A stretch of DNA of 64,000 nucleotides, taken from IMG/VR virus record IMGVR_UViG_3300033070_001497, positions 45,315 to 109,314 of that record; one strand, written 5' to 3'. The position numbers were made by a program, and so were the translations under genes. The DNA is from a virus. Its lineage: Duplodnaviria > Caudoviricetes. Shown in pieces: positions 1-64,000 of this stretch; position 1 is the first letter of the stretch, and each line of letters begins with the position of its first letter. The notes under the pieces were generated by a model, which was not told the DNA's origin, searched no databases, and worked only from the letters and a program-made list of their open reading frames with translations.

Positions 1-2
1 CT

Positions 3-2240
3 GCCGGTGGACAGACATTCGAAGGCGGCTCATCGTCGATCACAATCCTACCAAACCGGTGGCTGATGGTCCATGGCCAGAACTCGTTGCTCAGGTGGAA
101 CGTTTACCGCGTGGCTGACCTTACAGCAACCGGCGTGAACGATGTGACGTACGCACAGCTGATCTCGATGCTCGGCACCACTGGAGCCAGCTCAGCTACA
201 GCTGGCTTCTATCGAGTCACGGACTTCAGGACCGCGGCTTACATCCTAGGGAGCTCAGGCGGATCGTCCTACGTCGGGACCTTGGAGCCGCTTATAGTGA
301 ACGTGTATTATGGCCAAGGGATGACTGCCTCCGTTCCAAAATTGGACCAAAGGGCCTTCTCTCCGCTTTGGCCTCAGGACATCATCTGGTACGATCCATA
401 CCCAGCAAATTGGATATACGACCGATCCTTCTGCAACACATTTGATGCGACGTCGATGGTGCCTAACTTCAAGGGCGTCATCTACCGAAGGCATGACATC
501 AAGAAGGACATCCTTGGAGCCTATGACTGGAGAAACGTGTTGATCAGGAGATGGACATTCGACGCGGCTTCTAACGGTGGAAATTTCAGTGGAGCCATAG
601 CTTATGACTTCGGAGACAGGGTCCTCGGTGGGATGTCGCTCATGTATGGCCCATCTGGATCGCTGAACGTGAACCAGTGGGCCTCGGTGTTCATGAATGG
701 CATCTGTGCGATCGACCCAGATGACAACCCGAACTACTCACCCGCTGGAACGGTCACACAGGAACTATGCGTTGGGCCCACTGCCAACTCCGCGACTGCC
801 AGCACATGCGCCACTCTCACATGGACTGTCACCGGTTATCTGGACAGGCTCACGTTTGGCACGTACGGAGATCCAAATTCCGTCGATCCATACTGCCGAG
901 CGATCGATCTAGGAGGATATCAGTGGTACCCTGCCGCTGTGACCGGTGGAACAGGTGGTCCAACAGCCGCGTACAATTCGATCGTAAACTGCAACGTCTT
1001 AACTGCTACAACTACCGGTGGCATCAATTCCAACAGGCTCAACAACGTTAAGCTCCCAAGAAGGGCTTTCGGTAACAGCATCTACTCTGCTGGATACGAA
1101 GAAGACAACGATGTGAACAACATCCAGGGCGATGAGATGATGATCAACGTCAATCTCAACCCATACCCGGTAGTACCTGATTCGCCTTCATTCCCAGGTA
1201 TCAACATCCGACGCGGCATCCGAAACATGAGGTTCAGCCGAGCCAAGAACGTCTACATCACCAGGGCTAGCAGCGACTGTGAGTTCGGACCCATCAAGGA
1301 TTGCGCCTTTGAGAGCGTGCATGGAATCAAGATGGGTTACAACACGAACATGGTTGCCGCAACTGGAGCATCCAACAACGGGTGGTCGACTGGGAATGTC
1401 ATCGTCAGGAGCGAGATGCTGGAGTTCAATGGAGTGAGCAATAGCCTCATATCCCGTTGCTATCGGACCAAGTTCGCTAGGTCGATCTCGAAGCTGTACA
1501 TCCACAACAACCAAGGTAACAGCAACATCGTCGATAGCCAATTCAGTGGAGATGTGAGCGATTGCAGCTTCATCAACTCCAGAGTCGATAACATACACGT
1601 CCTTGCGGCCTTCAAGAACAACCTGATCGAAGGATCCACGCTTAGGGCAACCAGATTCGGTGCAACTGCGACGACGGTGGTCATCGGCCCTACTTCGAAC
1701 GTCACCGAATGCTCGTTCGATGGGGCTTTCACTTCTAGCCTCATCCAAGGATCGGTATCGAACACGAGATCGGCCGGCACGATCACCACGCTCAGGATCG
1801 TCGGTGGCGCGACCGTGGCCAACACCAACTTCCACACCGCTCTGTCTGCTGTCACAGTGGATAAGACGCTGGGCACGAACGCGCAGATCCTTGGATCATC
1901 CTTCCATGGTCAATCCATGGCCGGTTGCACTTTCGCTGGCCAGGTGCTGAATTGTGAGTTCTACGGCAACCTTTCCACGAACTACTTCCCATCGAATCTG
2001 TCAAGCAGCATTTTCATGGGTGGCCTCACTGGATCCACTGGCCTTGGGGTCGGCGGCACTTTCACTGGCGCACTCGTTATGGGAGGAGCGATCAATGGGC
2101 TCAACATGTCGGCAGCCACTGAATCAATAGCCAACCGTGGCAAGCTCTACATGCTCTCGAACGGCCAAAATCCTTACGTCCTGATGATCAATGAGGCCGG
2201 CGGTTCGGCCACACCCATCGTGTTGGGCGCCACGGCCTGA
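3..2240 (+). CDS. Tail fibre/spike-like virion protein, 5'-truncated by the window edge
   Basis: The frame is open from position 3 (ORF track starts at 66). G/T/S/N-rich, with a C-terminal beta-helix-like repeat region (e.g. DSQFSGDVSDCSFINSRVDN, ECSFDGAFTSSLIQG). Confidence 0.55.
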   Translation, partial: AGGQTFEGGSSSITILPNRWLMVHGQNSLLRWNVYRVADLTATGVNDVTYAQLISMLGTTGASSATAGFYRVTDFRTAAYILGSSGGSSYVGTLEPLIVNVYYGQGMTASVPKLDQRAFSPLWPQDIIWYDPYPANWIYDRSFCNTFDATSMVPNFKGVIYRRHDIKKDILGAYDWRNVLIRRWTFDAASNGGNFSGAIAYDFGDRVLGGMSLMYGPSGSLNVNQWASVFMNGICAIDPDDNPNYSPAGTVTQELCVGPTANSATASTCATLTWTVTGYLDRLTFGTYGDPNSVDPYCRAIDLGGYQWYPAAVTGGTGGPTAAYNSIVNCNVLTATTTGGINSNRLNNVKLPRRAFGNSIYSAGYEEDNDVNNIQGDEMMINVNLNPYPVVPDSPSFPGINIRRGIRNMRFSRAKNVYITRASSDCEFGPIKDCAFESVHGIKMGYNTNMVAATGASNNGWSTGNVIVRSEMLEFNGVSNSLISRCYRTKFARSISKLYIHNNQGNSNIVDSQFSGDVSDCSFINSRVDNIHVLAAFKNNLIEGSTLRATRFGATATTVVIGPTSNVTECSFDGAFTSSLIQGSVSNTRSAGTITTLRIVGGATVANTNFHTALSAVTVDKTLGTNAQILGSSFHGQSMAGCTFAGQVLNCEFYGNLSTNYFPSNLSSSIFMGGLTGSTGLGVGGTFTGALVMGGAINGLNMSAATESIANRGKLYMLSNGQNPYVLMINEAGGSATPIVLGATA

Positions 2241-2259
2241 TAGAGTGCATAGGATTGCC

Positions 2260-2904
2260 ATGAGCCAAGACAGGTTCAAGGGCAGAGTTTTCCAGTGGAT
2301 CAAGGGCGACCTTGAGGGCCAAGCCGAATTCGTGACGGAATCGAAGGATGGCAAAGTCTTCTTTGACAGCGGCAACAGCATCTTCATCAAGGAGATCAGG
2401 GAGTTCATGGTCGAGATGGGCGTGCCTGGACTGGAGACGCTACGCATAGATCCGATCACCGGAAGCACAGCGGTTGGAGACATCCCAGGACTGAACACTC
2501 CAATAGACGCGCCGGCTCCAGCGGCTGAGCCGCAACCGATAGGAGAGGAAGCGATCATACTGAACCTGCTAGAAAAGCAGCGCAAGTCCTCATACATCAA
2601 GTTCGATCGCTCCATCTCTGTGCCGGTGCCGACTCCAGAGGCGTACGATTTCCTCAGGTCGACGTTCGACTCGGAGGTCATCACGAGCGCCATCATGAAG
2701 AAGGCACAGAAGGACATCGAAAGGGAGCTCAAAGAGGTGGCCGATTTCATCAGGTTCAACCTCCAATCAGCATTGGAACTCAAATACGGAAACGATGGGA
2801 ATGTCGGAATCGAGGAAACAGAGAAGGGAGTACGAGAAGTGGCTCAAGAAGTCAGACCCAAAGGCGTACAAGGCGTGGAAAGCGGAGAAGATCGAACGCG
2901 GTAA
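2260..2904 (+). CDS. Hypothetical phage protein
   Basis: ATG 2260 (MSQDRFKG) follows the upstream stop; codon usage matches the rest of the window. Confidence 0.65.
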   Translation: MSQDRFKGRVFQWIKGDLEGQAEFVTESKDGKVFFDSGNSIFIKEIREFMVEMGVPGLETLRIDPITGSTAVGDIPGLNTPIDAPAPAAEPQPIGEEAIILNLLEKQRKSSYIKFDRSISVPVPTPEAYDFLRSTFDSEVITSAIMKKAQKDIERELKEVADFIRFNLQSALELKYGNDGNVGIEETEKGVREVAQEVRPKGVQGVESGEDRTR

Positions 2905-3067
2905 CGCGTTCCATCAATCCCACGTGGAAACCCAGCGGATTCTCCAGAGCGAAAGGCTCGAGGCCAAGCAGAAGGAGATCATCCAAAGCCTCAGGGCTGC
3001 CGGAAAAACCGATGCCCAGATCGATGAGTTCATCGAGAGCTGGGTCGAAGGCATCAGCCCGATCTGA
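2801..3067 (+). CDS. Hypothetical basic helical protein
   Basis: MSESRKQRREYEKWLKK...; its stop is coupled (TGATG) to the next start. Confidence 0.6.
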   Translation: MSESRKQRREYEKWLKKSDPKAYKAWKAEKIERGNAFHQSHVETQRILQSERLEAKQKEIIQSLRAAGKTDAQIDEFIESWVEGISPI

Positions 3068-3417
3068 TGGTGAAGGTAGTCCTCGAGAACGCCTCGAACG
3101 GTGTCATCAAGAGAGTGAAGGATGACAACCACAATGGATCAGGGATGTACTTCACCCTGACCAAGCTGTATGAGATCGATCGAGACAGCGAATACGCATC
3201 CCTACAATCGTTCCAACTGCTCGGCGACATCATCAACGATTTGGACCTGGACCTCGGGAATGAGCAACACGCTGAGGTACTCAACATCAATAGCCGTTGG
3301 GGCGAGAAATACATGCCAACCCCAGCACAGATCAAGGCGAAGATCAAGGAGCTTCGGAGCGAAATAGATCAGCTCAAGGAGCTCATGGTGATCTCCGAAC
3401 AGGCGCAGAAGAAATGA
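3067..3417 (+). CDS. Hypothetical protein
   Basis: Translationally coupled at both ends (TGATG, ATGA); C-terminal coiled coil. Confidence 0.7.
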   Translation: MVKVVLENASNGVIKRVKDDNHNGSGMYFTLTKLYEIDRDSEYASLQSFQLLGDIINDLDLDLGNEQHAEVLNINSRWGEKYMPTPAQIKAKIKELRSEIDQLKELMVISEQAQKK

Positions 3418-3809
3418 CCGAGACCGATCCACAGAAGAACATCTTCTTCGTCCATTGCGATCTGGACTTCTTCAGGGAGAACTTCGTCAAGAAGCGCAAC
3501 TCCGAGATCATCGTGTTCAGCGACATCGAGAAAAAGCTGACATCGAGGGAGATCGCGAAGACCAAACCGAGCCTTGAAACCATCCAGTTCAACATCTCGA
3601 AGAGGATCTCTGCTTTCCTGAGTTCCAGCAAGACGGAGTTCCTCTACTACTACCTGGACTCGATCAAGAAGGAGACCATCCTCAAGATCAACAAGTTCGA
3701 GAAGCGTGAGGGCCTGTCGGTCTTCCTGATGCTAGAGGACAAGAAGCTGTTCGATCGGTACAAGAAGAGCGTGAGCAGCGCTATCCTGATCGAGGAGGCC
3801 CTTAGATGA
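3414..3809 (+). CDS. Hypothetical protein
   Basis: ATGA overlap start at 3414 (MTETDPQK). Confidence 0.65.
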   Translation: MTETDPQKNIFFVHCDLDFFRENFVKKRNSEIIVFSDIEKKLTSREIAKTKPSLETIQFNISKRISAFLSSSKTEFLYYYLDSIKKETILKINKFEKREGLSVFLMLEDKKLFDRYKKSVSSAILIEEALR

Positions 3810-4375
3810 CAGACATCGAGCTCCTGCCAGTGGGCTCGATGTGCCATGCTGTCATGTACGCCGTCGATGACCCAGAGATCCTCTTCCCAGTCAAGGTAGA
3901 GATCACCTCGGCCGACATCGGCAGCAATTTCATGCTGCCGTCGTACAACGTTCGGATCGTCTGGTTCTACGACAACATCCTATTCCTGAGGAGCAACCTC
4001 GCGAACTGTTCGCTGAGGCTCAAATCTGGGGCCAATCGGATCATCAAGGTGTCGATGAAGCACTTCAAGACGCAGGAATCGATCTCTGAGTTCTTCGCGA
4101 ACAGCGCGGAGCGTTACAAGATCGAGCACTTCTTCGTCCGTAAGAGAAGGATCGATATGGAGGAGCTCTTCACCAAACTCCAGAGGTACCTCATCAACAA
4201 CCAGCTCAGGAAACTGGCCACATCGATGAACAGGAAGACTTACGGTGACAACGGTGGTGAGTTCTACGTCGTGAACCGTTCGGAGTTCCTGGAGAGACTC
4301 AGACGTGGCTTCGGTGACAAATTCAAGGATGACGAGAGCTTCAAAAGGTACACCAGCTATCTCTATGGGGTCTGA
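3806..4375 (+). CDS. Hypothetical protein
   Basis: ATGA-coupled ORF with typical codon usage. Confidence 0.7.
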   Translation: MTDIELLPVGSMCHAVMYAVDDPEILFPVKVEITSADIGSNFMLPSYNVRIVWFYDNILFLRSNLANCSLRLKSGANRIIKVSMKHFKTQESISEFFANSAERYKIEHFFVRKRRIDMEELFTKLQRYLINNQLRKLATSMNRKTYGDNGGEFYVVNRSEFLERLRRGFGDKFKDDESFKRYTSYLYGV

Positions 4376-4382
4376 CAGCTCC

Positions 4383-4390
4383 AATAGATA
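4383..4390 (+). promoter_or_regulatory. Putative late promoter AATAGATA
   Basis: T4 late TATAAATA-like octamer, 7 nt before ATG 4398. Confidence 0.6.
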
Positions 4391-4397
4391 GCCGGAG

Positions 4398-6146
4398 ATG
4401 CCCAACGAATTCTCCAACGAGTACATCCAGTCACAGGGAGCCCAAGGCGGATCGGCCGGCTTCAACGCGATCATCGGCGAGCTGTACACCCAGCCTGATG
4501 GGAATTGGCCAGCGCCTCCAGCGATAACCGATCCACAGAATGGCGAATCGATCCAATACGCTGGCTCGAGGGCCGGCGCTAAGCCGTCGATCTTCAACCG
4601 GTACTCGATCTTCTTCTTCAACAACAGGACATCGAACTCGACCACCCCAGAGGACTACTTCGATAAGCCAGAGAAGTATGGGATCCGGGCACAGAACGAC
4701 ATGGCCACGACGGTGATCAGTCATCCGTCAGCGACGAACATCATCAAGTGGTCCAAGACTGGACAGACGAACGCAGTCGAATATGATTGGCCAGACTTCA
4801 CTTGGTGCAAGCACTACGGCGACGTGCCAAACAACTACATGGTCACTCTTCGTAGGTTCCCGATGCCATGTGCGGATGACCTGTTCGACAACTCGAAGAA
4901 CCCAGCCCCTGATATCGGTAGGATGATCACCTGGGTCGACAACTCGATGAACAGCTTCGAGTCTGTTGGGATGAAGTTCAGCCATGGGATGACATGGAAG
5001 AAGCTGACAGCCGACATCCAAGAGGTCGAGTACCAAGGCGCATACCAGAACGAAGGACTGGGACTCCAGAACGATTACGCTGGAGGCGGATACAAGGGAA
5101 CCATAGCCAGATCAGCTAACACTGTAGGTAAAGCGATAGTAGCCGCATCCGCAGCAACACAGGAAGGGTTCGGGAAGAATAACCTCGCTAACCCGAACAT
5201 GGACACGTACAACCCGTACGGCGAGAACAGGAACGTCACATTCGGACCAGTGGACATCATCCGCGAGATGTACATCCGTGAGAAAGGGCTCGAGTTCACG
5301 CAGGAATTCTCGCTGAAATTCGAGTATGAGCTCAGATCGATCGATGGCATCAATCCGAAGGTCGCGTTCATGGATCTTCTTTCGAACATACTCATCTGCA
5401 CCGCGAACAAGGGCAGCTTCTGGGGCGGAGAGGTGAGGCACTACGGTGGTTACGCCAGGAAGGTCAAACCTTTGGGAGACCCCAGTATGCTCGAGAAGGG
5501 CAATTTCCAGGGATACGTCAAATCGATTCTCCAAAAGCTCATGGGCCGGCTCAGCAGTCTGACAGATGGACAGGGTTTCTCTTTGGCTGGCCTAGGAAAC
5601 GCCGCAAAGACCATTGGTTCGAACATCCTAGGAAACGTGCTGGGTGGATCGCTCGACAACATGGGCCGGCCACAAATCCATGGGCTGAATGCCCTGCTGA
5701 CCGGCGAGGACACTGGCGAGTGGCATGTGACCGTCGGGAACCCTGCCAATCCGATGATCTCTGTTGGCAACCTTATCCTGGAGAGCACGGACATTGCGTT
5801 CGATGGATCATTGGGCATCGACGACTTCCCATCGAGGATGATCGTCGAGTGCAAGCTCAAGCCAGCCAGGCCTAGGGACAGAAACGACATCATGGCGATG
5901 TTCAGCCGCCATGGTCGAATGTACATCACGGATCCGCCGACCGCTTCAAAGTACGCCGGCGTCTTGGAAAAGGGCGGCCTTAACCCACACGCGAGCAACG
6001 ACATCTCTGGAGCTGGAGCCGACAAGGGCAAGTATTTCAACGAGGACAGCCTAAAGCAGATCAGGGAAAGCGGGGTCGCTTCCAGATTCCCGAACCACAT
6101 GAAGGACCCTGGATTGCTGACACAGGCTGCCAGGGGCATCGATTGA
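4398..6146 (+). CDS. Baseplate/tail-tube junction protein (gp48-like, tube fold)
   Basis: GLEFTQEFSLKFEYELRSID and GNLILESTDIAFDG...DFPSRMIVECKLK resemble tube-fold baseplate proteins; lies directly upstream of the gp53-like gene. Confidence 0.45.
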   Translation: MPNEFSNEYIQSQGAQGGSAGFNAIIGELYTQPDGNWPAPPAITDPQNGESIQYAGSRAGAKPSIFNRYSIFFFNNRTSNSTTPEDYFDKPEKYGIRAQNDMATTVISHPSATNIIKWSKTGQTNAVEYDWPDFTWCKHYGDVPNNYMVTLRRFPMPCADDLFDNSKNPAPDIGRMITWVDNSMNSFESVGMKFSHGMTWKKLTADIQEVEYQGAYQNEGLGLQNDYAGGGYKGTIARSANTVGKAIVAASAATQEGFGKNNLANPNMDTYNPYGENRNVTFGPVDIIREMYIREKGLEFTQEFSLKFEYELRSIDGINPKVAFMDLLSNILICTANKGSFWGGEVRHYGGYARKVKPLGDPSMLEKGNFQGYVKSILQKLMGRLSSLTDGQGFSLAGLGNAAKTIGSNILGNVLGGSLDNMGRPQIHGLNALLTGEDTGEWHVTVGNPANPMISVGNLILESTDIAFDGSLGIDDFPSRMIVECKLKPARPRDRNDIMAMFSRHGRMYITDPPTASKYAGVLEKGGLNPHASNDISGAGADKGKYFNEDSLKQIRESGVASRFPNHMKDPGLLTQAARGID

Positions 6147-6147
6147 C

Positions 6148-6155
6148 AATACATA
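6148..6155 (+). promoter_or_regulatory. Putative late promoter AATACATA
   Basis: 4 nt before ATG 6160. Confidence 0.55.
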
Positions 6156-6159
6156 ACGC

Positions 6160-6690
6160 ATGCAGATCGCTCTATTGGACCTTAAGGCCACGATGGATCG
6201 TGATGGTGTGAAGATGATCGACTTCCTGGACAACAACTTCACTGTGAATTACCTGTCCCCAGACTTCCAGGTCATGCGGATCGTCAAGGTGGAGGAACAC
6301 CACCTCTGCAGGATCGACCTGATCGCGTTCGAGGCCTATGGATCAGTGGATCAGGTGGACGCTGTTCTCAAGTTCAACATGATCACTAACCCATTCTCGA
6401 TGGAGATCGGCGACATCCTAGTCATTCCTTCCCTATCATCGGTCAGCAGCTTCTTCAAGCGATCGGCCCAGGCCCAATCACACACGATCCTGGACACGAA
6501 GTCGATATTCATCGACACCAGTAGGGCCAGCAAAAAAGACGCCGCTAGGCTCGAGCAGTTGGCTCGGATCGCTTCCAAGAGGAAGAACGGCGCATCGGAG
6601 ATCAAGCCGACTAACTTGCTCAGGAACGGTGAGGTTCCATTCGCGACAACCGGCGGAGCCCTGAGGCTGGCCCCTAACGCGACCAAGTGA
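6160..6690 (+). CDS. Baseplate wedge protein gp53-like (LysM-like)
   Basis: RIDLIAFEAYGS...AVLKFNMITNPFSMEIGDILVIP is the gp53/LysM pattern. Confidence 0.75.
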   Translation: MQIALLDLKATMDRDGVKMIDFLDNNFTVNYLSPDFQVMRIVKVEEHHLCRIDLIAFEAYGSVDQVDAVLKFNMITNPFSMEIGDILVIPSLSSVSSFFKRSAQAQSHTILDTKSIFIDTSRASKKDAARLEQLARIASKRKNGASEIKPTNLLRNGEVPFATTGGALRLAPNATK

Positions 6691-8222
6691 GCACCGAAAG
6701 GACCATACTTCCTCTGTTGGATCCGACCATCAAGGTCGATCCACTCATGATCGAGGACCAGGAATCCGACGAGGCCAGGGCCTCGCTTGCGGGTGGAGTA
6801 GACCCAGACCTTCTGAACGAGAACTCCGCTAGGGCCGGCGCATGGATGCCCATGGTCGCAGTCAGGTCGATCATGTTCGATAAGACGGAGATCAAATACC
6901 TCAATGTGAGCCTTGGGTCGAAGATCCCAAGGGTGACTCTCACGATCAAGGACTCTGCGCAGAAGTTCAACATCAACTTTCCTCTCGATGGAGATGTGAT
7001 CTCGGTCTACCTGCGCCCTCCGGACAAGGACAATCAGCGGCCGATAAGGATCGACTTCGACATACTCTCGATCAACTCCTCGCCAAGCACACAGAGCTAC
7101 ACGTTCAGCGGCATCATGAAGATCCCTGGATTCTTCGGCGAGGTGTGCCGCTCGTTTCCATCTGCAAGCAGCTTCGACCACCTGATGGATGTCTGTGAAT
7201 CGGTCGGCCTTGGATTCGCATCGAACGAGACGACCATGGACGATGCGATGAAGAGGATCTGTGCGTTCGAGACATACGAGACGTTCGTCTCACAGTCCGT
7301 CCAGAACTGCTTCAAGAACGATGACAGTTTCTTCACTTGGTTCATTGATCCATACTACTACCTCTGTCTGGTCAACGTCAACAAGCAGTTCTCGCTCGAG
7401 GACAAGCTGGATGAGATCAACCTGAGCTATTCGGTGCCATTGGCTGGCATCGAGGGCCAGCAGGGCACCCAAGACACCATCAAAGGGTCGTTGGTCCTAA
7501 CCAACAAGCTCGAGATGAATGGAATGAACACCTTCATCGAGCAGTTCTCGCTCGAGAACAAGAGCGCAAATGTGTGGATCGAGAATGGTTACAAGCGGCA
7601 AGTCCAGTACTACGACATGGAGGCCGACGATCCTACCTACGTCAGGAACTTCATCGATCCATTGACGACACCAGGATCTGAGAACGAACAGATCCTGATG
7701 AAGGGCAGGAGGGACGAGGACACGTACAAGCGATCGATCAAGTACAAATGGATCGGCAACCAGTTCTCTAACACCAACGGCGGCCACGTCCATGACAACT
7801 ACATCTTCGCCAGGGTGCTCAATTTCCAGAACCTGATGGAAGTCGAGAAGATGTCGCTCAAGGTCAATCTGGCTGGCATGAACTTCTACCTTTCGAAGTA
7901 CGCTCGAGTGCCGGTATTGATCTACCAATCTGGCCAAAACTCCAAGAACGCCCAACTCCTGAAAAAGAGGGACGAGGACCTCGGTGAGACACACGATTCT
8001 GACCCAAACAAGACGCAAGCTTTCAACGCTGCATCCTCGGTTGGGCCTGATGGATCACAGGATGGCCTGAACCCAACCGATCAGGTCAAGAACGAGTTCC
8101 TGTCTGGGTACTACGTGATCAGTTCGATCGACTATAAATACACGCCGCCTGGGCCAGTCAAGCAGTCGCTGGTGTTGGTAAGAAGGGAATGGCCGATCCC
8201 AGCTAGGAACAAGGATGTCTAA
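6687..8222 (+). CDS. Baseplate hub protein (gp27/GpD-like)
   Basis: Located between gp53-like and gp5-like genes; C-terminal FLSGYYVISSIDYKY...QSLVLVRR is typical of hub proteins. Confidence 0.6.
   Translation: MSTERTILPLLDPTIKVDPLMIEDQESDEARASLAGGVDPDLLNENSARAGAWMPMVAVRSIMFDKTEIKYLNVSLGSKIPRVTLTIKDSAQKFNINFPLDGDVISVYLRPPDKDNQRPIRIDFDILSINSSPSTQSYTFSGIMKIPGFFGEVCRSFPSASSFDHLMDVCESVGLGFASNETTMDDAMKRICAFETYETFVSQSVQNCFKNDDSFFTWFIDPYYYLCLVNVNKQFSLEDKLDEINLSYSVPLAGIEGQQGTQDTIKGSLVLTNKLEMNGMNTFIEQFSLENKSANVWIENGYKRQVQYYDMEADDPTYVRNFIDPLTTPGSENEQILMKGRRDEDTYKRSIKYKWIGNQFSNTNGGHVHDNYIFARVLNFQNLMEVEKMSLKVNLAGMNFYLSKYARVPVLIYQSGQNSKNAQLLKKRDEDLGETHDSDPNKTQAFNAASSVGPDGSQDGLNPTDQVKNEFLSGYYVISSIDYKYTPPGPVKQSLVLVRREWPIPARNKDV
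8133..8140 (+). promoter_or_regulatory. Canonical T4-type late promoter TATAAATA (inside upstream CDS)
   Basis: Exact TATAAATA about 75 nt upstream of start 8215. Confidence 0.45.
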
Positions 8223-10752
8223 CCAAGGATTCATAGACGGAGCCCTAAACAGGTTCGCGAAGACGAACTTGGCCTATGAGAACAACCCTCTCATAGCCAT
8301 CCAGGACCCAACTTACCTTGGGTTCAAGCTCATGTTCCTTTTCGACCAGCCGATGAGCGGGCTTCTGTCGACGGTCGACCACCCTAACACCGCGATGGGT
8401 TACCTCTCAAGGATTGGGGACGACAACCGTGCGTACTACCTCTCACAGTTCGTGGATACCCTGAGAAGGATCAATGGCCATTGCCCATGGTTCTTCCAAT
8501 CGATCAGTGGATTAGATGAGGCATGGAAGCGTGGGTTCCATGAGGAAGAATTCAAATCTAGGCTGATCGATCGGAAGATCACGATCGGATGCCTTGAGAG
8601 CATCGACCTCAGGATGACTGCCCTGATGGATCTCTACCGGAAGGCCTGTTTCGATTGGAATTACTACCGCCAGGTTGTGCCATGGAACCTAAGGACCTTC
8701 AGTGTCTATGTCTATGTCTATGAGTCGAGGACGATCAACCGAACAGGCACGCCCACCCGCGAAGTTGAGGGCCCGCCTTCTCCTAATCCATCGATGACAG
8801 AGAGGATGCTCGGCAAGGAGATCCTTTCCGATTTCGATGATCCATCCCAGATCAACAACACCACGAATCGACTGCTTTTCAGGTTCGATCAGTGTGAGCT
8901 CATCCCAGACGATTCCTCAGGGATGCTCGAAAAGGTCGGCAACGATAAGATGGAGATGGCTTCTCAGAAGTTCAGCTTCTCCTACCGCCGCGTCTATGAG
9001 GAGAACCTGTACAACTTGTTCTCCGATCGGTTGCTATCTGATGAGATGATAGGCAACCTCGATAAGGCTGCGTTGGATGACTCTGAGATCATAGGCGGTT
9101 ACGCCCTCAACTCTCCTGACAACCCTACGCCTGGCAAGATAGATCCGAAGACATTCAAGGACAAGCTCAAGGAACAGGTCGATAAGTTCAAGGAGAAGGC
9201 TAAAGCGAAGTTGGATGCTTTGGGCAACGTGTTCGATCAGGACACAGTCCTTAAGACAGTGGAGGATCAGCTTCTTGCAAGGGCCAAGAACTTGGTCGGT
9301 AGCCAAGTCGGTAAAGCTATACTAGGCAATGTGTATGGTTTCTCCCCAGGAGGAATCGTTGCAGCCGCTGGCGCTGGGATCGATGGGCTTGTACAGCAAG
9401 CGATCACCACCGCTGGTGGGCCTGGCGCATCGTTCACGAACACGATCGATAAGCCTAGCGGACAGTACTTCGATGAGGTCACGAACAATCAGGTCACCAC
9501 GCCTAACGGCAATGTGGCTACTGGCCCATCGCTCAATAACGTCCTTGAGATCGCGAACGGTGAATCGAATGGCGGCGCCTCGTTGGCCAACGTGCTAGAA
9601 CAGGCCAGCGGTGAGCTGACAGATGGACCATCAGCCGATAACATCGAAGGCTCTGCCACCGGCGAGATCCAGGAAGGAGAATCGCCTTCAAACGTCAACA
9701 TGGATCCGCCTCCTGGCTCTCTTACAGGAGAATCAGCCGCAAATACCGAGGGCGAACCCGCTGGAGAGGTCGGTGGCGGCCCGTCGACCTCTAACACCGA
9801 AGGAATACCTACTGGTACCGTTGGAGGCGGCGAATCACTCTCTAACATCACCGAGGAGGCCTCTGGCAGGATCCAGGACGGTCAAAGCGTCGGCAATAAG
9901 ACCACCCTTGCTGGAGGCAAGATCCAGGAAGGACAGTCTGTTGGCAACTCGCTTACTGACGCATCCGGTAAGATCCAGGATGGCCAATCGGCCTCGAATG
10001 TCGAGCAGGAACCGGCTTCGAGCGGCTACTCTGGCGTATCGGCTGAATCCGGAAAGGCAAGCGGAAGCATCCAACCCGGCCAATCGGTCGGAAACGTAGA
10101 ACAGGAGCCTACCCCATCTGACTACTCGGGCGCATCCACAGAGAACAAAGAGAGGGATGCCTCGGGACAAATCCAAGACGGACAATCCGTTTCGAACCGC
10201 AATGGCATCCCAGATCCAAGCCCAATCCATGGCGAATCGGTCAAAAACACCGTACAACAAGGAGGAGGACAGATCTATGAGGGAAGCAGCACATCGAATC
10301 AGCTCACCGAAGCGAACGGCGAATTGCCTGACGGCCCATCGCGCCTGAATAGGACAGACGAGGATCCTATCGGCAAATCCCAGACTGGTGCATCTCTGGA
10401 GAACAAGATCGGGTTGGCGCATGGAAGCGTCGCCACTGGGCCTTCACTATCCAACCAGGACGTTTTCCATTCGAAGGCCAATCTCAACGACGCGGAAGGC
10501 ATCCCAGGCGGCAACCCAGTCAAGGATCGGTTCGAGCCATCTATGAACAACAAGACTGAGGATCTTCTCAGGTCATCGATCCAGGATGGCCCTTCTGGAC
10601 TCAACCGTCTTTCGGAAAGAGGCTTGACCGACAAAGGCGGAGATCAACCGTCGGAAGCCAATGGCACCGAATCGATCAATGAACGGATAGCAGACGGTCC
10701 ATCGAAAGGAAACTCGTTGGGGCCTCCTCCACATGAGAACGTGAACCGCTGA
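8215..10752 (+). CDS. Baseplate/tube-fold protein (gp54-like N-terminus) with a long C-terminal repeat region
   Basis: Globular N-terminus (WFFQSISGL...KITIGCLESIDLRMTALMDLYR) followed by about 23 G-x-S-x-x-N repeats. Confidence 0.45.
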   Translation: MSNQGFIDGALNRFAKTNLAYENNPLIAIQDPTYLGFKLMFLFDQPMSGLLSTVDHPNTAMGYLSRIGDDNRAYYLSQFVDTLRRINGHCPWFFQSISGLDEAWKRGFHEEEFKSRLIDRKITIGCLESIDLRMTALMDLYRKACFDWNYYRQVVPWNLRTFSVYVYVYESRTINRTGTPTREVEGPPSPNPSMTERMLGKEILSDFDDPSQINNTTNRLLFRFDQCELIPDDSSGMLEKVGNDKMEMASQKFSFSYRRVYEENLYNLFSDRLLSDEMIGNLDKAALDDSEIIGGYALNSPDNPTPGKIDPKTFKDKLKEQVDKFKEKAKAKLDALGNVFDQDTVLKTVEDQLLARAKNLVGSQVGKAILGNVYGFSPGGIVAAAGAGIDGLVQQAITTAGGPGASFTNTIDKPSGQYFDEVTNNQVTTPNGNVATGPSLNNVLEIANGESNGGASLANVLEQASGELTDGPSADNIEGSATGEIQEGESPSNVNMDPPPGSLTGESAANTEGEPAGEVGGGPSTSNTEGIPTGTVGGGESLSNITEEASGRIQDGQSVGNKTTLAGGKIQEGQSVGNSLTDASGKIQDGQSASNVEQEPASSGYSGVSAESGKASGSIQPGQSVGNVEQEPTPSDYSGASTENKERDASGQIQDGQSVSNRNGIPDPSPIHGESVKNTVQQGGGQIYEGSSTSNQLTEANGELPDGPSRLNRTDEDPIGKSQTGASLENKIGLAHGSVATGPSLSNQDVFHSKANLNDAEGIPGGNPVKDRFEPSMNNKTEDLLRSSIQDGPSGLNRLSERGLTDKGGDQPSEANGTESINERIADGPSKGNSLGPPPHENVNR
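9500..10745 (+). repeat. Degenerate ~17-aa (~51-nt) coding tandem repeat, consensus G(E/K/Q)IQDG(Q/P)SxxNxxxxAS
   Basis: GRIQDGQSVGNKTTLAG / GKIQEGQSVGNSLTDAS / GKIQDGQSASNVEQEPA and others, visible in the translation. Confidence 0.85.
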
Positions 10753-11510
10753 TGGAAACCTACCGCGATAACCTACACACGACATCTTGGCTAGGGGAGG
10801 TAGTTGATGTCAACGACCCGCTGAAGATCGGACGAATCAGGGCCAAGGTCTTTGGAAAGTTCGACGAGCTGAACACTGAGGACATCCCATGGGCCACCCC
10901 TGCGACGTCATGGTCAGGTGGCAGCGGCACAGGAGGCGGCTCATTCTCGGTCCCAAAGAAAGGATCGATCGTCGCGATCCAATTCAACAATGGTGACCTA
11001 TACCATCCGGAGTATAGGTTCAACCAGAACCTATCGAAAGAGGTCAAAGATCTGATCAAGGATTCGTACACGAATGCCCATGTCGTGGTCTATGACACCG
11101 TAACCGACGGTGGCATGAAGGTCTACTTCACGGAGAAAGATGGGCTGATGATCGATTACAAGTCGACGAAGCTGAACATCAAGCCGGACAATTCTATCAG
11201 CATAAAGAACCCGAATGGCGATGAGGTCGAGATGAAGAACAACGGCAACATCACGATCAACGTCGAAAAGACCGCGAAGATCAAGTGCATGGATGCTAAG
11301 ATTGTAGCACAGAACTCGATCCATTTGGACTGTTCGAAAGCCGCATCCATCAAGCTGGGATCAGTTGCTACCAATTCGATCATCCTAGGAGAACCTTTCC
11401 TTGCTCTGTTCAACGCACACGTCCATGTAGGCAACCTCATGTACCCTACTAGCCCTCCTATAACGCCAGCACCAGCATCTCTTCTCAGTCTGGTTTCAAA
11501 GACCCAATGA
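10752..11510 (+). CDS. Baseplate central spike (gp5 N-terminal OB fold / gpV-like), no lysozyme domain
   Basis: WLGEVVDVNDPLKIGRIRAKVFG...IPWA...VPKKGSIVAIQF; C-terminal FNAHVH (HxH metal-binding tip) and TSPP. Confidence 0.85.
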   Translation: METYRDNLHTTSWLGEVVDVNDPLKIGRIRAKVFGKFDELNTEDIPWATPATSWSGGSGTGGGSFSVPKKGSIVAIQFNNGDLYHPEYRFNQNLSKEVKDLIKDSYTNAHVVVYDTVTDGGMKVYFTEKDGLMIDYKSTKLNIKPDNSISIKNPNGDEVEMKNNGNITINVEKTAKIKCMDAKIVAQNSIHLDCSKAASIKLGSVATNSIILGEPFLALFNAHVHVGNLMYPTSPPITPAPASLLSLVSKTQ

Positions 11511-11511
11511 C

Positions 11512-11973
11512 ATGCCGCTAGACAAAGACCAACTGAAAGAGAGCATCAAAACCGACCTCTCGACGACGATCGCCCAGAGCTTGACCGAAACACAGGAAGC
11601 GCTGTCAATTGCACTGAAAGACTCCGATGGTGGTTTCTATTCTGCGCTTACTAACATCAAGAATCGGGCCGAAGCGTTGGCTGGAACCGATGTTTCACAA
11701 TTCGTTCCAGCAGTTCAACTGATCGTTTCAGAGGAGTTCGCAAAGACCATCTCAAAGAAGATCGTCGAGGCTCTCAATTCAACTTGGGTAGAAAAGGTCA
11801 GTGAAGCCTTAGCGAAGTGCATATCGACTCGGATAGACGAGTACATCAAGAGCGCAGAAATCAGGGTACCTCCTGGCGCATCAGTCTATGTTCCTCCTCC
11901 ATCAACTGGAGTCGGTGCAAGCGCAGGCCAAGCCTATGTCCAAGGAATTTCGAACCCTGCGACTATTAGGTGA
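11512..11973 (+). CDS. Spike-associated hypothetical structural protein
   Basis: Directly follows the gp5-like gene; contains IDEYIKSAEIRVPPG. Confidence 0.55.
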   Translation: MPLDKDQLKESIKTDLSTTIAQSLTETQEALSIALKDSDGGFYSALTNIKNRAEALAGTDVSQFVPAVQLIVSEEFAKTISKKIVEALNSTWVEKVSEALAKCISTRIDEYIKSAEIRVPPGASVYVPPPSTGVGASAGQAYVQGISNPATIR

Positions 11974-11981
11974 GATAGATA
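11974..11981 (+). promoter_or_regulatory. Putative late promoter GATAGATA for the bS1 gene
   Basis: Immediately after the upstream stop and 24 nt before ATG 12006. Confidence 0.55.
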
Positions 11982-12005
11982 CTTACCACTTCTAAAGGGA
12001 ACTAC

Positions 12006-13238
12006 ATGAATCGTCCGGCAATCCGGAAATCGACGGCTCCACAACTAGAGAGCCTCCTGGCCAGCTACAAGGTCAAGCTTGAAACTACCGAGAATCCAAT
12101 GTTGCCACCGGCAATAGACTGGGATGCGTTAAGCGCCCAATCTGGGAAGAGGCTGGCCAACAACGTGAGGGTCAAGCGTCACAGAGGAGATGAGAAGACC
12201 CAGATCTTCTGCCATGAGCCTTACGCCCAGGAGCTGTACGAAGCTTACTTCGGTGAGCTCGTTGGCCTAGTGGAACCGAAGGTCAACGCAGTAGTCAAGG
12301 GAAAGGTCATCTCTTGCAACGCCAAGACCGCATCGATCGACATCGGATGGCGTGAGGAAGCGATGATCGATCTTGGCCGCGAGGACAAGTCGTACCTTCC
12401 TTACATCGAAACAGGGAACGAGTTCGAGGTCATCGTGGAAAAGGTAGATCCGAACGGAAAGAAGCCGGTGATCGTCTCGCTCACGAAGATGGTGAAGCGA
12501 CGCAACGAAGAGGAGCTGATGAATTCCATCGGAAGCCGTGTCGCTTTCCCTGGCAAGGTCGAAAGCATGATCCAGAACGCCGGCTACTACGTCGACATCT
12601 CTGGGATCAGGTGCTTCATGCCAGGATCGTTGGGTGGCATGAACAAGATCGTCAACTTCGAATCCCTCGTCGGCAAGGAGCTCTACGTAGTTCCTATCGT
12701 CTATTCGAAGGAGAAGGAGTGCATCGTTGTCTCACACCGCAAATACCTGGAATCGTTGATTCCGGGTGAAGTCGAGAAACTCATCGTGGGCCAACGCTAC
12801 GACGGGTTCGTGACTGGCACCAGCGTGCATGGCATCTTCGTCGAGTTCAATGGCTGCCTCACTGGCCTGATCTCAAAGTCAGACATGTCAGAAGAGGTCA
12901 CGGAGCTCTTCAGCAATGGCAGGATCAAACCAGGTGACACCATCAATTTCTTCCTGAAGGAGATATTGGAAGACAATCGATTGGTTCTCTCGATCAACCC
13001 AGTTGAACCGTCTCCTTGGGAGACGATCGAGGACCGGCTGAAGCTCAACACGAAAGTGAGCGGAAAGGTCAAGAAGATCACCAAGTTCGGTGTGTTCATC
13101 GAGCTCGAGCCTAAGATCGTTGGCCTTTTGCACCGGTCTTACCTCGATGAGGCGGATGTGTTCGAGGTCGGCCAGACCGCTGACGCGGTCGTGGTCAAGA
13201 TCGATGTTCCAGGCAAGAAAGTATACCTGGCAAGCTGA
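12006..13238 (+). CDS. rpsA: Ribosomal protein bS1 homologue (4 S1/OB domains)
   Basis: D1 VVKGKVISCNAKTASIDIGWREEAMI; D2 GYYVDISGIRCFMPGSL...LVGKEL...IVVSHR; D3 GQRYDGFVTGTSVHGIFVEFNGCLTGLI; D4 SPWETIEDRLKLNTKVSGKVKKITKFGVFIELEPKIVGLLH. Confidence 0.85.
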   Translation: MNRPAIRKSTAPQLESLLASYKVKLETTENPMLPPAIDWDALSAQSGKRLANNVRVKRHRGDEKTQIFCHEPYAQELYEAYFGELVGLVEPKVNAVVKGKVISCNAKTASIDIGWREEAMIDLGREDKSYLPYIETGNEFEVIVEKVDPNGKKPVIVSLTKMVKRRNEEELMNSIGSRVAFPGKVESMIQNAGYYVDISGIRCFMPGSLGGMNKIVNFESLVGKELYVVPIVYSKEKECIVVSHRKYLESLIPGEVEKLIVGQRYDGFVTGTSVHGIFVEFNGCLTGLISKSDMSEEVTELFSNGRIKPGDTINFFLKEILEDNRLVLSINPVEPSPWETIEDRLKLNTKVSGKVKKITKFGVFIELEPKIVGLLHRSYLDEADVFEVGQTADAVVVKIDVPGKKVYLAS

Positions 13239-13336
13239 TGGTAGTAGCATCATTCATCCTGGGCGCAATCCTAGGAGCGGCTGTGATCGGGTATGTCATC
13301 ATCCGGTTGATCAACGAACAGGGTCCGAATTTCTGA
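13238..13336 (+). CDS. 32-aa single-pass membrane microprotein
   Basis: MVVASFILGAILGAAVIGYVIIRLINEQGPNF*; TGATG-coupled to the bS1 stop and fills the gap; below the ORF-track cut-off. Confidence 0.6.
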   Translation: MVVASFILGAILGAAVIGYVIIRLINEQGPNF

Positions 13337-13338
13337 TC

Positions 13339-13346
13339 AATAGATA
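13339..13346 (+). promoter_or_regulatory. Putative late promoter AATAGATA
   Basis: 4 nt before GTG 13351. Confidence 0.6.
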
Positions 13347-13350
13347 GCCG

Positions 13351-14601
13351 GTGAACACCCGGCCATCCCCAATCGATTTTACCGATCCAAGGATCGTTTT
13401 CAGGTTCTCATGTGAGTTTCTGCATGGCGATCCGCTCGTGGGTCGAATCACGGAAGCCATCGGCCTCCATGTCATCAAGCAGGGCCAGCCCAACCCATAC
13501 CAAGCCAGGCTCACCAAGTTAGGCAAGGAGCGGTGGAAACTCAGCACCGGTTTCATGGATTACTCCCACGGGAGGCTTAGCATGATCAACACGATGAGGT
13601 GGTTGGCCGAGTCATCGAAGACCGATAGCCACTGTGGGATGGTCCTCGATTTCAGCGCGTTCGATGGAAAGAACAACGTCACGTATCGCGTCGATCCTAT
13701 GAAAACAGTGCTAGGGTTCGATGATCGGTTGGCGCTCGAATCGTTCTCGGAGACGAGCCATGCTCCACAATCGATGAGGACTGCGATCGATCGCCTCAAC
13801 ATGAGCCAATCGTCGCCGATCTATGGATGCGGAATTTCCCTTGGGTCAGAACATGGAACGGACTTCACAAGGGTCAAGGATGGATATGTCAGGGTGAAGT
13901 ACATCGGCGGCGAATCTTACCCACAGAAGCTTTCTGAGGGGTTGGCCATCGTCGAGAGCATCGCTAAGTGCATATCCGAAGGATACCGATCCCCGGGCGT
14001 ATACAACGAGTCTGAGAGGTCAACGTTCATCAGGATGGTGAGCGAATCGACTTCGATCAAGGGATCCTGTGCGGATTACCAGACTTTCAGGCAACGGTAC
14101 CCGGAGATGAGACTCCGAACCAACATGTCAGACAACCCAAGGGAGCTGTCGGCGATGTTCAACCGGTTCAAGCCTTTGCTCATTTCGCTGTTGGAAGGAT
14201 GCGAGATCGATGGCAATGAAGCGGAGATAAACTACGACAGCGATCGTGGGATGCTACAGATCAAAGAGGCCAAGCTCACCGTCAAATCGATCGAAAGGAT
14301 AGACCTTCTAGATTGCACGATCAAAGGTGGCAGGCTCCACAAATGCCAACTGTTCGAGTGTGAGTGCAAGTCATCCACGCTGAGCTGTTGCTACACGAAA
14401 GAAACGTCGGTCAAGAACTGCACAGCGGTCGATTGCTACCTGGACCTATTCAGTGAGATCAACGAATCGATCATCGATGGCCGCATCACCGAGATCAAAT
14501 GCTCGGTCGAGAAGTCTGCGATCAGGAACGGCCGGATCGGAAAGAGAGCCAAGATCGATGCGCTCACTGAGATCTACGAAAATGTGACCAAGGAACAATG
14601 A
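13351..14601 (+). CDS. Degenerate amidoligase-like protein with C-terminal beta-helix repeats
   Basis: FSCEF, KTDSHCGMVLDFS and GYVRVKYIGGESY echo the amidoligase GxExE / TxxxCGxHxH / xIEFRxxGG motifs; C-terminal LLDCTIKGGRLHKCQLFECECKSSTL repeats. Confidence 0.5.
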   Translation: MNTRPSPIDFTDPRIVFRFSCEFLHGDPLVGRITEAIGLHVIKQGQPNPYQARLTKLGKERWKLSTGFMDYSHGRLSMINTMRWLAESSKTDSHCGMVLDFSAFDGKNNVTYRVDPMKTVLGFDDRLALESFSETSHAPQSMRTAIDRLNMSQSSPIYGCGISLGSEHGTDFTRVKDGYVRVKYIGGESYPQKLSEGLAIVESIAKCISEGYRSPGVYNESERSTFIRMVSESTSIKGSCADYQTFRQRYPEMRLRTNMSDNPRELSAMFNRFKPLLISLLEGCEIDGNEAEINYDSDRGMLQIKEAKLTVKSIERIDLLDCTIKGGRLHKCQLFECECKSSTLSCCYTKETSVKNCTAVDCYLDLFSEINESIIDGRITEIKCSVEKSAIRNGRIGKRAKIDALTEIYENVTKEQ

Positions 14602-15356
14602 CACTCACGCCGACAACCCAAGAATTCATCGAGAGGGTCAAGCAGGAGCTGACTGTCGCTTGTGCGGTGCCGTTCGATCTCAAGGCCAAGGAGATCACTA
14701 GGCTGATCGAAGATGCGTATGGGTGGTTCACTTACTCATACGAGGATTCGGTTGAGGATCGGCTCTACGTCATACCAGTCTCGTCTTTCTCGGTCCCTCT
14801 GTTCAAGGCTAAGCGAGTCCTGCCGCTGCCCACCTGTGTGGTGGCTGTGAATGGGGTAAAGAAGCTTCGGGAGGATTTCCTGCCATCCTTCTCGTTCGAT
14901 GGCACCACGGACATCACGGCCGAGAAAGTGATCTTCAAGGATTCTGCCAACCTTGGCTATGGATCGGAATCCCTGATGTACTACGCGCTCAACCTCTATT
15001 GGATCGATCTGGCATCCCACATCCTCAACCACACGGTCTCCTGGACGTTCAACAAGAACACCGGGCTGCTCTTCTTCGGTGGAGAGACGCCTAACCGGGA
15101 CATCGTGGTCCAGTGCCAAACCAAGATCCCGCTGGATGATCTGATGAAGGACCATCTTTTCTACCGCTATGTGGTGGCCAAGGCCAAGATCCAGCTCTCC
15201 AGGATGATAGGAACGTTCGATTTCTCACTCGTCGGCAACGTGAAGATCAACTACGAGCTCGTAAGGGAAGAGGGCAAGGAGGAGCTACAGGAGGTCAAGG
15301 ATCGGATCAAGGGCGACAACGCCATGGACTTCTTCTTTACCAGTGGCGGCGGTTGA
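14598..15356 (+). CDS. Neck/head-completion protein gp13-like
   Basis: EITRLIEDAYGWF...; FYRYVVAKAKIQLSRMIGTFDFSLVGNVKINYELVREEGKEEL matches the gp13 C-terminal pattern. Confidence 0.75.
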   Translation: MTLTPTTQEFIERVKQELTVACAVPFDLKAKEITRLIEDAYGWFTYSYEDSVEDRLYVIPVSSFSVPLFKAKRVLPLPTCVVAVNGVKKLREDFLPSFSFDGTTDITAEKVIFKDSANLGYGSESLMYYALNLYWIDLASHILNHTVSWTFNKNTGLLFFGGETPNRDIVVQCQTKIPLDDLMKDHLFYRYVVAKAKIQLSRMIGTFDFSLVGNVKINYELVREEGKEELQEVKDRIKGDNAMDFFFTSGGG

Positions 15357-15362
15357 TTGTCC

Positions 15363-15370
15363 AATAGATA
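15363..15370 (+). promoter_or_regulatory. Putative late promoter AATAGATA
   Basis: 4 nt before GTG 15375. Confidence 0.6.
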
Positions 15371-15374
15371 GGAC

Positions 15375-15743
15375 GTGCCAATCGATTTCTATTTCAGGAT
15401 GCCAGAGGATCCTAACTACTCGAGCTACGAGACGGAGGTGGCCGAGGAGCTGGACCAATTCTTGCAGCAGGTCGAGATGATCCTGACCACCCGGAAGGGC
15501 CAGGTCCTTGGAGAGCCGAAGTTCGGGGCCAACCTCGAGGATTTCCTGTGGAACTACAGGGCCTCGTCTTACCAGATCGAGAACGAGGTCAAGTCCCAGA
15601 TCGAAACTTGGTGCAGCGAGCTCGGACAGAAGTTCAGCTACAAAGTCGAGGCAAGCTTCATCCCAGGTGACATAAGCGACTCGATCCTCGTCGATATCAC
15701 CATCGACGGAACAAAAGTCCTAGGGATAGGAGTGAGACCATGA
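15375..15743 (+). CDS. Baseplate wedge gp25-like
   Basis: MILTTRKGQVLGEPKFGANLEDFLW is the GPW/gp25 signature. Confidence 0.85.
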   Translation: MPIDFYFRMPEDPNYSSYETEVAEELDQFLQQVEMILTTRKGQVLGEPKFGANLEDFLWNYRASSYQIENEVKSQIETWCSELGQKFSYKVEASFIPGDISDSILVDITIDGTKVLGIGVRP

Positions 15744-17506
15744 ACATCCTGAACCCGCACAGAATAAAATACTCCGAGGTAGAGTCGGACGTGCATGGCT
15801 ACCTTGGCAAGACTTACGCCCAGAAGCGATCGGTTTTCTCCGTCGCTTCCGTGTACGGCCAGATCCTGAAGGTGCTCAAGTCATTCTGGCAGCTGCTCAT
15901 GCTCATGTTAGAAGACTCGATCGTCGAGAACAACATCTACACCGCTTCAAAGCAGAGGGCGATCTATGGCCTTTCCAGGCTAGCTGGCCACAACCCCACC
16001 AGGGCTCTGTCGGCCCAAGGCACGATAAGGATGAAGATCAAGGCGAGCGCCCTGGCTGATCTGAACGCCTCTTACATCGATATCGTCGATCGGACAACTC
16101 TCAAGTGCACAGACAACGGCCTCCCTTATTTCATCCAGCTCGGAGAATCCCTGGACTCGATCAGGATCAACATCTCTGACAGGGAATTTCACCGAGTGAC
16201 GATCGTCCAGGGCAAGGTGGAATCACAATCCCTGATCGGCACCGGACAGGCACTGCAATCGTTCAACATCAAGGCCAAGAAACCGATAGAGAATGAGCTA
16301 GTCTTCGTCAAGGTGAACGGCGTGCCCTATGAGGTGGTCGATTCTCTCTACGACATGAGGAAGGGAGAGAACCTTTGTATAGTCAAGACCAGCGTCATCG
16401 ATGGAATTGACCTGACATTTGGAAACGAGGACTATGGAGTCATCCCTCCATTGGGCTCGCTGATCACCGTCGAATACGTGACATCGGATGGTTTCGAAGG
16501 CAACATCTACAGCAAATCCGATAGGATCGAATTCAAGTGGGATGGCGAAGCGATCACCGACACCGGCGAACAGGTTGACCTGAACGAGGTCCTCGACGTT
16601 TTCATCGATAAGCCGATCGTCCTAGGCGCTGACAACGAGCCAATCGAACTCACAAAGCTCATTGCACCGAAGACATCGAGGTCTTACGTTCTGGCTAACC
16701 CAGACAACTATGTGAATCTCCTCTCCAGGTTCAACTACTCGTATGTCGATGCTTACACGACGTTCGACGACGATTACCTGGACGATGACAACGTCGTCTA
16801 CCTTTTCCTGATCCCTGACCTGTCAAGACGGCTGGAAAAGAACACTGACTACTACACCACGCCATTGACTTCGTTCTATCTCGACACAGACGAGAAGGAT
16901 GCGCTGGTCTCGTGGATCCACCAATCCGGTAGGATGATCGCTTCGACTGAGCTCCAGATCGTAGACCCGATCGTCAAGAAGTATGCACTCAACATCTTCC
17001 TACGGATCTTCGATTGGGCAGATGCTTCGACGGCGAGGTCAATGGCGATCTCCAAGGTGACTGACTACATGCTCACGGTCAACCGCCGAGACAAGATCCC
17101 GAAGTCAGACCTCATCGCCATCCTCGAGGGAATCAAGGGAATCGATTCGGTGCACGTCAATTTTGTCTCTGAGGAGAACGAAAAGGCGATCATCGATGGG
17201 TGGTACACGAAGCGAAGCTACCAGACTGATCGGATCCGTGGGCTCAAGACGTTGGTGGAGACCAGAGTCAATCTGACAGATGGAGATGACCCAAGGCTTG
17301 GACTGGATGATTTTGGCGACATCAAGATCGGACTAAACGAGATGCCGCTCTTCCGAGGAGGATGGTACGATCGATTCGGCGCCTACTACGACGATGGACT
17401 CACCGACCACAACAGCTGTTCCGTCAATGTGGTCATCAAGGAAGTGATACAGGACAGCGTGGCTAAGAGGATCGCGGCGAAGAACAAGGAAGCGCTCAAG
17501 AGATGA
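15740..17506 (+). CDS. Baseplate wedge gp6-like (baseplate J)
   Basis: IYTASKQRAIYGLSRLAGHNPTRALSAQG, LTFGNEDYGVIPPLGSLITVEYVTSDGFEGN, GADNEPIE; follows gp25. Confidence 0.85.
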   Translation: MNILNPHRIKYSEVESDVHGYLGKTYAQKRSVFSVASVYGQILKVLKSFWQLLMLMLEDSIVENNIYTASKQRAIYGLSRLAGHNPTRALSAQGTIRMKIKASALADLNASYIDIVDRTTLKCTDNGLPYFIQLGESLDSIRINISDREFHRVTIVQGKVESQSLIGTGQALQSFNIKAKKPIENELVFVKVNGVPYEVVDSLYDMRKGENLCIVKTSVIDGIDLTFGNEDYGVIPPLGSLITVEYVTSDGFEGNIYSKSDRIEFKWDGEAITDTGEQVDLNEVLDVFIDKPIVLGADNEPIELTKLIAPKTSRSYVLANPDNYVNLLSRFNYSYVDAYTTFDDDYLDDDNVVYLFLIPDLSRRLEKNTDYYTTPLTSFYLDTDEKDALVSWIHQSGRMIASTELQIVDPIVKKYALNIFLRIFDWADASTARSMAISKVTDYMLTVNRRDKIPKSDLIAILEGIKGIDSVHVNFVSEENEKAIIDGWYTKRSYQTDRIRGLKTLVETRVNLTDGDDPRLGLDDFGDIKIGLNEMPLFRGGWYDRFGAYYDDGLTDHNSCSVNVVIKEVIQDSVAKRIAAKNKEALKR

Positions 17507-17742
17507 CAACTGATTCATTCTACCGCAAAATGCTTGCCCGAGAGAGGGTCAATATGGGATTCGACTATTCGAACGGAATGCTGTCCAAATTCGTGTCTCC
17601 TAGGTTGTATGGGAACCCGATGCTCGCTGAATTTCTCAACCGGATAGACAAGGTGATCGTCGACATGGCCGAATCAATCAAGCGCGTCCAATTCTACTTC
17701 GCGTTCACAATCGATAAGAACGATCTAAGCATCAACCAGTGA
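17503..17742 (+). CDS. Small baseplate-associated hypothetical protein
   Basis: ATGA/GTGA coupled between gp6 and the next gene. Confidence 0.65.
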   Translation: MTTDSFYRKMLARERVNMGFDYSNGMLSKFVSPRLYGNPMLAEFLNRIDKVIVDMAESIKRVQFYFAFTIDKNDLSINQ

Positions 17743-20700
17743 GCTACAAGTACTACAACTTCTACAACAAGAGAGGCGAGTACCTGAACCTCGATTACGA
17801 CGCTGACTCTGATTGCTGGACCGGTAGGATCCAACACGGAGTCATCTCTGAGGGGCTGGTCGAGGACGCACAGATCTACATCCTAGAACAGGTCTACAAC
17901 CAAACTTCTGGGCTAGTGGAGAGCGCGTTTCCTGTGGGCTCCCCAGTGGTCTGTGATGGAGGAATCGTCTTGCAGGGAGCTGGATCGTCTGGCATCGATG
18001 GCACGTATTGTCCTGATGGCACCAGTGAAACCTTTCCAATGTGGACCCAGGTCGGAGGTACCACTTTCCAGGATAGCATCTACTACATCTACGTAGGAGG
18101 TGGCATCTATTTGTGGGTGATCACCAGCGGAGGATCATACTCCCAATCCCCGTTCTACGCAAAATACGCTGCCTACAACGTAGATGGGACTTTGCCGTTG
18201 CCCTCGGATTTCTTTGTGACCTCTGGTGGATTACCAGAAGTTCCTAGTTTCGGTTCAGTAGAGCTCATGGGTGCCGGTCCATTCCTAAACGTCTACTTTT
18301 CGCCGACTGGCGCATCCGAACACTTCCAATATGGATTCTCTGCTAACCCTACCGCTGATAACTGGCTCGTGAAGGAGCGCCAAAAGAACTATGGTCTGGA
18401 GATCAATAGTTTCACGATAGTTGGTGTGACTGGCAACGATCCAGGAATGAAGATAGTAGATGAGGTTAGGTCGGAAGCTCTTCAAATCAACATCGGGTTC
18501 CAGCCATCCACCGAGGCCAATTACAGCAATTGGCTCACGATCGAAGACGGCTTGGGCCATGTCATCGCTAGGATAGAAGTCTATGGCGAGGGAGAGAACG
18601 AGGACGAGAGGCTCAAGGACATCCTCCAGAACTTCGGACACGACATCCTCAGTGAGGACATGCCAGTGTTCGACAAGACGGACATCAACGAGCCAGAGCC
18701 TGATTGGATATTCCTCAACCGCAAAAGGAAGGAGTTGATCACGGAGTTCGAGAAGATCTTCCCTTACATCGGCTCTTACCGGGCACTGATCAACATCATC
18801 AAGTTCTTCGGATACCAGGATGTCCACCTAAAGGAGTACTGGAGGAACGTGGACCCTCGTTCGGTCAACTACGGCAAGTTCAAGCATACCGACATCATCC
18901 AGATCTTCGACAAGACGGCCAACTTCAGGGATTCCCTGAGCGTGCCGAACAAGATCTACAAGAAGACCAACCTGTTTGGTCTGTTCTACGACATCACCAA
19001 GGAGACTGGGGAGTACGACGAGAATGGGTACCCGGTAGTAGAAGAGGTGTTCAGCTTCACTCCAGAGGAAGTGCTCATCAAGATCTTCGCGCTAAAGAAC
19101 AAGCTCAAGAAGTACTTCCTTCCGACGAACGCAAGGATCATCGACATCGTCGGCGAAGCAGTCTACTACATGCGGTTGGACACCACCGCAAGGACAAGCT
19201 TCTGCCGTGTGGACGCTGTCCAGCTTTCGCTGCATCCAACGTATGAGATTCTGCCAAAGCCATGCGGCTACATCCAGGACCTGAGGCCCCTGTACCACTA
19301 CGGGTGCCCGGTCGGGCCAGATTTGCTGCTTGATGGCACGACTGACCTATTCTCATGGAGAATTGGGATCGGCAACACGGCGTACGTCGGTGGCATCCTT
19401 GACGGGATCCAGACCTATGCGCTATCGGTAAACATTCCGTTCGGTCCAACATCGTCGATCGTCAGCGCAACATTCCAGAGGGATCCTGACACCGGCCAAA
19501 CCGCTTATTCTGGTGCAGAAATTGCGAATGGCCTGATAGCAGCATGGAATGATGCAGCCGAGACAGATGAGAGGCTGGCGCCATTCACACTCTACCAAGA
19601 AGGCGGAAGTTCCGGAATCATCAGGATCCTACAGACTGAGCCTGGCAGCACAGGACAGATCTTCGCGTACTGGTACAGCAACACGACTGGCGTCATCCCA
19701 TCTGGCAAATTCAGCATCCCAGGCCCTACGGGTGGCACGGCAACAACGATCGACATCTCACCCGGTGGAACGTTCGGGCCGAGCGGCGCCCCGATGTCGT
19801 ACTACAACGACTGCTTCCTGGCTTACTTCGACAACATCAACCTGGAGGTCGCCGAACTCAACGACGATGAGGACATCCCTGTAGGGTACCCAATCACCCT
19901 GGTCAACACCACGTTTGACATCTCATGGGATGAGGCCGAGGTGACATTCAATGACATCGATCAGACCGATTTTGGGCAGACTGGTCCAACAGGGCAAACG
20001 TACTATTCCCAGTTCAATCAATCCTTCCAAGTCACCGGTTGGACTTCGATCTATCCAAACCCTGGCCTGCCAAGTGGAGCGACTTACCTGAGCATCGCAG
20101 CTACCGCTGGTATGACCGGATTCCCTTCGAACTTTCCGACCCAGAATGTCTACTCCTGGATAAACCTTGGCCGCTACAACTTCTACGAGATGCAGTGGAA
20201 AGTGACATTCGATGGAGACATCGATTGGAGCTATGATTCCGGTAGAAAGACGGTGAGTGAACTAGAAAGGCACTCGCTGATCCTGCCTTACGCTGGCACA
20301 TACACTGTAGAGCTGAGAATGTGGGATCTCTACAACACAGTAGCGATCAAGATCGATCCAGCCGCGATATGCGTGAAGATGCAGGAATGCGATTTCATCG
20401 GTTGGTACCAGATGCTCGAGAAGGAATACACCTTCGACACGCCAAGGTACGAGGTGCAATCGGATTACTCAAAGAATGACCCGAGGTACCGGAAACCCAA
20501 GCAGCTGACATGGGATGAGTACGTTTCCACATGGGAGTTGCCATTCCATCCGAACGAGGAGATCGGCATGGCCGAGATCAGCTACAACTCGCTGGATGGG
20601 ATCGAGTTCTACCAGAACATCACTGATGAGGATCGTCATCCGTTGGCAGATCGGAACCCATACTACTTCCACAAGATCGGCAAGGTGGCCAGGTTCAAGG

Positions 20701-21890
20701 ATCTCTACCACCTGTGGTGGGATGGTATCGGTACCAAGATCACACAGTTCAGCATCTCCGAGTGCTCGACCGGTCCGACCGGCTACATGTTCATGACGCT
20801 AGAGAATTGTCCGTTCGACATCACTGATCCGAACATGACGATCAGTTACGTCCAAGGCCCGACAGGCTACACCGGTCCATTGGGCATCACCGGCGCTACT
20901 GGAGCGACTGGCGACGTCATCTACTCGGCCTACGATTCGAGCGTCTATCGCTACGATGGCTCGGTCTGGAAGCGGACATACGCAACCATGGAGGGCTTCC
21001 CGTTGAGGTCCAACTACACGAACAGGAGATCGAGGTTCCAGAACTTGGTCAGCCAACTGAACTTCGACCTCTATGACGATGCCAGGGACCTTCCGATGCT
21101 CAGGTCATTCATCTACTACTTCGATGAAAAGTACGACACCGATTACTCGCTGAAGCCGTACGTGAGAGCAGTGTCCAAGGACTTCGACAAGCACAACAGG
21201 CACCGGATAAGGTTCCAGGGCATGACCGGGGATTCGAAGTCTTACGAGACCACGTACTTCGGCTACATGGGAGACATCCCATCCCACTTCGAGATCTACA
21301 CCGTCTCATCATCGACTGGGCCCAGCAGCTCCATCACCGTGGAAGGGATGACGGCGCCATACCTGATTGGCGCAACCAACCTGATCTACTTGGCCGATGA
21401 GCTCAATGGGCCGACAGCCCAATCTTGGCCAGGGATCCGTGAGTTCTCGTACAACCTCGTCCTGGGTTGGTCTGGCGGCACCGGTTCGACGTCTTACTAT
21501 GAGACGAAGGTCCAGGCCATCTCGAAGGCCTTCACTTCGCCTGACAAGTTCTGGGTGGAGTTCGATAACGTCATAGGCACCATCTATGGGCGATCCCTCA
21601 TCAAGAATCCGACCTTCGATAACCTGCGGATCCTCAAGTACAGCAAGAGGCTGCCAGTCCTCAGCCTTCTGAACTTCACCTATGACAATTGCCAGGTGCA
21701 CGGCAAGAAGAAGCCAGTCTGGAAGCTGTCAAAGGAGTTGGAAGGTTCAACTGTGGATACATACGACCGGAATCGGTACTTCTCGTTCCTGTTCACAGAA
21801 AAGGGCTCTTACACACTGAGCCTCAAACTCGAAGACACGAACGGAAACGTCGTGGAAACAACCAAACGGGAATTGATCATCGTCGAATAA
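17739..21890 (+). CDS. Large baseplate wedge/structural protein (gp7-like) with C-terminal PKD/Ig-like domain
   Basis: YIGSYRALINIIKFFGY (gp7/gpI-type segment); KGSYTLSLKLEDTNGN Ig/PKD-type end. Confidence 0.55.
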   Translation: MSYKYYNFYNKRGEYLNLDYDADSDCWTGRIQHGVISEGLVEDAQIYILEQVYNQTSGLVESAFPVGSPVVCDGGIVLQGAGSSGIDGTYCPDGTSETFPMWTQVGGTTFQDSIYYIYVGGGIYLWVITSGGSYSQSPFYAKYAAYNVDGTLPLPSDFFVTSGGLPEVPSFGSVELMGAGPFLNVYFSPTGASEHFQYGFSANPTADNWLVKERQKNYGLEINSFTIVGVTGNDPGMKIVDEVRSEALQINIGFQPSTEANYSNWLTIEDGLGHVIARIEVYGEGENEDERLKDILQNFGHDILSEDMPVFDKTDINEPEPDWIFLNRKRKELITEFEKIFPYIGSYRALINIIKFFGYQDVHLKEYWRNVDPRSVNYGKFKHTDIIQIFDKTANFRDSLSVPNKIYKKTNLFGLFYDITKETGEYDENGYPVVEEVFSFTPEEVLIKIFALKNKLKKYFLPTNARIIDIVGEAVYYMRLDTTARTSFCRVDAVQLSLHPTYEILPKPCGYIQDLRPLYHYGCPVGPDLLLDGTTDLFSWRIGIGNTAYVGGILDGIQTYALSVNIPFGPTSSIVSATFQRDPDTGQTAYSGAEIANGLIAAWNDAAETDERLAPFTLYQEGGSSGIIRILQTEPGSTGQIFAYWYSNTTGVIPSGKFSIPGPTGGTATTIDISPGGTFGPSGAPMSYYNDCFLAYFDNINLEVAELNDDEDIPVGYPITLVNTTFDISWDEAEVTFNDIDQTDFGQTGPTGQTYYSQFNQSFQVTGWTSIYPNPGLPSGATYLSIAATAGMTGFPSNFPTQNVYSWINLGRYNFYEMQWKVTFDGDIDWSYDSGRKTVSELERHSLILPYAGTYTVELRMWDLYNTVAIKIDPAAICVKMQECDFIGWYQMLEKEYTFDTPRYEVQSDYSKNDPRYRKPKQLTWDEYVSTWELPFHPNEEIGMAEISYNSLDGIEFYQNITDEDRHPLADRNPYYFHKIGKVARFKDLYHLWWDGIGTKITQFSISECSTGPTGYMFMTLENCPFDITDPNMTISYVQGPTGYTGPLGITGATGATGDVIYSAYDSSVYRYDGSVWKRTYATMEGFPLRSNYTNRRSRFQNLVSQLNFDLYDDARDLPMLRSFIYYFDEKYDTDYSLKPYVRAVSKDFDKHNRHRIRFQGMTGDSKSYETTYFGYMGDIPSHFEIYTVSSSTGPSSSITVEGMTAPYLIGATNLIYLADELNGPTAQSWPGIREFSYNLVLGWSGGTGSTSYYETKVQAISKAFTSPDKFWVEFDNVIGTIYGRSLIKNPTFDNLRILKYSKRLPVLSLLNFTYDNCQVHGKKKPVWKLSKELEGSTVDTYDRNRYFSFLFTEKGSYTLSLKLEDTNGNVVETTKRELIIVE

Positions 21891-22460
21891 ATGGCAATCG
21901 AAACTACTCAACTCAACGGCACCGATTCCGTAGCTGCGGGCAGGATCACGATCAACGACAACTTCGCCACGATCAAGGACGCCCTTAACCGGGTCCTGAG
22001 CGTGTTCGATATTGCCACTGGTAAGATCAACAACTACGGGTTTGGCAGCGACAACGACATTGAGACCGAGGACCTGATAGTCCGAGGATCAACTGGCGGC
22101 GGGATCTCTGTGCTCTCCGGTGGAATCAGCATCAGCCTTGGTAATTTGACCATTGGTGGAGCTGGATACATCGAGTTCGGCAGCGGCTCCAGTGTCAAGA
22201 TCGAGAAGCTCACCAAGCTCTTCAATATCTCGCCTGGCAACATCCCAGTCTGGAATGTGAGCGGCACTGGAGCTACTGGTGGCACAGGACCGATTGGCTA
22301 CTTTGGTCTGCCGAGGCTCGACACCGCGACCATCAATGATATCAAGTTCCCACAAGTTGGGGCCCTCGTCTACGATGTGTCAGTGGGCACGACCGGCGCA
22401 CTTAAGTGCTGCGTTGAGTCTGGCGTCACTGGGACCTGGCAAACAGTCACACTCACCTGA
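21891..22460 (+). CDS. Short baseplate/fibre protein
   Basis: N-terminal GTDSVAAGRITINDNF, typical of T4-like baseplate/fibre anchor segments. Confidence 0.55.
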   Translation: MAIETTQLNGTDSVAAGRITINDNFATIKDALNRVLSVFDIATGKINNYGFGSDNDIETEDLIVRGSTGGGISVLSGGISISLGNLTIGGAGYIEFGSGSSVKIEKLTKLFNISPGNIPVWNVSGTGATGGTGPIGYFGLPRLDTATINDIKFPQVGALVYDVSVGTTGALKCCVESGVTGTWQTVTLT

Positions 22461-22463
22461 TGC

Positions 22464-24503
22464 ATGGCGTCTCCCCTGATCAATCCATTGCGCGTCAATG
22501 GTGGGACTGTCTACACATTCACATCGGCTTCTAACGACCTAACTGGGTTCTTCGGCGACGATGATACCAGGGTGACCTTTTCGAAGTTCGTCCTGCTAGA
22601 CCTCCCTGACGTTGCCACTCCATCCTCTAACTACGAGAACTACCTCGTCTGGGAAGCCATAGGCTCTAACCTAGGCGGAGGCACCTCAGGCGTCCCAGCC
22701 TTGGCTCTGGACGAGAACATCAACTTCGCACAGTCCTTACAGAACTACGTGCTCAATTTCGAGCAATTGGCGTTGGAAGGCAAGAACACGCTGGCCCAAG
22801 GATACGACCAGCTGCAAAAGTCTTCGGTCAGCGAAAGGATTTTCTGGAAGTGGCTCTGTAACCTGAACGTCCTGAGATTCAGGGATGCTAGCACATCGGA
22901 AGCAGCAGCTTCCAATCGATTCGTCGAATTGGATCCGACTTCGTACTACAACCGTGTTGTCAAGTACATCGGAGACATCGACATCGTCAACAACGTCAGG
23001 AAGGACGGACAGTCCTACATGGAGGCGTACATCCACGTTCCCACCGAACACGGATCCACTCCTACTGTGCTTTGGAAGACGCTGGCCGACACCAACTACG
23101 CTCCTGGCATGGTCTGGTCGAATGGCAACGTCTACGTCGACGGCCGGGATTCAGGATCAGTCCATCCATCTGGCCTTGACCTGAGGGCTTACTACGATAG
23201 CCCATCGAGCCAGTACATTTCCCAATCGACATTCGGCGACGTGACAAACGTAGCCGGCACAGCCATCCTAGGATCGGCGAAGCCAGTGGTCTTCTCGAAG
23301 ATGGATGGCGCTGTGCTTGATTTTGATCCGAACTCCTACCAAGCGATCGTAGCGGACCCCAACGTCTCGATCATCTCGGAGTTCAACATGACGGATGCGG
23401 CTTCGCATTTCAAGTTCAACGTCTGTCTGATCTACTATGACGTCTACCGCGAATCGGATCCAACCGATAGGGCGACTAACCTCTTTGGAGTCCTAGTCCT
23501 GGACGACTACATCAACCAGGGCTCGGGCTATTCATATTTGCCAAGGTTCGATAAGTTCAAGCCTAACAAGATCACTAAGCTCAATGGCAACGCCTATGGG
23601 CTCAAGCTGAACGTAAGGTTCGATACCTCGATCGATAACGTCGGAGTCGAGGTGGTGGTCAACGAGTACAACACGTTCTCGATGGACCTGTTCACCGACG
23701 CGATGAACAGGATGCAGGAATCGGCCGACCTTTTCCAGGATCTCATCATCGAGGTCACTGGGATCAGGGAGAGGTTAGAGACCACCGAATCGATCTACTA
23801 CTCGATAGGAGATCTGACTCTGCTTTCGCAGCGGTTGAATTCGTTGGAAGTCGGCCTCAATAACGCCAAGCTGTCGATGGAATCATCGACGACGCTTCTG
23901 GACCTCATCAATAAGCTCGCGGACAACATCAATGCGATCCTGAATGGGACAACCTCATTGAACGTCGCTTTCAACTTGGACTTGATCTTGAATGGTGATG
24001 GAACTATCATAGACCGATCTGTTCCAGGGCAAGTGTCCATCGTCAATACCGTCCAACAGTACAACACCATCATGACGTGTGGCAACTCCGATAACAGCGG
24101 AATGTTGGCAACCTCGTCTAGCAACGGCAACACACTGGATTCCCTGACGGATGGCAACATCCTATTCCTCGGGCGTTTCAGTAACTACTTCAAGCAGAGG
24201 AACACGAACACCGACCCTATGACAGGAGTCGAGGCCTTCTCTGACAACCTGTACATCAACATCGACGATTCCAATTACCGTTGGAAGAAAGGTCAAACGG
24301 TGAAGATCTACTTCGAAGGCCTGATCGATGCCAATGGATACAACATTTCGTTCTACACCGATGCTAAGAACGCTTTCGGCAACGGCGCTTTCGAGAAGCT
24401 GATCGGCACAGTCTACACGTCTAGCCTGAGCCAAGCACCGATCATCGAGATAGTCTGCCTCGATGAATCCACCTACCAATTCGACGTGAACATCCTCAAG
24501 TAA
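22464..24503 (+). CDS. Virion structural protein (baseplate region)
   Basis: 679-aa ORF in the structural cluster with a central coiled coil. Confidence 0.55.
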   Translation: MASPLINPLRVNGGTVYTFTSASNDLTGFFGDDDTRVTFSKFVLLDLPDVATPSSNYENYLVWEAIGSNLGGGTSGVPALALDENINFAQSLQNYVLNFEQLALEGKNTLAQGYDQLQKSSVSERIFWKWLCNLNVLRFRDASTSEAAASNRFVELDPTSYYNRVVKYIGDIDIVNNVRKDGQSYMEAYIHVPTEHGSTPTVLWKTLADTNYAPGMVWSNGNVYVDGRDSGSVHPSGLDLRAYYDSPSSQYISQSTFGDVTNVAGTAILGSAKPVVFSKMDGAVLDFDPNSYQAIVADPNVSIISEFNMTDAASHFKFNVCLIYYDVYRESDPTDRATNLFGVLVLDDYINQGSGYSYLPRFDKFKPNKITKLNGNAYGLKLNVRFDTSIDNVGVEVVVNEYNTFSMDLFTDAMNRMQESADLFQDLIIEVTGIRERLETTESIYYSIGDLTLLSQRLNSLEVGLNNAKLSMESSTTLLDLINKLADNINAILNGTTSLNVAFNLDLILNGDGTIIDRSVPGQVSIVNTVQQYNTIMTCGNSDNSGMLATSSSNGNTLDSLTDGNILFLGRFSNYFKQRNTNTDPMTGVEAFSDNLYINIDDSNYRWKKGQTVKIYFEGLIDANGYNISFYTDAKNAFGNGAFEKLIGTVYTSSLSQAPIIEIVCLDESTYQFDVNILK

Positions 24504-24504
24504 G

Positions 24505-27500
24505 ATGCCGCCGGTAAACAAATCCAAGAACTCCCTCACCACCCAGCTGAACGATCTCATGCGGATCCAGAAGGATGCGTATGAGATGATGCTCAAGTTC
24601 AGCCAGTTGGTGTCGTCGAACTCGGACACTGTCACGTTCGACCTTTCGGACGCGGTTGGCAAGATCAAGAAGGTGACGGTGCCTTCGATGTCGTCGATCA
24701 TGGCTGAAGTGAAGAGGGTCAGTAACTCCCTCGAGTCGATCTCCGGAGTTGGAGGCAAATCGGCCACGGTCAAGCTGTCAGATGGCAAATTCCGTAAGGT
24801 GTTGGCAGCTTCGCTCAAGCGTGAGGCCGCTGACATCAAGGCGATGCCATTGCCGAAGACGTTCAACAAGAAGGAGAACTGGTTCTTCGAGTCGTTCCTG
24901 AACCCGTTGCTCTATGTCAGCTTCGATCTGTCTGATCAGATCAAGCCTAACACCGAGAACGTTGAGATCCATCGCTACATCCTTAACCTCGACACAGAAG
25001 CCAAGAAGAAGCTCTTCGACAAGAACTTCAAGGGCAATTCGAACATCCTCTTCCAGGATTTCTACTCGATAGTCCTGGACAACAACATCACCTTCTTCGA
25101 TGACAACGAGGTGGTGTCTTTGCCGCCGCGATCGCTTCGATTCTTCGGCGACTTCGCGGTAACGGACGTGTTCGACGAATCGACGACTGAGACCCTTGAT
25201 GGAGTCCTTTACCAGAAGAGAGTTCTCAAGCTCAGGCTCGACACTCTCAAGTATAGCGATCACCAGTCGAGGTTCAAGCTTACCCAATCGCTCAAGGTTG
25301 GGGATTCCTTGCTGGTCAACGCGAACAACAAGGACACCAGATATCGGATCGATTCTATCGAGTCTGACACCAGGACTGTGACGGTGAGCATAGTCGAAGG
25401 ATTCGAGCCTATCAAGATCGGAGTCGATGTCCTCTCGTATTATGACGTCGACAATTCGTCGGTGAGCGTGGACGTCAATGTTGGATTCAATGAGAACTGC
25501 GTCCTCTTCATTAGGCCCATCGACCCTGATTCGAAGATCGCATCGGTGAATTGGTCACCTGGTGTCGGTCTCTTTACCAATGAGCTGACGATCAAGGACG
25601 ACAGCGACCAGGACATCACGCTTGACGTCTTCTACCAGAACCAAGTCATCGACTTTGGAGCTTACCTCTACTCGGTAGCAAAGGAAAAGATTCCTCCTTC
25701 GATCTTTGGGGTCACGCCAGATGCACCAGCGGTGACAACTGACAACTTCAAGGTCGTCCAGATCAACGAGCACATCACCTCGAACTCATCGATCCAGGAT
25801 GTCAAGAAGCTGCACGCTGAGAAGAACCGGTTGCAATCGACAATCAGCACGATCGACAAGTCGATCGTCTCTCTGAGATCGAAGATCGAATCGACCAAGT
25901 ACGTCTCGAAGAAAGTCGAAGACACCGATCGAAACGAGCTTTCCAGGCTCATCGGCGACAGGGATTCCACTTCCAAGCTGTTCTCGTCATCGGTCGATGA
26001 CATCAACAAGATCAGCACAGCTCGTGCATTGGGAGACGCGAACCCAAAGTACCGGGTGCGTGGATTCTTTCCGATCCCAAAGGCGAAGAGCACGGACAGG
26101 ACCAATCCACAGGAAGTGGTCCAATTCATTGTCCAATATCGCTACCTCAAGAAGGATGGGTCCGCGAACCAACCGACCCAGATCAAATTCCTTGACAACT
26201 CCGGCGAGGAGAGGAGAGGAACTTTCTCGACGTGGAACGAGCTCAAGACTCCAGTCAGGAGCAGGTACACGGACCCTTTCACCGGCGAGATCGCATGGAA
26301 GGTTGAGGATGTGGAGGATGGCGATAGCGTGAACATCAATCAGATCGACATCCCGATCTCCCAGAACGAATCTGTGGAGATCAGGATCAAGTCACTCTCC
26401 GAGGCAGGATGGCCGATTTCGCCGAAGGAATCGGTGTGGTCAGAGACCGTAAGAGTCGAATTCCCATCTGACTTAGAATCGATCCAAGATGTCGGTTCGA
26501 TCACAGATGAGGCCAACAAAGACAGGGCTAAGATCGAGCTACGGAAAGAGCTGGACAGCCTCGGGATCACTGATCACGTCAATAGCTCCTTCAGCCAGTC
26601 GTCGAAGTACTTTGCGCACTCTGCCAAGGAATTGGCATCTGGGTTCTTCACTTCCGAGCAGAACGTGATCCCTCTGTTCGATAAGCTCAAGGAGATGGAG
26701 GAAACGATCTTTGAGCTCCGAGCCATGATCGACAAGTCCAGGGCGATCCTCGTTGTACGCGTCGTCGATGAGCTTGGCCAGGAACACACCGTCGAGAAGA
26801 ACTCAACTCTCAGGCTGTTCGCTGGCAACTACAGAGAGCAGGTTTCTGGATCAGTCGTCAAGAAGGGAGCCATCATCACGAAGAACTACTTCATCAGGGT
26901 GTTCAATGAGAAGCAGAGCGCCCTGGAGATGTACGCTCGTGAGTTCGGAAGCAGGTACGTCAAGATCACTCCATCGTATTCCAGCGGCGAAGACTTCAGG
27001 GTCAACGACCAGGATTACAACCGAGTGAGGAGATACGACTACGTTCCGCTTTCGTTGTCGAGCCCTCCAACCGAGGAGCTCAACTCCTACGGGTTCATCA
27101 GGAACTATCCACAGCAATCCTCGCAGGTCCTTGGACAGTTCATCGCTCTCCGTTACCTGGCGGTAGATGGCCGGCGCCCTCTCTACTCGAATGTGGATGG
27201 TCTCACGTATGGGGTGTATGATTCCAGGGCCATCACCAACGGCACACCAGCTTACATCTCCACTGTCACAGAGGACGTTGAGCACACGCTCAATTCCACG
27301 GTCATGGACACTCTCGTGGCCAGCACCAACGTTGGAGCTACAGTCTCTGGAGACTTCATCTGGAAGGGCGGCACCAACGGAACATGGGTCATCCCGTACA
27401 CCGATGCAAACGTCCAGGCCAGCTATAACGACAACATCTTCATCCACATCAAGCACCCGATGGTGCCTTCTTGGGCTGGTATGACGTCGACTGACGCCGG

Positions 27501-28110
27501 TGTCAACACGATAGTCCAAGACGAGATCAGGAATTCTGTGTTCGCGAATGCTCCGTTCGGAACGACTGGCTCCGATAGGCAGACCGCGTTCTTCCACGAA
27601 TCGATCGGTGGGACCGCTGACAAGCACGCCAAGATCGGATTCGTCGATGGGGATCAATACTTGATCGGACCAAGGTCGGTTGGAGCGTACCTGTTCTTCA
27701 ACCCGAAGAGCCACGATGTCATCACAGTTCCAGGATCTGACAACCTCTCGTTCAAGACTCTCAAGTTCGGCACCAAAGAGGCATTGACCATCCCAGTCAC
27801 TTTCCAGTACAGGATGACCGATTACTTCGGAAGCGAGGACACTGGGCTTGGAAATGTCGGTGGCAACCCATCTGCTTCGGCGAACACCAACCTCGAGTAC
27901 ATCAAGACCATTGGAGTCGATGTCTTCCCGAACCCAACAGAGAACGAGAGGTTCTCGTTTGACTTAGAGCTCTCGGCGAGGTACTACTCCAGGACTCTGG
28001 CCTCGAAGGAGACTCCGTTGAGGACCTTCGAGAACACCATCGATGACTTCACGTCTCAGATCGTGACGTTGCTCCCACAGACATCCAGGGATGCTGGATC
28101 TAGGAGTTAA
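24505..28110 (+). CDS. Large virion structural protein with coiled-coil and Fn3-like segments
   Basis: 1201 aa; VEIRIKSLSEAGWP...SVWSETVRVEF Fn3-like strand pattern; two coiled coils. Confidence 0.55.
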   Translation: MPPVNKSKNSLTTQLNDLMRIQKDAYEMMLKFSQLVSSNSDTVTFDLSDAVGKIKKVTVPSMSSIMAEVKRVSNSLESISGVGGKSATVKLSDGKFRKVLAASLKREAADIKAMPLPKTFNKKENWFFESFLNPLLYVSFDLSDQIKPNTENVEIHRYILNLDTEAKKKLFDKNFKGNSNILFQDFYSIVLDNNITFFDDNEVVSLPPRSLRFFGDFAVTDVFDESTTETLDGVLYQKRVLKLRLDTLKYSDHQSRFKLTQSLKVGDSLLVNANNKDTRYRIDSIESDTRTVTVSIVEGFEPIKIGVDVLSYYDVDNSSVSVDVNVGFNENCVLFIRPIDPDSKIASVNWSPGVGLFTNELTIKDDSDQDITLDVFYQNQVIDFGAYLYSVAKEKIPPSIFGVTPDAPAVTTDNFKVVQINEHITSNSSIQDVKKLHAEKNRLQSTISTIDKSIVSLRSKIESTKYVSKKVEDTDRNELSRLIGDRDSTSKLFSSSVDDINKISTARALGDANPKYRVRGFFPIPKAKSTDRTNPQEVVQFIVQYRYLKKDGSANQPTQIKFLDNSGEERRGTFSTWNELKTPVRSRYTDPFTGEIAWKVEDVEDGDSVNINQIDIPISQNESVEIRIKSLSEAGWPISPKESVWSETVRVEFPSDLESIQDVGSITDEANKDRAKIELRKELDSLGITDHVNSSFSQSSKYFAHSAKELASGFFTSEQNVIPLFDKLKEMEETIFELRAMIDKSRAILVVRVVDELGQEHTVEKNSTLRLFAGNYREQVSGSVVKKGAIITKNYFIRVFNEKQSALEMYAREFGSRYVKITPSYSSGEDFRVNDQDYNRVRRYDYVPLSLSSPPTEELNSYGFIRNYPQQSSQVLGQFIALRYLAVDGRRPLYSNVDGLTYGVYDSRAITNGTPAYISTVTEDVEHTLNSTVMDTLVASTNVGATVSGDFIWKGGTNGTWVIPYTDANVQASYNDNIFIHIKHPMVPSWAGMTSTDAGVNTIVQDEIRNSVFANAPFGTTGSDRQTAFFHESIGGTADKHAKIGFVDGDQYLIGPRSVGAYLFFNPKSHDVITVPGSDNLSFKTLKFGTKEALTIPVTFQYRMTDYFGSEDTGLGNVGGNPSASANTNLEYIKTIGVDVFPNPTENERFSFDLELSARYYSRTLASKETPLRTFENTIDDFTSQIVTLLPQTSRDAGSRS

Positions 28111-28123
28111 GGGATCCAGGGTT

Positions 28124-28131
28124 AATACATA
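28124..28131 (+). promoter_or_regulatory. Putative late promoter AATACATA
   Basis: 4 nt before ATG 28136. Confidence 0.55.
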
Positions 28132-28135
28132 GCCC

Positions 28136-31100
28136 ATGAGTCGGATATTGAAGAGGACGTCCTTCGGCCTCGTGAGGACGAACCCAAAGCTGACGACGAA
28201 CATTCAGATTGTCGCCGATTCGAAGGATCACCTCTATTTGGAGACGATCGATGCGAATCCTGCGTTGAGTCGCTCTATCTACAAGGGCTACCCAATCAGC
28301 TCAAAGAACAGCTACAGCTACGATCTGGCCCGTTTCTACTCACAGAATGGCAACCAGGTATCACCGAAGGACGCTTATTTCGTCCACGAGAAGGACGAGT
28401 CCATCGAGCCAAAGGACCGTTACAAGAACCAGTACGATTTCACATACTGCACAGGGTTCTACGTCAAGAACTCGAGGATCTACGATGAGGAGTACGCGAT
28501 CTTCGCTCCGCTCTGGCTTGAGAAGGACAACATCCCTACTCGATTTGTCATCTTCAAGATGGATGGGCCAGTATCAGTCAATGTGGCCGGAGAGAGCAAC
28601 TCCAATCTGAACAAGGACATTGAGCCGATCTTCGACGAAATGGTCAAGGATCCGGCCAACTTCTACGAGAATGTCATCAAGAAAGCCAGGATCGTAACGT
28701 CTTTCGACCTGACAGAGAAGACGGAGCTGGGCAGGTACATAAGCCGGCACACCAACGATCCGGATTTCCCTGAATCGCCGATCTACTACTCCCCACAGAA
28801 GAACTCACAGACATACTGGCAAGGGATCTCGTTCGACAAGGGCGGATTCGTGAAGAAGAGCCAGGATGTCTACCTCGAGCACGTTGCGGTCGATAAGACG
28901 ATCATAGAGGCCGACGATTTCATCACGACTGGGTTCCAACGAAACTCGGTCGTGTTAGCCAATCTGCTCAACATCGAATTCCTGTTCGATGATCCGGATG
29001 AGACGAAGTACGAGTTCTCGCGGTACTTTGGGCTCTACATGAACGAGGTGGAATTCGGTAAGTTCGTCATCGATGGAGCCAGGCTCTTCGACGACCGAGA
29101 CCGAGAGACCACACAAGTCCTGAGGCCTTCCATGCCCAACTCGGTTGGGTACTACTACAACCGAAAGGACCAGCTACAAAGCAATGAGCTGGGAATCAAG
29201 GTATACCCTGAGGTGGTTGGGCCGACGGGAGCGTCTGGCATACACAGCGGCAGGTTGGTCACGTGGGAGGAAGTCCAGCTGAACAGGTTCGGATATGTTC
29301 GTGACACCGCATCGAACCTCTACTCGATCGATAGCACTAGGGACTGGACAGCCAGGTACACGTCGAACACATCGAGCTCGATAGAGCCGAATTTCGTCGG
29401 CGAACTATGGTTGGATATAGCGATCAACTATCCTTCGGCGATAAGCATCTACATCCCAGGGACATCGGTGAATGGGTACAATGCGTGGTATCTCCCAGGA
29501 TCTACTGGAGGAACAGCTAACTCGTTCTACTTCGAGACTTCGAGCTCGGTTGCGCCAGAGGCTCCGGCCTGGTTCTTCGTCCATGGCGGAACGCACATGG
29601 CCTACGGCTTGACTGCCGGAAACCCTAGCTCGCCGTGGGAGACTGTCTTCTACGACAGCACAACCGCTGGCGCGATGCCGGTGCAGATCCCAACGCCGGT
29701 CGTCGATTCTGGATACCTCAGGCTCAAGAACAAGCACATCAACTGGAAGACTTTCGGAGGATACGACGAACCACACTCCAAGATAGACGCCAAGCTCTCC
29801 TCGGTAAAGGGCCGGCCAGGTTTCTCGTTCAAGGTCCTTTCCACTCCAGAGTCAGGAGACGAGATCAGGATCAAGTACACCGATTGGACCGATGCTGGCG
29901 CCTCTGGCATCATCGATTTCTACTCCGTCTGTGGTGACGATTCGTTGCCAGCCAACACGATCAACGGGCTGCAATGGAGCACCAGGGGCACGATGAAGGA
30001 CATCGCAAGCGCCATCTCGAAGGCGATCAACAACATCGAACGCCTGATCGGTGAGACACAGATCTTCAGATCGATCTCCAAATCGGATGAGGTGATCGTG
30101 TTCGCTATCAACGCAAGCGAGAATTGGAATAGGCTCAAGTGGTCCATATTCTCCAGCGCTTCGATCTTCCCATTCGACCCATTCAACGACTTCGAGCCCG
30201 TTCAAGGAATCTCTGGCTACGTTCCTACCCCAATCCAAGCCTCAACTCCCATCGATGGCCTCTACTACTTGGATCACTTCAGGGGCGGATGCGACAACCC
30301 GTTGGCCAGGTGCACGGTCGACAGGGACACCTACAAGGAGTTCATCGGAGACGAGCGAACGTTCATCAAGACTTCACAGGGCTATGACGAGCTAGGTGAG
30401 ATCTCCATGTACTTCGATGAGCCGATCTACAACGGCCAAGGTGAGATCGTCGACTTCAGAGGATACGATGAGAAGATGACCCTCATCCTGAAGGACAAGA
30501 AACAGCAGTTCGACCTTGGACAGGTCAAGAGGATCAGCCTGCACCGGTTAGGACTCAACAGGTGCGGATTCCTCTCGATCCTACCGATCCGAGATTTCGA
30601 CTTCGATTTCTGGAGCACGTACTACAACAAAGCCGTCGATTCTGGCACGACTGGGCTCTACGGATGGTATACCTCTGGGACTGGCGGAACCGGACAGATC
30701 CCGCTGTTCAACTACCCTAGCCTGAACGCAAACGCACAGTACGTCGTCGATTCGTTCATTGGACCGACATCAGATTTCCTGGTCAACAGCGGATTCCAGG
30801 CCCTCGTAGGGATCACGGATGAATTGGAGGACACCGAGGATGTGCCGATGAACGAGTACGATCGGCTCAAGGAAAACTCGCTTTCCGCCCTTGCACTGTC
30901 ATCCCGAGTCGTTCCATTCATCAACAAGTGGGTGTACGACAATGAGTCAAGCGACGTGAGGGAGAACAACTACCGATTGAACGCCGACCAAGCTTTCTCT
31001 TACAACGGGTTCTCCCCATCGTTCGATCAGTTAGAGAGGAACCCAAAGTTCTTCACACACGAATGGTACTACCTCCAGAGGTACCCACCCTACATGTCGT

Positions 31101-33271
31101 TCGAAGAGAAGCTCGCGTCGTATTCCTACTTCGACGAGAATCTCAACTTCCCTAACATCCCACTTCCGACTGATTCGGCCTTCGATTCGGTCTGTGCCGG
31201 TTTGACTGGGGCGTCGGGCGCATCAGCTAACCTGCTCTCGGTAGCAGAAGACTACTTCACATCGTACTTCACCCGGGAAACCGTGGATGGGATCGATGTG
31301 CCAAGGGACTTCAGGTACTCCATCTTCGGATACGGTGATAGAAACAAGCACGCAGAGACCCTATTCCGTGGGGTCAATGTGGAAATCAAGGAGAGGCAAG
31401 AATCCTCGCCAATCAACCACAACAAGGATTCGATCAGGTTCATACCAAGCGAAAGGTACAACGGCTACAAGTTCTCGGCTGTGCTGACCGACAGCGACGT
31501 TGGCAACCAGATCACGGTGATCAAGAATGAGAAGTGGAAGGCGGTGACGCTGGTGATCCAGAGCGAGCTCAGGAACGATTTCACGATGTTCTACGACACG
31601 GAGGCTGGCGCCACGTCGTTCTTCATCGACAAGACGATCCTTTACTCGCTCAACCACAAGATCGATTTCGTTGGGCCGAGCGCGATCTACTCTGACAAGA
31701 AGGTGTCTGGAGGCATCGTGAATTGGATCGACGATGGCACAGATTTCATTGTGACAGGCGGATCAAGCGTGGATGGCACGTTCTGTAACTTCGCCGAGGA
31801 GATCACGCAGAACGGGAACGGCGTCTACAACAGCATCATCGCTACCGATGGCACATACACATTCGAGTTCCGGGACATCTTCGATGTCTCCACCTCGAGC
31901 TTCAGGTGCCGAAGGATCTTCAGCTCGACTCTGGACACTTACCCTATGGTGCCAGATGGCACAAAGAGCCTCTATCCGAACATCTACTACGTCATGTGGG
32001 CTTCGGAGTATTGGCTCAGGGACCAATATGTCCAAGCGCTTAGGACAGATGTCAGCTACGACGGAGGCGGATACAACGCCTTCAAGGTGATGAGCGATTC
32101 CATCACCTTCGGTGACATCGCGCACAAGATCAATAGCGGGATCCCAACCATCAAGTACGTGAACGTCGACAAGAACGGCAAAGTCGAGTACGACACGTTC
32201 TGCATCGAGCTGAATAGGCCGGAAACCCTCTACAAGCTCAGCTACGCCGAACCGACGAGGATCACGAACAGGCCGATCGATTTCCAGAACTCGACGCTGA
32301 GCATCGGGTATGAGCTCAAGGCAACAAAGAGGACCAGCGTCATCGAGTTCACGAGGGTCAAGGGCGGCTTCAGTCCAAAGTTCGTGGATGTCTTCAAATT
32401 CGCGGACACCGAAGCCCTGAGAGAGGAAGGATTCGACTACCAGAACATCCAATTCTACCTGGGAGATTCGTACCCGTTTGGAGTGATCAAGAACCTCTAC
32501 TTCAACAAGGTCAACACGGAGAATCCGAACCTTATCCTTCGGTCATCGAGCGACAAGGATCGATCCATATTTCCTGACATAGACGAGATCGCCATCGACT
32601 ACGCTGACTTCTTTGTCTTCAGGTCCAATTGGGATCCGTTCTTCTACCGAAAGTACCTGAAAAAGGACGTGTCGAACCCAGTCATCGGAACGAGGGAGCC
32701 AAAAGAGATCAAGGCGTTCTTCGCGTCGAAGACCATCGCGATCCCAGATGTAGTCAGGATCGAGAACTTCCCAGAAGGAGCGATCTCTATCCAAGAGTTA
32801 GGAAGGATATCCATGATCGAGACAGTCGACCAGAATGTGGTTTCCTCGGTCAAGGAGGGCCAGGACACCCGAACGCTAGAGCTGAACATCTTCACTGGGC
32901 TTGTGCTCGAGAATTGGCTCATCCAGAATGGGTTCGGTGCCAGCTTCACAAAGTACATTGACCCTAACTACTCGTTCGGCAACAAAGGCCTTGAGGACGA
33001 CATCAAGCTCTACATCAAGGAGAACATCTACGAGAGGTACTATGTGGCCGATGTGAACTTCTACGAACGGGTGATGAAGAAGGGTGAGAACCTGCCGGCT
33101 TTCAACTGGGAGTTGGACGACCAGGGCAAGTTGAGCGCCGGCTACGTCCAGAGCAAGGACTTCTCGGTCACTAACTTCTCGACTGAGAGCCTGGACTTTG
33201 CCCTCTCATACTCGGTGCCAGTCACCAAGCGCACGTCGATCGCCCTATCGATCATCCTTCGAAAGAAGTAA
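28136..33271 (+). CDS. Very large virion structural protein
   Basis: 1711-aa ORF in the structural cluster, preceded by a late-promoter motif. Confidence 0.6.
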   Translation: MSRILKRTSFGLVRTNPKLTTNIQIVADSKDHLYLETIDANPALSRSIYKGYPISSKNSYSYDLARFYSQNGNQVSPKDAYFVHEKDESIEPKDRYKNQYDFTYCTGFYVKNSRIYDEEYAIFAPLWLEKDNIPTRFVIFKMDGPVSVNVAGESNSNLNKDIEPIFDEMVKDPANFYENVIKKARIVTSFDLTEKTELGRYISRHTNDPDFPESPIYYSPQKNSQTYWQGISFDKGGFVKKSQDVYLEHVAVDKTIIEADDFITTGFQRNSVVLANLLNIEFLFDDPDETKYEFSRYFGLYMNEVEFGKFVIDGARLFDDRDRETTQVLRPSMPNSVGYYYNRKDQLQSNELGIKVYPEVVGPTGASGIHSGRLVTWEEVQLNRFGYVRDTASNLYSIDSTRDWTARYTSNTSSSIEPNFVGELWLDIAINYPSAISIYIPGTSVNGYNAWYLPGSTGGTANSFYFETSSSVAPEAPAWFFVHGGTHMAYGLTAGNPSSPWETVFYDSTTAGAMPVQIPTPVVDSGYLRLKNKHINWKTFGGYDEPHSKIDAKLSSVKGRPGFSFKVLSTPESGDEIRIKYTDWTDAGASGIIDFYSVCGDDSLPANTINGLQWSTRGTMKDIASAISKAINNIERLIGETQIFRSISKSDEVIVFAINASENWNRLKWSIFSSASIFPFDPFNDFEPVQGISGYVPTPIQASTPIDGLYYLDHFRGGCDNPLARCTVDRDTYKEFIGDERTFIKTSQGYDELGEISMYFDEPIYNGQGEIVDFRGYDEKMTLILKDKKQQFDLGQVKRISLHRLGLNRCGFLSILPIRDFDFDFWSTYYNKAVDSGTTGLYGWYTSGTGGTGQIPLFNYPSLNANAQYVVDSFIGPTSDFLVNSGFQALVGITDELEDTEDVPMNEYDRLKENSLSALALSSRVVPFINKWVYDNESSDVRENNYRLNADQAFSYNGFSPSFDQLERNPKFFTHEWYYLQRYPPYMSFEEKLASYSYFDENLNFPNIPLPTDSAFDSVCAGLTGASGASANLLSVAEDYFTSYFTRETVDGIDVPRDFRYSIFGYGDRNKHAETLFRGVNVEIKERQESSPINHNKDSIRFIPSERYNGYKFSAVLTDSDVGNQITVIKNEKWKAVTLVIQSELRNDFTMFYDTEAGATSFFIDKTILYSLNHKIDFVGPSAIYSDKKVSGGIVNWIDDGTDFIVTGGSSVDGTFCNFAEEITQNGNGVYNSIIATDGTYTFEFRDIFDVSTSSFRCRRIFSSTLDTYPMVPDGTKSLYPNIYYVMWASEYWLRDQYVQALRTDVSYDGGGYNAFKVMSDSITFGDIAHKINSGIPTIKYVNVDKNGKVEYDTFCIELNRPETLYKLSYAEPTRITNRPIDFQNSTLSIGYELKATKRTSVIEFTRVKGGFSPKFVDVFKFADTEALREEGFDYQNIQFYLGDSYPFGVIKNLYFNKVNTENPNLILRSSSDKDRSIFPDIDEIAIDYADFFVFRSNWDPFFYRKYLKKDVSNPVIGTREPKEIKAFFASKTIAIPDVVRIENFPEGAISIQELGRISMIETVDQNVVSSVKEGQDTRTLELNIFTGLVLENWLIQNGFGASFTKYIDPNYSFGNKGLEDDIKLYIKENIYERYYVADVNFYERVMKKGENLPAFNWELDDQGKLSAGYVQSKDFSVTNFSTESLDFALSYSVPVTKRTSIALSIILRKK

Positions 33272-33285
33272 CAGGTCTCCGGGCC

Positions 33286-33293
33286 GATAGATA
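33286..33293 (+). promoter_or_regulatory. Putative late promoter GATAGATA
   Basis: Intergenic, 60 nt before GTG 33354. Confidence 0.55.
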
Positions 33294-33353
33294 AGCAGAG
33301 CCGAGACGCGTCTTACTGGCGGCTGTCTGCTCGCACAAAAAGCGCAACCAAGA

Positions 33354-36254
33354 GTGTCGAACATCGTCATCAGGGAGCTACTTCCATCCGATCCGCTCTC
33401 GGAGGCGGTGGAGAAGATCAACTTCAATTTCGACCAGCTGATGTTGGCTGGCGGTGGCCCTCAGGGCATCCAGGGCAACACTGGTCCGACGGGTTCACAT
33501 GGGCCCATCGGCCCAAGGGGCTCGCTCTGGTTCAGCCACGGAGGTACCGGCCTCACCGCCACAGATGAGGGCGAGGATCTCAGGCACGAGGATCAGGTCC
33601 TTCTGATCACCGGCGACATCTACAGCTGGTACGAGCTCGGTGGATCTGGTGGCTCCACTGGCTGGACGTACAGCGGGATCAACATCATGGGCCCAACCGG
33701 CAGCGATGGACAGACGGGCGGCGCTTACGAGTGGCAATTCTTCCCTGGGTCCACTGGAAATGCCCAAGACCCTAACGCCTATGGACCGACAACTGGCAAC
33801 TCCTCGACCACACAGACGACCAACGTCGATTTCATCGTCCCAATAGAGCCGAACAAGAACTCCCTCTTCATAGGCAGCCGGCAATGGGCCTATGACAAGC
33901 TGGCAAGTTTCAACACCTTCCCAGATGGGTCCAGTGCGAGCTTGACATTCCAAGGAGATTCGCCCAAGATCACGATCATCCAGAAGGAAGTCAACTATGC
34001 TGGCCTCAATGGCCTTGCGTTCGGTGCGGTTGGGCTCACCTCGAGCGCGTCTTCCTTGCCACCGATGGGCGACCTGACCGCTCCGGTCACTGCCTTCGAT
34101 TTCGTGCACCTGGGGTTCGTCAGGGAGGCCACTCTCCCAGAGAAGCAGACGTTCCTGTTGAACTCCTTCAGGATGCCAGTAAGGCTCCAGATCGGGAATG
34201 ACACATCGAACTACCGTAGGGCAGACTTCACGTTGAACTCCCACCAGGCGACAGTATCGAACTACGACGTGACGAGGTTCATCCGGTCTGGACAGACTTC
34301 GGCCCCATTCGGCATCAACCGGCAACAGGCTTTCATCGAGATCGTAGCGAAGCACAACCAACACGGCGCCCTGTTGGGTGGCACATCGGGGTATGTCTCC
34401 ATCCAGGGCCACGCAGGCTCCGTCTCGGGATCAGCTGAGCACCCATACGGGTTCACGATCATTGGCCCAACGTATTCGAACGTTGGATCATACACGGCCT
34501 TCGTTGCCGGTGATCCATCTGCGCTGATCATCTCCAGGCAGATCACCACATACAACAGCGATTCATCGATCAAGTTCTATTCGCCGGGCAACGGCTTTGG
34601 CCTCTTCAACAACAACGACTTCATTGCGAAGTTCGTCGGCCTAGCCACTGTCAACGGCAAGAGTTTCCAGATCTCTGGCCGAAGGATAGGCATCAACCCG
34701 AAGTTCGACACGAACGAGGCTAGGCTGGTGCCTTTGATGCCATTCCATGTCAGGCAAAAGCAATCCAACCTGACTGGCTATTTCGTTGGGTCTGGGATCG
34801 TTTCCCACCCACACGCCGACACGTGGATGGCTGGATTCGATTCAGTGGATGGATCGAACGGAGTGTACACCCAACAGTTTGGCCTAGGGATCGGTTACAC
34901 CACGCCTGGCTTGAGCTTCACTGGAGAGAGAAGATTCCCACTCATCCAGACGTACATGAGCGCTATCGGATCAGCTGTAGCAGCTCCATTGGTCATGCAG
35001 ATCGGACAGGAAGAGGACATGGGCAACCTGATGCTCGGACTCTCGCCTAACCCGAACTACTACATGCCAAAATCGAAGCTCTCGGTCTTTGGCTCGATAA
35101 ATGTCGGGTCGACCGCTTACCACGCGGTGACAGTTTCCAAGGCGCCGGACTTTGGCATCAGGTCAGAGGGGCCTATCATCGTTGGTACACTCGACTTCGC
35201 GCCGACAACGACTGTCATTCCGGTCTCTTCTGGTGTAACTGGCTTGATCGGCTCGACCTATGCCTTCTACTCCACGCAGAAAGTCATCTCCAGGAACTTC
35301 GTCGCGACGTCGAACAACGGACAGGTGAATTCGTCTATCAAGTCAGCCGCATTCGCGACCTCGGACTTGGTGACAGGTCTCAGGGGTGCCACGTACGCAG
35401 GAGAGGCTTACATCACCGTCAAATCCGGCAATTCGTCCTCCGACGATGTCATCAAGTTCTCAGCGGTCAGCGATGATGCTAACGAGATCAACGCCTACGC
35501 CGTACAGATTCTGAAGATCCATGCGATGAAGCCGAGGTACCTCTCGGCGTACAACCTGACACAGTTCACGGAGATCATCGCTAGCCCAACTGCGACAGGC
35601 AACTATGGTCTAACTACGATTCCGACGAACAGCTCGGTGATCGTCCTTGACGGTGGAGGCACGCACGACCATGATGGCTACTATTCCACGTGGAAGGGCC
35701 ACTTCGAAGCGGAACAGGGGTTGGTCGCTAACAGCACATACTTCATGGTCGAGCTCCAGGATGGGTTGTACGATGGACAGGAAGTCGAGATCATCTCTAA
35801 TGGTTGGGGCACGAGAGGCCTCTATGGCAGCGCCCAGCCGGCCTTCTCGTTCAAGAACAACGCCAGGTGGCCGCTGACAACCGCGGTTCCGAAGATGATC
35901 CTCCAGAAGGAATTCAACGGCGGTGGACAGACGGACGCCATCAATGGATATGGCTTCGATGGACCGCTGAACCCTGGCTTCGGCCTCCCTTACCCGTTCC
36001 CACACGGCGCTAAGGTCGCTGGGCCTGCGCTTTCCAATGAGTCGGTCGACAACAGCAAGTGGTCACAGCAGGGCCAGTTCACAGTCTTTGGCTCCAAGAC
36101 GATCAAGCTCCGTTGGATGCGCGTCATCCCAATGGAGAACACGCTCTATCTCAACAAGTACCGTTGGGTAGAAATCTCGCGCACATCCAACTCAGTGGAT
36201 GACACGATCACCAACGGCGCATACATCGGTAACACTGGATACACAGTCGGATGA
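33354..36254 (+). CDS. Tail fibre protein with short collagen-like segment
   Basis: DPLSEAVEKINFNFDQL anchor followed by GPQGIQGNTGPTGSHGPIGPRGSLW. Confidence 0.7.
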   Translation: MSNIVIRELLPSDPLSEAVEKINFNFDQLMLAGGGPQGIQGNTGPTGSHGPIGPRGSLWFSHGGTGLTATDEGEDLRHEDQVLLITGDIYSWYELGGSGGSTGWTYSGINIMGPTGSDGQTGGAYEWQFFPGSTGNAQDPNAYGPTTGNSSTTQTTNVDFIVPIEPNKNSLFIGSRQWAYDKLASFNTFPDGSSASLTFQGDSPKITIIQKEVNYAGLNGLAFGAVGLTSSASSLPPMGDLTAPVTAFDFVHLGFVREATLPEKQTFLLNSFRMPVRLQIGNDTSNYRRADFTLNSHQATVSNYDVTRFIRSGQTSAPFGINRQQAFIEIVAKHNQHGALLGGTSGYVSIQGHAGSVSGSAEHPYGFTIIGPTYSNVGSYTAFVAGDPSALIISRQITTYNSDSSIKFYSPGNGFGLFNNNDFIAKFVGLATVNGKSFQISGRRIGINPKFDTNEARLVPLMPFHVRQKQSNLTGYFVGSGIVSHPHADTWMAGFDSVDGSNGVYTQQFGLGIGYTTPGLSFTGERRFPLIQTYMSAIGSAVAAPLVMQIGQEEDMGNLMLGLSPNPNYYMPKSKLSVFGSINVGSTAYHAVTVSKAPDFGIRSEGPIIVGTLDFAPTTTVIPVSSGVTGLIGSTYAFYSTQKVISRNFVATSNNGQVNSSIKSAAFATSDLVTGLRGATYAGEAYITVKSGNSSSDDVIKFSAVSDDANEINAYAVQILKIHAMKPRYLSAYNLTQFTEIIASPTATGNYGLTTIPTNSSVIVLDGGGTHDHDGYYSTWKGHFEAEQGLVANSTYFMVELQDGLYDGQEVEIISNGWGTRGLYGSAQPAFSFKNNARWPLTTAVPKMILQKEFNGGGQTDAINGYGFDGPLNPGFGLPYPFPHGAKVAGPALSNESVDNSKWSQQGQFTVFGSKTIKLRWMRVIPMENTLYLNKYRWVEISRTSNSVDDTITNGAYIGNTGYTVG

Positions 36255-37075
36255 TCCCATTCTCGTCAATAACAGCGTGCGTTGGCAAGTTCCTAAGAGG
36301 GCTAAAGCTCAAGGACATGCTCTGGATAGTCGGCGTCATTCTGGCGATCATGCTGTTCAAGCAGTGTTCGACCATCAACGAGCTCAGGCAGCGAGAGAAG
36401 ATCATCGAGCAGAATGCGATCGCTCTCACTGACACAGTCAAGATCGAGAGGACGAACCGAGAAAGGACGCTGAATGCGTACAAAGCGGTCATGGTCGCCG
36501 ACCAGGAGGAATTGAAGAAGCTGAACAGCGACCTCTATTGGAAGATCGATTCTCTGAAACGGGTCAAAGGGATCAGGGGCAATGTCCTGACCTTCCAAGA
36601 AGCCGGAGTCAACATCAAGGGCGATACTGGCATGGTCGAGGCTACTGTCGTCTATGTGTCTCCAAGCGGAGACGTCAGGCTGAGGTTCGAGCGTGATACC
36701 GCTTTCGATGCGTACAACTCCAGGGGCCTGGCTGGCCACCTGGATTTCCACATCGATTCGATGGACATAAGCAATGCGTCGATGACGATCGATCGAGACG
36801 ACATCTCGATGAGCCTTGCCACTGGGATCACTGAGGAGGATGGCACCTACAAGATCTTCGTCAGCTCAGATTTCCCTGGGTTCACAGTCACAAAGCTCGA
36901 TGGCGCGGTGCTAGATCCGAAGATGCTACGTAAGATCGCGAGCGATGAGAGTTCATTCATCTTTGGGCCTCAGCTAGGGTTCGGCTATTCGTTCGGAAGC
37001 TCGACTCCAGCTCCAATCATAGGGATAGGGATCTCTTACAACGTCAACAAACCGTTCAAATCGCTTCTGCGCTGA
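36251..37075 (+). CDS. Membrane-anchored coiled-coil protein (spanin-like lysis accessory?)
   Basis: TM helix MLWIVGVILAIMLF-KQC, coiled coil, C-terminal GPQLGFGY...IGIGISYNV beta-hairpin. Confidence 0.45.
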   Translation: MIPFSSITACVGKFLRGLKLKDMLWIVGVILAIMLFKQCSTINELRQREKIIEQNAIALTDTVKIERTNRERTLNAYKAVMVADQEELKKLNSDLYWKIDSLKRVKGIRGNVLTFQEAGVNIKGDTGMVEATVVYVSPSGDVRLRFERDTAFDAYNSRGLAGHLDFHIDSMDISNASMTIDRDDISMSLATGITEEDGTYKIFVSSDFPGFTVTKLDGAVLDPKMLRKIASDESSFIFGPQLGFGYSFGSSTPAPIIGIGISYNVNKPFKSLLR

Positions 37076-39246
37076 TGGCCACAACATCAAGGTTCGTCCT
37101 CCTTTCCTCATCAGTCCTCCTAGAGTACGTTTACGCCGACCGCTCCGTGTTGAACGATGTGGGTAACCCTTACCGGGTCAACACCACGACGTATCCGATA
37201 TGGAAGCTTGACAACTCCTCCACTGGGTTTGTCCAGATCCTGAACTCGGATTCATCTGAGGTCATCCAAGACGGTTTACCGGTTGGCACAGGAAACGTAA
37301 GGAATCGGTCATGGACCAGGTTGCCAGGCAACAAAGGCGCGCTGCTTGACATCGACAAGGTCGTGTTCTACAACGACTATGATGTCAACCTCACACCGAC
37401 CGCATCGCTGCCCATATCTTTCACGAACCCACACGCCCCAGTCTACGACACGATCAAGCTGCACTTGGTCCAAGGGTTCAACTTCCAGAACCACAAGGGG
37501 TTGGCCCTGGAAGTCAAGGCCAAGGACAAGGATGGCGATGATTTCTCACTGTGCAATCTCGTTTACCTTAGGAACGATCTCTGGGAGACTCTCAACCCAT
37601 CGCCATTCTTCTTCGCCGGTAGGGTGTATGAGTCCTACCTCGAGGTAAGGGTCCTATCCCTGTACGATCTGGTCTATGACTACTGGCTTGGATCGTTGGA
37701 TGGAGACACGGTGGTTGAACGGATCACCGATGGAAACGGAGTCCTACGCACACAGCCCATCCAAATCGAGTTCTCTTGGATCAGGGAACGCTGGGTCCAG
37801 GAAGACCAGGACTATTTTGACCTGACTGAGACTGTCCAAAGGGATATTCCAGTCAGGGACCAGTTCGAGACCATTGCCGCAACAATCCAAGAGGCGACAA
37901 CCGCTGATTACATCGAGTTCTACGCTAGCCACAATGGAGCGATCATCGACCAGTTCATCACCGATCTTAACCGTTCCGGAGGCGACTACATCATCCTACA
38001 TGATCTGAATCTCTTCGAGTACGTCTCTAACCCAGAGGATGGAACGTACCACTGGGTCAAGACGGATGAGCTACAGATCTCACAGGTCGATGACTTCGAT
38101 CTCCCAAAGGTGTACCGGCCAGTCATCAAGAACGGCTCGGCCCAATCCTTCAGGATCGATTACGTCGTCAGGCTGTACAACCGGAACGACAACAGCCAGG
38201 TCTTCAAGGCAGGATCGATGATCTCTTTCGCTACTGCCAAGTACGGCCGCAAGCTGAAGCAGATCAACCTGGGCACCAACCCTATACAGACGAAGGTGTA
38301 CAACCGAAGGACGATCAAGGATTTCTCCGTGATCGCTGATAAGGATCCGCTGGCAGACCAGACGAAGTACATCACTTCCTTCGTGGACAGCCAATCGGTC
38401 TCAGTTTCCTACCAGTCGGTAGGCGAATCCACCGATTCCACTGTCCAATCAGCCGAATTCGCTAGGGTGAGGTCCAGCTCCGACAAGTCACAGGTCTATG
38501 CCAACGGGTTGGCAAGGATATTCATCCCGGAGACCACGAGCTTCCTACGGTTCGTCATACATCAACGGAGCGATAACGGTGACACCCTGCTCAACCTGAA
38601 CAGTATCGGCGACCTGAGCCTGTCATTCTCGTCCGGCAAGGGAGACGAAGTCACGATCGATGAGTTCCCGAGCGTCTTCGCATCTAAGGGCAATGGAGAG
38701 GTCATCTTCAGGATCTCCGACATCCAGGCCAAGTCGATCCTTGGGTTGGAGGATCGCACGTTCAAGATTTTCCTGAAGAACGAGAAGGGAGATCGGACAT
38801 TCGTCTACGGTGGCAAATTCTTCTCCGTCAACGAGTACCAGACGCTAGCCGAGACCGATAGGATCACGCTGCTCGAGCGGCAGAACAGGTCACAGCTCGA
38901 CACGATAGAGTCCCTCAAGGACCAAGTCGATTCGCAGCAGGCTCAGATCGCCGATCTTCTCTCGAAGTCGTTGAACCTCTCGAGCACGCTTTCCAGCGAC
39001 GAGGAGTTGATCGCTTCCCTGAAGAGGACGATCCTCGAGATGAGCCGCAAGCAGGCCGAGATCAACGGGAAGATCGACACGAACACTGACCGGACCTCTA
39101 AGGAGACTGGGATCGTGAAGCCTCCCAAGCCGAAGCCAACCGAAGCCAAGGATCCCACGCGGACTTTCCTCGAATCGAGCCTCTCGAAGAACAGGGTGAG
39201 CGTCGCTAAGGTCGACGCATCGCCCTACAAAGTCACTAAGAAATGA
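37075..39246 (+). CDS. Virion structural protein with C-terminal coiled coil
   Basis: 723-aa ORF coupled to both neighbours. Confidence 0.55.
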   Translation: MATTSRFVLLSSSVLLEYVYADRSVLNDVGNPYRVNTTTYPIWKLDNSSTGFVQILNSDSSEVIQDGLPVGTGNVRNRSWTRLPGNKGALLDIDKVVFYNDYDVNLTPTASLPISFTNPHAPVYDTIKLHLVQGFNFQNHKGLALEVKAKDKDGDDFSLCNLVYLRNDLWETLNPSPFFFAGRVYESYLEVRVLSLYDLVYDYWLGSLDGDTVVERITDGNGVLRTQPIQIEFSWIRERWVQEDQDYFDLTETVQRDIPVRDQFETIAATIQEATTADYIEFYASHNGAIIDQFITDLNRSGGDYIILHDLNLFEYVSNPEDGTYHWVKTDELQISQVDDFDLPKVYRPVIKNGSAQSFRIDYVVRLYNRNDNSQVFKAGSMISFATAKYGRKLKQINLGTNPIQTKVYNRRTIKDFSVIADKDPLADQTKYITSFVDSQSVSVSYQSVGESTDSTVQSAEFARVRSSSDKSQVYANGLARIFIPETTSFLRFVIHQRSDNGDTLLNLNSIGDLSLSFSSGKGDEVTIDEFPSVFASKGNGEVIFRISDIQAKSILGLEDRTFKIFLKNEKGDRTFVYGGKFFSVNEYQTLAETDRITLLERQNRSQLDTIESLKDQVDSQQAQIADLLSKSLNLSSTLSSDEELIASLKRTILEMSRKQAEINGKIDTNTDRTSKETGIVKPPKPKPTEAKDPTRTFLESSLSKNRVSVAKVDASPYKVTKK

Positions 39247-39809
39247 TCCACGGAGCCAGGACTGACGCGTTCAGTTTCAATTTACCGGTCGTCTTCTTTC
39301 CGAGCCACGTCAAGGACAGGTTCACGCCTTACCTCAAGAGGATGCCATCTCCGACGGATAGCATAGTCAGCCTCGTGAATTGGTCGATCCAGTCGATCAC
39401 CGTGCCGGGCATCTCATATTCTCCCGTCGAACAGACAAGGCCTGGGTTCGATGGAAAGGCCAGGGGCACCAGCAGGTATTTCAGGGGCAGCCGCCACACG
39501 GAGACGATGCTCGACAGGAAATTCGAAGTGACCTTTCGAGCGGTGGACGCGTACCTCAACTACTGGATCCTCCTAGAGACTTTCCACCACCACTACGCGT
39601 TCGACAACGAGAACCCATACACTTGTGACATGGCGGTCTATGTCAAGGACGCCGATGGCTTAGCGCTCTACTCGCTCACGTTCAGGCACGTCCTATTCAC
39701 TGGCATCGATCAGATGTCACTGAATTTCAGCGAGCAATCGTTGGATTCGAAGACTTTCAACTGCAGTTTCCAGTTCAACGAGATGGAGATAGACTTTCCC
39801 ATCCAGTGA
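39243..39809 (+). CDS. Tail tube-fold protein (gp3/gp19-like)
   Basis: IQSITVPGIS...FEVTFRAVDAYLNYW...FRHVLFTGIDQMSLNF...TFNCSFQF matches the tail completion/tube pattern. Confidence 0.65.
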   Translation: MIHGARTDAFSFNLPVVFFPSHVKDRFTPYLKRMPSPTDSIVSLVNWSIQSITVPGISYSPVEQTRPGFDGKARGTSRYFRGSRHTETMLDRKFEVTFRAVDAYLNYWILLETFHHHYAFDNENPYTCDMAVYVKDADGLALYSLTFRHVLFTGIDQMSLNFSEQSLDSKTFNCSFQFNEMEIDFPIQ

Positions 39810-39812
39810 GGC

Positions 39813-39820
39813 TATAGATA
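39813..39820 (+). promoter_or_regulatory. Putative late promoter TATAGATA
   Basis: Intergenic, 18 nt before ATG 39839. Confidence 0.55.
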
Positions 39821-39838
39821 GATTCTAACCTCAGCTAG

Positions 39839-40519
39839 ATGCATCAGCTCGTAGCGGTCGACTTCTCGATGTCGTCCACCGCAGTCTCAGTCCGAAAGGA
39901 CAACACCATCACGATCTTCTCGTTCGTCCCAAACTACGATCCTAAGCTATCCAAGTTCAGGCTCCATGGGTCGTTGGCCCCTCACGTCCAAGTGATCGGC
40001 TACGAAAGGGCAGAGAAGGTAGATGGGTACTCTGAGAACGAAGCCATCAAGCTCGGCAATGCACAAAACCTCGCAAAGGCGATAGTCATGGCCATACGAT
40101 CGACTGGGGTCCTGAAACCGAGAGTCGCCTTCGAGGGATTCTCTTTCGGATCCAGGGGCTCGTCATTCATCGACCTGATCGTCTTCAACACGTTCGCAAA
40201 GAAGCAGATCATGGACCATTTCTTCTGTCCGATCGAGGTCATATCGCCAGCGACGATCAAGAGGCATTTCTCCGGAAAAGGGAACGCCACGAAGTCGGAG
40301 ATGTTCCAGGCTTTCCTTGAGCGGCCATCAGCGTTCCGAGACCACGTCTCATCGCTCGTGGGCCCACTCGCGCCTGAGAAGGACCCACCAAAGCCGATAG
40401 ACGACGTCGTCGACTCATTGGCAATCTTGGGTTGGATGTCAGGAGAAGAACCTAAGGCCCAAGAAAAGGCCCCGAAGGCCAAAAAGGCCCCGAAGAAGTC
40501 CGCCGGTCAGAAGCCCTAA
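39839..40519 (+). CDS. RuvC-like Holliday junction resolvase
   Basis: VAVDFS (D), VAFEGFSFGS (E), SPATIKRHFSGKGNATK, KPIDDVVDS (DxxD). Confidence 0.8.
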   Translation: MHQLVAVDFSMSSTAVSVRKDNTITIFSFVPNYDPKLSKFRLHGSLAPHVQVIGYERAEKVDGYSENEAIKLGNAQNLAKAIVMAIRSTGVLKPRVAFEGFSFGSRGSSFIDLIVFNTFAKKQIMDHFFCPIEVISPATIKRHFSGKGNATKSEMFQAFLERPSAFRDHVSSLVGPLAPEKDPPKPIDDVVDSLAILGWMSGEEPKAQEKAPKAKKAPKKSAGQKP

Positions 40520-40619
40520 GGTTCATGCCCTTGACTTCTTTGGAAGGTTCAGAAATTCTATGCATCCCATGACAAGTGCAACCACATGTCCACAACTATT
40601 TACCAGTCAACCATCGACA

Positions 40620-40739
40620 GATAAATAGGAAAAACACAGAACGCGAATGACAGCATAAAGACGAACCCCAAACCGCACATAAGACAACGCAAACCAAACG
40701 CCGAAAGGCAAAGAACAGCAAACCAAAAACACAAACCAA
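40620..40739 (+). promoter_or_regulatory. Late promoter GATAAATA plus A/C-rich, T-depleted leader of the SSB gene
   Basis: GATAAATA at 40620-40627; only 3 T in 40628-40739 and none in 40681-40739. Confidence 0.6.
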
Positions 40740-41699
40740 ATGGACAACAACGACATCTTCAACCTCAAGTTCGACGACTTCGCCATCCCAAAGAAGGAGC
40801 AGAAGTCCGCGGGTTACAAGCCTGATCCGGCCAAAGCGAAAGACGGAGTCTACAAGGCGATCATCCGCTTCATTCCGAACCTCAAGGATCCCACGTTCAA
40901 GGGATCGGTCATCAGCAAGACCACTTACTGGTTGAAGGACGATCCGAACTCCTTTGGAGTCGATTGCCCAACGTCGATCGGCGAGAAGTCGATCATCAAC
41001 GAGACGTTCTGGAAGCTGAAGAACTCAGACAGTGCCTACGAGCAGAACAAGGCGACGCAGCTCCAACGCAAGAAGAAGCACTTCGCCTACATCTACATCG
41101 TGAAGGACTTCCAGGACTCTGAGCTCGACGGCACAGTCCAGCTCTACTCGTTCCCAACGAAGATCTACGAGAAGATCGAGGCCCAGCTCCAGCCAGACAA
41201 GGAAGCGATCGAAATGGGCGCCGAACCGGCGAACATCTTCGACTTCTTCGAAGGCAAGGACTTCCTCCTCAAGATCAAGGTGAAGGCCGACTACTGGAAC
41301 TACGACGACTGCCAATTCGTCGCCAACAAGAGCGCGATCAAGGTGAATGGCACCGTCATGGAGCGCAACCAGGAGTGCTTCGAACAGATCAAGAAGCTCT
41401 ACGACAACGTTCGTCCTCTCGAGGACTTCAAGTACAAGCCATGGGATAGCGAGACGCGCGCGAAGGTGCATGCGTTCCTCCACGAGCTGACGGGCGGCAA
41501 CGTCCCATCGGCGGCGATCTCGAAGGTCTCCAAGCCAGATGCCAAGCCGACCGGCAAGCCAGCTGCGGTGCACGCTGACACGTCGGCCGAAGGATCTGAC
41601 CTTGTGCTCGAGAAGAACGATGCCGATGAGAAGTCCACTGCTCCTAGCTCCGAAGAAGGAGAGGACATGGAAAGCTTCCTCAAGCAGTTCGAGGCCTGA
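40740..41699 (+). CDS. Single-stranded DNA-binding protein (T4 gp32-like)
   Basis: AIIRFIP, DCPTSIGEK, IFDFFEGKDFLLKIKVKADYWNYDDCQF, acidic C-terminal tail. Confidence 0.9.
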   Translation: MDNNDIFNLKFDDFAIPKKEQKSAGYKPDPAKAKDGVYKAIIRFIPNLKDPTFKGSVISKTTYWLKDDPNSFGVDCPTSIGEKSIINETFWKLKNSDSAYEQNKATQLQRKKKHFAYIYIVKDFQDSELDGTVQLYSFPTKIYEKIEAQLQPDKEAIEMGAEPANIFDFFEGKDFLLKIKVKADYWNYDDCQFVANKSAIKVNGTVMERNQECFEQIKKLYDNVRPLEDFKYKPWDSETRAKVHAFLHELTGGNVPSAAISKVSKPDAKPTGKPAAVHADTSAEGSDLVLEKNDADEKSTAPSSEEGEDMESFLKQFEA

Positions 41700-41720
41700 T
41701 CACATCTGAAAGCAGCAGAG

Positions 41721-41749
41721 AAGAGGAGAGCGAAAGCTCTCCTCTTTCA
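41721..41749 (+). terminator. Stem-loop after SSB (terminator or stabiliser)
   Basis: AAGAGGAGAGC-GAAA-GCTCTCCTCTT is a perfect 11-bp stem with a GAAA tetraloop and only a short T run. Confidence 0.7.
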
Positions 41750-41760
41750 GCATCACAGAG

Positions 41761-42801
41761 ATGGTATCCAGGGAAAAGCTAACATCGAAGGTTCAACAGA
41801 TCCTCGACGACCGGTTCACCGGCGATAGGGCCAAGGTAAGGGCCTTCCACGACCGTCTCAACTTCGCGTGCCCCTACTGTGGCGATTCGTCAGACGACAG
41901 TCGAAAGAAAAGGGCAAACATCTACTGGAAGAACTACAGCTTCCACTGCTTCAATGGCGGTTGCCCTAACCCATCATCGACCCTTCTCAAGTTCTTCGCC
42001 GATCATGGCCAAAGGATCGGTGACATAGGCGACATCGATGAGATCTCGTCTGTCATCCATGAGGCAAGGAACAGCGCGAAGCGCTCGAGCTCCATCGAGT
42101 TCAACCAGTTCATCGAGCTCGAGCGCTGGGCGGTACCAATGCAGGAGATCGACCGGGCATTAGGGCTCACGAGTGTGGATGGCTCGGCCTTTGCAGCTGA
42201 ATACCTCCGTTCCAGGAAGATCTCTGGGCACAGGGAGATGCTGAGGTTCGGCAAGCGGGATAGATGCATCTACATCTTCAACCTGACCGCTGACCACAGC
42301 TCAGCGATAGGGTACCAGATCGCCAAGCTCGGAGGCCCATCGAAGTACCTCTCGTTCAACCTCGAACGGTTGAACTTCGAGGTCGGAAGGAAAGTCGAGT
42401 TGGATCCAGAGACACTCGCACGGACAAACACACTGAGCCTCTTCTTCGGCCTTCTGCAGTGCGATTTCTCGAGGCCGGTCACGATCTTCGAGGGAGTGTT
42501 CGATTCCCTTTTCATGGAGAACTCCATCGCGGCGGCTGGCCTCAAGCGCGATCTCTCGCTCTTCAGCGGCAACAACTCGAGGTTCATGCTCGACAACGAC
42601 CAAAGCGGATTCACAGTCGCTAAGGATCTCCTCAAATCGAGGCAATCGGTCTTCATGTGGAAGAAGTTCCTCCGTGAATGCGGGATGGACACCTCCATAA
42701 AGGACCTCAACCAATTCGTCATAGAGTCACATGGCAGCACGGCGCAAAAGGATCCAGGACAGTACTTTACTCGAGATCCTCTCGACCTCATCTACGTCTG
42801 A
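41761..42801 (+). CDS. DNA primase (gp61-like)
   Basis: NFACPYCGDS...FHCFNGGC zinc finger; TOPRIM IFEGVFDSLF, LDND, IKDLN. Confidence 0.9.
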   Translation: MVSREKLTSKVQQILDDRFTGDRAKVRAFHDRLNFACPYCGDSSDDSRKKRANIYWKNYSFHCFNGGCPNPSSTLLKFFADHGQRIGDIGDIDEISSVIHEARNSAKRSSSIEFNQFIELERWAVPMQEIDRALGLTSVDGSAFAAEYLRSRKISGHREMLRFGKRDRCIYIFNLTADHSSAIGYQIAKLGGPSKYLSFNLERLNFEVGRKVELDPETLARTNTLSLFFGLLQCDFSRPVTIFEGVFDSLFMENSIAAAGLKRDLSLFSGNNSRFMLDNDQSGFTVAKDLLKSRQSVFMWKKFLRECGMDTSIKDLNQFVIESHGSTAQKDPGQYFTRDPLDLIYV

Positions 42802-42967
42802 TAGGAAGCCCAAGAAGAGGGCCAAGCCGAGCTTCAACGGTGGATTGTTGGATGAGGTGGAATTCAGTGGATTTGAGCTTCGCGACGGGATTCCGGGCAT
42901 AGAACCCGAGCCAATCAAGCGGAGTCGCACATTCACTAAGAAGGACAAAGGGTCCAAGCTTTTCTGA
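42731..42967 (+). CDS. Small hypothetical protein (start uncertain)
   Basis: Fills the primase-UvsY gap; TGATG-coupled to the next gene. Confidence 0.45.
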   Translation: MAARRKRIQDSTLLEILSTSSTSDRKPKKRAKPSFNGGLLDEVEFSGFELRDGIPGIEPEPIKRSRTFTKKDKGSKLF

Positions 42968-43449
42968 TGGAAACCAAGCCGGTCGAGGACACACAAAGGA
43001 TCACCGAGGAGCAGAAGTGCGACAAGCTGGACGAGGTCTTCAAGACGGAGCGCGACAAGTGGTCGGTCCTGATCAAGGACCTCGTTGCCAAGGTGAAGGA
43101 CGTGACCGCGATCACTGAGGCCCAGGCCACGATGCTCTCTTACCGGCACATCTTCAACGACCAGATCGCGAAGTACAGATCCACCCTCGCGAAGAGGAAG
43201 GCCGGTAATTCCAAGCAGTGGCAGATCAGGTTCAACTACTACAAGACCCCGAACCCTAACCTCCAGATCCGTTACCAGGATAGGGAGCTCCAGGAGCACA
43301 TCAAAGCCGACCTCGCGTTCCGCACGAGGGAGAACGACATCCTCATGAACCAGATCACTTGGTTCGAGGACGCCGTCCAGACGATGGACAAGCTAGGCTA
43401 CTCGATCAAGGTTGCCGTGGACCTGGAAACAAAGCTCAAGTACCATTGA
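42967..43449 (+). CDS. Recombination mediator UvsY-like
   Basis: Helical 160-aa protein immediately upstream of UvsW; TMDKLGYSIKVAVD resembles the UvsY C-terminal (RGFxIKNA) region. Confidence 0.55.
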   Translation: METKPVEDTQRITEEQKCDKLDEVFKTERDKWSVLIKDLVAKVKDVTAITEAQATMLSYRHIFNDQIAKYRSTLAKRKAGNSKQWQIRFNYYKTPNPNLQIRYQDRELQEHIKADLAFRTRENDILMNQITWFEDAVQTMDKLGYSIKVAVDLETKLKYH

Positions 43450-44954
43450 TCTGGAAGCTCATCAATGGCGATAGGACGCTGTGCTTGGTCGAGGCCAGCA
43501 AGCTGGAGGTAGACCAGCTCCGGCTCTCCTTCACGAAGACGATCCCAACCGCAAGGTTCGATCCAAGGGTGAGGGCTGGCCACTGGGATGGCAAGATCTC
43601 GTACTTTCGGTCTGACCGTTACCTGCCTTCGGGGCTATGGGGAGAGCTGGTGGAGATGGCGGAATCGTTCGACTTCAGCCTGGAGATCGAGGACATCGAG
43701 CGCCTGTTCGACCACTCGATAGACGAGCAGGAGTTCAAATCCTGGGTGGAATCGAAGTGGAAGGATGCAGAGCTCAAGCCGCGCGATTACCAGATCCAGT
43801 CGGCCTACAAGATCCTGAGGACCAGGAATTGTCTCTCTGAGCTCGCGACCTCGGCCGGTAAGTCTCTCATCATCTACATGGTCCTGGGGTACCTGTTGGA
43901 ACGCGGTGATTCCAAGAGGGTCCTCATGATCGTCCCGAACACTGACCTGGTGATCCAGGCCTCCGAGGACTTCGAGCAGTACAACTCCGAATCGGTCAGG
44001 GTCGACCTGAACATCCAGCAGATCTACGGCGGCTCCAAACTCAAGGAATCCTCGAACGTTGTCATCGGCACCTACCAGTCGCTGATCAACAAGACCGAGG
44101 CCTACTTCGTGCACTTCGACACCGTCGTCGTGGACGAGACCCACCGTGCCAAGGGCTACTCGATCAGGAGCATCCTCGAGAAGTGCATCAACTCCACACG
44201 AAGGTTCGGCCTCTCTGGGACGATCCCTAAGGTCGGTACCCTTGACCGGTTGACCATCATGTCGTACACCGGCCCGGTCGTGAGCACCGTCAAGGCCGAT
44301 TTCCTTTCGAAGAAGGGGTACATCTCCAAGTGCAAGGTGATCGTGGTGGAGATGGACTATGCGGCCAAGGAGGTCAAGGAGGCATTCGAGACGATCTACG
44401 ACAGTGGGCCAGACCAACGCAAGACACTTTTCAACCTCGAGAAGAACTATGCGATCGAGTCCAAGGGCAGGCTATCGTTCATCACAGATTTCATCCTCAA
44501 GGTCAGGAAGAATTCGCTAGTCCTCTTCCACCGGGTCGAGTATGGGCAGGCCCTGTACAACGCCCTCAGGGCCAAGACGGAGAGGCCGGTGTTCCACATC
44601 GACGGAGGGACCGAGAAGGATTTCCGGGAATCATTCAAGGATGACATGGAGGAAGGCGTCGACAAGATCATGGTCGCCTCGTTCGGAACGTTCTCCACTG
44701 GCATCAACGTCAAGAACATCCATGCGGTCTTCCTGACCGAATCCTTCAAATCGGAGGTCATCATCCGTCAGAGCATTGGCCGTGGGCTCAGGCTCCACGA
44801 CGATAAGGACCGGTTGCTGGTGATCGACTTTGCGGACGATTACTCGATCAACTCGTTCGAGAACTATCTCATGGACCACTCCAAGGAGCGTAGGGCCATC
44901 TACAAACAGGAGAAGTTCCCATTCGAGGTGCGTCGGGTCAAGTTCGAAGCGTGA
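43446..44954 (+). CDS. uvsW: SF2 DNA helicase UvsW
   Basis: WDGKI, PRDYQ, ATSAGKS, DETH, GLSGT, FSTGINVKNIH, QSIGRGLR; likely TTG start at 43446 overlapping the upstream TGA. Confidence 0.92.
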   Translation: MIWKLINGDRTLCLVEASKLEVDQLRLSFTKTIPTARFDPRVRAGHWDGKISYFRSDRYLPSGLWGELVEMAESFDFSLEIEDIERLFDHSIDEQEFKSWVESKWKDAELKPRDYQIQSAYKILRTRNCLSELATSAGKSLIIYMVLGYLLERGDSKRVLMIVPNTDLVIQASEDFEQYNSESVRVDLNIQQIYGGSKLKESSNVVIGTYQSLINKTEAYFVHFDTVVVDETHRAKGYSIRSILEKCINSTRRFGLSGTIPKVGTLDRLTIMSYTGPVVSTVKADFLSKKGYISKCKVIVVEMDYAAKEVKEAFETIYDSGPDQRKTLFNLEKNYAIESKGRLSFITDFILKVRKNSLVLFHRVEYGQALYNALRAKTERPVFHIDGGTEKDFRESFKDDMEEGVDKIMVASFGTFSTGINVKNIHAVFLTESFKSEVIIRQSIGRGLRLHDDKDRLLVIDFADDYSINSFENYLMDHSKERRAIYKQEKFPFEVRRVKFEA

Positions 44955-44962
44955 CCCAGACC

Positions 44963-44970
44963 GATAGATA
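44963..44970 (+). promoter_or_regulatory. Putative late promoter GATAGATA
   Basis: 4 nt before ATG 44975. Confidence 0.6.
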
Positions 44971-44974
44971 AGCC

Positions 44975-45196
44975 ATGCTACGCTACGGCCAGTTCGTCGC
45001 CCTCAACAAGGACATCACTGCCAAGAAGGACCTCGAGAACCGCCAGAACGAGTACAACCGTTTTGCGTCCGAGGCGCTTTCCAAGTTTGGGGCTTCGACG
45101 ATCCATGATCTCACGGACGAGGACTATGACCTCTTCTTGGAAGAAATGAAGCGTTACAGGCGGGCTAAGATGGTCTCCGAAACCAAAGGCCGGTGA
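44975..45196 (+). CDS. Small hypothetical (possible internal head) protein
   Basis: MLRYGQFV N-terminus; preceded by a late-promoter motif. Confidence 0.6.
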   Translation: MLRYGQFVALNKDITAKKDLENRQNEYNRFASEALSKFGASTIHDLTDEDYDLFLEEMKRYRRAKMVSETKGR

Positions 45197-46275
45197 AAAA
45201 CTTACGCGACACATATCTGGAGCTCGGGGCCTCAGGGTTCAGGAGCTTGATGAGAGAGCACATAAGCGTCATCGAGCGCTTCGACGCCCCGAAGATCCGG
45301 GTCTGGAAGGACGGGGAATCCCTAGCCTTTGGCAAACGAGACAGGGACCTGAACCTCATCGACCGGGTCCTGGATCCCAGCATCTCGGGGCCAATGGCCG
45401 TCCTGGAATCGATGGATCGATCCGTCTTCCAGGATGGGTTCGTCTACGAGTTCAGCTGCTTCGATTCGGTGAAGCCGGTATCCTTCGAGTATGAGAGGAT
45501 GCCCAAGGATGGGTTGGTCTACATGTGCAAGCGCAAGGGCCAATCGATAATCGAGAGGCCCGACTTTGACATGCAGTTCGAGAGCGCCGTCCTTTGGCAG
45601 GGCAACCTGAGCGATAGGATGGTCGACCAGTTCGTCGGGATCGCCAAGGCTTCGCTCTCCGCTGGCATCGGTCCAAGCCGCGTGCTGGAGATCGTTGGCG
45701 CCACCCCGACGTTGAACGAGTCTGCGACCTATGGGCTGGTCATCAGGGCCGGCAAATGGAACCCCGTCTATTTCTCCATCAACGACTCGGTGAACGAATC
45801 GTTCCGTGAGAATGCGATCCAACGCAGGGACCCTATCGATTTCCATGGGATCATCCTCTGTGACTTCATCGATTTCTGTGAGGTTGGAGCAAAGCTCGAT
45901 GAGGCTATAGGGCACGTCGGAGACGTGCACGAGAGGTTCCTGACCTCAGTCTCTAACCTTTACCTGCAGTACATGGCCGACCGGCCTGGGATCTTCGATG
46001 GGGTCGAGATCTCCGATCGCGATTTTGGCGTGGACGAGAAACTGATCATGCCCGAGGTCTCGGAGACATTCAAGGGCCACGTGAACAACAAGAAGGTGTT
46101 CCAGATGATCCTCCAGTCCCTCTACTCCCCGAAGAAGAAACCGACTGGGACCCTGACCGAATCCATCCTTCAGACTATAAATAGGATCCGGAACCGGATC
46201 ACCGAAGCGATAAGGATCACGTCAGGCGATGAACCCATCACTTTCTCCGAGTACCTCCTAACAAAAAAGATCTGA
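45193..46275 (+). CDS. Degenerate RNA-ligase-fold protein
   Basis: VIERFDA (motif I KxDG-like), VLWQGNL, TYGLVIR (motif IV EGxVIR-like). Confidence 0.4.
   Translation: MKNLRDTYLELGASGFRSLMREHISVIERFDAPKIRVWKDGESLAFGKRDRDLNLIDRVLDPSISGPMAVLESMDRSVFQDGFVYEFSCFDSVKPVSFEYERMPKDGLVYMCKRKGQSIIERPDFDMQFESAVLWQGNLSDRMVDQFVGIAKASLSAGIGPSRVLEIVGATPTLNESATYGLVIRAGKWNPVYFSINDSVNESFRENAIQRRDPIDFHGIILCDFIDFCEVGAKLDEAIGHVGDVHERFLTSVSNLYLQYMADRPGIFDGVEISDRDFGVDEKLIMPEVSETFKGHVNNKKVFQMILQSLYSPKKKPTGTLTESILQTINRIRNRITEAIRITSGDEPITFSEYLLTKKI
46176..46183 (+). promoter_or_regulatory. Canonical late promoter TATAAATA (inside CDS)
   Basis: Exact match about 94 nt upstream of 46277. Confidence 0.45.
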
Positions 46276-46276
46276 T

Positions 46277-47299
46277 ATGAAGGCGAGCAAAGAATTTGTG
46301 AATGTTTTAACATCTGGGATCCGGCTAGCCCAGGATAAGTTCGGTTGGGAGAAGATCCATGGTGCGTCTATGTGGTCGGTCTTCTATTTGATCTCCGACA
46401 GCGTTTCTCCAGGACATCGTCACAATGCTAAGCTGGATATGCCCGAGAACCCGGCTTTTGCCAAGGAACGCGCTGATCTGACCGATGCACAAATCGAGAC
46501 CGCGATGAAAGCTGCCATGAAAATGAACGAAGCCAAAGCCGAGAACATGACACGAGAACACCTGCTAGAGGCCGTTGAATTCCGGCCAGTCAACATCCGT
46601 CTGGCTGATGGGTCGCTCAAGACGATCACCAAGGCCGAGGACGTTGCCGAGGACATCGCCTTCGAGTCGATCGAGGAGATCTACCCTAAAGGATTCGATG
46701 AGCTCAGCGAGCGAGTTGTCGTGAAGCGCAGGTACGGTGCATCGCCTGAGGTTGCTATCAGCAGCCATGGACCGCTGAGGAACGACGTGTTGGAGTTCGT
46801 CGGCAACAAGTTCGTCACCGAGACAGAGCTCCAGGCTTTCTTCAACAAGCTCGACGAGGAGCGCGGCAAGAAGCTCAACTACAAGAAGTGGTTCAACGAG
46901 AACCAGAAGTTCTTCGAGTCGTACACCCTCAAGGGCACCAAGGTGTGGAGCTTGTCCAAGATCGGCAAGCGCGCTTTCGAGCACGTGATCGATCGCAGGA
47001 GTTCGAACACCGTCAATGAGCGCATGGTGCTAAGCTACGATGAGTTTATCCTGAACGAGGAGCTGGATGTGCCCGAAGAATCGATCGAAGAATCGATCAA
47101 AACTCCGGTCAAGAAAGGCACCGTCCAAAAGGTGATCGAGCTAGCGCTCAAGCACCTCAAACCGAAGGTGACAGAGGACGAGGTGGTCAAGCAGCTCGCC
47201 GGTGTCATGAGCCTTGAGGACCTCTACGATAAGGCAGTCAAACTGATCTCTCCTGACCAGGTGAGCCAGTTCGAGACTGCCTTCCCATCCGTCGATTGA
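46277..47299 (+). CDS. Hypothetical, probable internal head protein
   Basis: Many L/V/I-x-E sites and VLSYDEFILNE. Confidence 0.55.
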   Translation: MKASKEFVNVLTSGIRLAQDKFGWEKIHGASMWSVFYLISDSVSPGHRHNAKLDMPENPAFAKERADLTDAQIETAMKAAMKMNEAKAENMTREHLLEAVEFRPVNIRLADGSLKTITKAEDVAEDIAFESIEEIYPKGFDELSERVVVKRRYGASPEVAISSHGPLRNDVLEFVGNKFVTETELQAFFNKLDEERGKKLNYKKWFNENQKFFESYTLKGTKVWSLSKIGKRAFEHVIDRRSSNTVNERMVLSYDEFILNEELDVPEESIEESIKTPVKKGTVQKVIELALKHLKPKVTEDEVVKQLAGVMSLEDLYDKAVKLISPDQVSQFETAFPSVD

Positions 47300-47302
47300 G
47301 CT

Positions 47303-47677
47303 ATGCCATCCGTCTCCAAAGCCCAACAACGTCTCATGGCCCAGGCCTACGAGGTGAAGAAGTTCCAGGAGTCTGGAGGCAAGGAGGGATTGGATCCGAA
47401 GGAACTTAGCCCAAGGTACAGGGACAAGATCGTCGAGCTGGCCAAAGGCATCAAGAAGAGTGACCTGAAACACTTCGCCGAGACGAAGAGGTCTGGCTTG
47501 CCAGACCACGTCGATGAGAATAACCCAGTTGCCACAGTGAGTAACGTGAATGGCATGGGCGCAACGGTCTTCCCGACGGCGACGTCGAATGGATCCGGTG
47601 ACCTTCCAGCCAGCGGCAACCGCCTCAAGCGGTTCAGCGAATGGAAGAAGCGGAAACGCCGCCCCAAACAGGACTGA
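47303..47677 (+). CDS. DUF3008-like protein
   Basis: MPSVSKAQQRLMAQA...DLKHFAETKRSGLPDHV. Confidence 0.65.
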   Translation: MPSVSKAQQRLMAQAYEVKKFQESGGKEGLDPKELSPRYRDKIVELAKGIKKSDLKHFAETKRSGLPDHVDENNPVATVSNVNGMGATVFPTATSNGSGDLPASGNRLKRFSEWKKRKRRPKQD

Positions 47678-47705
47678 TAGATGGACAGTAGACGGTGCCA
47701 GACTG

Positions 47706-47918
47706 ATGAAGTTGAAGCAGCTAAATACTCGAAAAAGCTGGCGTTCAGTCTTGCTTGGGTTCGCCGTGTTTTGCAATCCGTTCGGATTCGACGTAGCCTT
47801 TTCTTTGGTGATGAAGATGACCGGATCCTATTGGATCACGGATGCAATCTTCTACGGCCTCTCCCTTATGTTTTTTGGCTTGTATTACTGGTATGGTCGA
47901 GATTCCAATAAGGCGTGA
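47706..47918 (+). CDS. Small two-TM membrane protein
   Basis: MKLKQLNTRKSWRSVLLGFAVFCNPFGFDVAFSLVMKMTGSYWITDAIFYGLSLMFFGLYYWY... Confidence 0.6.
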   Translation: MKLKQLNTRKSWRSVLLGFAVFCNPFGFDVAFSLVMKMTGSYWITDAIFYGLSLMFFGLYYWYGRDSNKA

Positions 47919-48495
47919 CTGTTGCGTCTACTTTCATATCGTAACGATCGGCAATCAACCGGTAGTTTTCTACGTTGGACAGGGTCTTAGTGATCGGCCT
48001 CATTTTTCAAGAAGGAATCGTTTCTGGCACAACTTCGTCAATAAGCACGGTCCGTACGAGGTTATCATCGATCAAGATGGGTTGACTCATGAGGAAGCAT
48101 GTGAATTAGAGCGCAAGTGGATTGCTTGGTTTGGCAGACGAGATCTTAAGCAAGGCACCCTCGTAAATCTGACGGATGGCGGAGATGGCCCATTTGGATA
48201 CAAGAGGATCCATTCTGCCGAAACGAAGCGAAAGATCTCTTTGGGTTTGATGGGTAAACAACCCAGTGATCAGGCTAGAGCTAAAATGTCAGCCTCGAGG
48301 CGAGGTAAGAAGCTGTCGCTGAAACACATTGAAGCATGCAAAGCTGGATTCGCTAAGAGTTGGGCTTCTGGGAAGCGTAAGAAACCAACAATCTCTGATG
48401 ACGAGAAAGCCAAAAGATCAGCCAGAATGCGGGCTGTCAATGAATCCGGCCGAAATGGACATCACAACACCAGACGCAACTTGAGGTTGTCATAG
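47893..48495 (+). mobile_element. Free-standing GIY-YIG-like homing endonuclease with NUMOD3 repeats
   Basis: VYFH...FYVGQG, EACELERKWI, LVNLTDGGDG, HSAETKRKIS, SDQARAKMS; codon usage is more T-rich than the flanks. Confidence 0.8.
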
Positions 48496-48504
48496 AAGGA
48501 GCGC

Positions 48505-48948
48505 ATGAAATTCCTCAAGACACGGGACGTTAAGAGTCCCAACCGTGGCACAAGCCACAGCGCAGGCATCGATCTCTTTGTGCCCAATGATTTCGATCGA
48601 GTTACATTGAATCCTGGTCAGCGGATCAACATTCCATCCGGAATCAAAATGAATGTTCCGGAGAATCACGCTTTGGTTGCATTCAACAAATCCGGAGTAG
48701 CTACCAAAAAGGGATTGGTAGTTGGAGCCTGTGTGATCGATTCTGATTACACAGGCGAAATCGGACTCCATGTGATCAATTCTGGAGTTGATTCTGTGAC
48801 AATTGAGCCTGGAGATAAGCTTCTTCAGGTTCTGTTGCTTCCGATCCACATGGTCGAATTGGAAGAGTGCCATTCAGCAGAAGAAGTGTTCATGAACAAA
48901 CAAACAGAGCGAGGAGAAGGAGGATATGGGTCGACTGGAGACAAATAA
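48505..48948 (+). CDS. dut: Trimeric dUTPase
   Basis: SAGIDL, NKSG, VIDSDYTGEI, GDKLLQ, RGEGGYGSTG. Confidence 0.93.
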   Translation: MKFLKTRDVKSPNRGTSHSAGIDLFVPNDFDRVTLNPGQRINIPSGIKMNVPENHALVAFNKSGVATKKGLVVGACVIDSDYTGEIGLHVINSGVDSVTIEPGDKLLQVLLLPIHMVELEECHSAEEVFMNKQTERGEGGYGSTGDK

Positions 48949-48949
48949 C

Positions 48950-49050
48950 GTCCAAGTCTATTTCCATTTTTGTATTTCAACCCAGGAGGTCTTTTACGTT
49001 GGAATAGAGTGGATTCGTTCGAATGTGCAGAGGAGATGTTGCCTCGTGGA
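48950..49050 (+). pseudogene. Frameshifted remnant of a second GIY-YIG endonuclease
   Basis: gtctatttccat (VYFH) followed, out of frame, by gaggtcttttacgttggaata (EVFYVGI), paralleling the intact gene. Confidence 0.5.
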
Positions 49051-49096
49051 ATAATTGGAAACTGATCGACGTAGTAGAAAGGCATTGAACGTTCAA

Positions 49097-49339
49097 ATGA
49101 ACCAACCAAACCCAACCGACGTCCCAAAGATCAGGGTCAACCTGGCCAAGGATAGCACCGCCATCCTCTGTGAGTGTGGATCGGAGTTCTTCCAGGAAGT
49201 CATGCGCATCAGGCGCATCTCTCGCCTCCTGACCGGCGAGCCAGAGGATCGGATCATGCCTGTTCCGGCCGTGCTCTGCGTGTCTTGTGGCAAAGAATGT
49301 GATCCAACCGCTCCCACAAAACCGAGCATCGTCACATGA
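49097..49339 (+). CDS. Small zinc-ribbon protein
   Basis: CECG...CVSCG; ATGA-coupled to the polymerase N-half. Confidence 0.7.
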   Translation: MNQPNPTDVPKIRVNLAKDSTAILCECGSEFFQEVMRIRRISRLLTGEPEDRIMPVPAVLCVSCGKECDPTAPTKPSIVT

Positions 49340-50718
49340 TCCTCGACATCGAGACCTTCGGCGACCGTCTCAGGATCTCCTACTACGACCAACAGGGCAA
49401 AGTCAAGCTCAAGGACTACAGGGTCCCTGACTGTTCGGATTGGTCGATCTGTTCGCCGTCGGATCCAAAGCGTTCGATGGAGTACAAGAATTGGGATGGG
49501 TCTTCCGTGAAGAAGAGGCCAGCCAAGTTCCTGAACAAGTTCTCTGTCCTGGAGTTCATCCAGAACCTTCCGCCAGACGACAAGGCAGAGATCACGGCCC
49601 TCAACTTCCCGGCCATCCAATCGGTCGACATCGAGACCGAGATCATGGACACCTTCCCTGATCCAAACGTCGCCCGAGAGCGCATCACCGCGATCGCTAT
49701 AGCGACCGAGGATTGCAAGGTCACCGTCTTCGGTTGGAAGGAGATCACCGAGGAGAGGAAGAAGTGGATCTACGACCAGCAGCGTGAGTACCTTAAGGAC
49801 TTCGGCGAGTGGGAGTTTAAGTACGTCTGCTTCGAGAACGAGCACTCGATGCTCTTGGCTTTCATCCAGAAGGTCCTGCCAAGGTGCTCGATGGTCACAG
49901 GCTGGAACTTCAGCCAGTTCGACTGGAAGTACATAACCAACCGGTGCAAAAGGATCGGCATCAATGTCGCCGATGCTTCGCCTTCCAGGCGTGTCATGGG
50001 AAAGGAGGAGATCCCTCTTCACATCGGGATCTGTGACTACATGGAGATCTACAAGAAGTGGGATCGCTATGTCAAGGTCAAGGAAAGCAACTCCCTCGAT
50101 TTCGTTTCAAACGCAGTACTCGGCGTCACGAAGATCAAATACCCAGGCACCCTCAAGCAGCTCTACGAGGAGGACTACGACAAATTCATCCTGTACAACG
50201 CGATCGACTCCGCGCTGGTGTGCCTGATCCACAAGAAACTCAAGATCACGAACGCCGCTTTCTCGGTCTCCGTCTTCTGTGACCTTCCTCTCTACAAGTG
50301 CAACTCCCCAGTAGCTCTGACGGAGGCCTTGCTATGGAAGGGCTACTACAAGCGGAAGATGGTCATCGCGGATGAGAAGCTCGAGACTCCGAAGCAACAG
50401 TATGAAGGAGCCTATGTGAAGGAGCCGGTGCCTGGCTTCTACCGAGCTGTCACCTGCTTCGACTATGCCTCGCTGTACCCATCGATCATGAGGCAGTTCA
50501 ACATCTCGCCCGAATCCTTCATCAAGAAGGAGACCGACCCAGCCAAAATCGAGGAAGCGAAGAAGGATCGGTCGAAGATCGTTGCAGCGAGCGGCTCGAT
50601 CTATGGGACCGAGCTCTCAGTGATGAAGGAGATCCTCACGAACCTATACAGCGACAGGCGCAAGCACAAGGACTTGCACCTTGAGCTCGAACGATACCTA
50701 GCAAAGAGAAAAAAGTGA
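49336..50718 (+). CDS. Family B DNA polymerase, N-terminal subunit (3'-5' exonuclease plus motif A)
   Basis: ExoI DIET, ExoII GWNFSQFDWKY, ExoIII YNAID, YEGAYV, motif A FDYASLYPSIM; ends in the first fingers helix. Confidence 0.92.
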   Translation: MILDIETFGDRLRISYYDQQGKVKLKDYRVPDCSDWSICSPSDPKRSMEYKNWDGSSVKKRPAKFLNKFSVLEFIQNLPPDDKAEITALNFPAIQSVDIETEIMDTFPDPNVARERITAIAIATEDCKVTVFGWKEITEERKKWIYDQQREYLKDFGEWEFKYVCFENEHSMLLAFIQKVLPRCSMVTGWNFSQFDWKYITNRCKRIGINVADASPSRRVMGKEEIPLHIGICDYMEIYKKWDRYVKVKESNSLDFVSNAVLGVTKIKYPGTLKQLYEEDYDKFILYNAIDSALVCLIHKKLKITNAAFSVSVFCDLPLYKCNSPVALTEALLWKGYYKRKMVIADEKLETPKQQYEGAYVKEPVPGFYRAVTCFDYASLYPSIMRQFNISPESFIKKETDPAKIEEAKKDRSKIVAASGSIYGTELSVMKEILTNLYSDRRKHKDLHLELERYLAKRKK

Positions 50719-53273
50719 TGACAGAGACGTTGGAAGAGCAGAAGATCACCATGAAACCCTACACACGGGAAGAGGCAATGAAGGCTTGCCTGGAGTACTT
50801 CGATGGCAACGAGATGCAGGCCGTCGTTTTCCTCAACAAGTACGCCCTGAAGGATTCGGATGGAAACATCTACGAGTGCACGCCAGACCAGATGCACAAG
50901 CGGTTGGCCAAGGAGCTCGCGAGGATAGAGGCCAAGCATCCCAACCCGAGGTTCGATGAGCAAGGAGCCTTCGACCTGATGAGCCGATTCAGGTACATCG
51001 TCCCACAGGGAAGCCCGATGGCAGGGATCGGCAACGATCTCCAATACGTCTCGCTCTCGAACTGCTTCGTGATCGGCAACGACGGTCCATCGGATTCGTA
51101 CGGCGCGATCATGAAGACCGATCAGGAGCAGATCCAGCTCATGAAGCGTCGTGGAGGAGTTGGACATGACCTGAGCAGCATCCGGCCCAAGGGATCTCCA
51201 GTCGAGAATTCGGCCCTAACCTCCACTGGCGTGGTGCCTTTCATGGAGAGGTTCTCCAATTCCACACGGGAGGTCGCCCAGGATGGCCGTAGGGGCGCCC
51301 TGATGTTGACCATCAGCTGTGACCACCCAGACGTCGAGGCGTTCATCGATGCGAAGATGGACAGCACGAAGGTGACTGGCGCAAACGTGTCGGTTCGGAT
51401 CAGCGACCGCTTCATGAAGGCCATCGCCAATGGCGACACTGAGTATGAGCTCAGATTCCCGACGGTTGGCGAACCGGTGTACACTCGCACGGTGGATCCA
51501 CAGGTCCTCTGGAAGAAGATCATCCACAACGCTTGGAAGTCCGCTGAGCCTGGAGTGCTCTTCTGGGACACAGTGATCAGGGAATCGTTGCCAGACTGTT
51601 ACGCTGACAAAGGGTTCGCGAGCGTATCGGTCAACCCATGCGGAGAGATCATACTCTGTCCAGACGATTCGTGCAGGCTGACCGCCATCAACCTCTACTC
51701 GTACGTCAAGGACCCGTTCACCAAGAAAGCCGAGTTCGATTTCGATCTCTTCCGGAACCACACCGCATTGGCGATGAGGTTCATGGACAACATCATCGAC
51801 CTTGAGATCGAGAAGGTCGAGCGGATCATCTCGAAGATCGAGCGTGACCCTGAGAGCCAGGAGACCAAACAGACAGAGCTCAACCTCTGGAAGCGCATCG
51901 CTGACAAGTGCAGGGATGGGCGTCGCACAGGCCTTGGCATCACCGCTGAGGGAGACATGCTCGCTGCCCTGGGCCTCACCTACGGCACCAAGAAGGCCAC
52001 CAGCTTCGCCGAACAGGTCCAACGCGAGCTCTGCCTCGCTGCGTATCGGGAGTCATCTGTCATGGCCAAGGAGAGGGGCGCTTTCAAGCACTTCAATTTC
52101 GAGTCGGAACGGAACAACCCGTTCATGAAGCGCCTGATCGAAGCTGATCCGAAGCTCGGAGAGAGCCTCAAGGAATTCGGTCGCCGGAACATCGCGATCC
52201 TGACCATCGCACCGACTGGCTCGGTCTCGATCATGACTGACACCACATCAGGAATCGAACCGGTGTTCTCGGTCTCTTATCGGCGCAGGCGCAAGGTCAA
52301 CCCGAACGATAAGGACGTGAAGATCACGTTCGTCGACCAAGTTGGAGACTCATGGGAGGAGTACCCAGTCTTTCACAAGCACTTCGAGACGTGGTTGAAA
52401 GCGAACGGTAAGGACGTCCCAATGATCAAAGCGATGGCAGACGATCAGGAGATCGCCATGTTGGTCGCCGAATCGCCTTACCACAAGGCAACCTCGAACG
52501 ACGTCGATTGGGTCGAGAAAGTGGCCATGCAGGGAAAGATGCAGAAATGGGTCGACCACTCGATCTCCGTTACGGTCAACCTCCCGAACGAGGTGACCGA
52601 GGAGTTGGTCGCCCAGGTCTACATGAACGCCTGGAAAGCTGGCTGCAAGGGTTGCACCGTCTACCGCGATGGATCCCGTTCCGGCGTCCTGATCACCAAC
52701 GAGGAGAAGAAACAGAAGGAGCTTTTCGGAGACACAGCAGCTCCTAAGAGGCCAAAGTCGCTCGAGTGTGTCGTGACGAGGTTCACCAACCAAGGGGCCA
52801 AGTGGATCGGTTTCATGGGGCTGTTCGATGGCCGACCCTACGAGCTGTTCACCGGCGACGTGGAGGATTTCCCGATCCCATCCTATGTGGAGAATGGCCA
52901 CATCGTCAAGGAGAAGAAGGGAGACAAGAGCGCATACCACTTCGTCTACTTGGACAAGTCCGGCACCGAGATCAAGATGCCGAACCTGAACCATGCCTTT
53001 GATGACAGCTACTATGATTTGGCCAAGACGTTCTCCGCGCTTCTCCGCCATGGCATGCCGCTGCCATACATGGTCGAGCTCATCGATGGTCTCAACTTGG
53101 ATGGGGATCTGATCAACACGTGGAAGGCAGGCGTCCGCCGGATGCTCAAGAAGTACATCAAGGATGGCACCACCGTCTCCGGCAAGACTTGCAAGGATTG
53201 CGGATCCGCCTCGCTAGAGTACAAGGAAGGATGCATGACCTGCTCGTCGTGTGGAAGCTCAAAATGCCAGTGA
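50715..53273 (+). CDS. nrdJ: Class II (adenosylcobalamin-dependent) ribonucleotide reductase
   Basis: SLSNCFV, RRGALM, NPCGEI, IAPTGS, TSGIEP, DHSISVTVN, KGCTVYRDGSR, C-terminal Cys pairs; no small subunit nearby. Confidence 0.92.
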   Translation: MMTETLEEQKITMKPYTREEAMKACLEYFDGNEMQAVVFLNKYALKDSDGNIYECTPDQMHKRLAKELARIEAKHPNPRFDEQGAFDLMSRFRYIVPQGSPMAGIGNDLQYVSLSNCFVIGNDGPSDSYGAIMKTDQEQIQLMKRRGGVGHDLSSIRPKGSPVENSALTSTGVVPFMERFSNSTREVAQDGRRGALMLTISCDHPDVEAFIDAKMDSTKVTGANVSVRISDRFMKAIANGDTEYELRFPTVGEPVYTRTVDPQVLWKKIIHNAWKSAEPGVLFWDTVIRESLPDCYADKGFASVSVNPCGEIILCPDDSCRLTAINLYSYVKDPFTKKAEFDFDLFRNHTALAMRFMDNIIDLEIEKVERIISKIERDPESQETKQTELNLWKRIADKCRDGRRTGLGITAEGDMLAALGLTYGTKKATSFAEQVQRELCLAAYRESSVMAKERGAFKHFNFESERNNPFMKRLIEADPKLGESLKEFGRRNIAILTIAPTGSVSIMTDTTSGIEPVFSVSYRRRRKVNPNDKDVKITFVDQVGDSWEEYPVFHKHFETWLKANGKDVPMIKAMADDQEIAMLVAESPYHKATSNDVDWVEKVAMQGKMQKWVDHSISVTVNLPNEVTEELVAQVYMNAWKAGCKGCTVYRDGSRSGVLITNEEKKQKELFGDTAAPKRPKSLECVVTRFTNQGAKWIGFMGLFDGRPYELFTGDVEDFPIPSYVENGHIVKEKKGDKSAYHFVYLDKSGTEIKMPNLNHAFDDSYYDLAKTFSALLRHGMPLPYMVELIDGLNLDGDLINTWKAGVRRMLKKYIKDGTTVSGKTCKDCGSASLEYKEGCMTCSSCGSSKCQ

Positions 53274-53279
53274 GATCGG

Positions 53280-53287
53280 AATAGATA
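53280..53287 (+). promoter_or_regulatory. Putative late promoter AATAGATA
   Basis: After the RNR stop, 23 nt before ATG 53311, with an A-rich leader. Confidence 0.55.
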
Positions 53288-53310
53288 TTGACCCTCAAAA
53301 ACTAGAAACC

Positions 53311-54003
53311 ATGGGCCACATCCTCAAATTCCACGAATTCATGCTCAGGGAGAGCGAAGGATCCCTGGCTCCAGCGAACAGGCCAGCGGTCGGTGGCGGA
53401 GCCCACGACTCCGAGAAAAGGGTCAACGTCAGGGTCCGTTACGCGAAGGGCTCATACGATCCAGCGGTGGTCAACGAGAGGCTCAAGTCGGTCGGCGCCA
53501 TCGAGGTCTCCAAGTCGAACATCGAATCCGGAGAGACCATCGAGCTCAACATCGATTTTCCGAGCCAAGCCAAGTTCGAGGAGTTCAGCGGCATGCACGA
53601 GACCGCCATGGTGAGCGAAGGAAAGGTGGAGTTTATCGCCGAGAGCGATTCTTCTTCGGAGCTCATCGTCCGTTTCGCCGAGGCATTGGATAACGTGCTC
53701 AGCAAGTTTCCGGTGTCGAAGTTCAAGGATTCCACTGCCAAGGAATGGATGACTTCTGTGCACAAGAAGATCACCGCCATCATAGATGAATCTGAGGGAG
53801 TGGCTTCGGATCCTACGATGGAATCGACTGTGAACGAATACGATGGACACGCTCCAGCCCAAAAGGTTCACAAGCTCAAGTTCTACATGGGCGGCGACAT
53901 GGACAAGAAGCCTTTCGTTGAACTCCTGAGGAAAGTGGTCCAGGAAGGCGATAAGGAAGCGTTCGACAAGATCCAGGGTGAGGTCGATGAGATTGAATCC
54001 TGA
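53311..54003 (+). CDS. Probable internal head protein
   Basis: N-terminus MGHILKFHEFMLRE resembles the T4 capsid-targeting sequence; has its own late promoter. Confidence 0.55.
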   Translation: MGHILKFHEFMLRESEGSLAPANRPAVGGGAHDSEKRVNVRVRYAKGSYDPAVVNERLKSVGAIEVSKSNIESGETIELNIDFPSQAKFEEFSGMHETAMVSEGKVEFIAESDSSSELIVRFAEALDNVLSKFPVSKFKDSTAKEWMTSVHKKITAIIDESEGVASDPTMESTVNEYDGHAPAQKVHKLKFYMGGDMDKKPFVELLRKVVQEGDKEAFDKIQGEVDEIES

Positions 54004-54221
54004 TGCGGATCGTCTTCGGTAAGAAGCGTTCCAGGCACAAGGTCAGGTTCGAGGCCAATCCCATCGAGGATGGGCATTTCATCCACGTGACGTTCTATGA
54101 GGCTCCTAAGGGCTCGGAGCCAGAGCGGCACAAGTACAGCTATTGGATCATCGAGAATCAGCTCCCAAGGTTCCGGGAATTGATGGCCAGACAAGGGTTG
54201 ACCGTCGAATCGGAGGATTGA
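54003..54221 (+). CDS. Hypothetical protein
   Basis: TGATG-coupled 72-aa ORF. Confidence 0.6.
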   Translation: MRIVFGKKRSRHKVRFEANPIEDGHFIHVTFYEAPKGSEPERHKYSYWIIENQLPRFRELMARQGLTVESED

Positions 54222-54255
54222 TGGGCTGTGCCTTCTGGGGTCATAGAATGGTCCC

Positions 54256-55020
54256 ATGAAGTCCTTAACCATCACCAAGCTCAATCGCTCGGAGCTCAAG
54301 TCCTTCATCAGGACGCTGTTGAACATAAGCGAGAAAGTCTACTTCTCCATCTCACAGGACGGAGTTCGAACAGGGATGTACACACAGTCCCATGACACTG
54401 CGATGATCAAGCGCATCGAACTCAAGAAGATGATGGAGATCGATGGCCAGTTCGACGAGGTCAGGATCGGCTTGTTCAAGGATGTCCCAGAACGATTGCT
54501 CAAGTACCTTGAGAACTTCGACTCGGACACGCTCAAGTGTACAGTCAAGTTCTTCCAGATGCGCGGAGACAACGTCAACTATGCCCAGAGCATCGAGCTC
54601 AAGGACAAAGGGCTCAAGATGAACATCTTCTGCCAGGACCCGGCGTTGGGGTATGTGTGCTTGACACCAGAACAGGAGAAGATCGCGTTTGACGATGCGA
54701 ATTCTTTCTTCGCATTCGATCTTGATAGGGAGACCCTCATCAAGATCAACTCATTGCTCGGATTCATTAAGGAGCCAAAGGCGTTGATCAAATTTGAGGT
54801 GGAGGACGATGGATTGCACATCTCGACTGACATCTTCGACTTATTGGTGGATCCGTCTGTGACGAACAAGACAAGCGGAGTCTCACGCGTGTTCAGGGAG
54901 ACTTTCGACAGGCTTCCTATCGAGAGCTACAAGTGCAAGATCTTCAAGCGCAAGATCATACTCGTCTCGACCGAATCCGAGACTCGAATCGCAATCAACC
55001 TGACAGAGAAAGATGCTTGA
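54256..55020 (+). CDS. Putative DNA sliding clamp (gp45/PCNA fold)
   Basis: 254 aa, two-domain helix/strand pattern, overlaps the polymerase C-half gene; no diagnostic motif. Confidence 0.5.
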   Translation: MKSLTITKLNRSELKSFIRTLLNISEKVYFSISQDGVRTGMYTQSHDTAMIKRIELKKMMEIDGQFDEVRIGLFKDVPERLLKYLENFDSDTLKCTVKFFQMRGDNVNYAQSIELKDKGLKMNIFCQDPALGYVCLTPEQEKIAFDDANSFFAFDLDRETLIKINSLLGFIKEPKALIKFEVEDDGLHISTDIFDLLVDPSVTNKTSGVSRVFRETFDRLPIESYKCKIFKRKIILVSTESETRIAINLTEKDA

Positions 55021-56191
55021 CATCCAAGAGCTGATCAAACGAGACGTCAATGATCTGACGGACGATGAAGTCGAGTTCCTCAGGACAGAGTCCATGAAGA
55101 ACTACATGTTCGAGCAGTGCATCAAGCTGATCATTAACTCGATCTACGGCGCTTTCGCGAACGAGTTCTTCCACTTCTACAACGTCGCCATCGCTGAGTC
55201 AGTCACGCTCCAAGGCCAGGATGCGATCAAGCACACCGAACGGATGACGAATGTGTACTTCATGGAGTACTTCCATAAGGACACCCAACTACACAAGGAG
55301 CTTGGCGTACCAGAAGGAACGATAGTGCCGAAGATCGTCAAGGAGCCGTTCATCTACGCCGACACCGATTCCGGCTACATCGTCTTCGACGAGGCCATGA
55401 GAGCTGTCAACTGGAAGGGCTCGGTGAAGGACTTCATCCTCAAGATGAACTCCGTAAGGCTCAAGGAGTTCTTCAACACCGTGCTGAAGAAGTACGCCAA
55501 GGATGCTGGAGTCGAGAATTACCTTGACTTCGAGCTGGAGACCATCGCCGAGAACGGCATCTGGACAGCCAAGAAGAAGTACATCCAGAACATCATCTGG
55601 AAGGATGGCAAGGACTATGAGAGCCTGTCGTTCATCAAGGCCACTGGCCTGGAGATCATCCAATCGTCAACCCCGGTCTTCTGTAGGCAACGGCTGATAA
55701 AGATCATGCAGTTGATCTTCTCGAAGAACGACGTGAACAATGAGAACTACGCCGAGGTCATCAGGTTGATCAAGGACATCAAGAAGGAGTTCGAGCTATC
55801 GAACCTCGAACAGATCTCGATGGGCAGATCGATCTCAGACTACAGCAAGTACGTCGCCGATGACACCAGGGAGTTCTCGCTCAGGTCAGCATGTCCGATC
55901 CACGTCAGGGCTGGAGCTTACCACAACTTCCTGATCAACCAGAACCCAAAGCTGAAGGGCAAATACCAGCTCATCACCTCGAAGGACAAGATCAAGTGGT
56001 ACCACGCGAAGGACGAGTTCTGCAACGTCTTTGCTTACAAGGCCGGCTCACACCCAACGGAGGTGGCGCCGAAGATCGACATAGAACGGCAGTTCAAGGC
56101 GACGATCATTGATCCACTCAACCGGATCATCGTGCCTGCAGGATACCAACCACTCAACCAAATGTTGGCCTACACCATAGGCCTTTTCTGA
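55013..56191 (+). CDS. Family B DNA polymerase, C-terminal subunit (motifs B and C, thumb)
   Basis: KLIINSIYGAFAN, YADTDS, AKKKYI, GLEIIQSSTP, CPIHVRAG. Confidence 0.92.
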   Translation: MLDIQELIKRDVNDLTDDEVEFLRTESMKNYMFEQCIKLIINSIYGAFANEFFHFYNVAIAESVTLQGQDAIKHTERMTNVYFMEYFHKDTQLHKELGVPEGTIVPKIVKEPFIYADTDSGYIVFDEAMRAVNWKGSVKDFILKMNSVRLKEFFNTVLKKYAKDAGVENYLDFELETIAENGIWTAKKKYIQNIIWKDGKDYESLSFIKATGLEIIQSSTPVFCRQRLIKIMQLIFSKNDVNNENYAEVIRLIKDIKKEFELSNLEQISMGRSISDYSKYVADDTREFSLRSACPIHVRAGAYHNFLINQNPKLKGKYQLITSKDKIKWYHAKDEFCNVFAYKAGSHPTEVAPKIDIERQFKATIIDPLNRIIVPAGYQPLNQMLAYTIGLF

Positions 56192-56559
56192 TGGCAAACC
56201 AACGCAGCATCTTCTTCGAGTGCTTCAAATCGAAGAAAAGACAGGACCAGAAATACTTTCGGATCGTAGAGAACGCTCGGTTCGATGGCTCCGCCAGGGA
56301 CTATGTGGACTCGTACAAGATCGGGCATGGTGAGGGATACGTCAAGTCATCGTCGGCGATCCACACCATCCTCCTCATCATGGAGGGCAAGTTCAAGGTC
56401 GAGGAGCACACCACCGGCAAGACGCACACGTTCAGCCTCATCGCGAAGAACGGTGAGCCGATCTTTCAGTCCAACAAGTACAAGGACCGTGGGCTCATGG
56501 ACGAGCACATCAAGCTCATCAAGGAGGCCGCTAGCACCGCAGACATCTTCTTCGTATGA
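56191..56559 (+). CDS. DUF1508/YegP-like protein (tandem repeats)
   Basis: FSLIAKNGEPIFQSNKYKDRGLMDEHIKLIK; the N-half YFRIV...IGHGEGYVKSSSAIHTI is a diverged second copy. Confidence 0.6.
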   Translation: MANQRSIFFECFKSKKRQDQKYFRIVENARFDGSARDYVDSYKIGHGEGYVKSSSAIHTILLIMEGKFKVEEHTTGKTHTFSLIAKNGEPIFQSNKYKDRGLMDEHIKLIKEAASTADIFFV

Positions 56560-57155
56560 TTAAGAAAGAGTTCGTCTCGGGAGATAATCCGAGTGTGATG
56601 GAGGCGGTGATGGATATCAACGACCTCATTTCCAAAGTCGAATCGGATCTTCGCCAGATCAAGCGCCTAGTGGAGACTGTGTGCCCAAGGCCGACGAACA
56701 TCCAGGAATTGGCACACAAACTCAACAAGGAGAAAGAGAAATCCCGAATCGACTCGACCTGGCTCAAATCGCACTCGATCAGCTCCGACGGTGTCGCCGA
56801 GGCCCAACAGCGCCTCGAGCAGGAGAATTCCAACCCGCTCATCCTTGCCACCCATTTCCTGGTCACATTCCCAACGAACCCAGGGCTGACGCTCGGATCG
56901 ACCTCCGAGGAGGTGAATGGGGTCATCTTCACTGTCGCCGGGTTCCATCCCAGGACCAGGATGCCCATCGTCTCTGTGCATGGGAACATGACCGCTGGCA
57001 CGATCGCTTCCAACTTAGCAGTGGCGCTGAGCACCCGTAATGGCTTCGATGGGAATGTGGTCATCCAAGACTTCGATGTCCAACAGTGGAGAACAATGGC
57101 TGGCCTTTGGGCGGCCCCAGCAATCGAACAGCATGAAGATCAAGATAACGGGTGA
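56556..57155 (+). CDS. Hypothetical protein
   Basis: ATGA-coupled ORF. Confidence 0.6.
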   Translation: MIKKEFVSGDNPSVMEAVMDINDLISKVESDLRQIKRLVETVCPRPTNIQELAHKLNKEKEKSRIDSTWLKSHSISSDGVAEAQQRLEQENSNPLILATHFLVTFPTNPGLTLGSTSEEVNGVIFTVAGFHPRTRMPIVSVHGNMTAGTIASNLAVALSTRNGFDGNVVIQDFDVQQWRTMAGLWAAPAIEQHEDQDNG

Positions 57156-57390
57156 GGATTGGGTCCAGCTACCAGCGTCCGTCGGTTTCACCGATACAGC
57201 TGGAGCAACCAAGACGTTCTCGGACAAATCGATCATGGTCGGGTTCACCAACTCCGACCTGAACATCGGGCCGATGACGATCCAGCATAAGAACGTAAAG
57301 GACCTGGTACAGTCCATCGCCAGCATCAAACAGTCGTTGGATCAGGTGGTCAAGAGTGCCATGTCCGTGATCAAAGAAACAAGAACCTGA
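57133..57390 (+). CDS. Hypothetical protein
   Basis: MKIKITGEDW start; TGATG-coupled to UvsX. Confidence 0.55.
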   Translation: MKIKITGEDWVQLPASVGFTDTAGATKTFSDKSIMVGFTNSDLNIGPMTIQHKNVKDLVQSIASIKQSLDQVVKSAMSVIKETRT

Positions 57391-58628
57391 TGAGCAACGT
57401 GAAAGAACCGAAAGAGCCGAAGGCACCAAAGGAACCTAAGGAAGACAAGTCCGGCGCCGTGTTGGATGAGTTGAGGAAATCCCTCAAGGGCATCATCCCA
57501 GACGGAGAGACGATCCTGAAGAGCACATACTCCAAGATCACCTCGTACACCCACACTGGAAACTACCACCTCAATGCGATGCTCTCTGGCTCGCTCTTCG
57601 GTGGGTACCCGAACAACAAGACGATCCAGCTGGCCGGCGAATCGGGTGTGGGCAAATCGTACCTGGCTTTGAACGCCTGTAGAGAGTTCCAGAAGGCTGG
57701 GTACTACATCCAGTATTTTGACTCCGAGGGAGCCATCGACCTGAACACGGTCATCAACTTCGGCATCGATCCAGAGAAGTTCGACCTCCAGCCCGTCAGC
57801 GAGTTCAACCAGTTCAGGACAGCCGCCATCACGCTGGCGACCACCATGCTCGAGGCACAGGCCAAGAACAAGCCAACGCCAAAGATCATGGTCGTGCTCG
57901 ACTCTCTCGGCATGTTGCCGACCGCGAAGGAGCTCAACGATGCAATCACCGGCAACGATGCACGCGACTTCACGAAGGCACAGGTCGTCCGTTCGCTCTT
58001 CCGACTCATCACATCCAAGTTCACTGGAGCTGGGATCCCATTCATCTACACCAACCACACCTACGGCGGGCCTTCGCAGGTTCCGGTCGTGAGCTACTCC
58101 GGTGGCCAGGGCCAGGTGTACTCGCCCAGCGCGATCCTCAACCTGTCCAAGGCCAAGCTCAAGGACAGCAAAGAGGACGAGAAGAAACAGACCGGCATCG
58201 TGGTGACGGCTAAGGCGGAGAAGAACAGGATGGCAGTGCCGAACGCGATCAAGTTCCACATCCACTTCGCGAAAGGGATGAACCCATACATCGGGATGGA
58301 GACGTACATCTCTTGGGAGACATGCGGCATCGAGAAGGGCATCCTGTACGACGAGAAGGAATTCGCCAAACTCAAACCGGAGGAGAAATCGAAGTGCAAG
58401 CCGTTCGAACACAACGGCGAGCAACTCTACTTCTACGCCAAGGAGACTGCCAAGAACTACATCGTCAAGCACCTTGGCGCTGGAGTGACCATCCTCGACC
58501 TCTTCACCGATAAGGTCTTCACAAGGGATGTGCTCGAACAGATCGAGACCAAGTGCATCGTGTCCAAGTTCAAGTTCGGCGTGGATGATGAGACCCCAGA
58601 GATCGAGGAATTCCTGAGCGAGGAATGA
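57390..58628 (+). CDS. uvsX: RecA-like recombinase UvsX
   Basis: HTGNYHLNAMLSGSLFGG, Walker A GESGVGKS, YFDSEGA, VVLDSLGML, TNHTY, SGGQG. Confidence 0.9.
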   Translation: MSNVKEPKEPKAPKEPKEDKSGAVLDELRKSLKGIIPDGETILKSTYSKITSYTHTGNYHLNAMLSGSLFGGYPNNKTIQLAGESGVGKSYLALNACREFQKAGYYIQYFDSEGAIDLNTVINFGIDPEKFDLQPVSEFNQFRTAAITLATTMLEAQAKNKPTPKIMVVLDSLGMLPTAKELNDAITGNDARDFTKAQVVRSLFRLITSKFTGAGIPFIYTNHTYGGPSQVPVVSYSGGQGQVYSPSAILNLSKAKLKDSKEDEKKQTGIVVTAKAEKNRMAVPNAIKFHIHFAKGMNPYIGMETYISWETCGIEKGILYDEKEFAKLKPEEKSKCKPFEHNGEQLYFYAKETAKNYIVKHLGAGVTILDLFTDKVFTRDVLEQIETKCIVSKFKFGVDDETPEIEEFLSEE

Positions 58629-58804
58629 TGAGCGAGAAGGAGAAGAAGGCGATCGACCTAGCGAGTCGCATCGCCTTCGCCAGGCAACAGAAGAACGATT
58701 CCGCTCTGGCCCAACAGTATGAACGGGCTGCAAAGCACCGCGCAACGGAATTGGAGTTCATGGATGAACTGAAACGGCTCACAGATGGCGAACCTGCTGA
58801 ATGA
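58628..58804 (+). CDS. 58-aa hypothetical protein
   Basis: MSEKEKKAIDLASRIAFARQQ...; TGATG-coupled; below the ORF-track cut-off. Confidence 0.55.
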   Translation: MSEKEKKAIDLASRIAFARQQKNDSALAQQYERAAKHRATELEFMDELKRLTDGEPAE

Positions 58805-58985
58805 TGCGATGAACATCGTCGACAAACTGTCAGACGACGAATTCATGTACCTGATGGTCACAATGCATAGGAGGCAACGTAAGATTGTCGATGAGCTCGA
58901 ATCCAAACGACGGACTCTCCTCGCGGAGTACAAGCGACTCATCGTCGAGCCAAACGGACCAGGCGAGGATCTCATTCTTGGCTAG
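58785..58985 (+). CDS. Hypothetical protein
   Basis: 66-aa ORF tiling the UvsX-helicase gap. Confidence 0.5.
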   Translation: MANLLNDAMNIVDKLSDDEFMYLMVTMHRRQRKIVDELESKRRTLLAEYKRLIVEPNGPGEDLILG

Positions 58986-59127
58986 GGCCAAACAGACGTT
59001 GAAAGAAGCGGAAGGGTTGGGTAACCAGCCCTTCTTCGATTATTCCTACCTGCGAAAGTTCGAGTGGGGCCGATACGTTCTACAGCAAATTGGCATCGAA
59101 CCAGACACTTCATGGAAGCTAAACTGA
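58978..59127 (+). CDS. Small hypothetical protein
   Basis: Probable TTG start (MARAKQTLKE...), tiles the gap. Confidence 0.4.
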   Translation: MARAKQTLKEAEGLGNQPFFDYSYLRKFEWGRYVLQQIGIEPDTSWKLN

Positions 59128-59456
59128 TCGACGTTAGGCGACCCAAGGTCAGGCACCTCATAGGTGCACATCGTGACTCGCCCATCTACCCGGAGGCGGA
59201 GGACATCGAGTACACGGTCCTCAAGTGGTACCATCTGGATGGCGGCAAATCGTTCATCCACGATGAGCGGAGGCTGGATGTCACCGGGTATCCGATCGTC
59301 GACGACAAGACGCTGTCGGAACTCCTAGGCCCTGGGATCCTTGAGGCCTCGTTGCAGGGATTCATCGACTCTGGGCTCCTTAGGGTCCATAAGTCCACCA
59401 ACTTCACAAGGTACTTCGAGCTGGCCAAGTCGGAGACCTACGCCATGGCCACATAG
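59112..59456 (+). CDS. Hypothetical protein (possible winged-helix C-terminus)
   Basis: MEAKLIDV start; LQGFIDSGLLRVHKSTNFTRYFEL. Confidence 0.55.
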   Translation: MEAKLIDVRRPKVRHLIGAHRDSPIYPEAEDIEYTVLKWYHLDGGKSFIHDERRLDVTGYPIVDDKTLSELLGPGILEASLQGFIDSGLLRVHKSTNFTRYFELAKSETYAMAT

Positions 59457-59463
59457 AAGGGCC

Positions 59464-60762
59464 ATGGATGCACGCGAGTACGAGAAGATTTTTTACCTCT
59501 ACCTCCTTCAGAACCCGAAGTACATGGCTTCGGTCAAAAGGGAGTTCTTCGAGGTCGATGAAGTAGGGATCATCTTCGACATATCGAAGAAGTTCCATGA
59601 GCGGTTCAGCTCGTCCCCTACCAAGGAGCAGGTGAAGATGGTCCTCAAGAAGGATCGTTTCAAGGACAAGGTTAAGGATTCACACATCGACATCATCTTC
59701 GATGAGCCGATGTCCTCTTACACCGAGGACTGGAAGAAGGAGATGTGCGAGTTCTGGATCCAATGGAAGACGCTCAACACGTCGTTGATCGACACCGTCG
59801 AGTTCGCGAAGACCACGAAGGTGACGCCTGATAACGTCAAGGAGATCATCAATAAGGTCAAGACGATCATCAACGATCGTAACAACATCAACTTCTCTGG
59901 AGACCTTGGCAAGGACTTCTTCGAGTTCGAGTCACACCAATCCGAACCAGGGTCGAAGATCTCGACCCAACACCGATTCATAGACGAGATCTGTGGCGGA
60001 TATCGGAAGAAGGGCTTGATCTGTTACGTCGGTGAGACCAACATCGGAAAGTCCATCTGGTTGGCCAACGACGCCGTCAACTTCGTCAGGTCTGGCAAGA
60101 ACGTCTCTGTCATCACGGCCGAGATGTCGGACACCAGCTTCATCCATAGGATCGGTGCCAACCTACTCGACATCGACATCTCGCAGTACGAGGAGAAGTC
60201 CAGGGATGGAGACTTCGTCAAGAACCGCTTGGACATGATGGCGAACGGAGTAGTGCCACCAGGCAAGCTCTTCGTCAAGGAGTACCCAACGTCGCAAGCG
60301 ACAGTGCTGGACATCGAGTCCTACCTGAAAGAGCTCGAAGCGGTCAAAGGCATGAAGCTCGACGTGATCGTCATCGACTACGTGAACATCCTGTGCAACC
60401 ACAGGAACCCGAACTCGGAGAACACTTACATGAAGATCAAGCAGCTCTGCGAGGATCTTCGCGCGATGGCAGTCAGGAACAATTGGGTGGTGATCACCGC
60501 ATCACAGGTCAACAGAGAGGGATACAACACATCGGAGATCTCGCTCGGCCACGTGTCGGAGTCCGCTGGTTTGAGCCACACCTGCGACATGATCTACGGC
60601 ATCATCCAGACGACGGACATGAAGCTCAAAGACGAGTACTGGCTCAAGATTCTCAAGATCCGAAACGGCGGAGGAAAGGCAAAGAAGTGTAAGTACAACA
60701 TCAACTACTCAAGGATGAGGTTGGTAGAAACAGACGAAGTGCTCAATGCAGAAGGATTCTGA
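59464..60762 (+). CDS. Replicative DnaB-family helicase (gp41-like)
   Basis: GETNIGKS, ITAEMS, VKEYPT, IVIDYVNI, EDLRAMA, TASQVNR, SESAGLSHTCD, KIRNG. Confidence 0.92.
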   Translation: MDAREYEKIFYLYLLQNPKYMASVKREFFEVDEVGIIFDISKKFHERFSSSPTKEQVKMVLKKDRFKDKVKDSHIDIIFDEPMSSYTEDWKKEMCEFWIQWKTLNTSLIDTVEFAKTTKVTPDNVKEIINKVKTIINDRNNINFSGDLGKDFFEFESHQSEPGSKISTQHRFIDEICGGYRKKGLICYVGETNIGKSIWLANDAVNFVRSGKNVSVITAEMSDTSFIHRIGANLLDIDISQYEEKSRDGDFVKNRLDMMANGVVPPGKLFVKEYPTSQATVLDIESYLKELEAVKGMKLDVIVIDYVNILCNHRNPNSENTYMKIKQLCEDLRAMAVRNNWVVITASQVNREGYNTSEISLGHVSESAGLSHTCDMIYGIIQTTDMKLKDEYWLKILKIRNGGGKAKKCKYNINYSRMRLVETDEVLNAEGF

Positions 60763-61189
60763 AAACATCAAGAGGGACCGGATCTTCGACAACAACTTTG
60801 AGTCGACCGAGATCGACTCGTCGAAGGCATCGTTCAAGGTCGATTCGTCTGTCCGTGAACAGGGGATCGACGAGAAGCTTGACAGCGAGCTGATCGAGGA
60901 CAAGCTCAAACGGCTGCTCGAGGAGTGTGATTGGGCCATGGAGATCATCAGCCGTGAGAAGGTGGCGACCAACATCAACAAGAGGGAGCTCAACCGCATC
61001 TTCGAGCACCTTACCGCCGGCGTTGGCCTCGATGCCTCGATCGAGATCTTCGCGTATCTTCAGGACAGGATCGAGGCCAAGGGCGAGAAGATCTACGACA
61101 TGCTCTCGAACGAGTTCAAACAGACGCTCCATAAGCACCTCAAGGAGCGCGGATATCTGAAAGAGAGGTTCGTTGGCTTCTTCGTATGA
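60746..61189 (+). CDS. Hypothetical protein between helicase and gp47
   Basis: Overlaps both neighbours; acidic and helical. Confidence 0.65.
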   Translation: MQKDSENIKRDRIFDNNFESTEIDSSKASFKVDSSVREQGIDEKLDSELIEDKLKRLLEECDWAMEIISREKVATNINKRELNRIFEHLTAGVGLDASIEIFAYLQDRIEAKGEKIYDMLSNEFKQTLHKHLKERGYLKERFVGFFV

Positions 61190-62244
61190 GGGCATTCATC
61201 ATAGCGGACACCCATCTGGGCATGCGCTCCAGCAGCGTCGAGTGGCTGGAGATGGTGGTCGATTGGTTCGCTACAGACTTCATCCCAAAGGCCAAGGCGT
61301 TGGCCAGGCCAGGAGACATCCTGGTCCACTGTGGTGATGTCTTCGATAACCGTCAATCGATCAATCTCCTTGTTCAGAACCGTGGAATGTGGATCATCGA
61401 GGAATTGGCCAAGGTCTTTTCTGGCGTGTACCTCCTAGCTGGCAACCACGATGTCATGAGAAAGACATCGAACGAGATCTCCTCGTTGGACTGTCTCAGG
61501 TACATCCCTGGGGTGACCATATTCAAGGAGCCCAAGGTCATAGCTCTCGGCTCGAAAAGGGCGCTCATGATGCCATGGATGCCGTCCATCGATGAGGAAA
61601 GGAAGTGCATCGATGACCACATGCCACAGACCCCATCCTACATGTTCTGTCACACGAACATCGCGCAGATGAGGATGGATAGGGTGCAAAGGGTCGAGCA
61701 TGGCCTTGGGCCAGAGGAGCTCGGTAAATTCGATCGTGTGTTCTCTGGGCACATCCACATCAGGCAGGAGAGGAACAACGCGATCATGGTGGGCAACCCT
61801 TACCAGATGACTCGATCTGACAGCGGCAACGACAAGGGTTGGTACACGCTAGACCCAGACACTGGGGAGATCGACTTCTACCAGAACACCCACTCTCCGG
61901 AGTTCAAGCGCATCCACCTCTTCGAGTACATGGATCTCCCATTGGATGACCTGGTCTCGGCTTGCAAGGGACACATCGTCGATCTGTACATCCCTTCCTC
62001 GTATGTGATCAGCGGATACTCGGTCAACCGGGTCATCGACGAGGTCAACTCGGTCGCAAAGTCGCTCGAGATAGTCACCCAGGACCACGAGAGCACAGTC
62101 GAGGTGCACGCGGGCGATTCGGCATTTGACCTGCTGTCTTTGACCGAGAGCTACGTGTCCAAGATGAACGGCCTAGACCAAAGGCTGAGGGAGAAGGTAT
62201 CTACCAAGGTCAAGGAACTTTACAAGGTAGTCTCCAAGGAATGA
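61186..62244 (+). CDS. Mre11/SbcD-like nuclease (gp47)
   Basis: ADTHLG, GDVFDNR, GNHD, CH, FSGHIH, GNPYQ. Confidence 0.92.
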   Translation: MRAFIIADTHLGMRSSSVEWLEMVVDWFATDFIPKAKALARPGDILVHCGDVFDNRQSINLLVQNRGMWIIEELAKVFSGVYLLAGNHDVMRKTSNEISSLDCLRYIPGVTIFKEPKVIALGSKRALMMPWMPSIDEERKCIDDHMPQTPSYMFCHTNIAQMRMDRVQRVEHGLGPEELGKFDRVFSGHIHIRQERNNAIMVGNPYQMTRSDSGNDKGWYTLDPDTGEIDFYQNTHSPEFKRIHLFEYMDLPLDDLVSACKGHIVDLYIPSSYVISGYSVNRVIDEVNSVAKSLEIVTQDHESTVEVHAGDSAFDLLSLTESYVSKMNGLDQRLREKVSTKVKELYKVVSKE

Positions 62245-63896
62245 ACATCAAGTGGATCGAGTGGAGGAACTTCAACTCCTACGGAAACGCCACACAGCGC
62301 ATCGACTTTGGTGCCAATGGCCTGTACAACCTGATCGGCAAGAATGGGTCAGGGAAGACCACCATCGCTGAGGTGATCGAGTTCGCTGCCTTCGGCAAGG
62401 TCAGCAAGAAGAACAAATCCGACGTCGTCAACCGGATCAACAAGAGCATGTGGACTCGGATCTGCATGGATTCGAGGGGCAAGCGGATCGAGATCTCCAG
62501 GGGCGCAGCTCCGAACGTGTTCGATGTCGAGATCGATGGCACAAGGATCGACACAGCTGGCAACTCGAACGTCCAGTCTTACCTTGAGGACGAGCTCTAT
62601 GAGATCCCATACGCCGTCTTCAAGAACCTCCTGGTGCTCTCGATCGACGATTTCAAGTCGTTCATCACGATGAACACTTCCGACAAGAGGAACATCGTCG
62701 ACAAGCTCTTCGGGTTCTCGATCTTGAACGAGATGCTCAACTCCCTGAAGTCGGAACGCAAGGACATCAAGGAGTCGATCAGGACAACCACTGCCGAGCT
62801 TTCGGCCATCGAGGAGACAATCGAATCCATCTCTAGCCGCATCGAAAGGGCCAAGAGCCAAAAGGCGGAGGATCGGACCAAGCTGCTCGACGAGATCAAT
62901 TCGAAGATGGCCCAAGCCCAAACTGAGCTGAAGACTGTCAGCGATTCCCTGAGCAAGGCCGAGCACTTCATCAACACCCAGTCCAAGTCGATCAGGACGA
63001 TGGATGTCAAGCGGGCCAGCATCCTTGCCGAGCAGAAGGTGACCAAGGAGAAGCTCAACCTGCTTTCCAAGGACAGGTGCCCATACTGCTCGTCACAGAT
63101 GGATTCGCCTGACCATGCTGCGATGAAGGAGACGTGCGCTAACCGAGCTTCGCAGCTGCAATCTGACCTCGAATCCATCGCGAACGATTATCGGAAGGCC
63201 AGCGATGCCGTGGCCAAGCTCAAGGGCACCCATTCGGCGCTGTTCTCTAAGCGCAACTCGCACGAGTCGTCCTTGGCCAGGATGAAAATGGAGATCAAGC
63301 AACTCTCGAACCCAGCCGAAGACGTCGCATCGCTCGAAGCTGTGCACATCGAGAGCTCATCCAAGAAGACCGAGCGCAAGGACAAGATCGAGACTCTGGC
63401 CTCGGAAGACTCCTTCCTCCAGACAGTCGAAGGCGTGCTCGGTGAGGAAGGAATCAAGGGCCAGGTCATGAAGACCGTTGTGCCGGCCCTCAACCAGACG
63501 GTGGCCGCCATGTGCACGAGGCTCCACGTCCCTTACTCGATCCACTTCGACGAGAAGTTCGAGTGCCATGTCCAATCGATGGGCGAGTCCATCTCCCCAA
63601 GGTCCATGAGCTCTGGCGAGCGCGTAAAAGCCGATCTCGCGGTCATCGTCGCCCTGATCAAGGTGATGAAGATGAGGTTCCCGAACCTCAACCTGATGTT
63701 CATCGACGAGATCTACCGCTCAGTGGACAGCGAGGGCATCTTCGAGATCACAAAGATCCTGAACGAGATGAGCAAGGACCATGGCCTCAACGTCTGGGTC
63801 ATGCACCACGCGCCATTGCCCACTGAGTTCTTCGACAAGATCGTCTCTGTCGTCAAGGACGGTGGCTTCTCACGCGTGCACATAGAATCGACATGA
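62241..63896 (+). CDS. Rad50/SbcC-like ATPase (gp46)
   Basis: NFNSYGN, GKNGSGKT, CPYC zinc hook, MSSGE signature, FIDE Walker B, MHH H-loop. Confidence 0.92.
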   Translation: MNIKWIEWRNFNSYGNATQRIDFGANGLYNLIGKNGSGKTTIAEVIEFAAFGKVSKKNKSDVVNRINKSMWTRICMDSRGKRIEISRGAAPNVFDVEIDGTRIDTAGNSNVQSYLEDELYEIPYAVFKNLLVLSIDDFKSFITMNTSDKRNIVDKLFGFSILNEMLNSLKSERKDIKESIRTTTAELSAIEETIESISSRIERAKSQKAEDRTKLLDEINSKMAQAQTELKTVSDSLSKAEHFINTQSKSIRTMDVKRASILAEQKVTKEKLNLLSKDRCPYCSSQMDSPDHAAMKETCANRASQLQSDLESIANDYRKASDAVAKLKGTHSALFSKRNSHESSLARMKMEIKQLSNPAEDVASLEAVHIESSSKKTERKDKIETLASEDSFLQTVEGVLGEEGIKGQVMKTVVPALNQTVAAMCTRLHVPYSIHFDEKFECHVQSMGESISPRSMSSGERVKADLAVIVALIKVMKMRFPNLNLMFIDEIYRSVDSEGIFEITKILNEMSKDHGLNVWVMHHAPLPTEFFDKIVSVVKDGGFSRVHIEST

Positions 63897-63932
63897 CGGA
63901 ATTGGAATCTGCTATCGGCTACATTCTAGGCC

Positions 63933-63940
63933 AATAGATA
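63933..63940 (+). promoter_or_regulatory. Putative late promoter AATAGATA
   Basis: 4 nt before GTG 63945. Confidence 0.6.
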
Positions 63941-63944
63941 GGGA

Positions 63945-64000
63945 GTGAGCCGGTATGATCTGAATTTCAATTACGACGGAGTCTTCCTTAGGAGCGTCAT
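63945..64000 (+). CDS. Start of a late gene (possibly gp15-like tail terminator), truncated
   Basis: MSRYDLNFNYDGVFLRSV... open to the window end. Confidence 0.35.
   Translation, partial: MSRYDLNFNYDGVFLRSV

Follow-up and report, generated by a model that had tools for sequence, protein, structure and literature searches.

Many short intergenic gaps of a large uncultured phage, whose host is probably a Bacteroidota, contain an AT-rich octamer, in several cases located only a few nucleotides before a start codon. The question is whether this box is a promoter and, if so, whether the genes which follow it so closely are expressed from mRNAs devoid of a 5' leader. The analysis concerns "the window", that is the whole stretch of 64,000 nt, and the 109,314-bp contig which includes it, estimated to be 38% complete. 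The phage features a GC content of 53%; a 5-kb stretch, compared by megablast with cultured phages, gave no match. The reading proposed here, which we consider probable, if by no means certain, is that the octamer is the T4-type late promoter box of this phage, read with a sigma factor of the gp55 family, and that close-spaced genes produce leaderless mRNAs.

Distribution of the octamer and its distance from start codons

The localization of the boxes is reported in Table 1. All 14 sites listed in an earlier note on this DNA carry the octamers and spacings there described. The sequence DATAVATA is found in the window in 15 copies on the + strand and in none on the - strand; a mean of 3.72 copies, on both strands, is expected from 100 dinucleotide shuffles of the window, where 15 was never reached. 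When the whole contig is considered, NATANATA is present in 25 copies on the + strand and 5 on the - strand. Among 7-mers in the 35 nt preceding predicted genes, ATAGATA shows the strongest enrichment (9 copies, 0.32 expected, p=5e-11). The box lies before virion genes: within the structural module (baseplate, tail-fibre and neck; window 4376 to 40739), it is present in all nine intergenic gaps of at least 10 nt. Copy number, strand bias and spacing exceed by far what chance would produce. The copies at 8133 and 46176, both TATAAATA, indicated as canonical in the earlier note, fall instead within coding sequence and may be due to chance; the same holds for the copy at 21756.

Table 1. Position of the octamers and of other promoter-like elements in the window
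Element	Position	Strand	Distance from start (nt)	Start codon	Gene and remarks
AATAGATA box	4383..4390	+	7	ATG 4398	582-aa gene; base 6 after box is A
AATACATA box	6148..6155	+	4	ATG 6160	176-aa baseplate-like gene; start supported by N-termini of homologues L001 and L002
GATAGATA box	11974..11981	+	24	ATG 12006	S1-domain protein; leadered
AATAGATA box	13339..13346	+	4	GTG 13351	416-aa gene
AATAGATA box	15363..15370	+	4	GTG 15375	gp25-like baseplate wedge; inverted repeat GTCC/GGAC flanks box
AATACATA box	28124..28131	+	4	ATG 28136	1711-aa protein; homologue L045 matched from residue 1
GATAGATA box	33286..33293	+	60	GTG 33354	966 aa; leadered, within 82-nt gap
TATAGATA box	39813..39820	+	18	ATG 39839	RuvC-like resolvase
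GATAAATA box	40620..40627	+	112	ATG 40740	gp32-like ssDNA-binding protein; long A/C-rich leader between
GATAGATA box	44963..44970	+	4	ATG 44975	73-aa ORF, replication module
AATAGATA box	53280..53287	+	23	ATG 53311	gap after ribonucleotide reductase gene
AATAGATA box	63933..63940	+	4	GTG 63945	ORF cut by contig end
TATAAATA copy	8133..8140	+			within coding sequence, probably chance, like 21756-21763 and 46176-46183; not conserved in L065
GC-ATAGGAT element	2249..2255	+	4	ATG 2260	second promoter-like class, abutting start codon
ATAGAAT element	54243..54249	+	6	ATG 54256	second promoter-like class

Of the 30 contig copies, 14 sit 4–7 nt before the start codon of an ORF: 4 nt in eight cases (a count which takes in GTG 63945 and one gene on the - strand), 5 nt in two, 6 nt in three and 7 nt in one. 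For 13 of these 14 start codons the ORF is at least 70 aa long, the remaining one, at 63945, being cut by the contig end. The background per position is 0.0115 for a distance of 4 nt and 0.053 for distances of 4–8 nt: the corresponding binomial probabilities, about 4e-8 and 1e-9, bear out the earlier remark that such a fixed spacing argues against chance. Elsewhere in the contig the same box is 18–24, 60 or 112 nt away from a start codon, or close to RNA genes. The distances between ATAG and all potential start codons gave a noisy, uninformative histogram.

The N-termini of homologues support four of the start codons following the box, 6160, 13351, 15375 and 28136, the second and third of which are GTG. 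GTG 13351 is preceded, one codon away, by an in-frame TAG, and the following start, 29 codons further on, falls within the region aligned with homologues; the N-terminus of the gp25-like protein, starting at GTG 15375, aligns with 59 relatives. GTG 63945 is the sole candidate start after the box at 63933, since ATG 63956 is out of frame and its reading frame stops after two codons. ATG 53311 is the most likely start of the gene following the box at 53280.

These data may be set against a fortuitous origin of the pattern, where AT-rich octamers gather between genes and starts are assigned mechanically, as the first after a stop. ORF lists do always open at the first start after a stop codon, the octamer and the next base usually make up an in-frame stop codon, and three copies are located within coding sequence. 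Yet the spacing probabilities relative to the genome-wide background (P 4e-8 to 1e-9), the window strand bias (15 copies to 0), the four starts validated by homologues and the boxes found at orthologous positions in relatives effectively refute this explanation.

Probable promoter identity and putative sigma factor

The octamer very probably acts as a promoter. Sequences upstream of the box show no conservation and no conserved -35 element; AATAGATA, AATACATA and GATAGATA agree with the T4 box TATAAATA at 6–7 of the 8 positions. (A/G)ATA(G/C)ATA may be seen as the form taken in this phage by the T4-type late promoter box, without a -35 element. In most of 59 related phage contigs the gp25-like orthologue is preceded by GATATATA, AATAAATA or TATAAATA; a box also precedes the orthologue of the 13351 gene in several relatives, and in several of them GATATATA or AATAAATA is located about 30 nt upstream of syntenic S1 genes. 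The distance from box to ATG in relatives peaks at 16–22 nt. One metagenome scan produced one AT-rich relative of 2.4 kb, reaching none of the 4-nt sites. AT-rich relatives would keep leaders of about 11–17 nt, and the phage S1 paralogue is conserved.

The variant late promoter put forward in the earlier note is well supported by comparative data, namely a T4-type box at orthologous positions and gp55-like sigmas in some relatives, and by the position of the box at the head of structural-module operons. Copies are found also in the replication and tRNA modules, late genes not being its only location.

Distances of 4 to 112 nt from the starts, together with the proximity to RNA genes, favor a promoter over a ribosome-binding signal. 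They also bear on a different role of the octamer, acting in RNA either as a loop-displayed AAUAGAUA translational operator or enhancer just ahead of the start codon, possibly a target of the S1 paralogue or of some other RNA-binding protein, or as an endonuclease site where the mRNA is trimmed to the start codon. Inverted repeats of at least 4 bp enclose 5 of the 14 close-spaced boxes, where 6.8% is expected (p=0.0017), by a statistic chosen after the data had been seen, and such repeats might also point to the binding of a regulator; an S1-domain protein is encoded behind one copy of the box, and this type of host depends on A-rich, unstructured start regions. However, nine of the 14 sites do not feature inverted repeats, the identical box is located 18–112 nt from other starts and near tRNA genes, and in relatives the box at orthologous positions, 16–22 nt from the ATG, fits the T4 promoter consensus: a role in RNA appears quite improbable.

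A gp55-like sigma, which the earlier note proposed to locate, is encoded by some relatives and was not found on this contig. Among five related records searched, clear gp55-type matches were obtained in three, including a complete record (phrog_234, E 1e-15 to 1e-17), and a weak match in a fourth (E 0.002); all four proteins align with T4 gp55, the gp55-like proteins of relatives being only 119 aa long. No gp55 was detected on the 38%-complete contig by Sigma70_r2, phrog_234 or phrog_12791, nor by tblastn with the gp55-like proteins of relatives. A 559-aa protein encoded on the - strand was rejected as a candidate gp55, the similarity being limited to 25–30 aa (hhalign probability 1.1%). Scanning viral contigs with the gp55 alignment yielded 80 loci, none above 43% GC, and did not recover the rest of this phage. 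The gp45 clamp (phrog_223) gave no match in the contig and in the five relatives; since control genomes were silent too, this search is uninformative. We infer that the box is probably read, presumably at late times, by the host RNA polymerase with a gp55-family phage sigma, encoded outside the available fragment.

Predicted transcription start and translation of close-spaced genes

In the signature GATATATA-N4-R-A, found in relatives, base 6 after the box is A at 59 of the 64 sites; N4-R-A would mark the transcription start, as base 5 or 6 after the box. In this phage, base 5 after the box is the purine of the start codon at all eight 4-nt sites; base 6 is A at all six sites with spacings of 5–7 nt and T at the 4-nt sites. 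A 4-nt spacing implies a start at base 5 after the box, one base closer than in T4: a one-base shift must be assumed, because with the exact geometry of T4 +1 would fall, at these sites, on the second base of ATG or GTG. GTG is over-represented there (4 of 8, compared to about 8 of 78 elsewhere, p=0.012), which fits selection on the initiating purine. The spacers are 83% GC at 4-nt sites, while real leaders are A/C-rich.

According to the proposed mechanism, 14 genes of this 53%-GC phage would have lost their leader, AT-rich relatives keeping 16–22 nt from box to ATG. Transcripts would start on the start codon, or 1–2 nt before it, and would be translated leaderless, four of them from GUG. What would allow this is that Shine-Dalgarno pairing is not used by the host, probably a Bacteroidota. 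The earlier claim of leaderless transcripts is thus partly supported: it stands as a prediction, which fits the fixed spacing and the validated starts. An additional argument, that the 4-nt sites leave no room for a ribosome-binding site, carries no weight, because this phage is devoid of Shine-Dalgarno sites at practically all genes: the motif is found at 5 of 92 genes, compared to a background of 13%.

The box may be a promoter and the 4-nt genes still not be translated leaderless. In such a case +1 would fall at base 6 or further downstream, the transcripts would serve later genes, while translation of the first gene of the operon would depend on a read-through polycistronic mRNA, and the tight spacing would reflect compaction, with no need for a Shine-Dalgarno leader. 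The position of the T4 box, at -13 to -6, agrees with this explanation, as do the A at position 6 in relatives, where the 4-nt sites have T, the close packing of most structural-module genes, with overlaps of 1–8 nt, and the fact that no gene uses a Shine-Dalgarno site. Compaction, however, does not need exactly 4 nt, as the box could overlap the upstream gene, a frequent arrangement among T4 late promoters; a single spacing is common to eight sites, always with a purine at position 5; the GTG excess points in the same direction, and so does the equal 4–5 nt layout of host-type sigmaA boxes. Read-through is on the whole rather unlikely, and the leaderless reading, predicted from promoter geometry, is the best explanation, albeit unproven. 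Points against it are the position of +1 under T4 geometry, the gp55 searches without a match on the contig, the GC-rich segment after the box and the small share of leaderless mRNAs in two mapped Bacteroidota species.

The close-spacing layout is not unique to the octamer: three host-type sigmaA boxes, TAnnTTTG, are located 4, 5 and 5 nt before ATGs in this phage. TAG(G/A)AT alone was discarded as a promoter class, being too frequent and without strand bias; only the GCATAG subset was kept. A broader view, to be held tentatively and with some doubt, is that three promoter classes (sigmaA boxes, GCATAG(G/A)AT and the T4-type octamer) have been stripped of 5' leaders, beyond late genes and with GUG-initiated leaderless mRNAs included, although such mRNAs are rare in the host phylum, and that a late S1 paralogue may assist the ribosomes.

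If 5' mapping confirms these predictions, gp55-type late promoters would extend to a clade of huge phages infecting Bacteroidota, relatives of Lak phages, with a fifth box position free to vary (A, T, G, C). It would also be established that a T4-type promoter can be joined directly to start codons, so that late mRNAs, in part GUG-initiated, are leaderless; a literature search found no published description of such an arrangement. The phage would also make it possible to study, in a natural setting, how leaderless mRNAs are translated by ribosomes without Shine-Dalgarno pairing. In practical terms, the box may be used to flag true gene starts in such phages, including the GTG starts which gene callers tend to miss.

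Comparison with known promoters and leaderless systems

T4 late promoters feature TATAAATA at -13 to -6, recognized by the gp55 sigma with gp33 and the gp45 clamp (PMC2988020, PMC1524935), and are AT-rich just downstream of the box (PMC2988020). The octamer resembles them in being a TATA-like box of 8 bp, which lacks a -35 element and agrees at 7 of 8 positions given the known A/T freedom at the first, in its location directly before structural genes, in its strong strand bias, and in belonging to a clade which encodes gp55-family proteins. Several differences are also evident. At base 5 the octamer carries G or C, where T4 has A and the relatives have T; the sequence after the box is rich in GC here, as seen in the 4-nt spacers, and rich in AT in T4; a distance of 4 nt separates the box from the start, while in T4 it precedes a Shine-Dalgarno leader. 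Moreover, the box is used also outside the structural module, gp55 and gp45 were not found on this fragment, and the gp55-like proteins of relatives are short (119 aa).

The sigmaA promoters of Bacteroidota carry a -7 box, TAnnTTTG, mapped at -12 to -5; in two mapped species leaderless mRNAs are only 3.7% and 5.5%, with a typical leader of about 23 nt (PMC9723704, PMC7366714). Their box is, like the octamer, a single 8-bp element, and the three phage copies, 4–5 nt before ATG, match the octamer distance; its sequence is unlike the octamer.

Most transcripts of the Thermus phages YS40 (phiYS40) and Lalka27a lack a leader and open with the purine, A or G, of the initiator codon (bioRxiv 10.64898/2026.04.20.719267). 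Their promoter, TAGGGT, is unrelated to ATAGATA, their hosts belong to another phylum, where leaderless mRNAs are common, and their 5' ends were mapped experimentally, while here they are predicted. The likeness resides in the layout of their middle/late promoters and of the octamer: both are phage-specific, are devoid of a -35 element and lie at such a distance from the gene that the first base of the initiator codon (A or G, GUG starts being included) is, or here is predicted to be, the 5' end of the mRNA.

Distribution and spacing of the octamer

The window holds 15 copies of the octamer DATAVATA, every one of them on the + strand; shuffled sequence yields 3.7 copies for both strands and never reached 15. 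In the whole contig, 25 copies are found on the + strand and 5 on the - strand. All sites named in the earlier note are present as described, but two of them (8133 and 46176) lie within coding sequence and, like the copy at 21756, look like chance occurrences. A box is found in 9 of 9 intergenic gaps of at least 10 nt (window 4376 to 40739). Motif discovery, proposed in the note and run without any prior motif, returned ATAGATA as the most enriched 7-mer upstream of predicted genes (p=5e-11).

At 14 copies in the whole contig, seven of them beyond the window and three belonging to - strand genes, a start codon follows within 4–7 nt (4 nt in eight, 5 in two, 6 in three, 7 in one). With genome-wide rates as background (0.0115 for 4 nt, 0.053 for 4–8 nt), the binomial P is 4e-8 and 1e-9, respectively. 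From 13 of these start codons the ORF runs for 70 aa or more; the remaining ORF is truncated by the contig end. Wherever checkable by comparison, the start codons appear to be right. Homologues align from residue 1 at 6160 (ATG), 15375 (GTG) and 28136 (ATG); GTG 13351 has an in-frame TAG one codon before it and no further start codon until 29 codons later, within the homologue-shared region. The ATG next to box 63933 is out of frame and stops at once, and GTG 63945 is therefore the only candidate.

Overall, box-to-start distances (4–7, 18–24, 60 and 112 nt) and the copies beside or ahead of tRNA genes fit a promoter, rather than a ribosome-binding signal.

Relatives and the late promoter reading

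The window forms the final 64 kb of a 109,314-bp IMG/VR contig, whose record is classed as linear and estimated as 38% complete; contig GC is about 53%, and the + strand holds nearly all genes. The baseplate protein has 59 IMG/VR relatives (35–60% identity), several being 340–430-kb phages; its GenBank matches are Lak Prevotella phages, LR7565xx huge phages and Flavobacterium/Tenacibaculum/Chryseobacterium phages. Most clade members cultured or host-assigned have Bacteroidota hosts. GC is 27–43% in every fetched relative, and this phage is therefore a GC-rich outlier within its clade. The family-B DNA polymerase is apparently split into two genes (N-terminal, 460 aa, window 49336-50718; C-terminal, 392 aa, 55013-56191), with the ribonucleotide reductase large subunit and small ORFs in the intervening 4.3 kb.

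Coordinates of the features described (window positions, unless marked as contig; L067 is a piece of this contig)
Feature	Position	Remark
SigmaA -7 boxes	L067:2830-2837, L067:3651-3658, L067:12876-12883 (contig 22830, 23651, 32876)	267-, 302-, 628-aa genes
Second promoter-like class, (G)CATAG(G/A)A(T/A)	2249-2255, 54243-54249; contig 11979, 12424, 31525, 35936, 40806	
Boxes in inverted repeats	contig 19832, 42377, 49697 (window 4383), 60677 (window 15363); - strand 2097	
Baseplate wedge proteins	6160, 15375, 15740	PHROG matches
Tail fibre	just upstream of the window	PHROG match
S1-domain protein	12006-13238	PHROG match
Replication module	40-64 kb	gp32-like ssDNA-binding protein, primase, helicases, split family-B polymerase, ribonucleotide reductase, UvsX, DnaB

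For most of the 59 relatives, GATATATA, AATAAATA or exact TATAAATA is found upstream of the gp25-like orthologue; in several, a box is likewise found ahead of the syntenic S1 gene and of the orthologue of 13351. In the relatives, GATATATA has 64 non-redundant sites on the coding strand, versus only 7 on the opposite one. Of five related records searched, three (one being a complete record) encode proteins of 119 aa matching the T4 gp55 family (phrog_234, E 1e-15 to 1e-17); a fourth record gives a weak match (E 0.002), and T4 gp55 can be aligned with all four proteins. No gp55 gene was found on this 38%-complete contig. The search for a gp45-type clamp was negative on the contig and in relatives, and gave no signal in its controls either. 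Orthologous boxes and gp55-family proteins support the variant late promoter claimed in the note, and the box is very probably a promoter, of apparent T4 late type. Its "late" programme stands only in part: boxes occupy structural-module gaps but are also found within the replication and tRNA modules, so that late timing is not established.

Many relatives have a syntenic S1-domain gene (31–52% identity), preceded at about 30 nt by a late box; here its N-terminus is 17–28 codons longer than theirs, unless the start is the ATG near 12099.

Predicted transcription start and leaderless reading

The T4 late box spans -13 to -6, +1 being the sixth base after it. In relatives, GATATATA is followed by a purine at position 5 and by A at position 6 (each in 59/64 sites), giving an extended signature GATATATA-N4-R-A (e.g. 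L055:9593-9625). Their box-to-ATG distance peaks at 16–22 nt, and only 1 of 45 GATATATA boxes with a downstream start lies less than 10 nt from it; signature and distance point to short leaders, of roughly 11–17 nt. The gp25 leader of many relatives contains a hairpin (GGGAA...TTCCC) ending at the ATG.

In this phage, the start-codon purine occupies position 5 at 8/8 4-nt sites, and A occupies position 6 at 6/6 5–7-nt sites. GC makes up 83% of the short spacers, but leaders at leadered copies are A/C-rich, as elsewhere in the genome's upstream regions, which suggests that short spacers are outside the mRNA. GTG is commoner at 4-nt sites (4/8 versus about 8/78 elsewhere, p=0.012), as expected if any purine can initiate. 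The note's placement of +1 on or beside the first base of the start codon agrees with the purines, but the modal spacing is one base too short for strict T4 geometry: either +1 would be the fifth base after the box in this system, or it may be placed as in T4, and 4-nt transcripts would lack the start codon, their first gene being translated instead from read-through mRNA.

An internal calibration is offered by the Bacteroidota sigmaA box TAnnTTTG, experimentally mapped at -12 to -5 (PMC9723704): three such boxes on the contig, often preceded by TGT, lie 4, 5 and 5 nt before an ATG, and leaderless mRNAs are predicted from host-type promoters too. The second promoter-like class lies 3–6 nt before the starts of seven genes; its contig 40806 element directly follows an intrinsic-terminator-like hairpin. 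A sigmaA-octamer tandem, 'ttgtTAC(G/A)TTTG ... GATACATAgaa', occurs twice (L066:2130-2152, L066:14625-14656), once upstream of the suppressor-tRNA region and once heading the tRNA array (contig 14836-20879).

The note's argument that no room is left for an RBS carries no weight, because the phage is essentially devoid of Shine-Dalgarno sites (5/92 genes versus 13% background); upstream regions are A/C-rich contig-wide, with AACCAAA and CAAACAC enriched. In the two Bacteroidota mapped, leaderless mRNAs make up just 3.7–5.5%. On balance, mRNAs from the close-spaced boxes would probably be functionally leaderless. Of the 14 close-spaced boxes, five sit in the loop of a GC-rich, 4–6 bp inverted repeat (expected 6.8%, p=0.0017, a statistic picked post hoc), and none of the leadered boxes does; the box could thus act in RNA or bind a regulator.

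No paper joining T4-type late promoters to leaderless mRNAs was found. The two closest systems are T4 late promoters, from whose +1 the 4-nt sites fall one base short, and the Thermus phages whose middle/late transcripts are leaderless, beginning at the A or G of the start codon itself (bioRxiv 10.64898/2026.04.20.719267).

Follow-up and report, generated by a model that had tools for sequence, protein, structure and literature searches.

Genes annotated as 'possible rpS1' are known from huge phages whose genomes lack Shine-Dalgarno (SD) signals; the translation role considered here was proposed for them, and whether the proteins act 'on or off the ribosome' was left open (Al-Shayeb et al. 2020, PMC7162821). 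The Microcystis jumbo phage PhiMa05 also encodes a bS1, a proposed substitute for the host protein; its ribosomal protein genes cluster with cellular genes that are Vampirovibrio-like and seem to be recent captures (PMC13157829). An S1 signal has been seen in clean viromes since 2013 (PMC3877843). In E. coli bS1, D39 and K43 form salt bridges to the zinc pocket of uS2 (PMC4288201), and domains D1-D3 are the minimal functional S1 (PMC3858243).

A bS1-like gene is described here in a phage from wastewater which is smaller (~290 kb, from a CheckV completeness estimate of 38%) than the huge phages and GC-rich (53%). The window, i.e. the whole stretch of DNA analysed, is 64,000 nucleotides long. 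As the gene class and the general hypothesis were already published in 2020 (PMC7162821), the present finding is incremental; the clade, the synteny, the anchor and the leader are new, being absent from the 2020 description of huge-phage rpS1. It is most likely that the gene product, P0001, docks on the 30S subunit of its (probably Bacteroidota) host late and serves SD-less phage mRNAs. The full form of this reading, in which the protein is a phage-lineage bS1 acquired once and inherited vertically, is held with slightly more confidence than doubt.

The bS1-like gene and its locus

A range flagged earlier, 11974-13336, consists of the S1 open reading frame (ORF), a motif upstream of it and a 32-aa ORF downstream. 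The genes of the locus are:

10752-11510, + strand, gp5-like baseplate hub/spike OB-domain protein (Pfam Phage_base_V, 7.6e-09; PHROG baseplate families)
12006-13238, + strand, bS1-like gene encoding P0001 (ATG start, 410 aa)
13238-13336, + strand, hydrophobic ORF of 32 aa, its ATG and the S1 stop sharing bases (TGATG); gene status uncertain
to 14601, + strand, amidoligase-like gene (416 aa, GTG start), with ATAGATA at 13340-13346, 4 nt ahead of the GTG
14598-15356, + strand, gp13-like neck/adaptor (PHROG; Pfam Phage_T4_gp13 on the homologues in relatives L001 and L003)
15375-15743, + strand, gp25-like baseplate wedge (PHROG)
15740-17506, + strand, gp6-like baseplate wedge (PHROG)

The earlier note on this DNA had described a four-domain bS1 homologue sitting between spike and neck genes. 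Both points were confirmed: Pfam S1 (PF00575) matches P0001 in four stretches (E 1.4e-25) in the order D1-D4, and the gene is flanked by the gp5-like gene upstream and the gp13-like gene downstream. The NCBIfam rpsA models match at 2e-48 to 5e-46 and are colinear with the protein over model positions 3-340 of 516 (D1-D4), positions 3-340 of TIGR00717 corresponding to P0001 residues 78-408. A phmmer search of the PDB aligned residues 78-381 with residues 5-310 of E. coli bS1, and a short query (residues 36-130) gave a weak E. coli-type match only. P0001 fell far below the curated equivalog cut-offs, with 165 bits against 524 (NF004952) and 157 against 577 (TIGR00717). These scores, together with a position outside the cellular bS1 proteins in the trees described below, make P0001 a diverged paralogue and not an orthologue, which counts against the favoured reading. 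Low-GC Gram-positive bS1 proteins are about 390 aa long and likewise have four S1 domains; the model for this type (PRK06676) matches P0001 at 1e-39, with 136.7 bits against a cut-off of 368, but the phage protein retains an anchor helix of the Gram-negative type.

The AF2 model of P0001 (pLDDT 90.3, pTM 0.70) was compared with the PDB using Foldseek. The top matches were all ribosome-bound bS1 (best 9gut_B, 1.3e-26), with no structural phage protein among the PDB matches. The 'S1 homologue' entries 28jw and 9tvu were rejected as phage structures, being the Chlamydomonas chlororibosome protein. A PHROGs search with P0001 found no family and megablast against GenBank phages gave no match. The gene neighbourhood would fit a purely structural or assembly role, with OB folds re-used in the baseplate or neck and no function on RNA or the ribosome. 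The fold matches and the PHROGs result argue against it, as does the retention of the anchor motif and the RNA-binding positions down to about 30% identity across the family, and such a role is considered very improbable. In a variant strain found in a wastewater run, eight of the nine differing sites in the S1 ORF are synonymous, which was taken as a sign of selection on it.

Relatives of the gene occur on at least 589 IMG/VR contigs. Among 91 relatives' loci that were examined, 87 have the gene at the same locus, as judged from the flanks present on the contig; the four exceptions are Lak-B2, LR745206 and LR756504, with S1 elsewhere, and L094, a contig of 1.4 kb. The order gp5-like, S1, neck was found in all 83 loci compared by tblastn, in LR756500.1 and in the deep-branching P0131 and P0146, and P0136 and P0166, which have a single flank on the contig, are consistent with it. 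The identity of the S1 proteins tracks that of their baseplate neighbours. In the Lak and Mahaphage branches, the S1 gene is far from the baseplate genes, having moved in the Lak megaphages.

This fixed place in a structural module could reflect a virion-linked role. The protein might be made late, packaged and injected, acting on host ribosomes as soon as the next infection begins, much as T4 Alt is delivered by the virion to act on RNA polymerase. Such delivery would reconcile late expression with a takeover role and would fit the placement across a deep lineage and the late-type promoter geometry. Its basis is position and timing, and the separation of S1 from the baseplate genes in the Lak and Mahaphage branches counts against it; the idea is judged quite unlikely.

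The amidoligase-like gene adjoins S1 downstream in 81 of the 83 loci. Its 416-aa product was predicted to have an amidoligase-like domain of the glutamine synthetase (GS) fold followed by a C-terminal beta-helix (AF2 pLDDT 91.7), and Foldseek matched it both to enzymes of the GS type and to pentapeptide-repeat proteins. Of 38 members of its family, 19 have a Pfam Amidoligase_2 match. Functional coupling with S1 was set aside, as the copy in the window lacks the Pfam match and several family motifs and P0166 lacks the gene. Nor is the amidoligase-like protein known to have any link to RNA. The 32-aa ORF is peculiar to this phage: it is absent in L093 (73% identical), where there is a 20-nt gap, and in L001 and L003. 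An Rfam search of the window found nothing and ARAGORN found no tRNA in it.

Phage lineage and probable host

A phylogeny against host rpsA had been suggested. In sequence trees with sampled cellular bS1 proteins P0001 falls in a single deep phage clade, apart from all sampled cellular bS1. The split has a support of 100 with both FastTree and IQ-TREE; the trees are unrooted, with 34 to 58 cellular bS1 sequences on the other side. The huge-phage rpS1 proteins (LR756500.1, LR745206.1, LR756504.1) and the S1-like proteins of Prevotella Lak phages, including Lak-B2, lie inside the same clade, three of these four placements being confirmed with IQ-TREE. LR756500.1 also shares the order gp5, S1, amidoligase-like, gp13, and the huge phages resemble the present one in having no identifiable SD usage and a phage genomic context for the gene. 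They differ in that the S1 genes of Lak-B2, LR745206 and LR756504 do not adjoin baseplate genes. PhiMa05 carries bS1 with five other ribosomal protein genes, whereas here S1 is the lone one in the sequenced part and belongs to an old, phage-only clade.

Phages with related baseplate genes have Prevotella, Flavobacterium, Tenacibaculum and Chryseobacterium as hosts, and the host here is probably a member of the Bacteroidota. A donor lineage could not be named, since in the unrooted tree the Bacteroidota bS1 proteins are no closer to the phage clade than those of Acidobacteriota or Nitrospirota; a scan of contigs for a donor was biased by its search pattern. On the favoured reading, bS1 would have been acquired once, by an ancestor of many large T4-like phages with probable Bacteroidota hosts, with vertical descent since and most members keeping the gene at its spike-neck position. 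The S1 gene is a core, vertically inherited trait of a very large lineage of environmental phages and not a stray capture. A lineage-wide gene of this kind probably explains the S1 signal of clean viromes.

Predicted uS2 anchor and RNA-binding domains

P0001 is divided as follows:

12006-12191, + strand, N-terminal extension (aa 1-62; from the pLDDT profile and an alignment of 67 family members)
12192-12275, + strand, putative ribosome-anchor segment (aa 63-90): a conserved strand-like piece K-(V/I)-(Y/F)-(S/C)-x-E-P, then the helix YAQELYEAY (73-82)
12276-12485, + strand, domain D1 (aa 91-160), with D112 and R116 where E. coli has D39 and K43
12537-12755, + strand, domain D2 (aa 178-250), motif GYYVDISGIRCFMPGSLGG, the best-conserved domain
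12783-13001, + strand, domain D3 (aa 260-332), a canonical S1 RNA-binding domain
13041-13235, + strand, domain D4 (aa 346-410), a canonical S1 domain (F361, F364, H376, K404/K405)

An extra N-terminus of ~85 aa had been reported. The extension is real but its size was overstated: ~70 residues precede the docking helix at aa 73-82, and D1 begins near residue 91. Residues 1-30 are variable and predicted to be disordered, and in residues 39-62 the family shares (F/I)DW(D/E) and a basic stretch, N-x-x-(I/V)-K-(K/R)-H. These N-terminal hallmarks are shared by the S1 of Lak-B2 (FDW ... KVYSHESYAQDLY).

By alignment, the helix YAQELYEAY is the homologue of the uS2-binding N-terminal helix of bS1. It has an insertion of one residue relative to E. 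coli (YAQELY against FAQLF) and the two alignment methods disagree on the matching aromatics, HMMER pairing Y78/F82 with E. coli F5/F9 and MAFFT pairing Y73/L77 instead; both points weigh against the favoured reading. Among the 67 family members Y73 is retained in 44, Y78 in 48 and Y81 in 41; in D1, the aspartate at 112 is retained in 40 and R/K at 116 in 48. Thus both the aromatic/hydrophobic pair of the helix, which in bS1 stacks on F32 of uS2, and the D39/K43-type residues are found at the sequence level.

A structure prediction with uS2, another check proposed earlier, was run with P0001 residues 62-178 and uS2 of E. coli, from which that of the actual host may differ, a further point against it. 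The predicted complex docks like the solved one, with an ipSAE of 0.63 against 0.00 for the best of three controls; the mark applied to this score is reached by 58 of 80 solved complexes and by 2 of 110 mismatched pairs. Contact agreement between runs was at least 78% and partner pLDDT at least 79. In the model, residues 63-69, 73-74, 77-78 and 80-81 touch uS2 residues 31-36 and 42-44 (including F32), and R116, E117 and E118 touch uS2 residues 203-208; the interface matches the solved one at the F32 region and residues 203-208. As the solved S1-S2 complex may be in the model's memory, the interface shows likeness and not binding. With that reservation on the model, the conserved helix, the D39/K43 equivalents and the predicted complex support the earlier note's view that the ribosome-docking determinants have been kept.

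The same evidence bears on an extraribosomal role, in which the protein would be an RNA chaperone, an mRNA stabiliser, an (auto)regulator or a cofactor of a phage enzyme. Off the ribosome, host S1 serves T4 RegB and Q-beta replicase, the latter using the D1-D2 surface. The bS1 residues that bind uS2 are those that bind Q-beta replicase (PMC4288201), so the anchor could equally serve a phage partner, and the canonical RNA-binding domains are conserved. Such a role would also fall within the 'on or off the ribosome' question left by Al-Shayeb et al. Against it, no partner has been identified, the steady neighbour being the amidoligase-like protein, and in the complex model the anchor sits on uS2 in the way that the solved structure shows. 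It is regarded as the less likely reading by a clear distance from docking on the 30S, though the most probable of the alternatives.

The likeness to E. coli bS1 on the 30S subunit (PDB 9gut, 6h4n) extends from the D1-D4 order, the uS2-binding helix and the D39/K43 equivalents to canonical RNA-binding domains D3 and D4, and bS1 gives the best sequence and fold matches. The phage protein differs from cellular bS1 in having four domains instead of six, ~70 extra N-terminal residues that include the conserved pre-helix segment, the one-residue helix insertion, about 25-30% identity and a separate clade.

It had been proposed that the mRNA-binding arm of P0001 is reduced and diverged. Mean column conservation over the family does not support the second part: it is 0.57 for D2 and 0.56 for D3, against 0.36 for D1 and 0.17 for the N-terminal extension. 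In D2, G193, P206 and N213 are invariant in the 67 members and F204 is present in 66; in D3, T270, G276, F278, T286 and G287 are invariant. The best of the Pfam stretches, 347-406, lies in D4, where the family has Y/F at 361 in 58 of 67, F/L at 364 in 63 of 67 and a consensus GLLHxS. The canonical RNA-binding positions of D3 and D4 are therefore retained at family level. Two positions in D3 vary: position 275 is F in 34 members, Y in 15 and H in 14, and position 290 is H in 37 and S in 13. P0001 itself carries H275 and S290 in place of the commonest F and H, and this counts against the favoured reading.

From the reduced arm it was argued that the phage protein could out-compete host bS1, acting as a dominant negative on the leadered mRNAs of the host but leaving the translation of leaderless and coupled phage mRNAs intact. 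The absence of D5 and D6 fits this, as do H275 and S290 in D3 of this copy and an anchor that is not only kept but lengthened by a conserved extra segment touching uS2 in the model. However, D2 and D3 are not relaxed but are the best-conserved parts of the family, and the lack of D5-D6 need not be crippling because S1 functions in E. coli are already carried by D1-D3 (PMC3858243). The signals around the gene, described next, bear on it further.

Promoter-like motif, leader and translation signals

Two features precede the S1 start codon:

11975-11981, + strand, ATAGATA promoter-like motif, 24 nt ahead of the start codon
11983-12005, + strand, S1 leader without SD; it contains a pyrimidine-rich box, TTACCACTTCTAAAG (11983-11997), which is conserved and keeps a fixed spacing to the ATG

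Together with the base ahead of it the motif is (A/G)ATAGATA and differs by a single substitution from the T4 late consensus, TATAAATA, which lies at -13 to -6 (PMC1524935). The window contains nine copies of ATAGATA, all on the + strand, against 2.45 expected, and nine was reached in none of 100 shuffles. Eight of the nine are in gene-free spacers, the exception (53281) lying inside the called ORF 53251-54003. In relatives, GATATATA occurs at the equivalent place, 21-50 nt ahead of S1, in 52 of 60 unique loci, so the late-type promoter motif ascribed to the gene is present and conserved; it presumably works as a promoter. For the suggested co-occurrence of S1 with N4-spaced promoters there was a single relative without S1 as a control, the Tenacibaculum phage PTm1; no motif of this type was found in 25 kb of it, which is too little to count. 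Promoters of the Bacteroidota type TAnnTTTG gave three intergenic hits on this contig, too few to use.

The leaderless-like geometry also stood, as the motif is 4-7 nt away from the start codon at many of the neighbouring genes, and SD motifs are not enriched: with simple gene calls, 12% of 121 genes had SD 4-mers at -18 to -4, and the figure for an intragenic control was 18%. Same-strand gene pairs overlap or abut in 38 of 82 cases. Both the motif spacing and the overlaps fit leaderless or coupled translation and hence the displacement of host bS1. A lack of SD is the norm in Bacteroidota. As the relatives infect this phylum, it is probably the host's own style, and host mRNAs would not be distinguished by it. 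The S1 gene itself has a conserved leader, and in nearly all relatives the mRNAs of S1 and of the next gene are leadered. The suggested partnership of S1 with leaderless mRNAs is not borne out by this, and the late timing is odd for a shut-off. Displacement of host bS1 by a protein with a crippled arm is thus unsupported and is considered unlikely, less probable than an extraribosomal role.

In E. coli, leaderless and coupled mRNAs do not need S1, and excess S1 even disfavours and dislodges leaderless ones (PMC3858243), which argues against a neat partnership of the two. The same point weighs on the favoured reading, as many late genes of this phage look leaderless or translationally coupled, and a factor expressed late comes late for a takeover. 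Under the favoured reading, the late-type promoter would give a leadered, SD-less S1 mRNA, and the protein would dock on the host 30S through uS2 by means of the N-terminal helix, the D1 loop and the family-specific pre-helix segment. D3-D4 would then bind phage leaders that are unstructured and A-rich (here A/C-rich) and allow initiation independent of SD, so that host bS1 would be supplemented or replaced in the late phase. In this scheme ribosome binding, the stage at which the protein is made and any preference for phage mRNAs are inferred, whereas the homology, the domain order, the conserved anchor and RNA-binding positions, the clade, the synteny, the promoter motif and the leader box are observed.

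A bolder version is that a virion-delivered or phage-dedicated ribosome subunit, produced late alongside the baseplate and neck proteins and perhaps with the amidoligase-like protein, re-programmes the 30S for SD-less or leaderless initiation, with a tighter grip on uS2 through the pre-helix segment. It is a speculation, improbable though a shade less so than virion delivery as set out above. If true, this would be the first ribosomal protein shown to take a mechanistic part in host takeover as a core gene that is passed down vertically in a virus lineage. Phage-encoded ribosomal proteins blur the line between virus and cell, and this lineage, with its conserved anchor, conserved leader and fixed locus, is a defined experimental target. 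It opens the question of whether phages remodel ribosomes in hosts that initiate without SD pairing.

Four wastewater 'metatranscriptomic' runs from one study contain the stretch but were rejected as evidence of expression. The Logan contigs cover all 16 kb at an even depth, which is most simply explained by virion DNA in total nucleic acid and is uninformative on transcription, its starts or its levels.

The S1 leader is predicted to be unstructured (fold z-score -0.30). Of 61 unique S1 leaders, 48 have a box TTAAC(C/A)YTTTAA at -20 to -12 with an A-rich run after it; the counts for four control genes were 0/58, 1/60, 4/62 and 2/58. A conserved box on its own mRNA would be compatible with autoregulation, as for E. 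coli rpsA, and so with an extraribosomal role. The box was rejected as an S1-specific operator, since it also stands ahead of a few other genes, which counts against that role, and since AT-rich relatives often contain the loose pattern. The box bears a resemblance, and a resemblance only, to the epsilon enhancer of T7 gene 10, UUAACUUUAA (PMC9590205). The nearest relative, L093, retains ACTTCTAAAG in its S1 leader.

Identity and descent of the S1 protein

The earlier note had described a four-domain bS1 homologue, and this observation was confirmed. In the 410-aa product of the ORF at 12006-13238 (+), P0001, Pfam detects four stretches of S1 RNA-binding domain (E 1.4e-25), colinear with domains D1-D4 of bacterial bS1; D5 and D6 are missing. 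NCBIfam rpsA models matched it at 2e-48 to 5e-46, colinear with model positions 3-340 of 516 (D1-D4), with scores of 157-165 bits vs cut-offs of 524-577, and a phmmer search against the PDB aligned residues 78-381 to residues 5-310 of E. coli bS1. No PHROGs family was found. In an AlphaFold2 model based on an alignment of 67 family members (pLDDT 90.3, pTM 0.70), N-terminal residues 1-30 are disordered, residues 74-82 form a helix and four OB domains are seen. When the PDB was searched with Foldseek, the top fold matches were all ribosome-bound bS1, the first being 9gut_B (E 1.3e-26), and no phage structural protein was among the best matches; a purely structural role is the least likely of the readings considered.

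More than 1,000 relatives were found in the protein database at E <= 1e-10; some 120 relatives are of 370-416 aa and have 47-54% identity, and the contigs that carry them reach 326 kb. In an exhaustive profile-free search, about 70 clusters of ~380-aa proteins outranked the cellular bS1 proteins (540-780 aa), which are ~30% identical. Trees were built on the D1-D4 region using FastTree (129 rows) and IQ-TREE (LG+G4, 70 rows). In both, a branch with support of 100 set the short phage proteins apart. In the IQ-TREE tree, the labelled bS1 proteins of Bacteroidota, Acidobacteriota and Nitrospirota all lay across it, and the Bacteroidota proteins were no closer to the phage clade than those of the other two phyla. 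The donor cannot be named. The same clade took in the S1 genes of the Lak megaphage Lak-B2 and of the 630-kb-class huge phages LR745206 and LR756504, and the N-terminal hallmarks of the family recur in the Lak-B2 protein. This phylogeny suggests that the gene belongs to an old phage clade and is not a recent capture, in contrast to the bS1 of PhiMa05, which was captured separately (PMC13157829).

Phage S1 genes were reported from clean viromes, without genomic context, in 2013 (PMC3877843) and left aside as ambiguous in 2019 (PMC6375957). In 2020 a 'possible rpS1' of huge phages was described, with the same substitution hypothesis and a Shine-Dalgarno (SD) correlation (PMC7162821). The gene studied here is thus a further case of something already in print. 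The lineage-level account, of a single old clade with a fixed locus, an extended anchor and a conserved promoter and leader, had no precedent in the literature searched and is an incremental advance.

Putative ribosome anchor and RNA-binding domains

E. coli bS1 holds the ribosome mainly by Phe5 and Phe9 of its N-terminal helix, stacked on Phe32 of uS2, assisted by salt bridges from Asp39 and Lys43 (PMC4288201). Where bacterial bS1 has the motif (S/D)F(A/E)xLL, the phage family has a helix Y-A-Q-E-L-Y-x-x-Y, with Y73 in 44, Y78 in 48 and Y81 in 41 of the 67 aligned members. The counterparts of F5/F9 are Y78/F82 by HMMER and Y73/L77 by MAFFT, the pairings differing because of a one-residue insertion in the phage helix. 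The D39 position is occupied by D112 (D in 40/67) and the K43 position by R116 (R or K in 48/67). Before the helix stands a conserved piece, K-(V/I)-(Y/F)-(S/C)-x-E-P, itself preceded by a basic stretch and the motif (F/I)DW(D/E); variability is confined to the first ~30 residues.

Complex prediction with residues 62-178 and E. coli uS2 gave an ipSAE of 0.63, whereas the highest-scoring of three controls gave 0.00; among solved complexes 58 of 80 scored at least this high, as did 2 of 110 mismatched pairs. The runs shared 78% or more of their contacts, with a partner pLDDT of at least 79. L77/Y78 and residues 63-69 were placed against the F32 region of uS2, and R116, E117 and E118 against its residues 203-208, matching the solved bS1-uS2 interface. 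As a like complex has already been solved and the uS2 used was that of E. coli and not of the host, the prediction speaks for likeness and not for binding.

Conservation across the family is highest in D2 (0.57) and D3 (0.56), followed by D4 (0.44), D1 (0.36) and the first 62 residues (0.17). D3 has the consensus VTGTxxFGxFVEFNxCLTGLIH with T270, G276, F278, T286 and G287 invariant, and D4 has (Y/F)GxF and GLLHxS; we take these conserved positions to be the canonical ones of S1 domains. The window copy has H275 (shared by 14/67 members) and S290 (13/67); the majority residues at these positions are F and H. An extraribosomal RNA-binding role, which these kept positions would also suit, remains a rival explanation. 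In E. coli, D1-D3 form the minimal protein that keeps the 30S activities of S1 (PMC3858243).

Gene order, neighbours and likely host

The virus record is a single 109,314-bp IMG/VR entry with a CheckV completeness of 38%, which implies a genome of ~290 kb. Nearly all genes of the window lie on the + strand, and those around S1 are as follows.

10752-11510: gp5-like Phage_base_V protein, last of the upstream baseplate genes, followed by a 153-aa ORF and then S1
11512-11973: 153-aa ORF preceding S1, with homologues in only 4/83 loci
13238-13336: 32-aa hydrophobic ORF, its ATG overlapping the S1 stop codon (TGATG), with one predicted membrane-spanning stretch
13351-14601: 416-aa amidoligase-like gene, regular downstream neighbour of S1
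14598-15356: T4 gp13-like neck/adaptor gene, downstream of S1
15375-15743: gp25-like gene, downstream of S1
15740-17506: gp6-like gene, downstream of S1

In an IMG/VR scan, an S1 relative turned up on at least 589 viral contigs. The 83 loci in the comparison, 80 of them from IMG/VR and 3 from assemblies, share a single gene order: g6687, g8215, gp5-like, variable insert, S1, amidoligase-like, gp13-like, gp25-like, gp6-like. S1 identity across the loci is 35-58% and tracks that of the baseplate proteins. Two of the four deep-branching clade members have both flanks, and the other two have a fitting sole flank on the contig; one of the latter, P0166, is without the amidoligase-like gene. The 462-kb huge phage LR756500.1 has the same arrangement. 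In Lak-B2, LR745206.1 and LR756504.1, S1 is at least 100 kb from the gp6-like gene, indicating that the gene has moved at least once in the lineage. Between the gp5-like gene and S1, the intervening stretch varies from 0.4 to 3.5 kb and contains small genes that differ from relative to relative. The 32-aa ORF fills a ~90-nt insertion that is missing from the 73%-identical relative (L093) and from two other loci (L001, L003).

The family of the 416-aa neighbour has a Pfam Amidoligase_2 match in 19 of 38 members, and the model of the neighbour (pLDDT 91.7) shows a glutamine-synthetase-type fold followed by a C-terminal pentapeptide-like beta-helix. The window copy may be catalytically dead, as several motifs of the family are substituted in it and Pfam gave no match.

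In GenBank, the gp6-like protein has relatives in the huge phages named above, in Prevotella Lak phages and in phages cultured on Flavobacterium, Tenacibaculum, Chryseobacterium and Sphingomonas; S1 had no match in these cultured phages. The gp6-like relatives place the phage in jumbo-phage subgroup 2.2 of Iyer et al. (PMC7824862) and make a Bacteroidota host likely. Phage-type S1 genes also occur on three contigs (L096, L097, L105) binned into MAGs that bear the labels Flavobacteriaceae, Erysipelotrichaceae (rumen) and Muiribacterium; the binning probably swept up phage contigs here, and the labels are unreliable as host calls.

Promoter-like motif, leader and proposed role

Nine copies of the sequence ATAGATA are present in the window (2.45 expected), all of them on the + strand and eight in gene-free spacer. 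With its preceding base, (A/G)ATAGATA, the motif differs by a single substitution from the late consensus of T4, TATAAATA, which lies at -13 to -6 (PMC1524935). Before many genes, (A)ATAGATA or ATACATA ends 4-7 nt before the ATG or GTG.

Motif 4-7 nt before a start (+): 4384, 6149, 13340, 15364, 28125, 44964, 48492 (ATAGAAG), 63934

At 44964 the motif is followed by agccATG, suggesting a gene start missed by a simple ORF caller. The first 45 kb of the contig show the same motif-to-start geometry. If T4-like to within one nucleotide, this geometry would yield leaderless or near-leaderless mRNAs. The relatives' version of the motif, GATATATA, lies 3-8 nt before the gp25-like gene in 36/60 unique loci and 21-50 nt before S1 in 52/60, and is not present before their translationally coupled genes. 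S1 is thus a self-contained, leadered unit throughout the lineage.

The S1 leader, predicted to be unstructured, contains a box TTAAC(C/A)YTTTAA at -20 to -12, with an A-rich run after it. It was found in 48 of 61 unique S1 leaders, vs 0-4 of ~60 for four control genes, reading TTACCACTTCTAAAG in the window and ACTTCTAAAG in the 73%-identical relative; a looser form is also seen ahead of a few further genes. In sequence the box is similar to the epsilon enhancer of T7 gene 10, UUAACUUUAA; it is read as a translational signal of unspecified kind and not as a proven operator. Across the whole contig, SD motifs showed no enrichment upstream of genes (12%, vs 18% in the intragenic control), which fits the observation of Al-Shayeb (PMC7162821) and a Bacteroidota host alike, and 38 of 82 same-strand neighbour pairs overlap or abut.

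The earlier note had envisaged a dominant-negative S1 whose weak arm spares leaderless phage mRNAs. This model is unsupported, since the RNA-binding core is the best-conserved part of the protein, function in E. coli needs no more than four domains, excess S1 disfavours leaderless mRNAs in E. coli (PMC3858243) and the mRNA of S1 is itself leadered. Homology, clade and synteny are observed, as are the kept anchor, RNA-binding positions and signals, and the evidence best supports a phage-lineage paralogue of bS1. Such a protein would dock on host 30S subunits via uS2, bind unstructured leaders for SD-independent initiation in the late phase, and so supplement or replace host bS1, its ribosome binding, timing and selectivity all being putative. 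Delivery in the virion, a remaining rival, would reconcile late expression with takeover.

Near the gp25/gp6-like genes of a distant relative, the cultured, S1-less Tenacibaculum phage PTm1 (115578-141095), no ATATATA-type motif was found close to starts; several TAnnTTTG-type (Bacteroidota-style) promoter-like sequences were seen. Four wastewater 'metatranscriptome' runs from one study (X2-X5) hold the phage at >=99% identity with even cover (window 6000-22000), and parts of it are also present in activated-sludge DNA runs. Run X5 represents a variant strain with mostly synonymous differences; its S1 ORF differs at nine sites, eight of them synonymous and one giving A95T.
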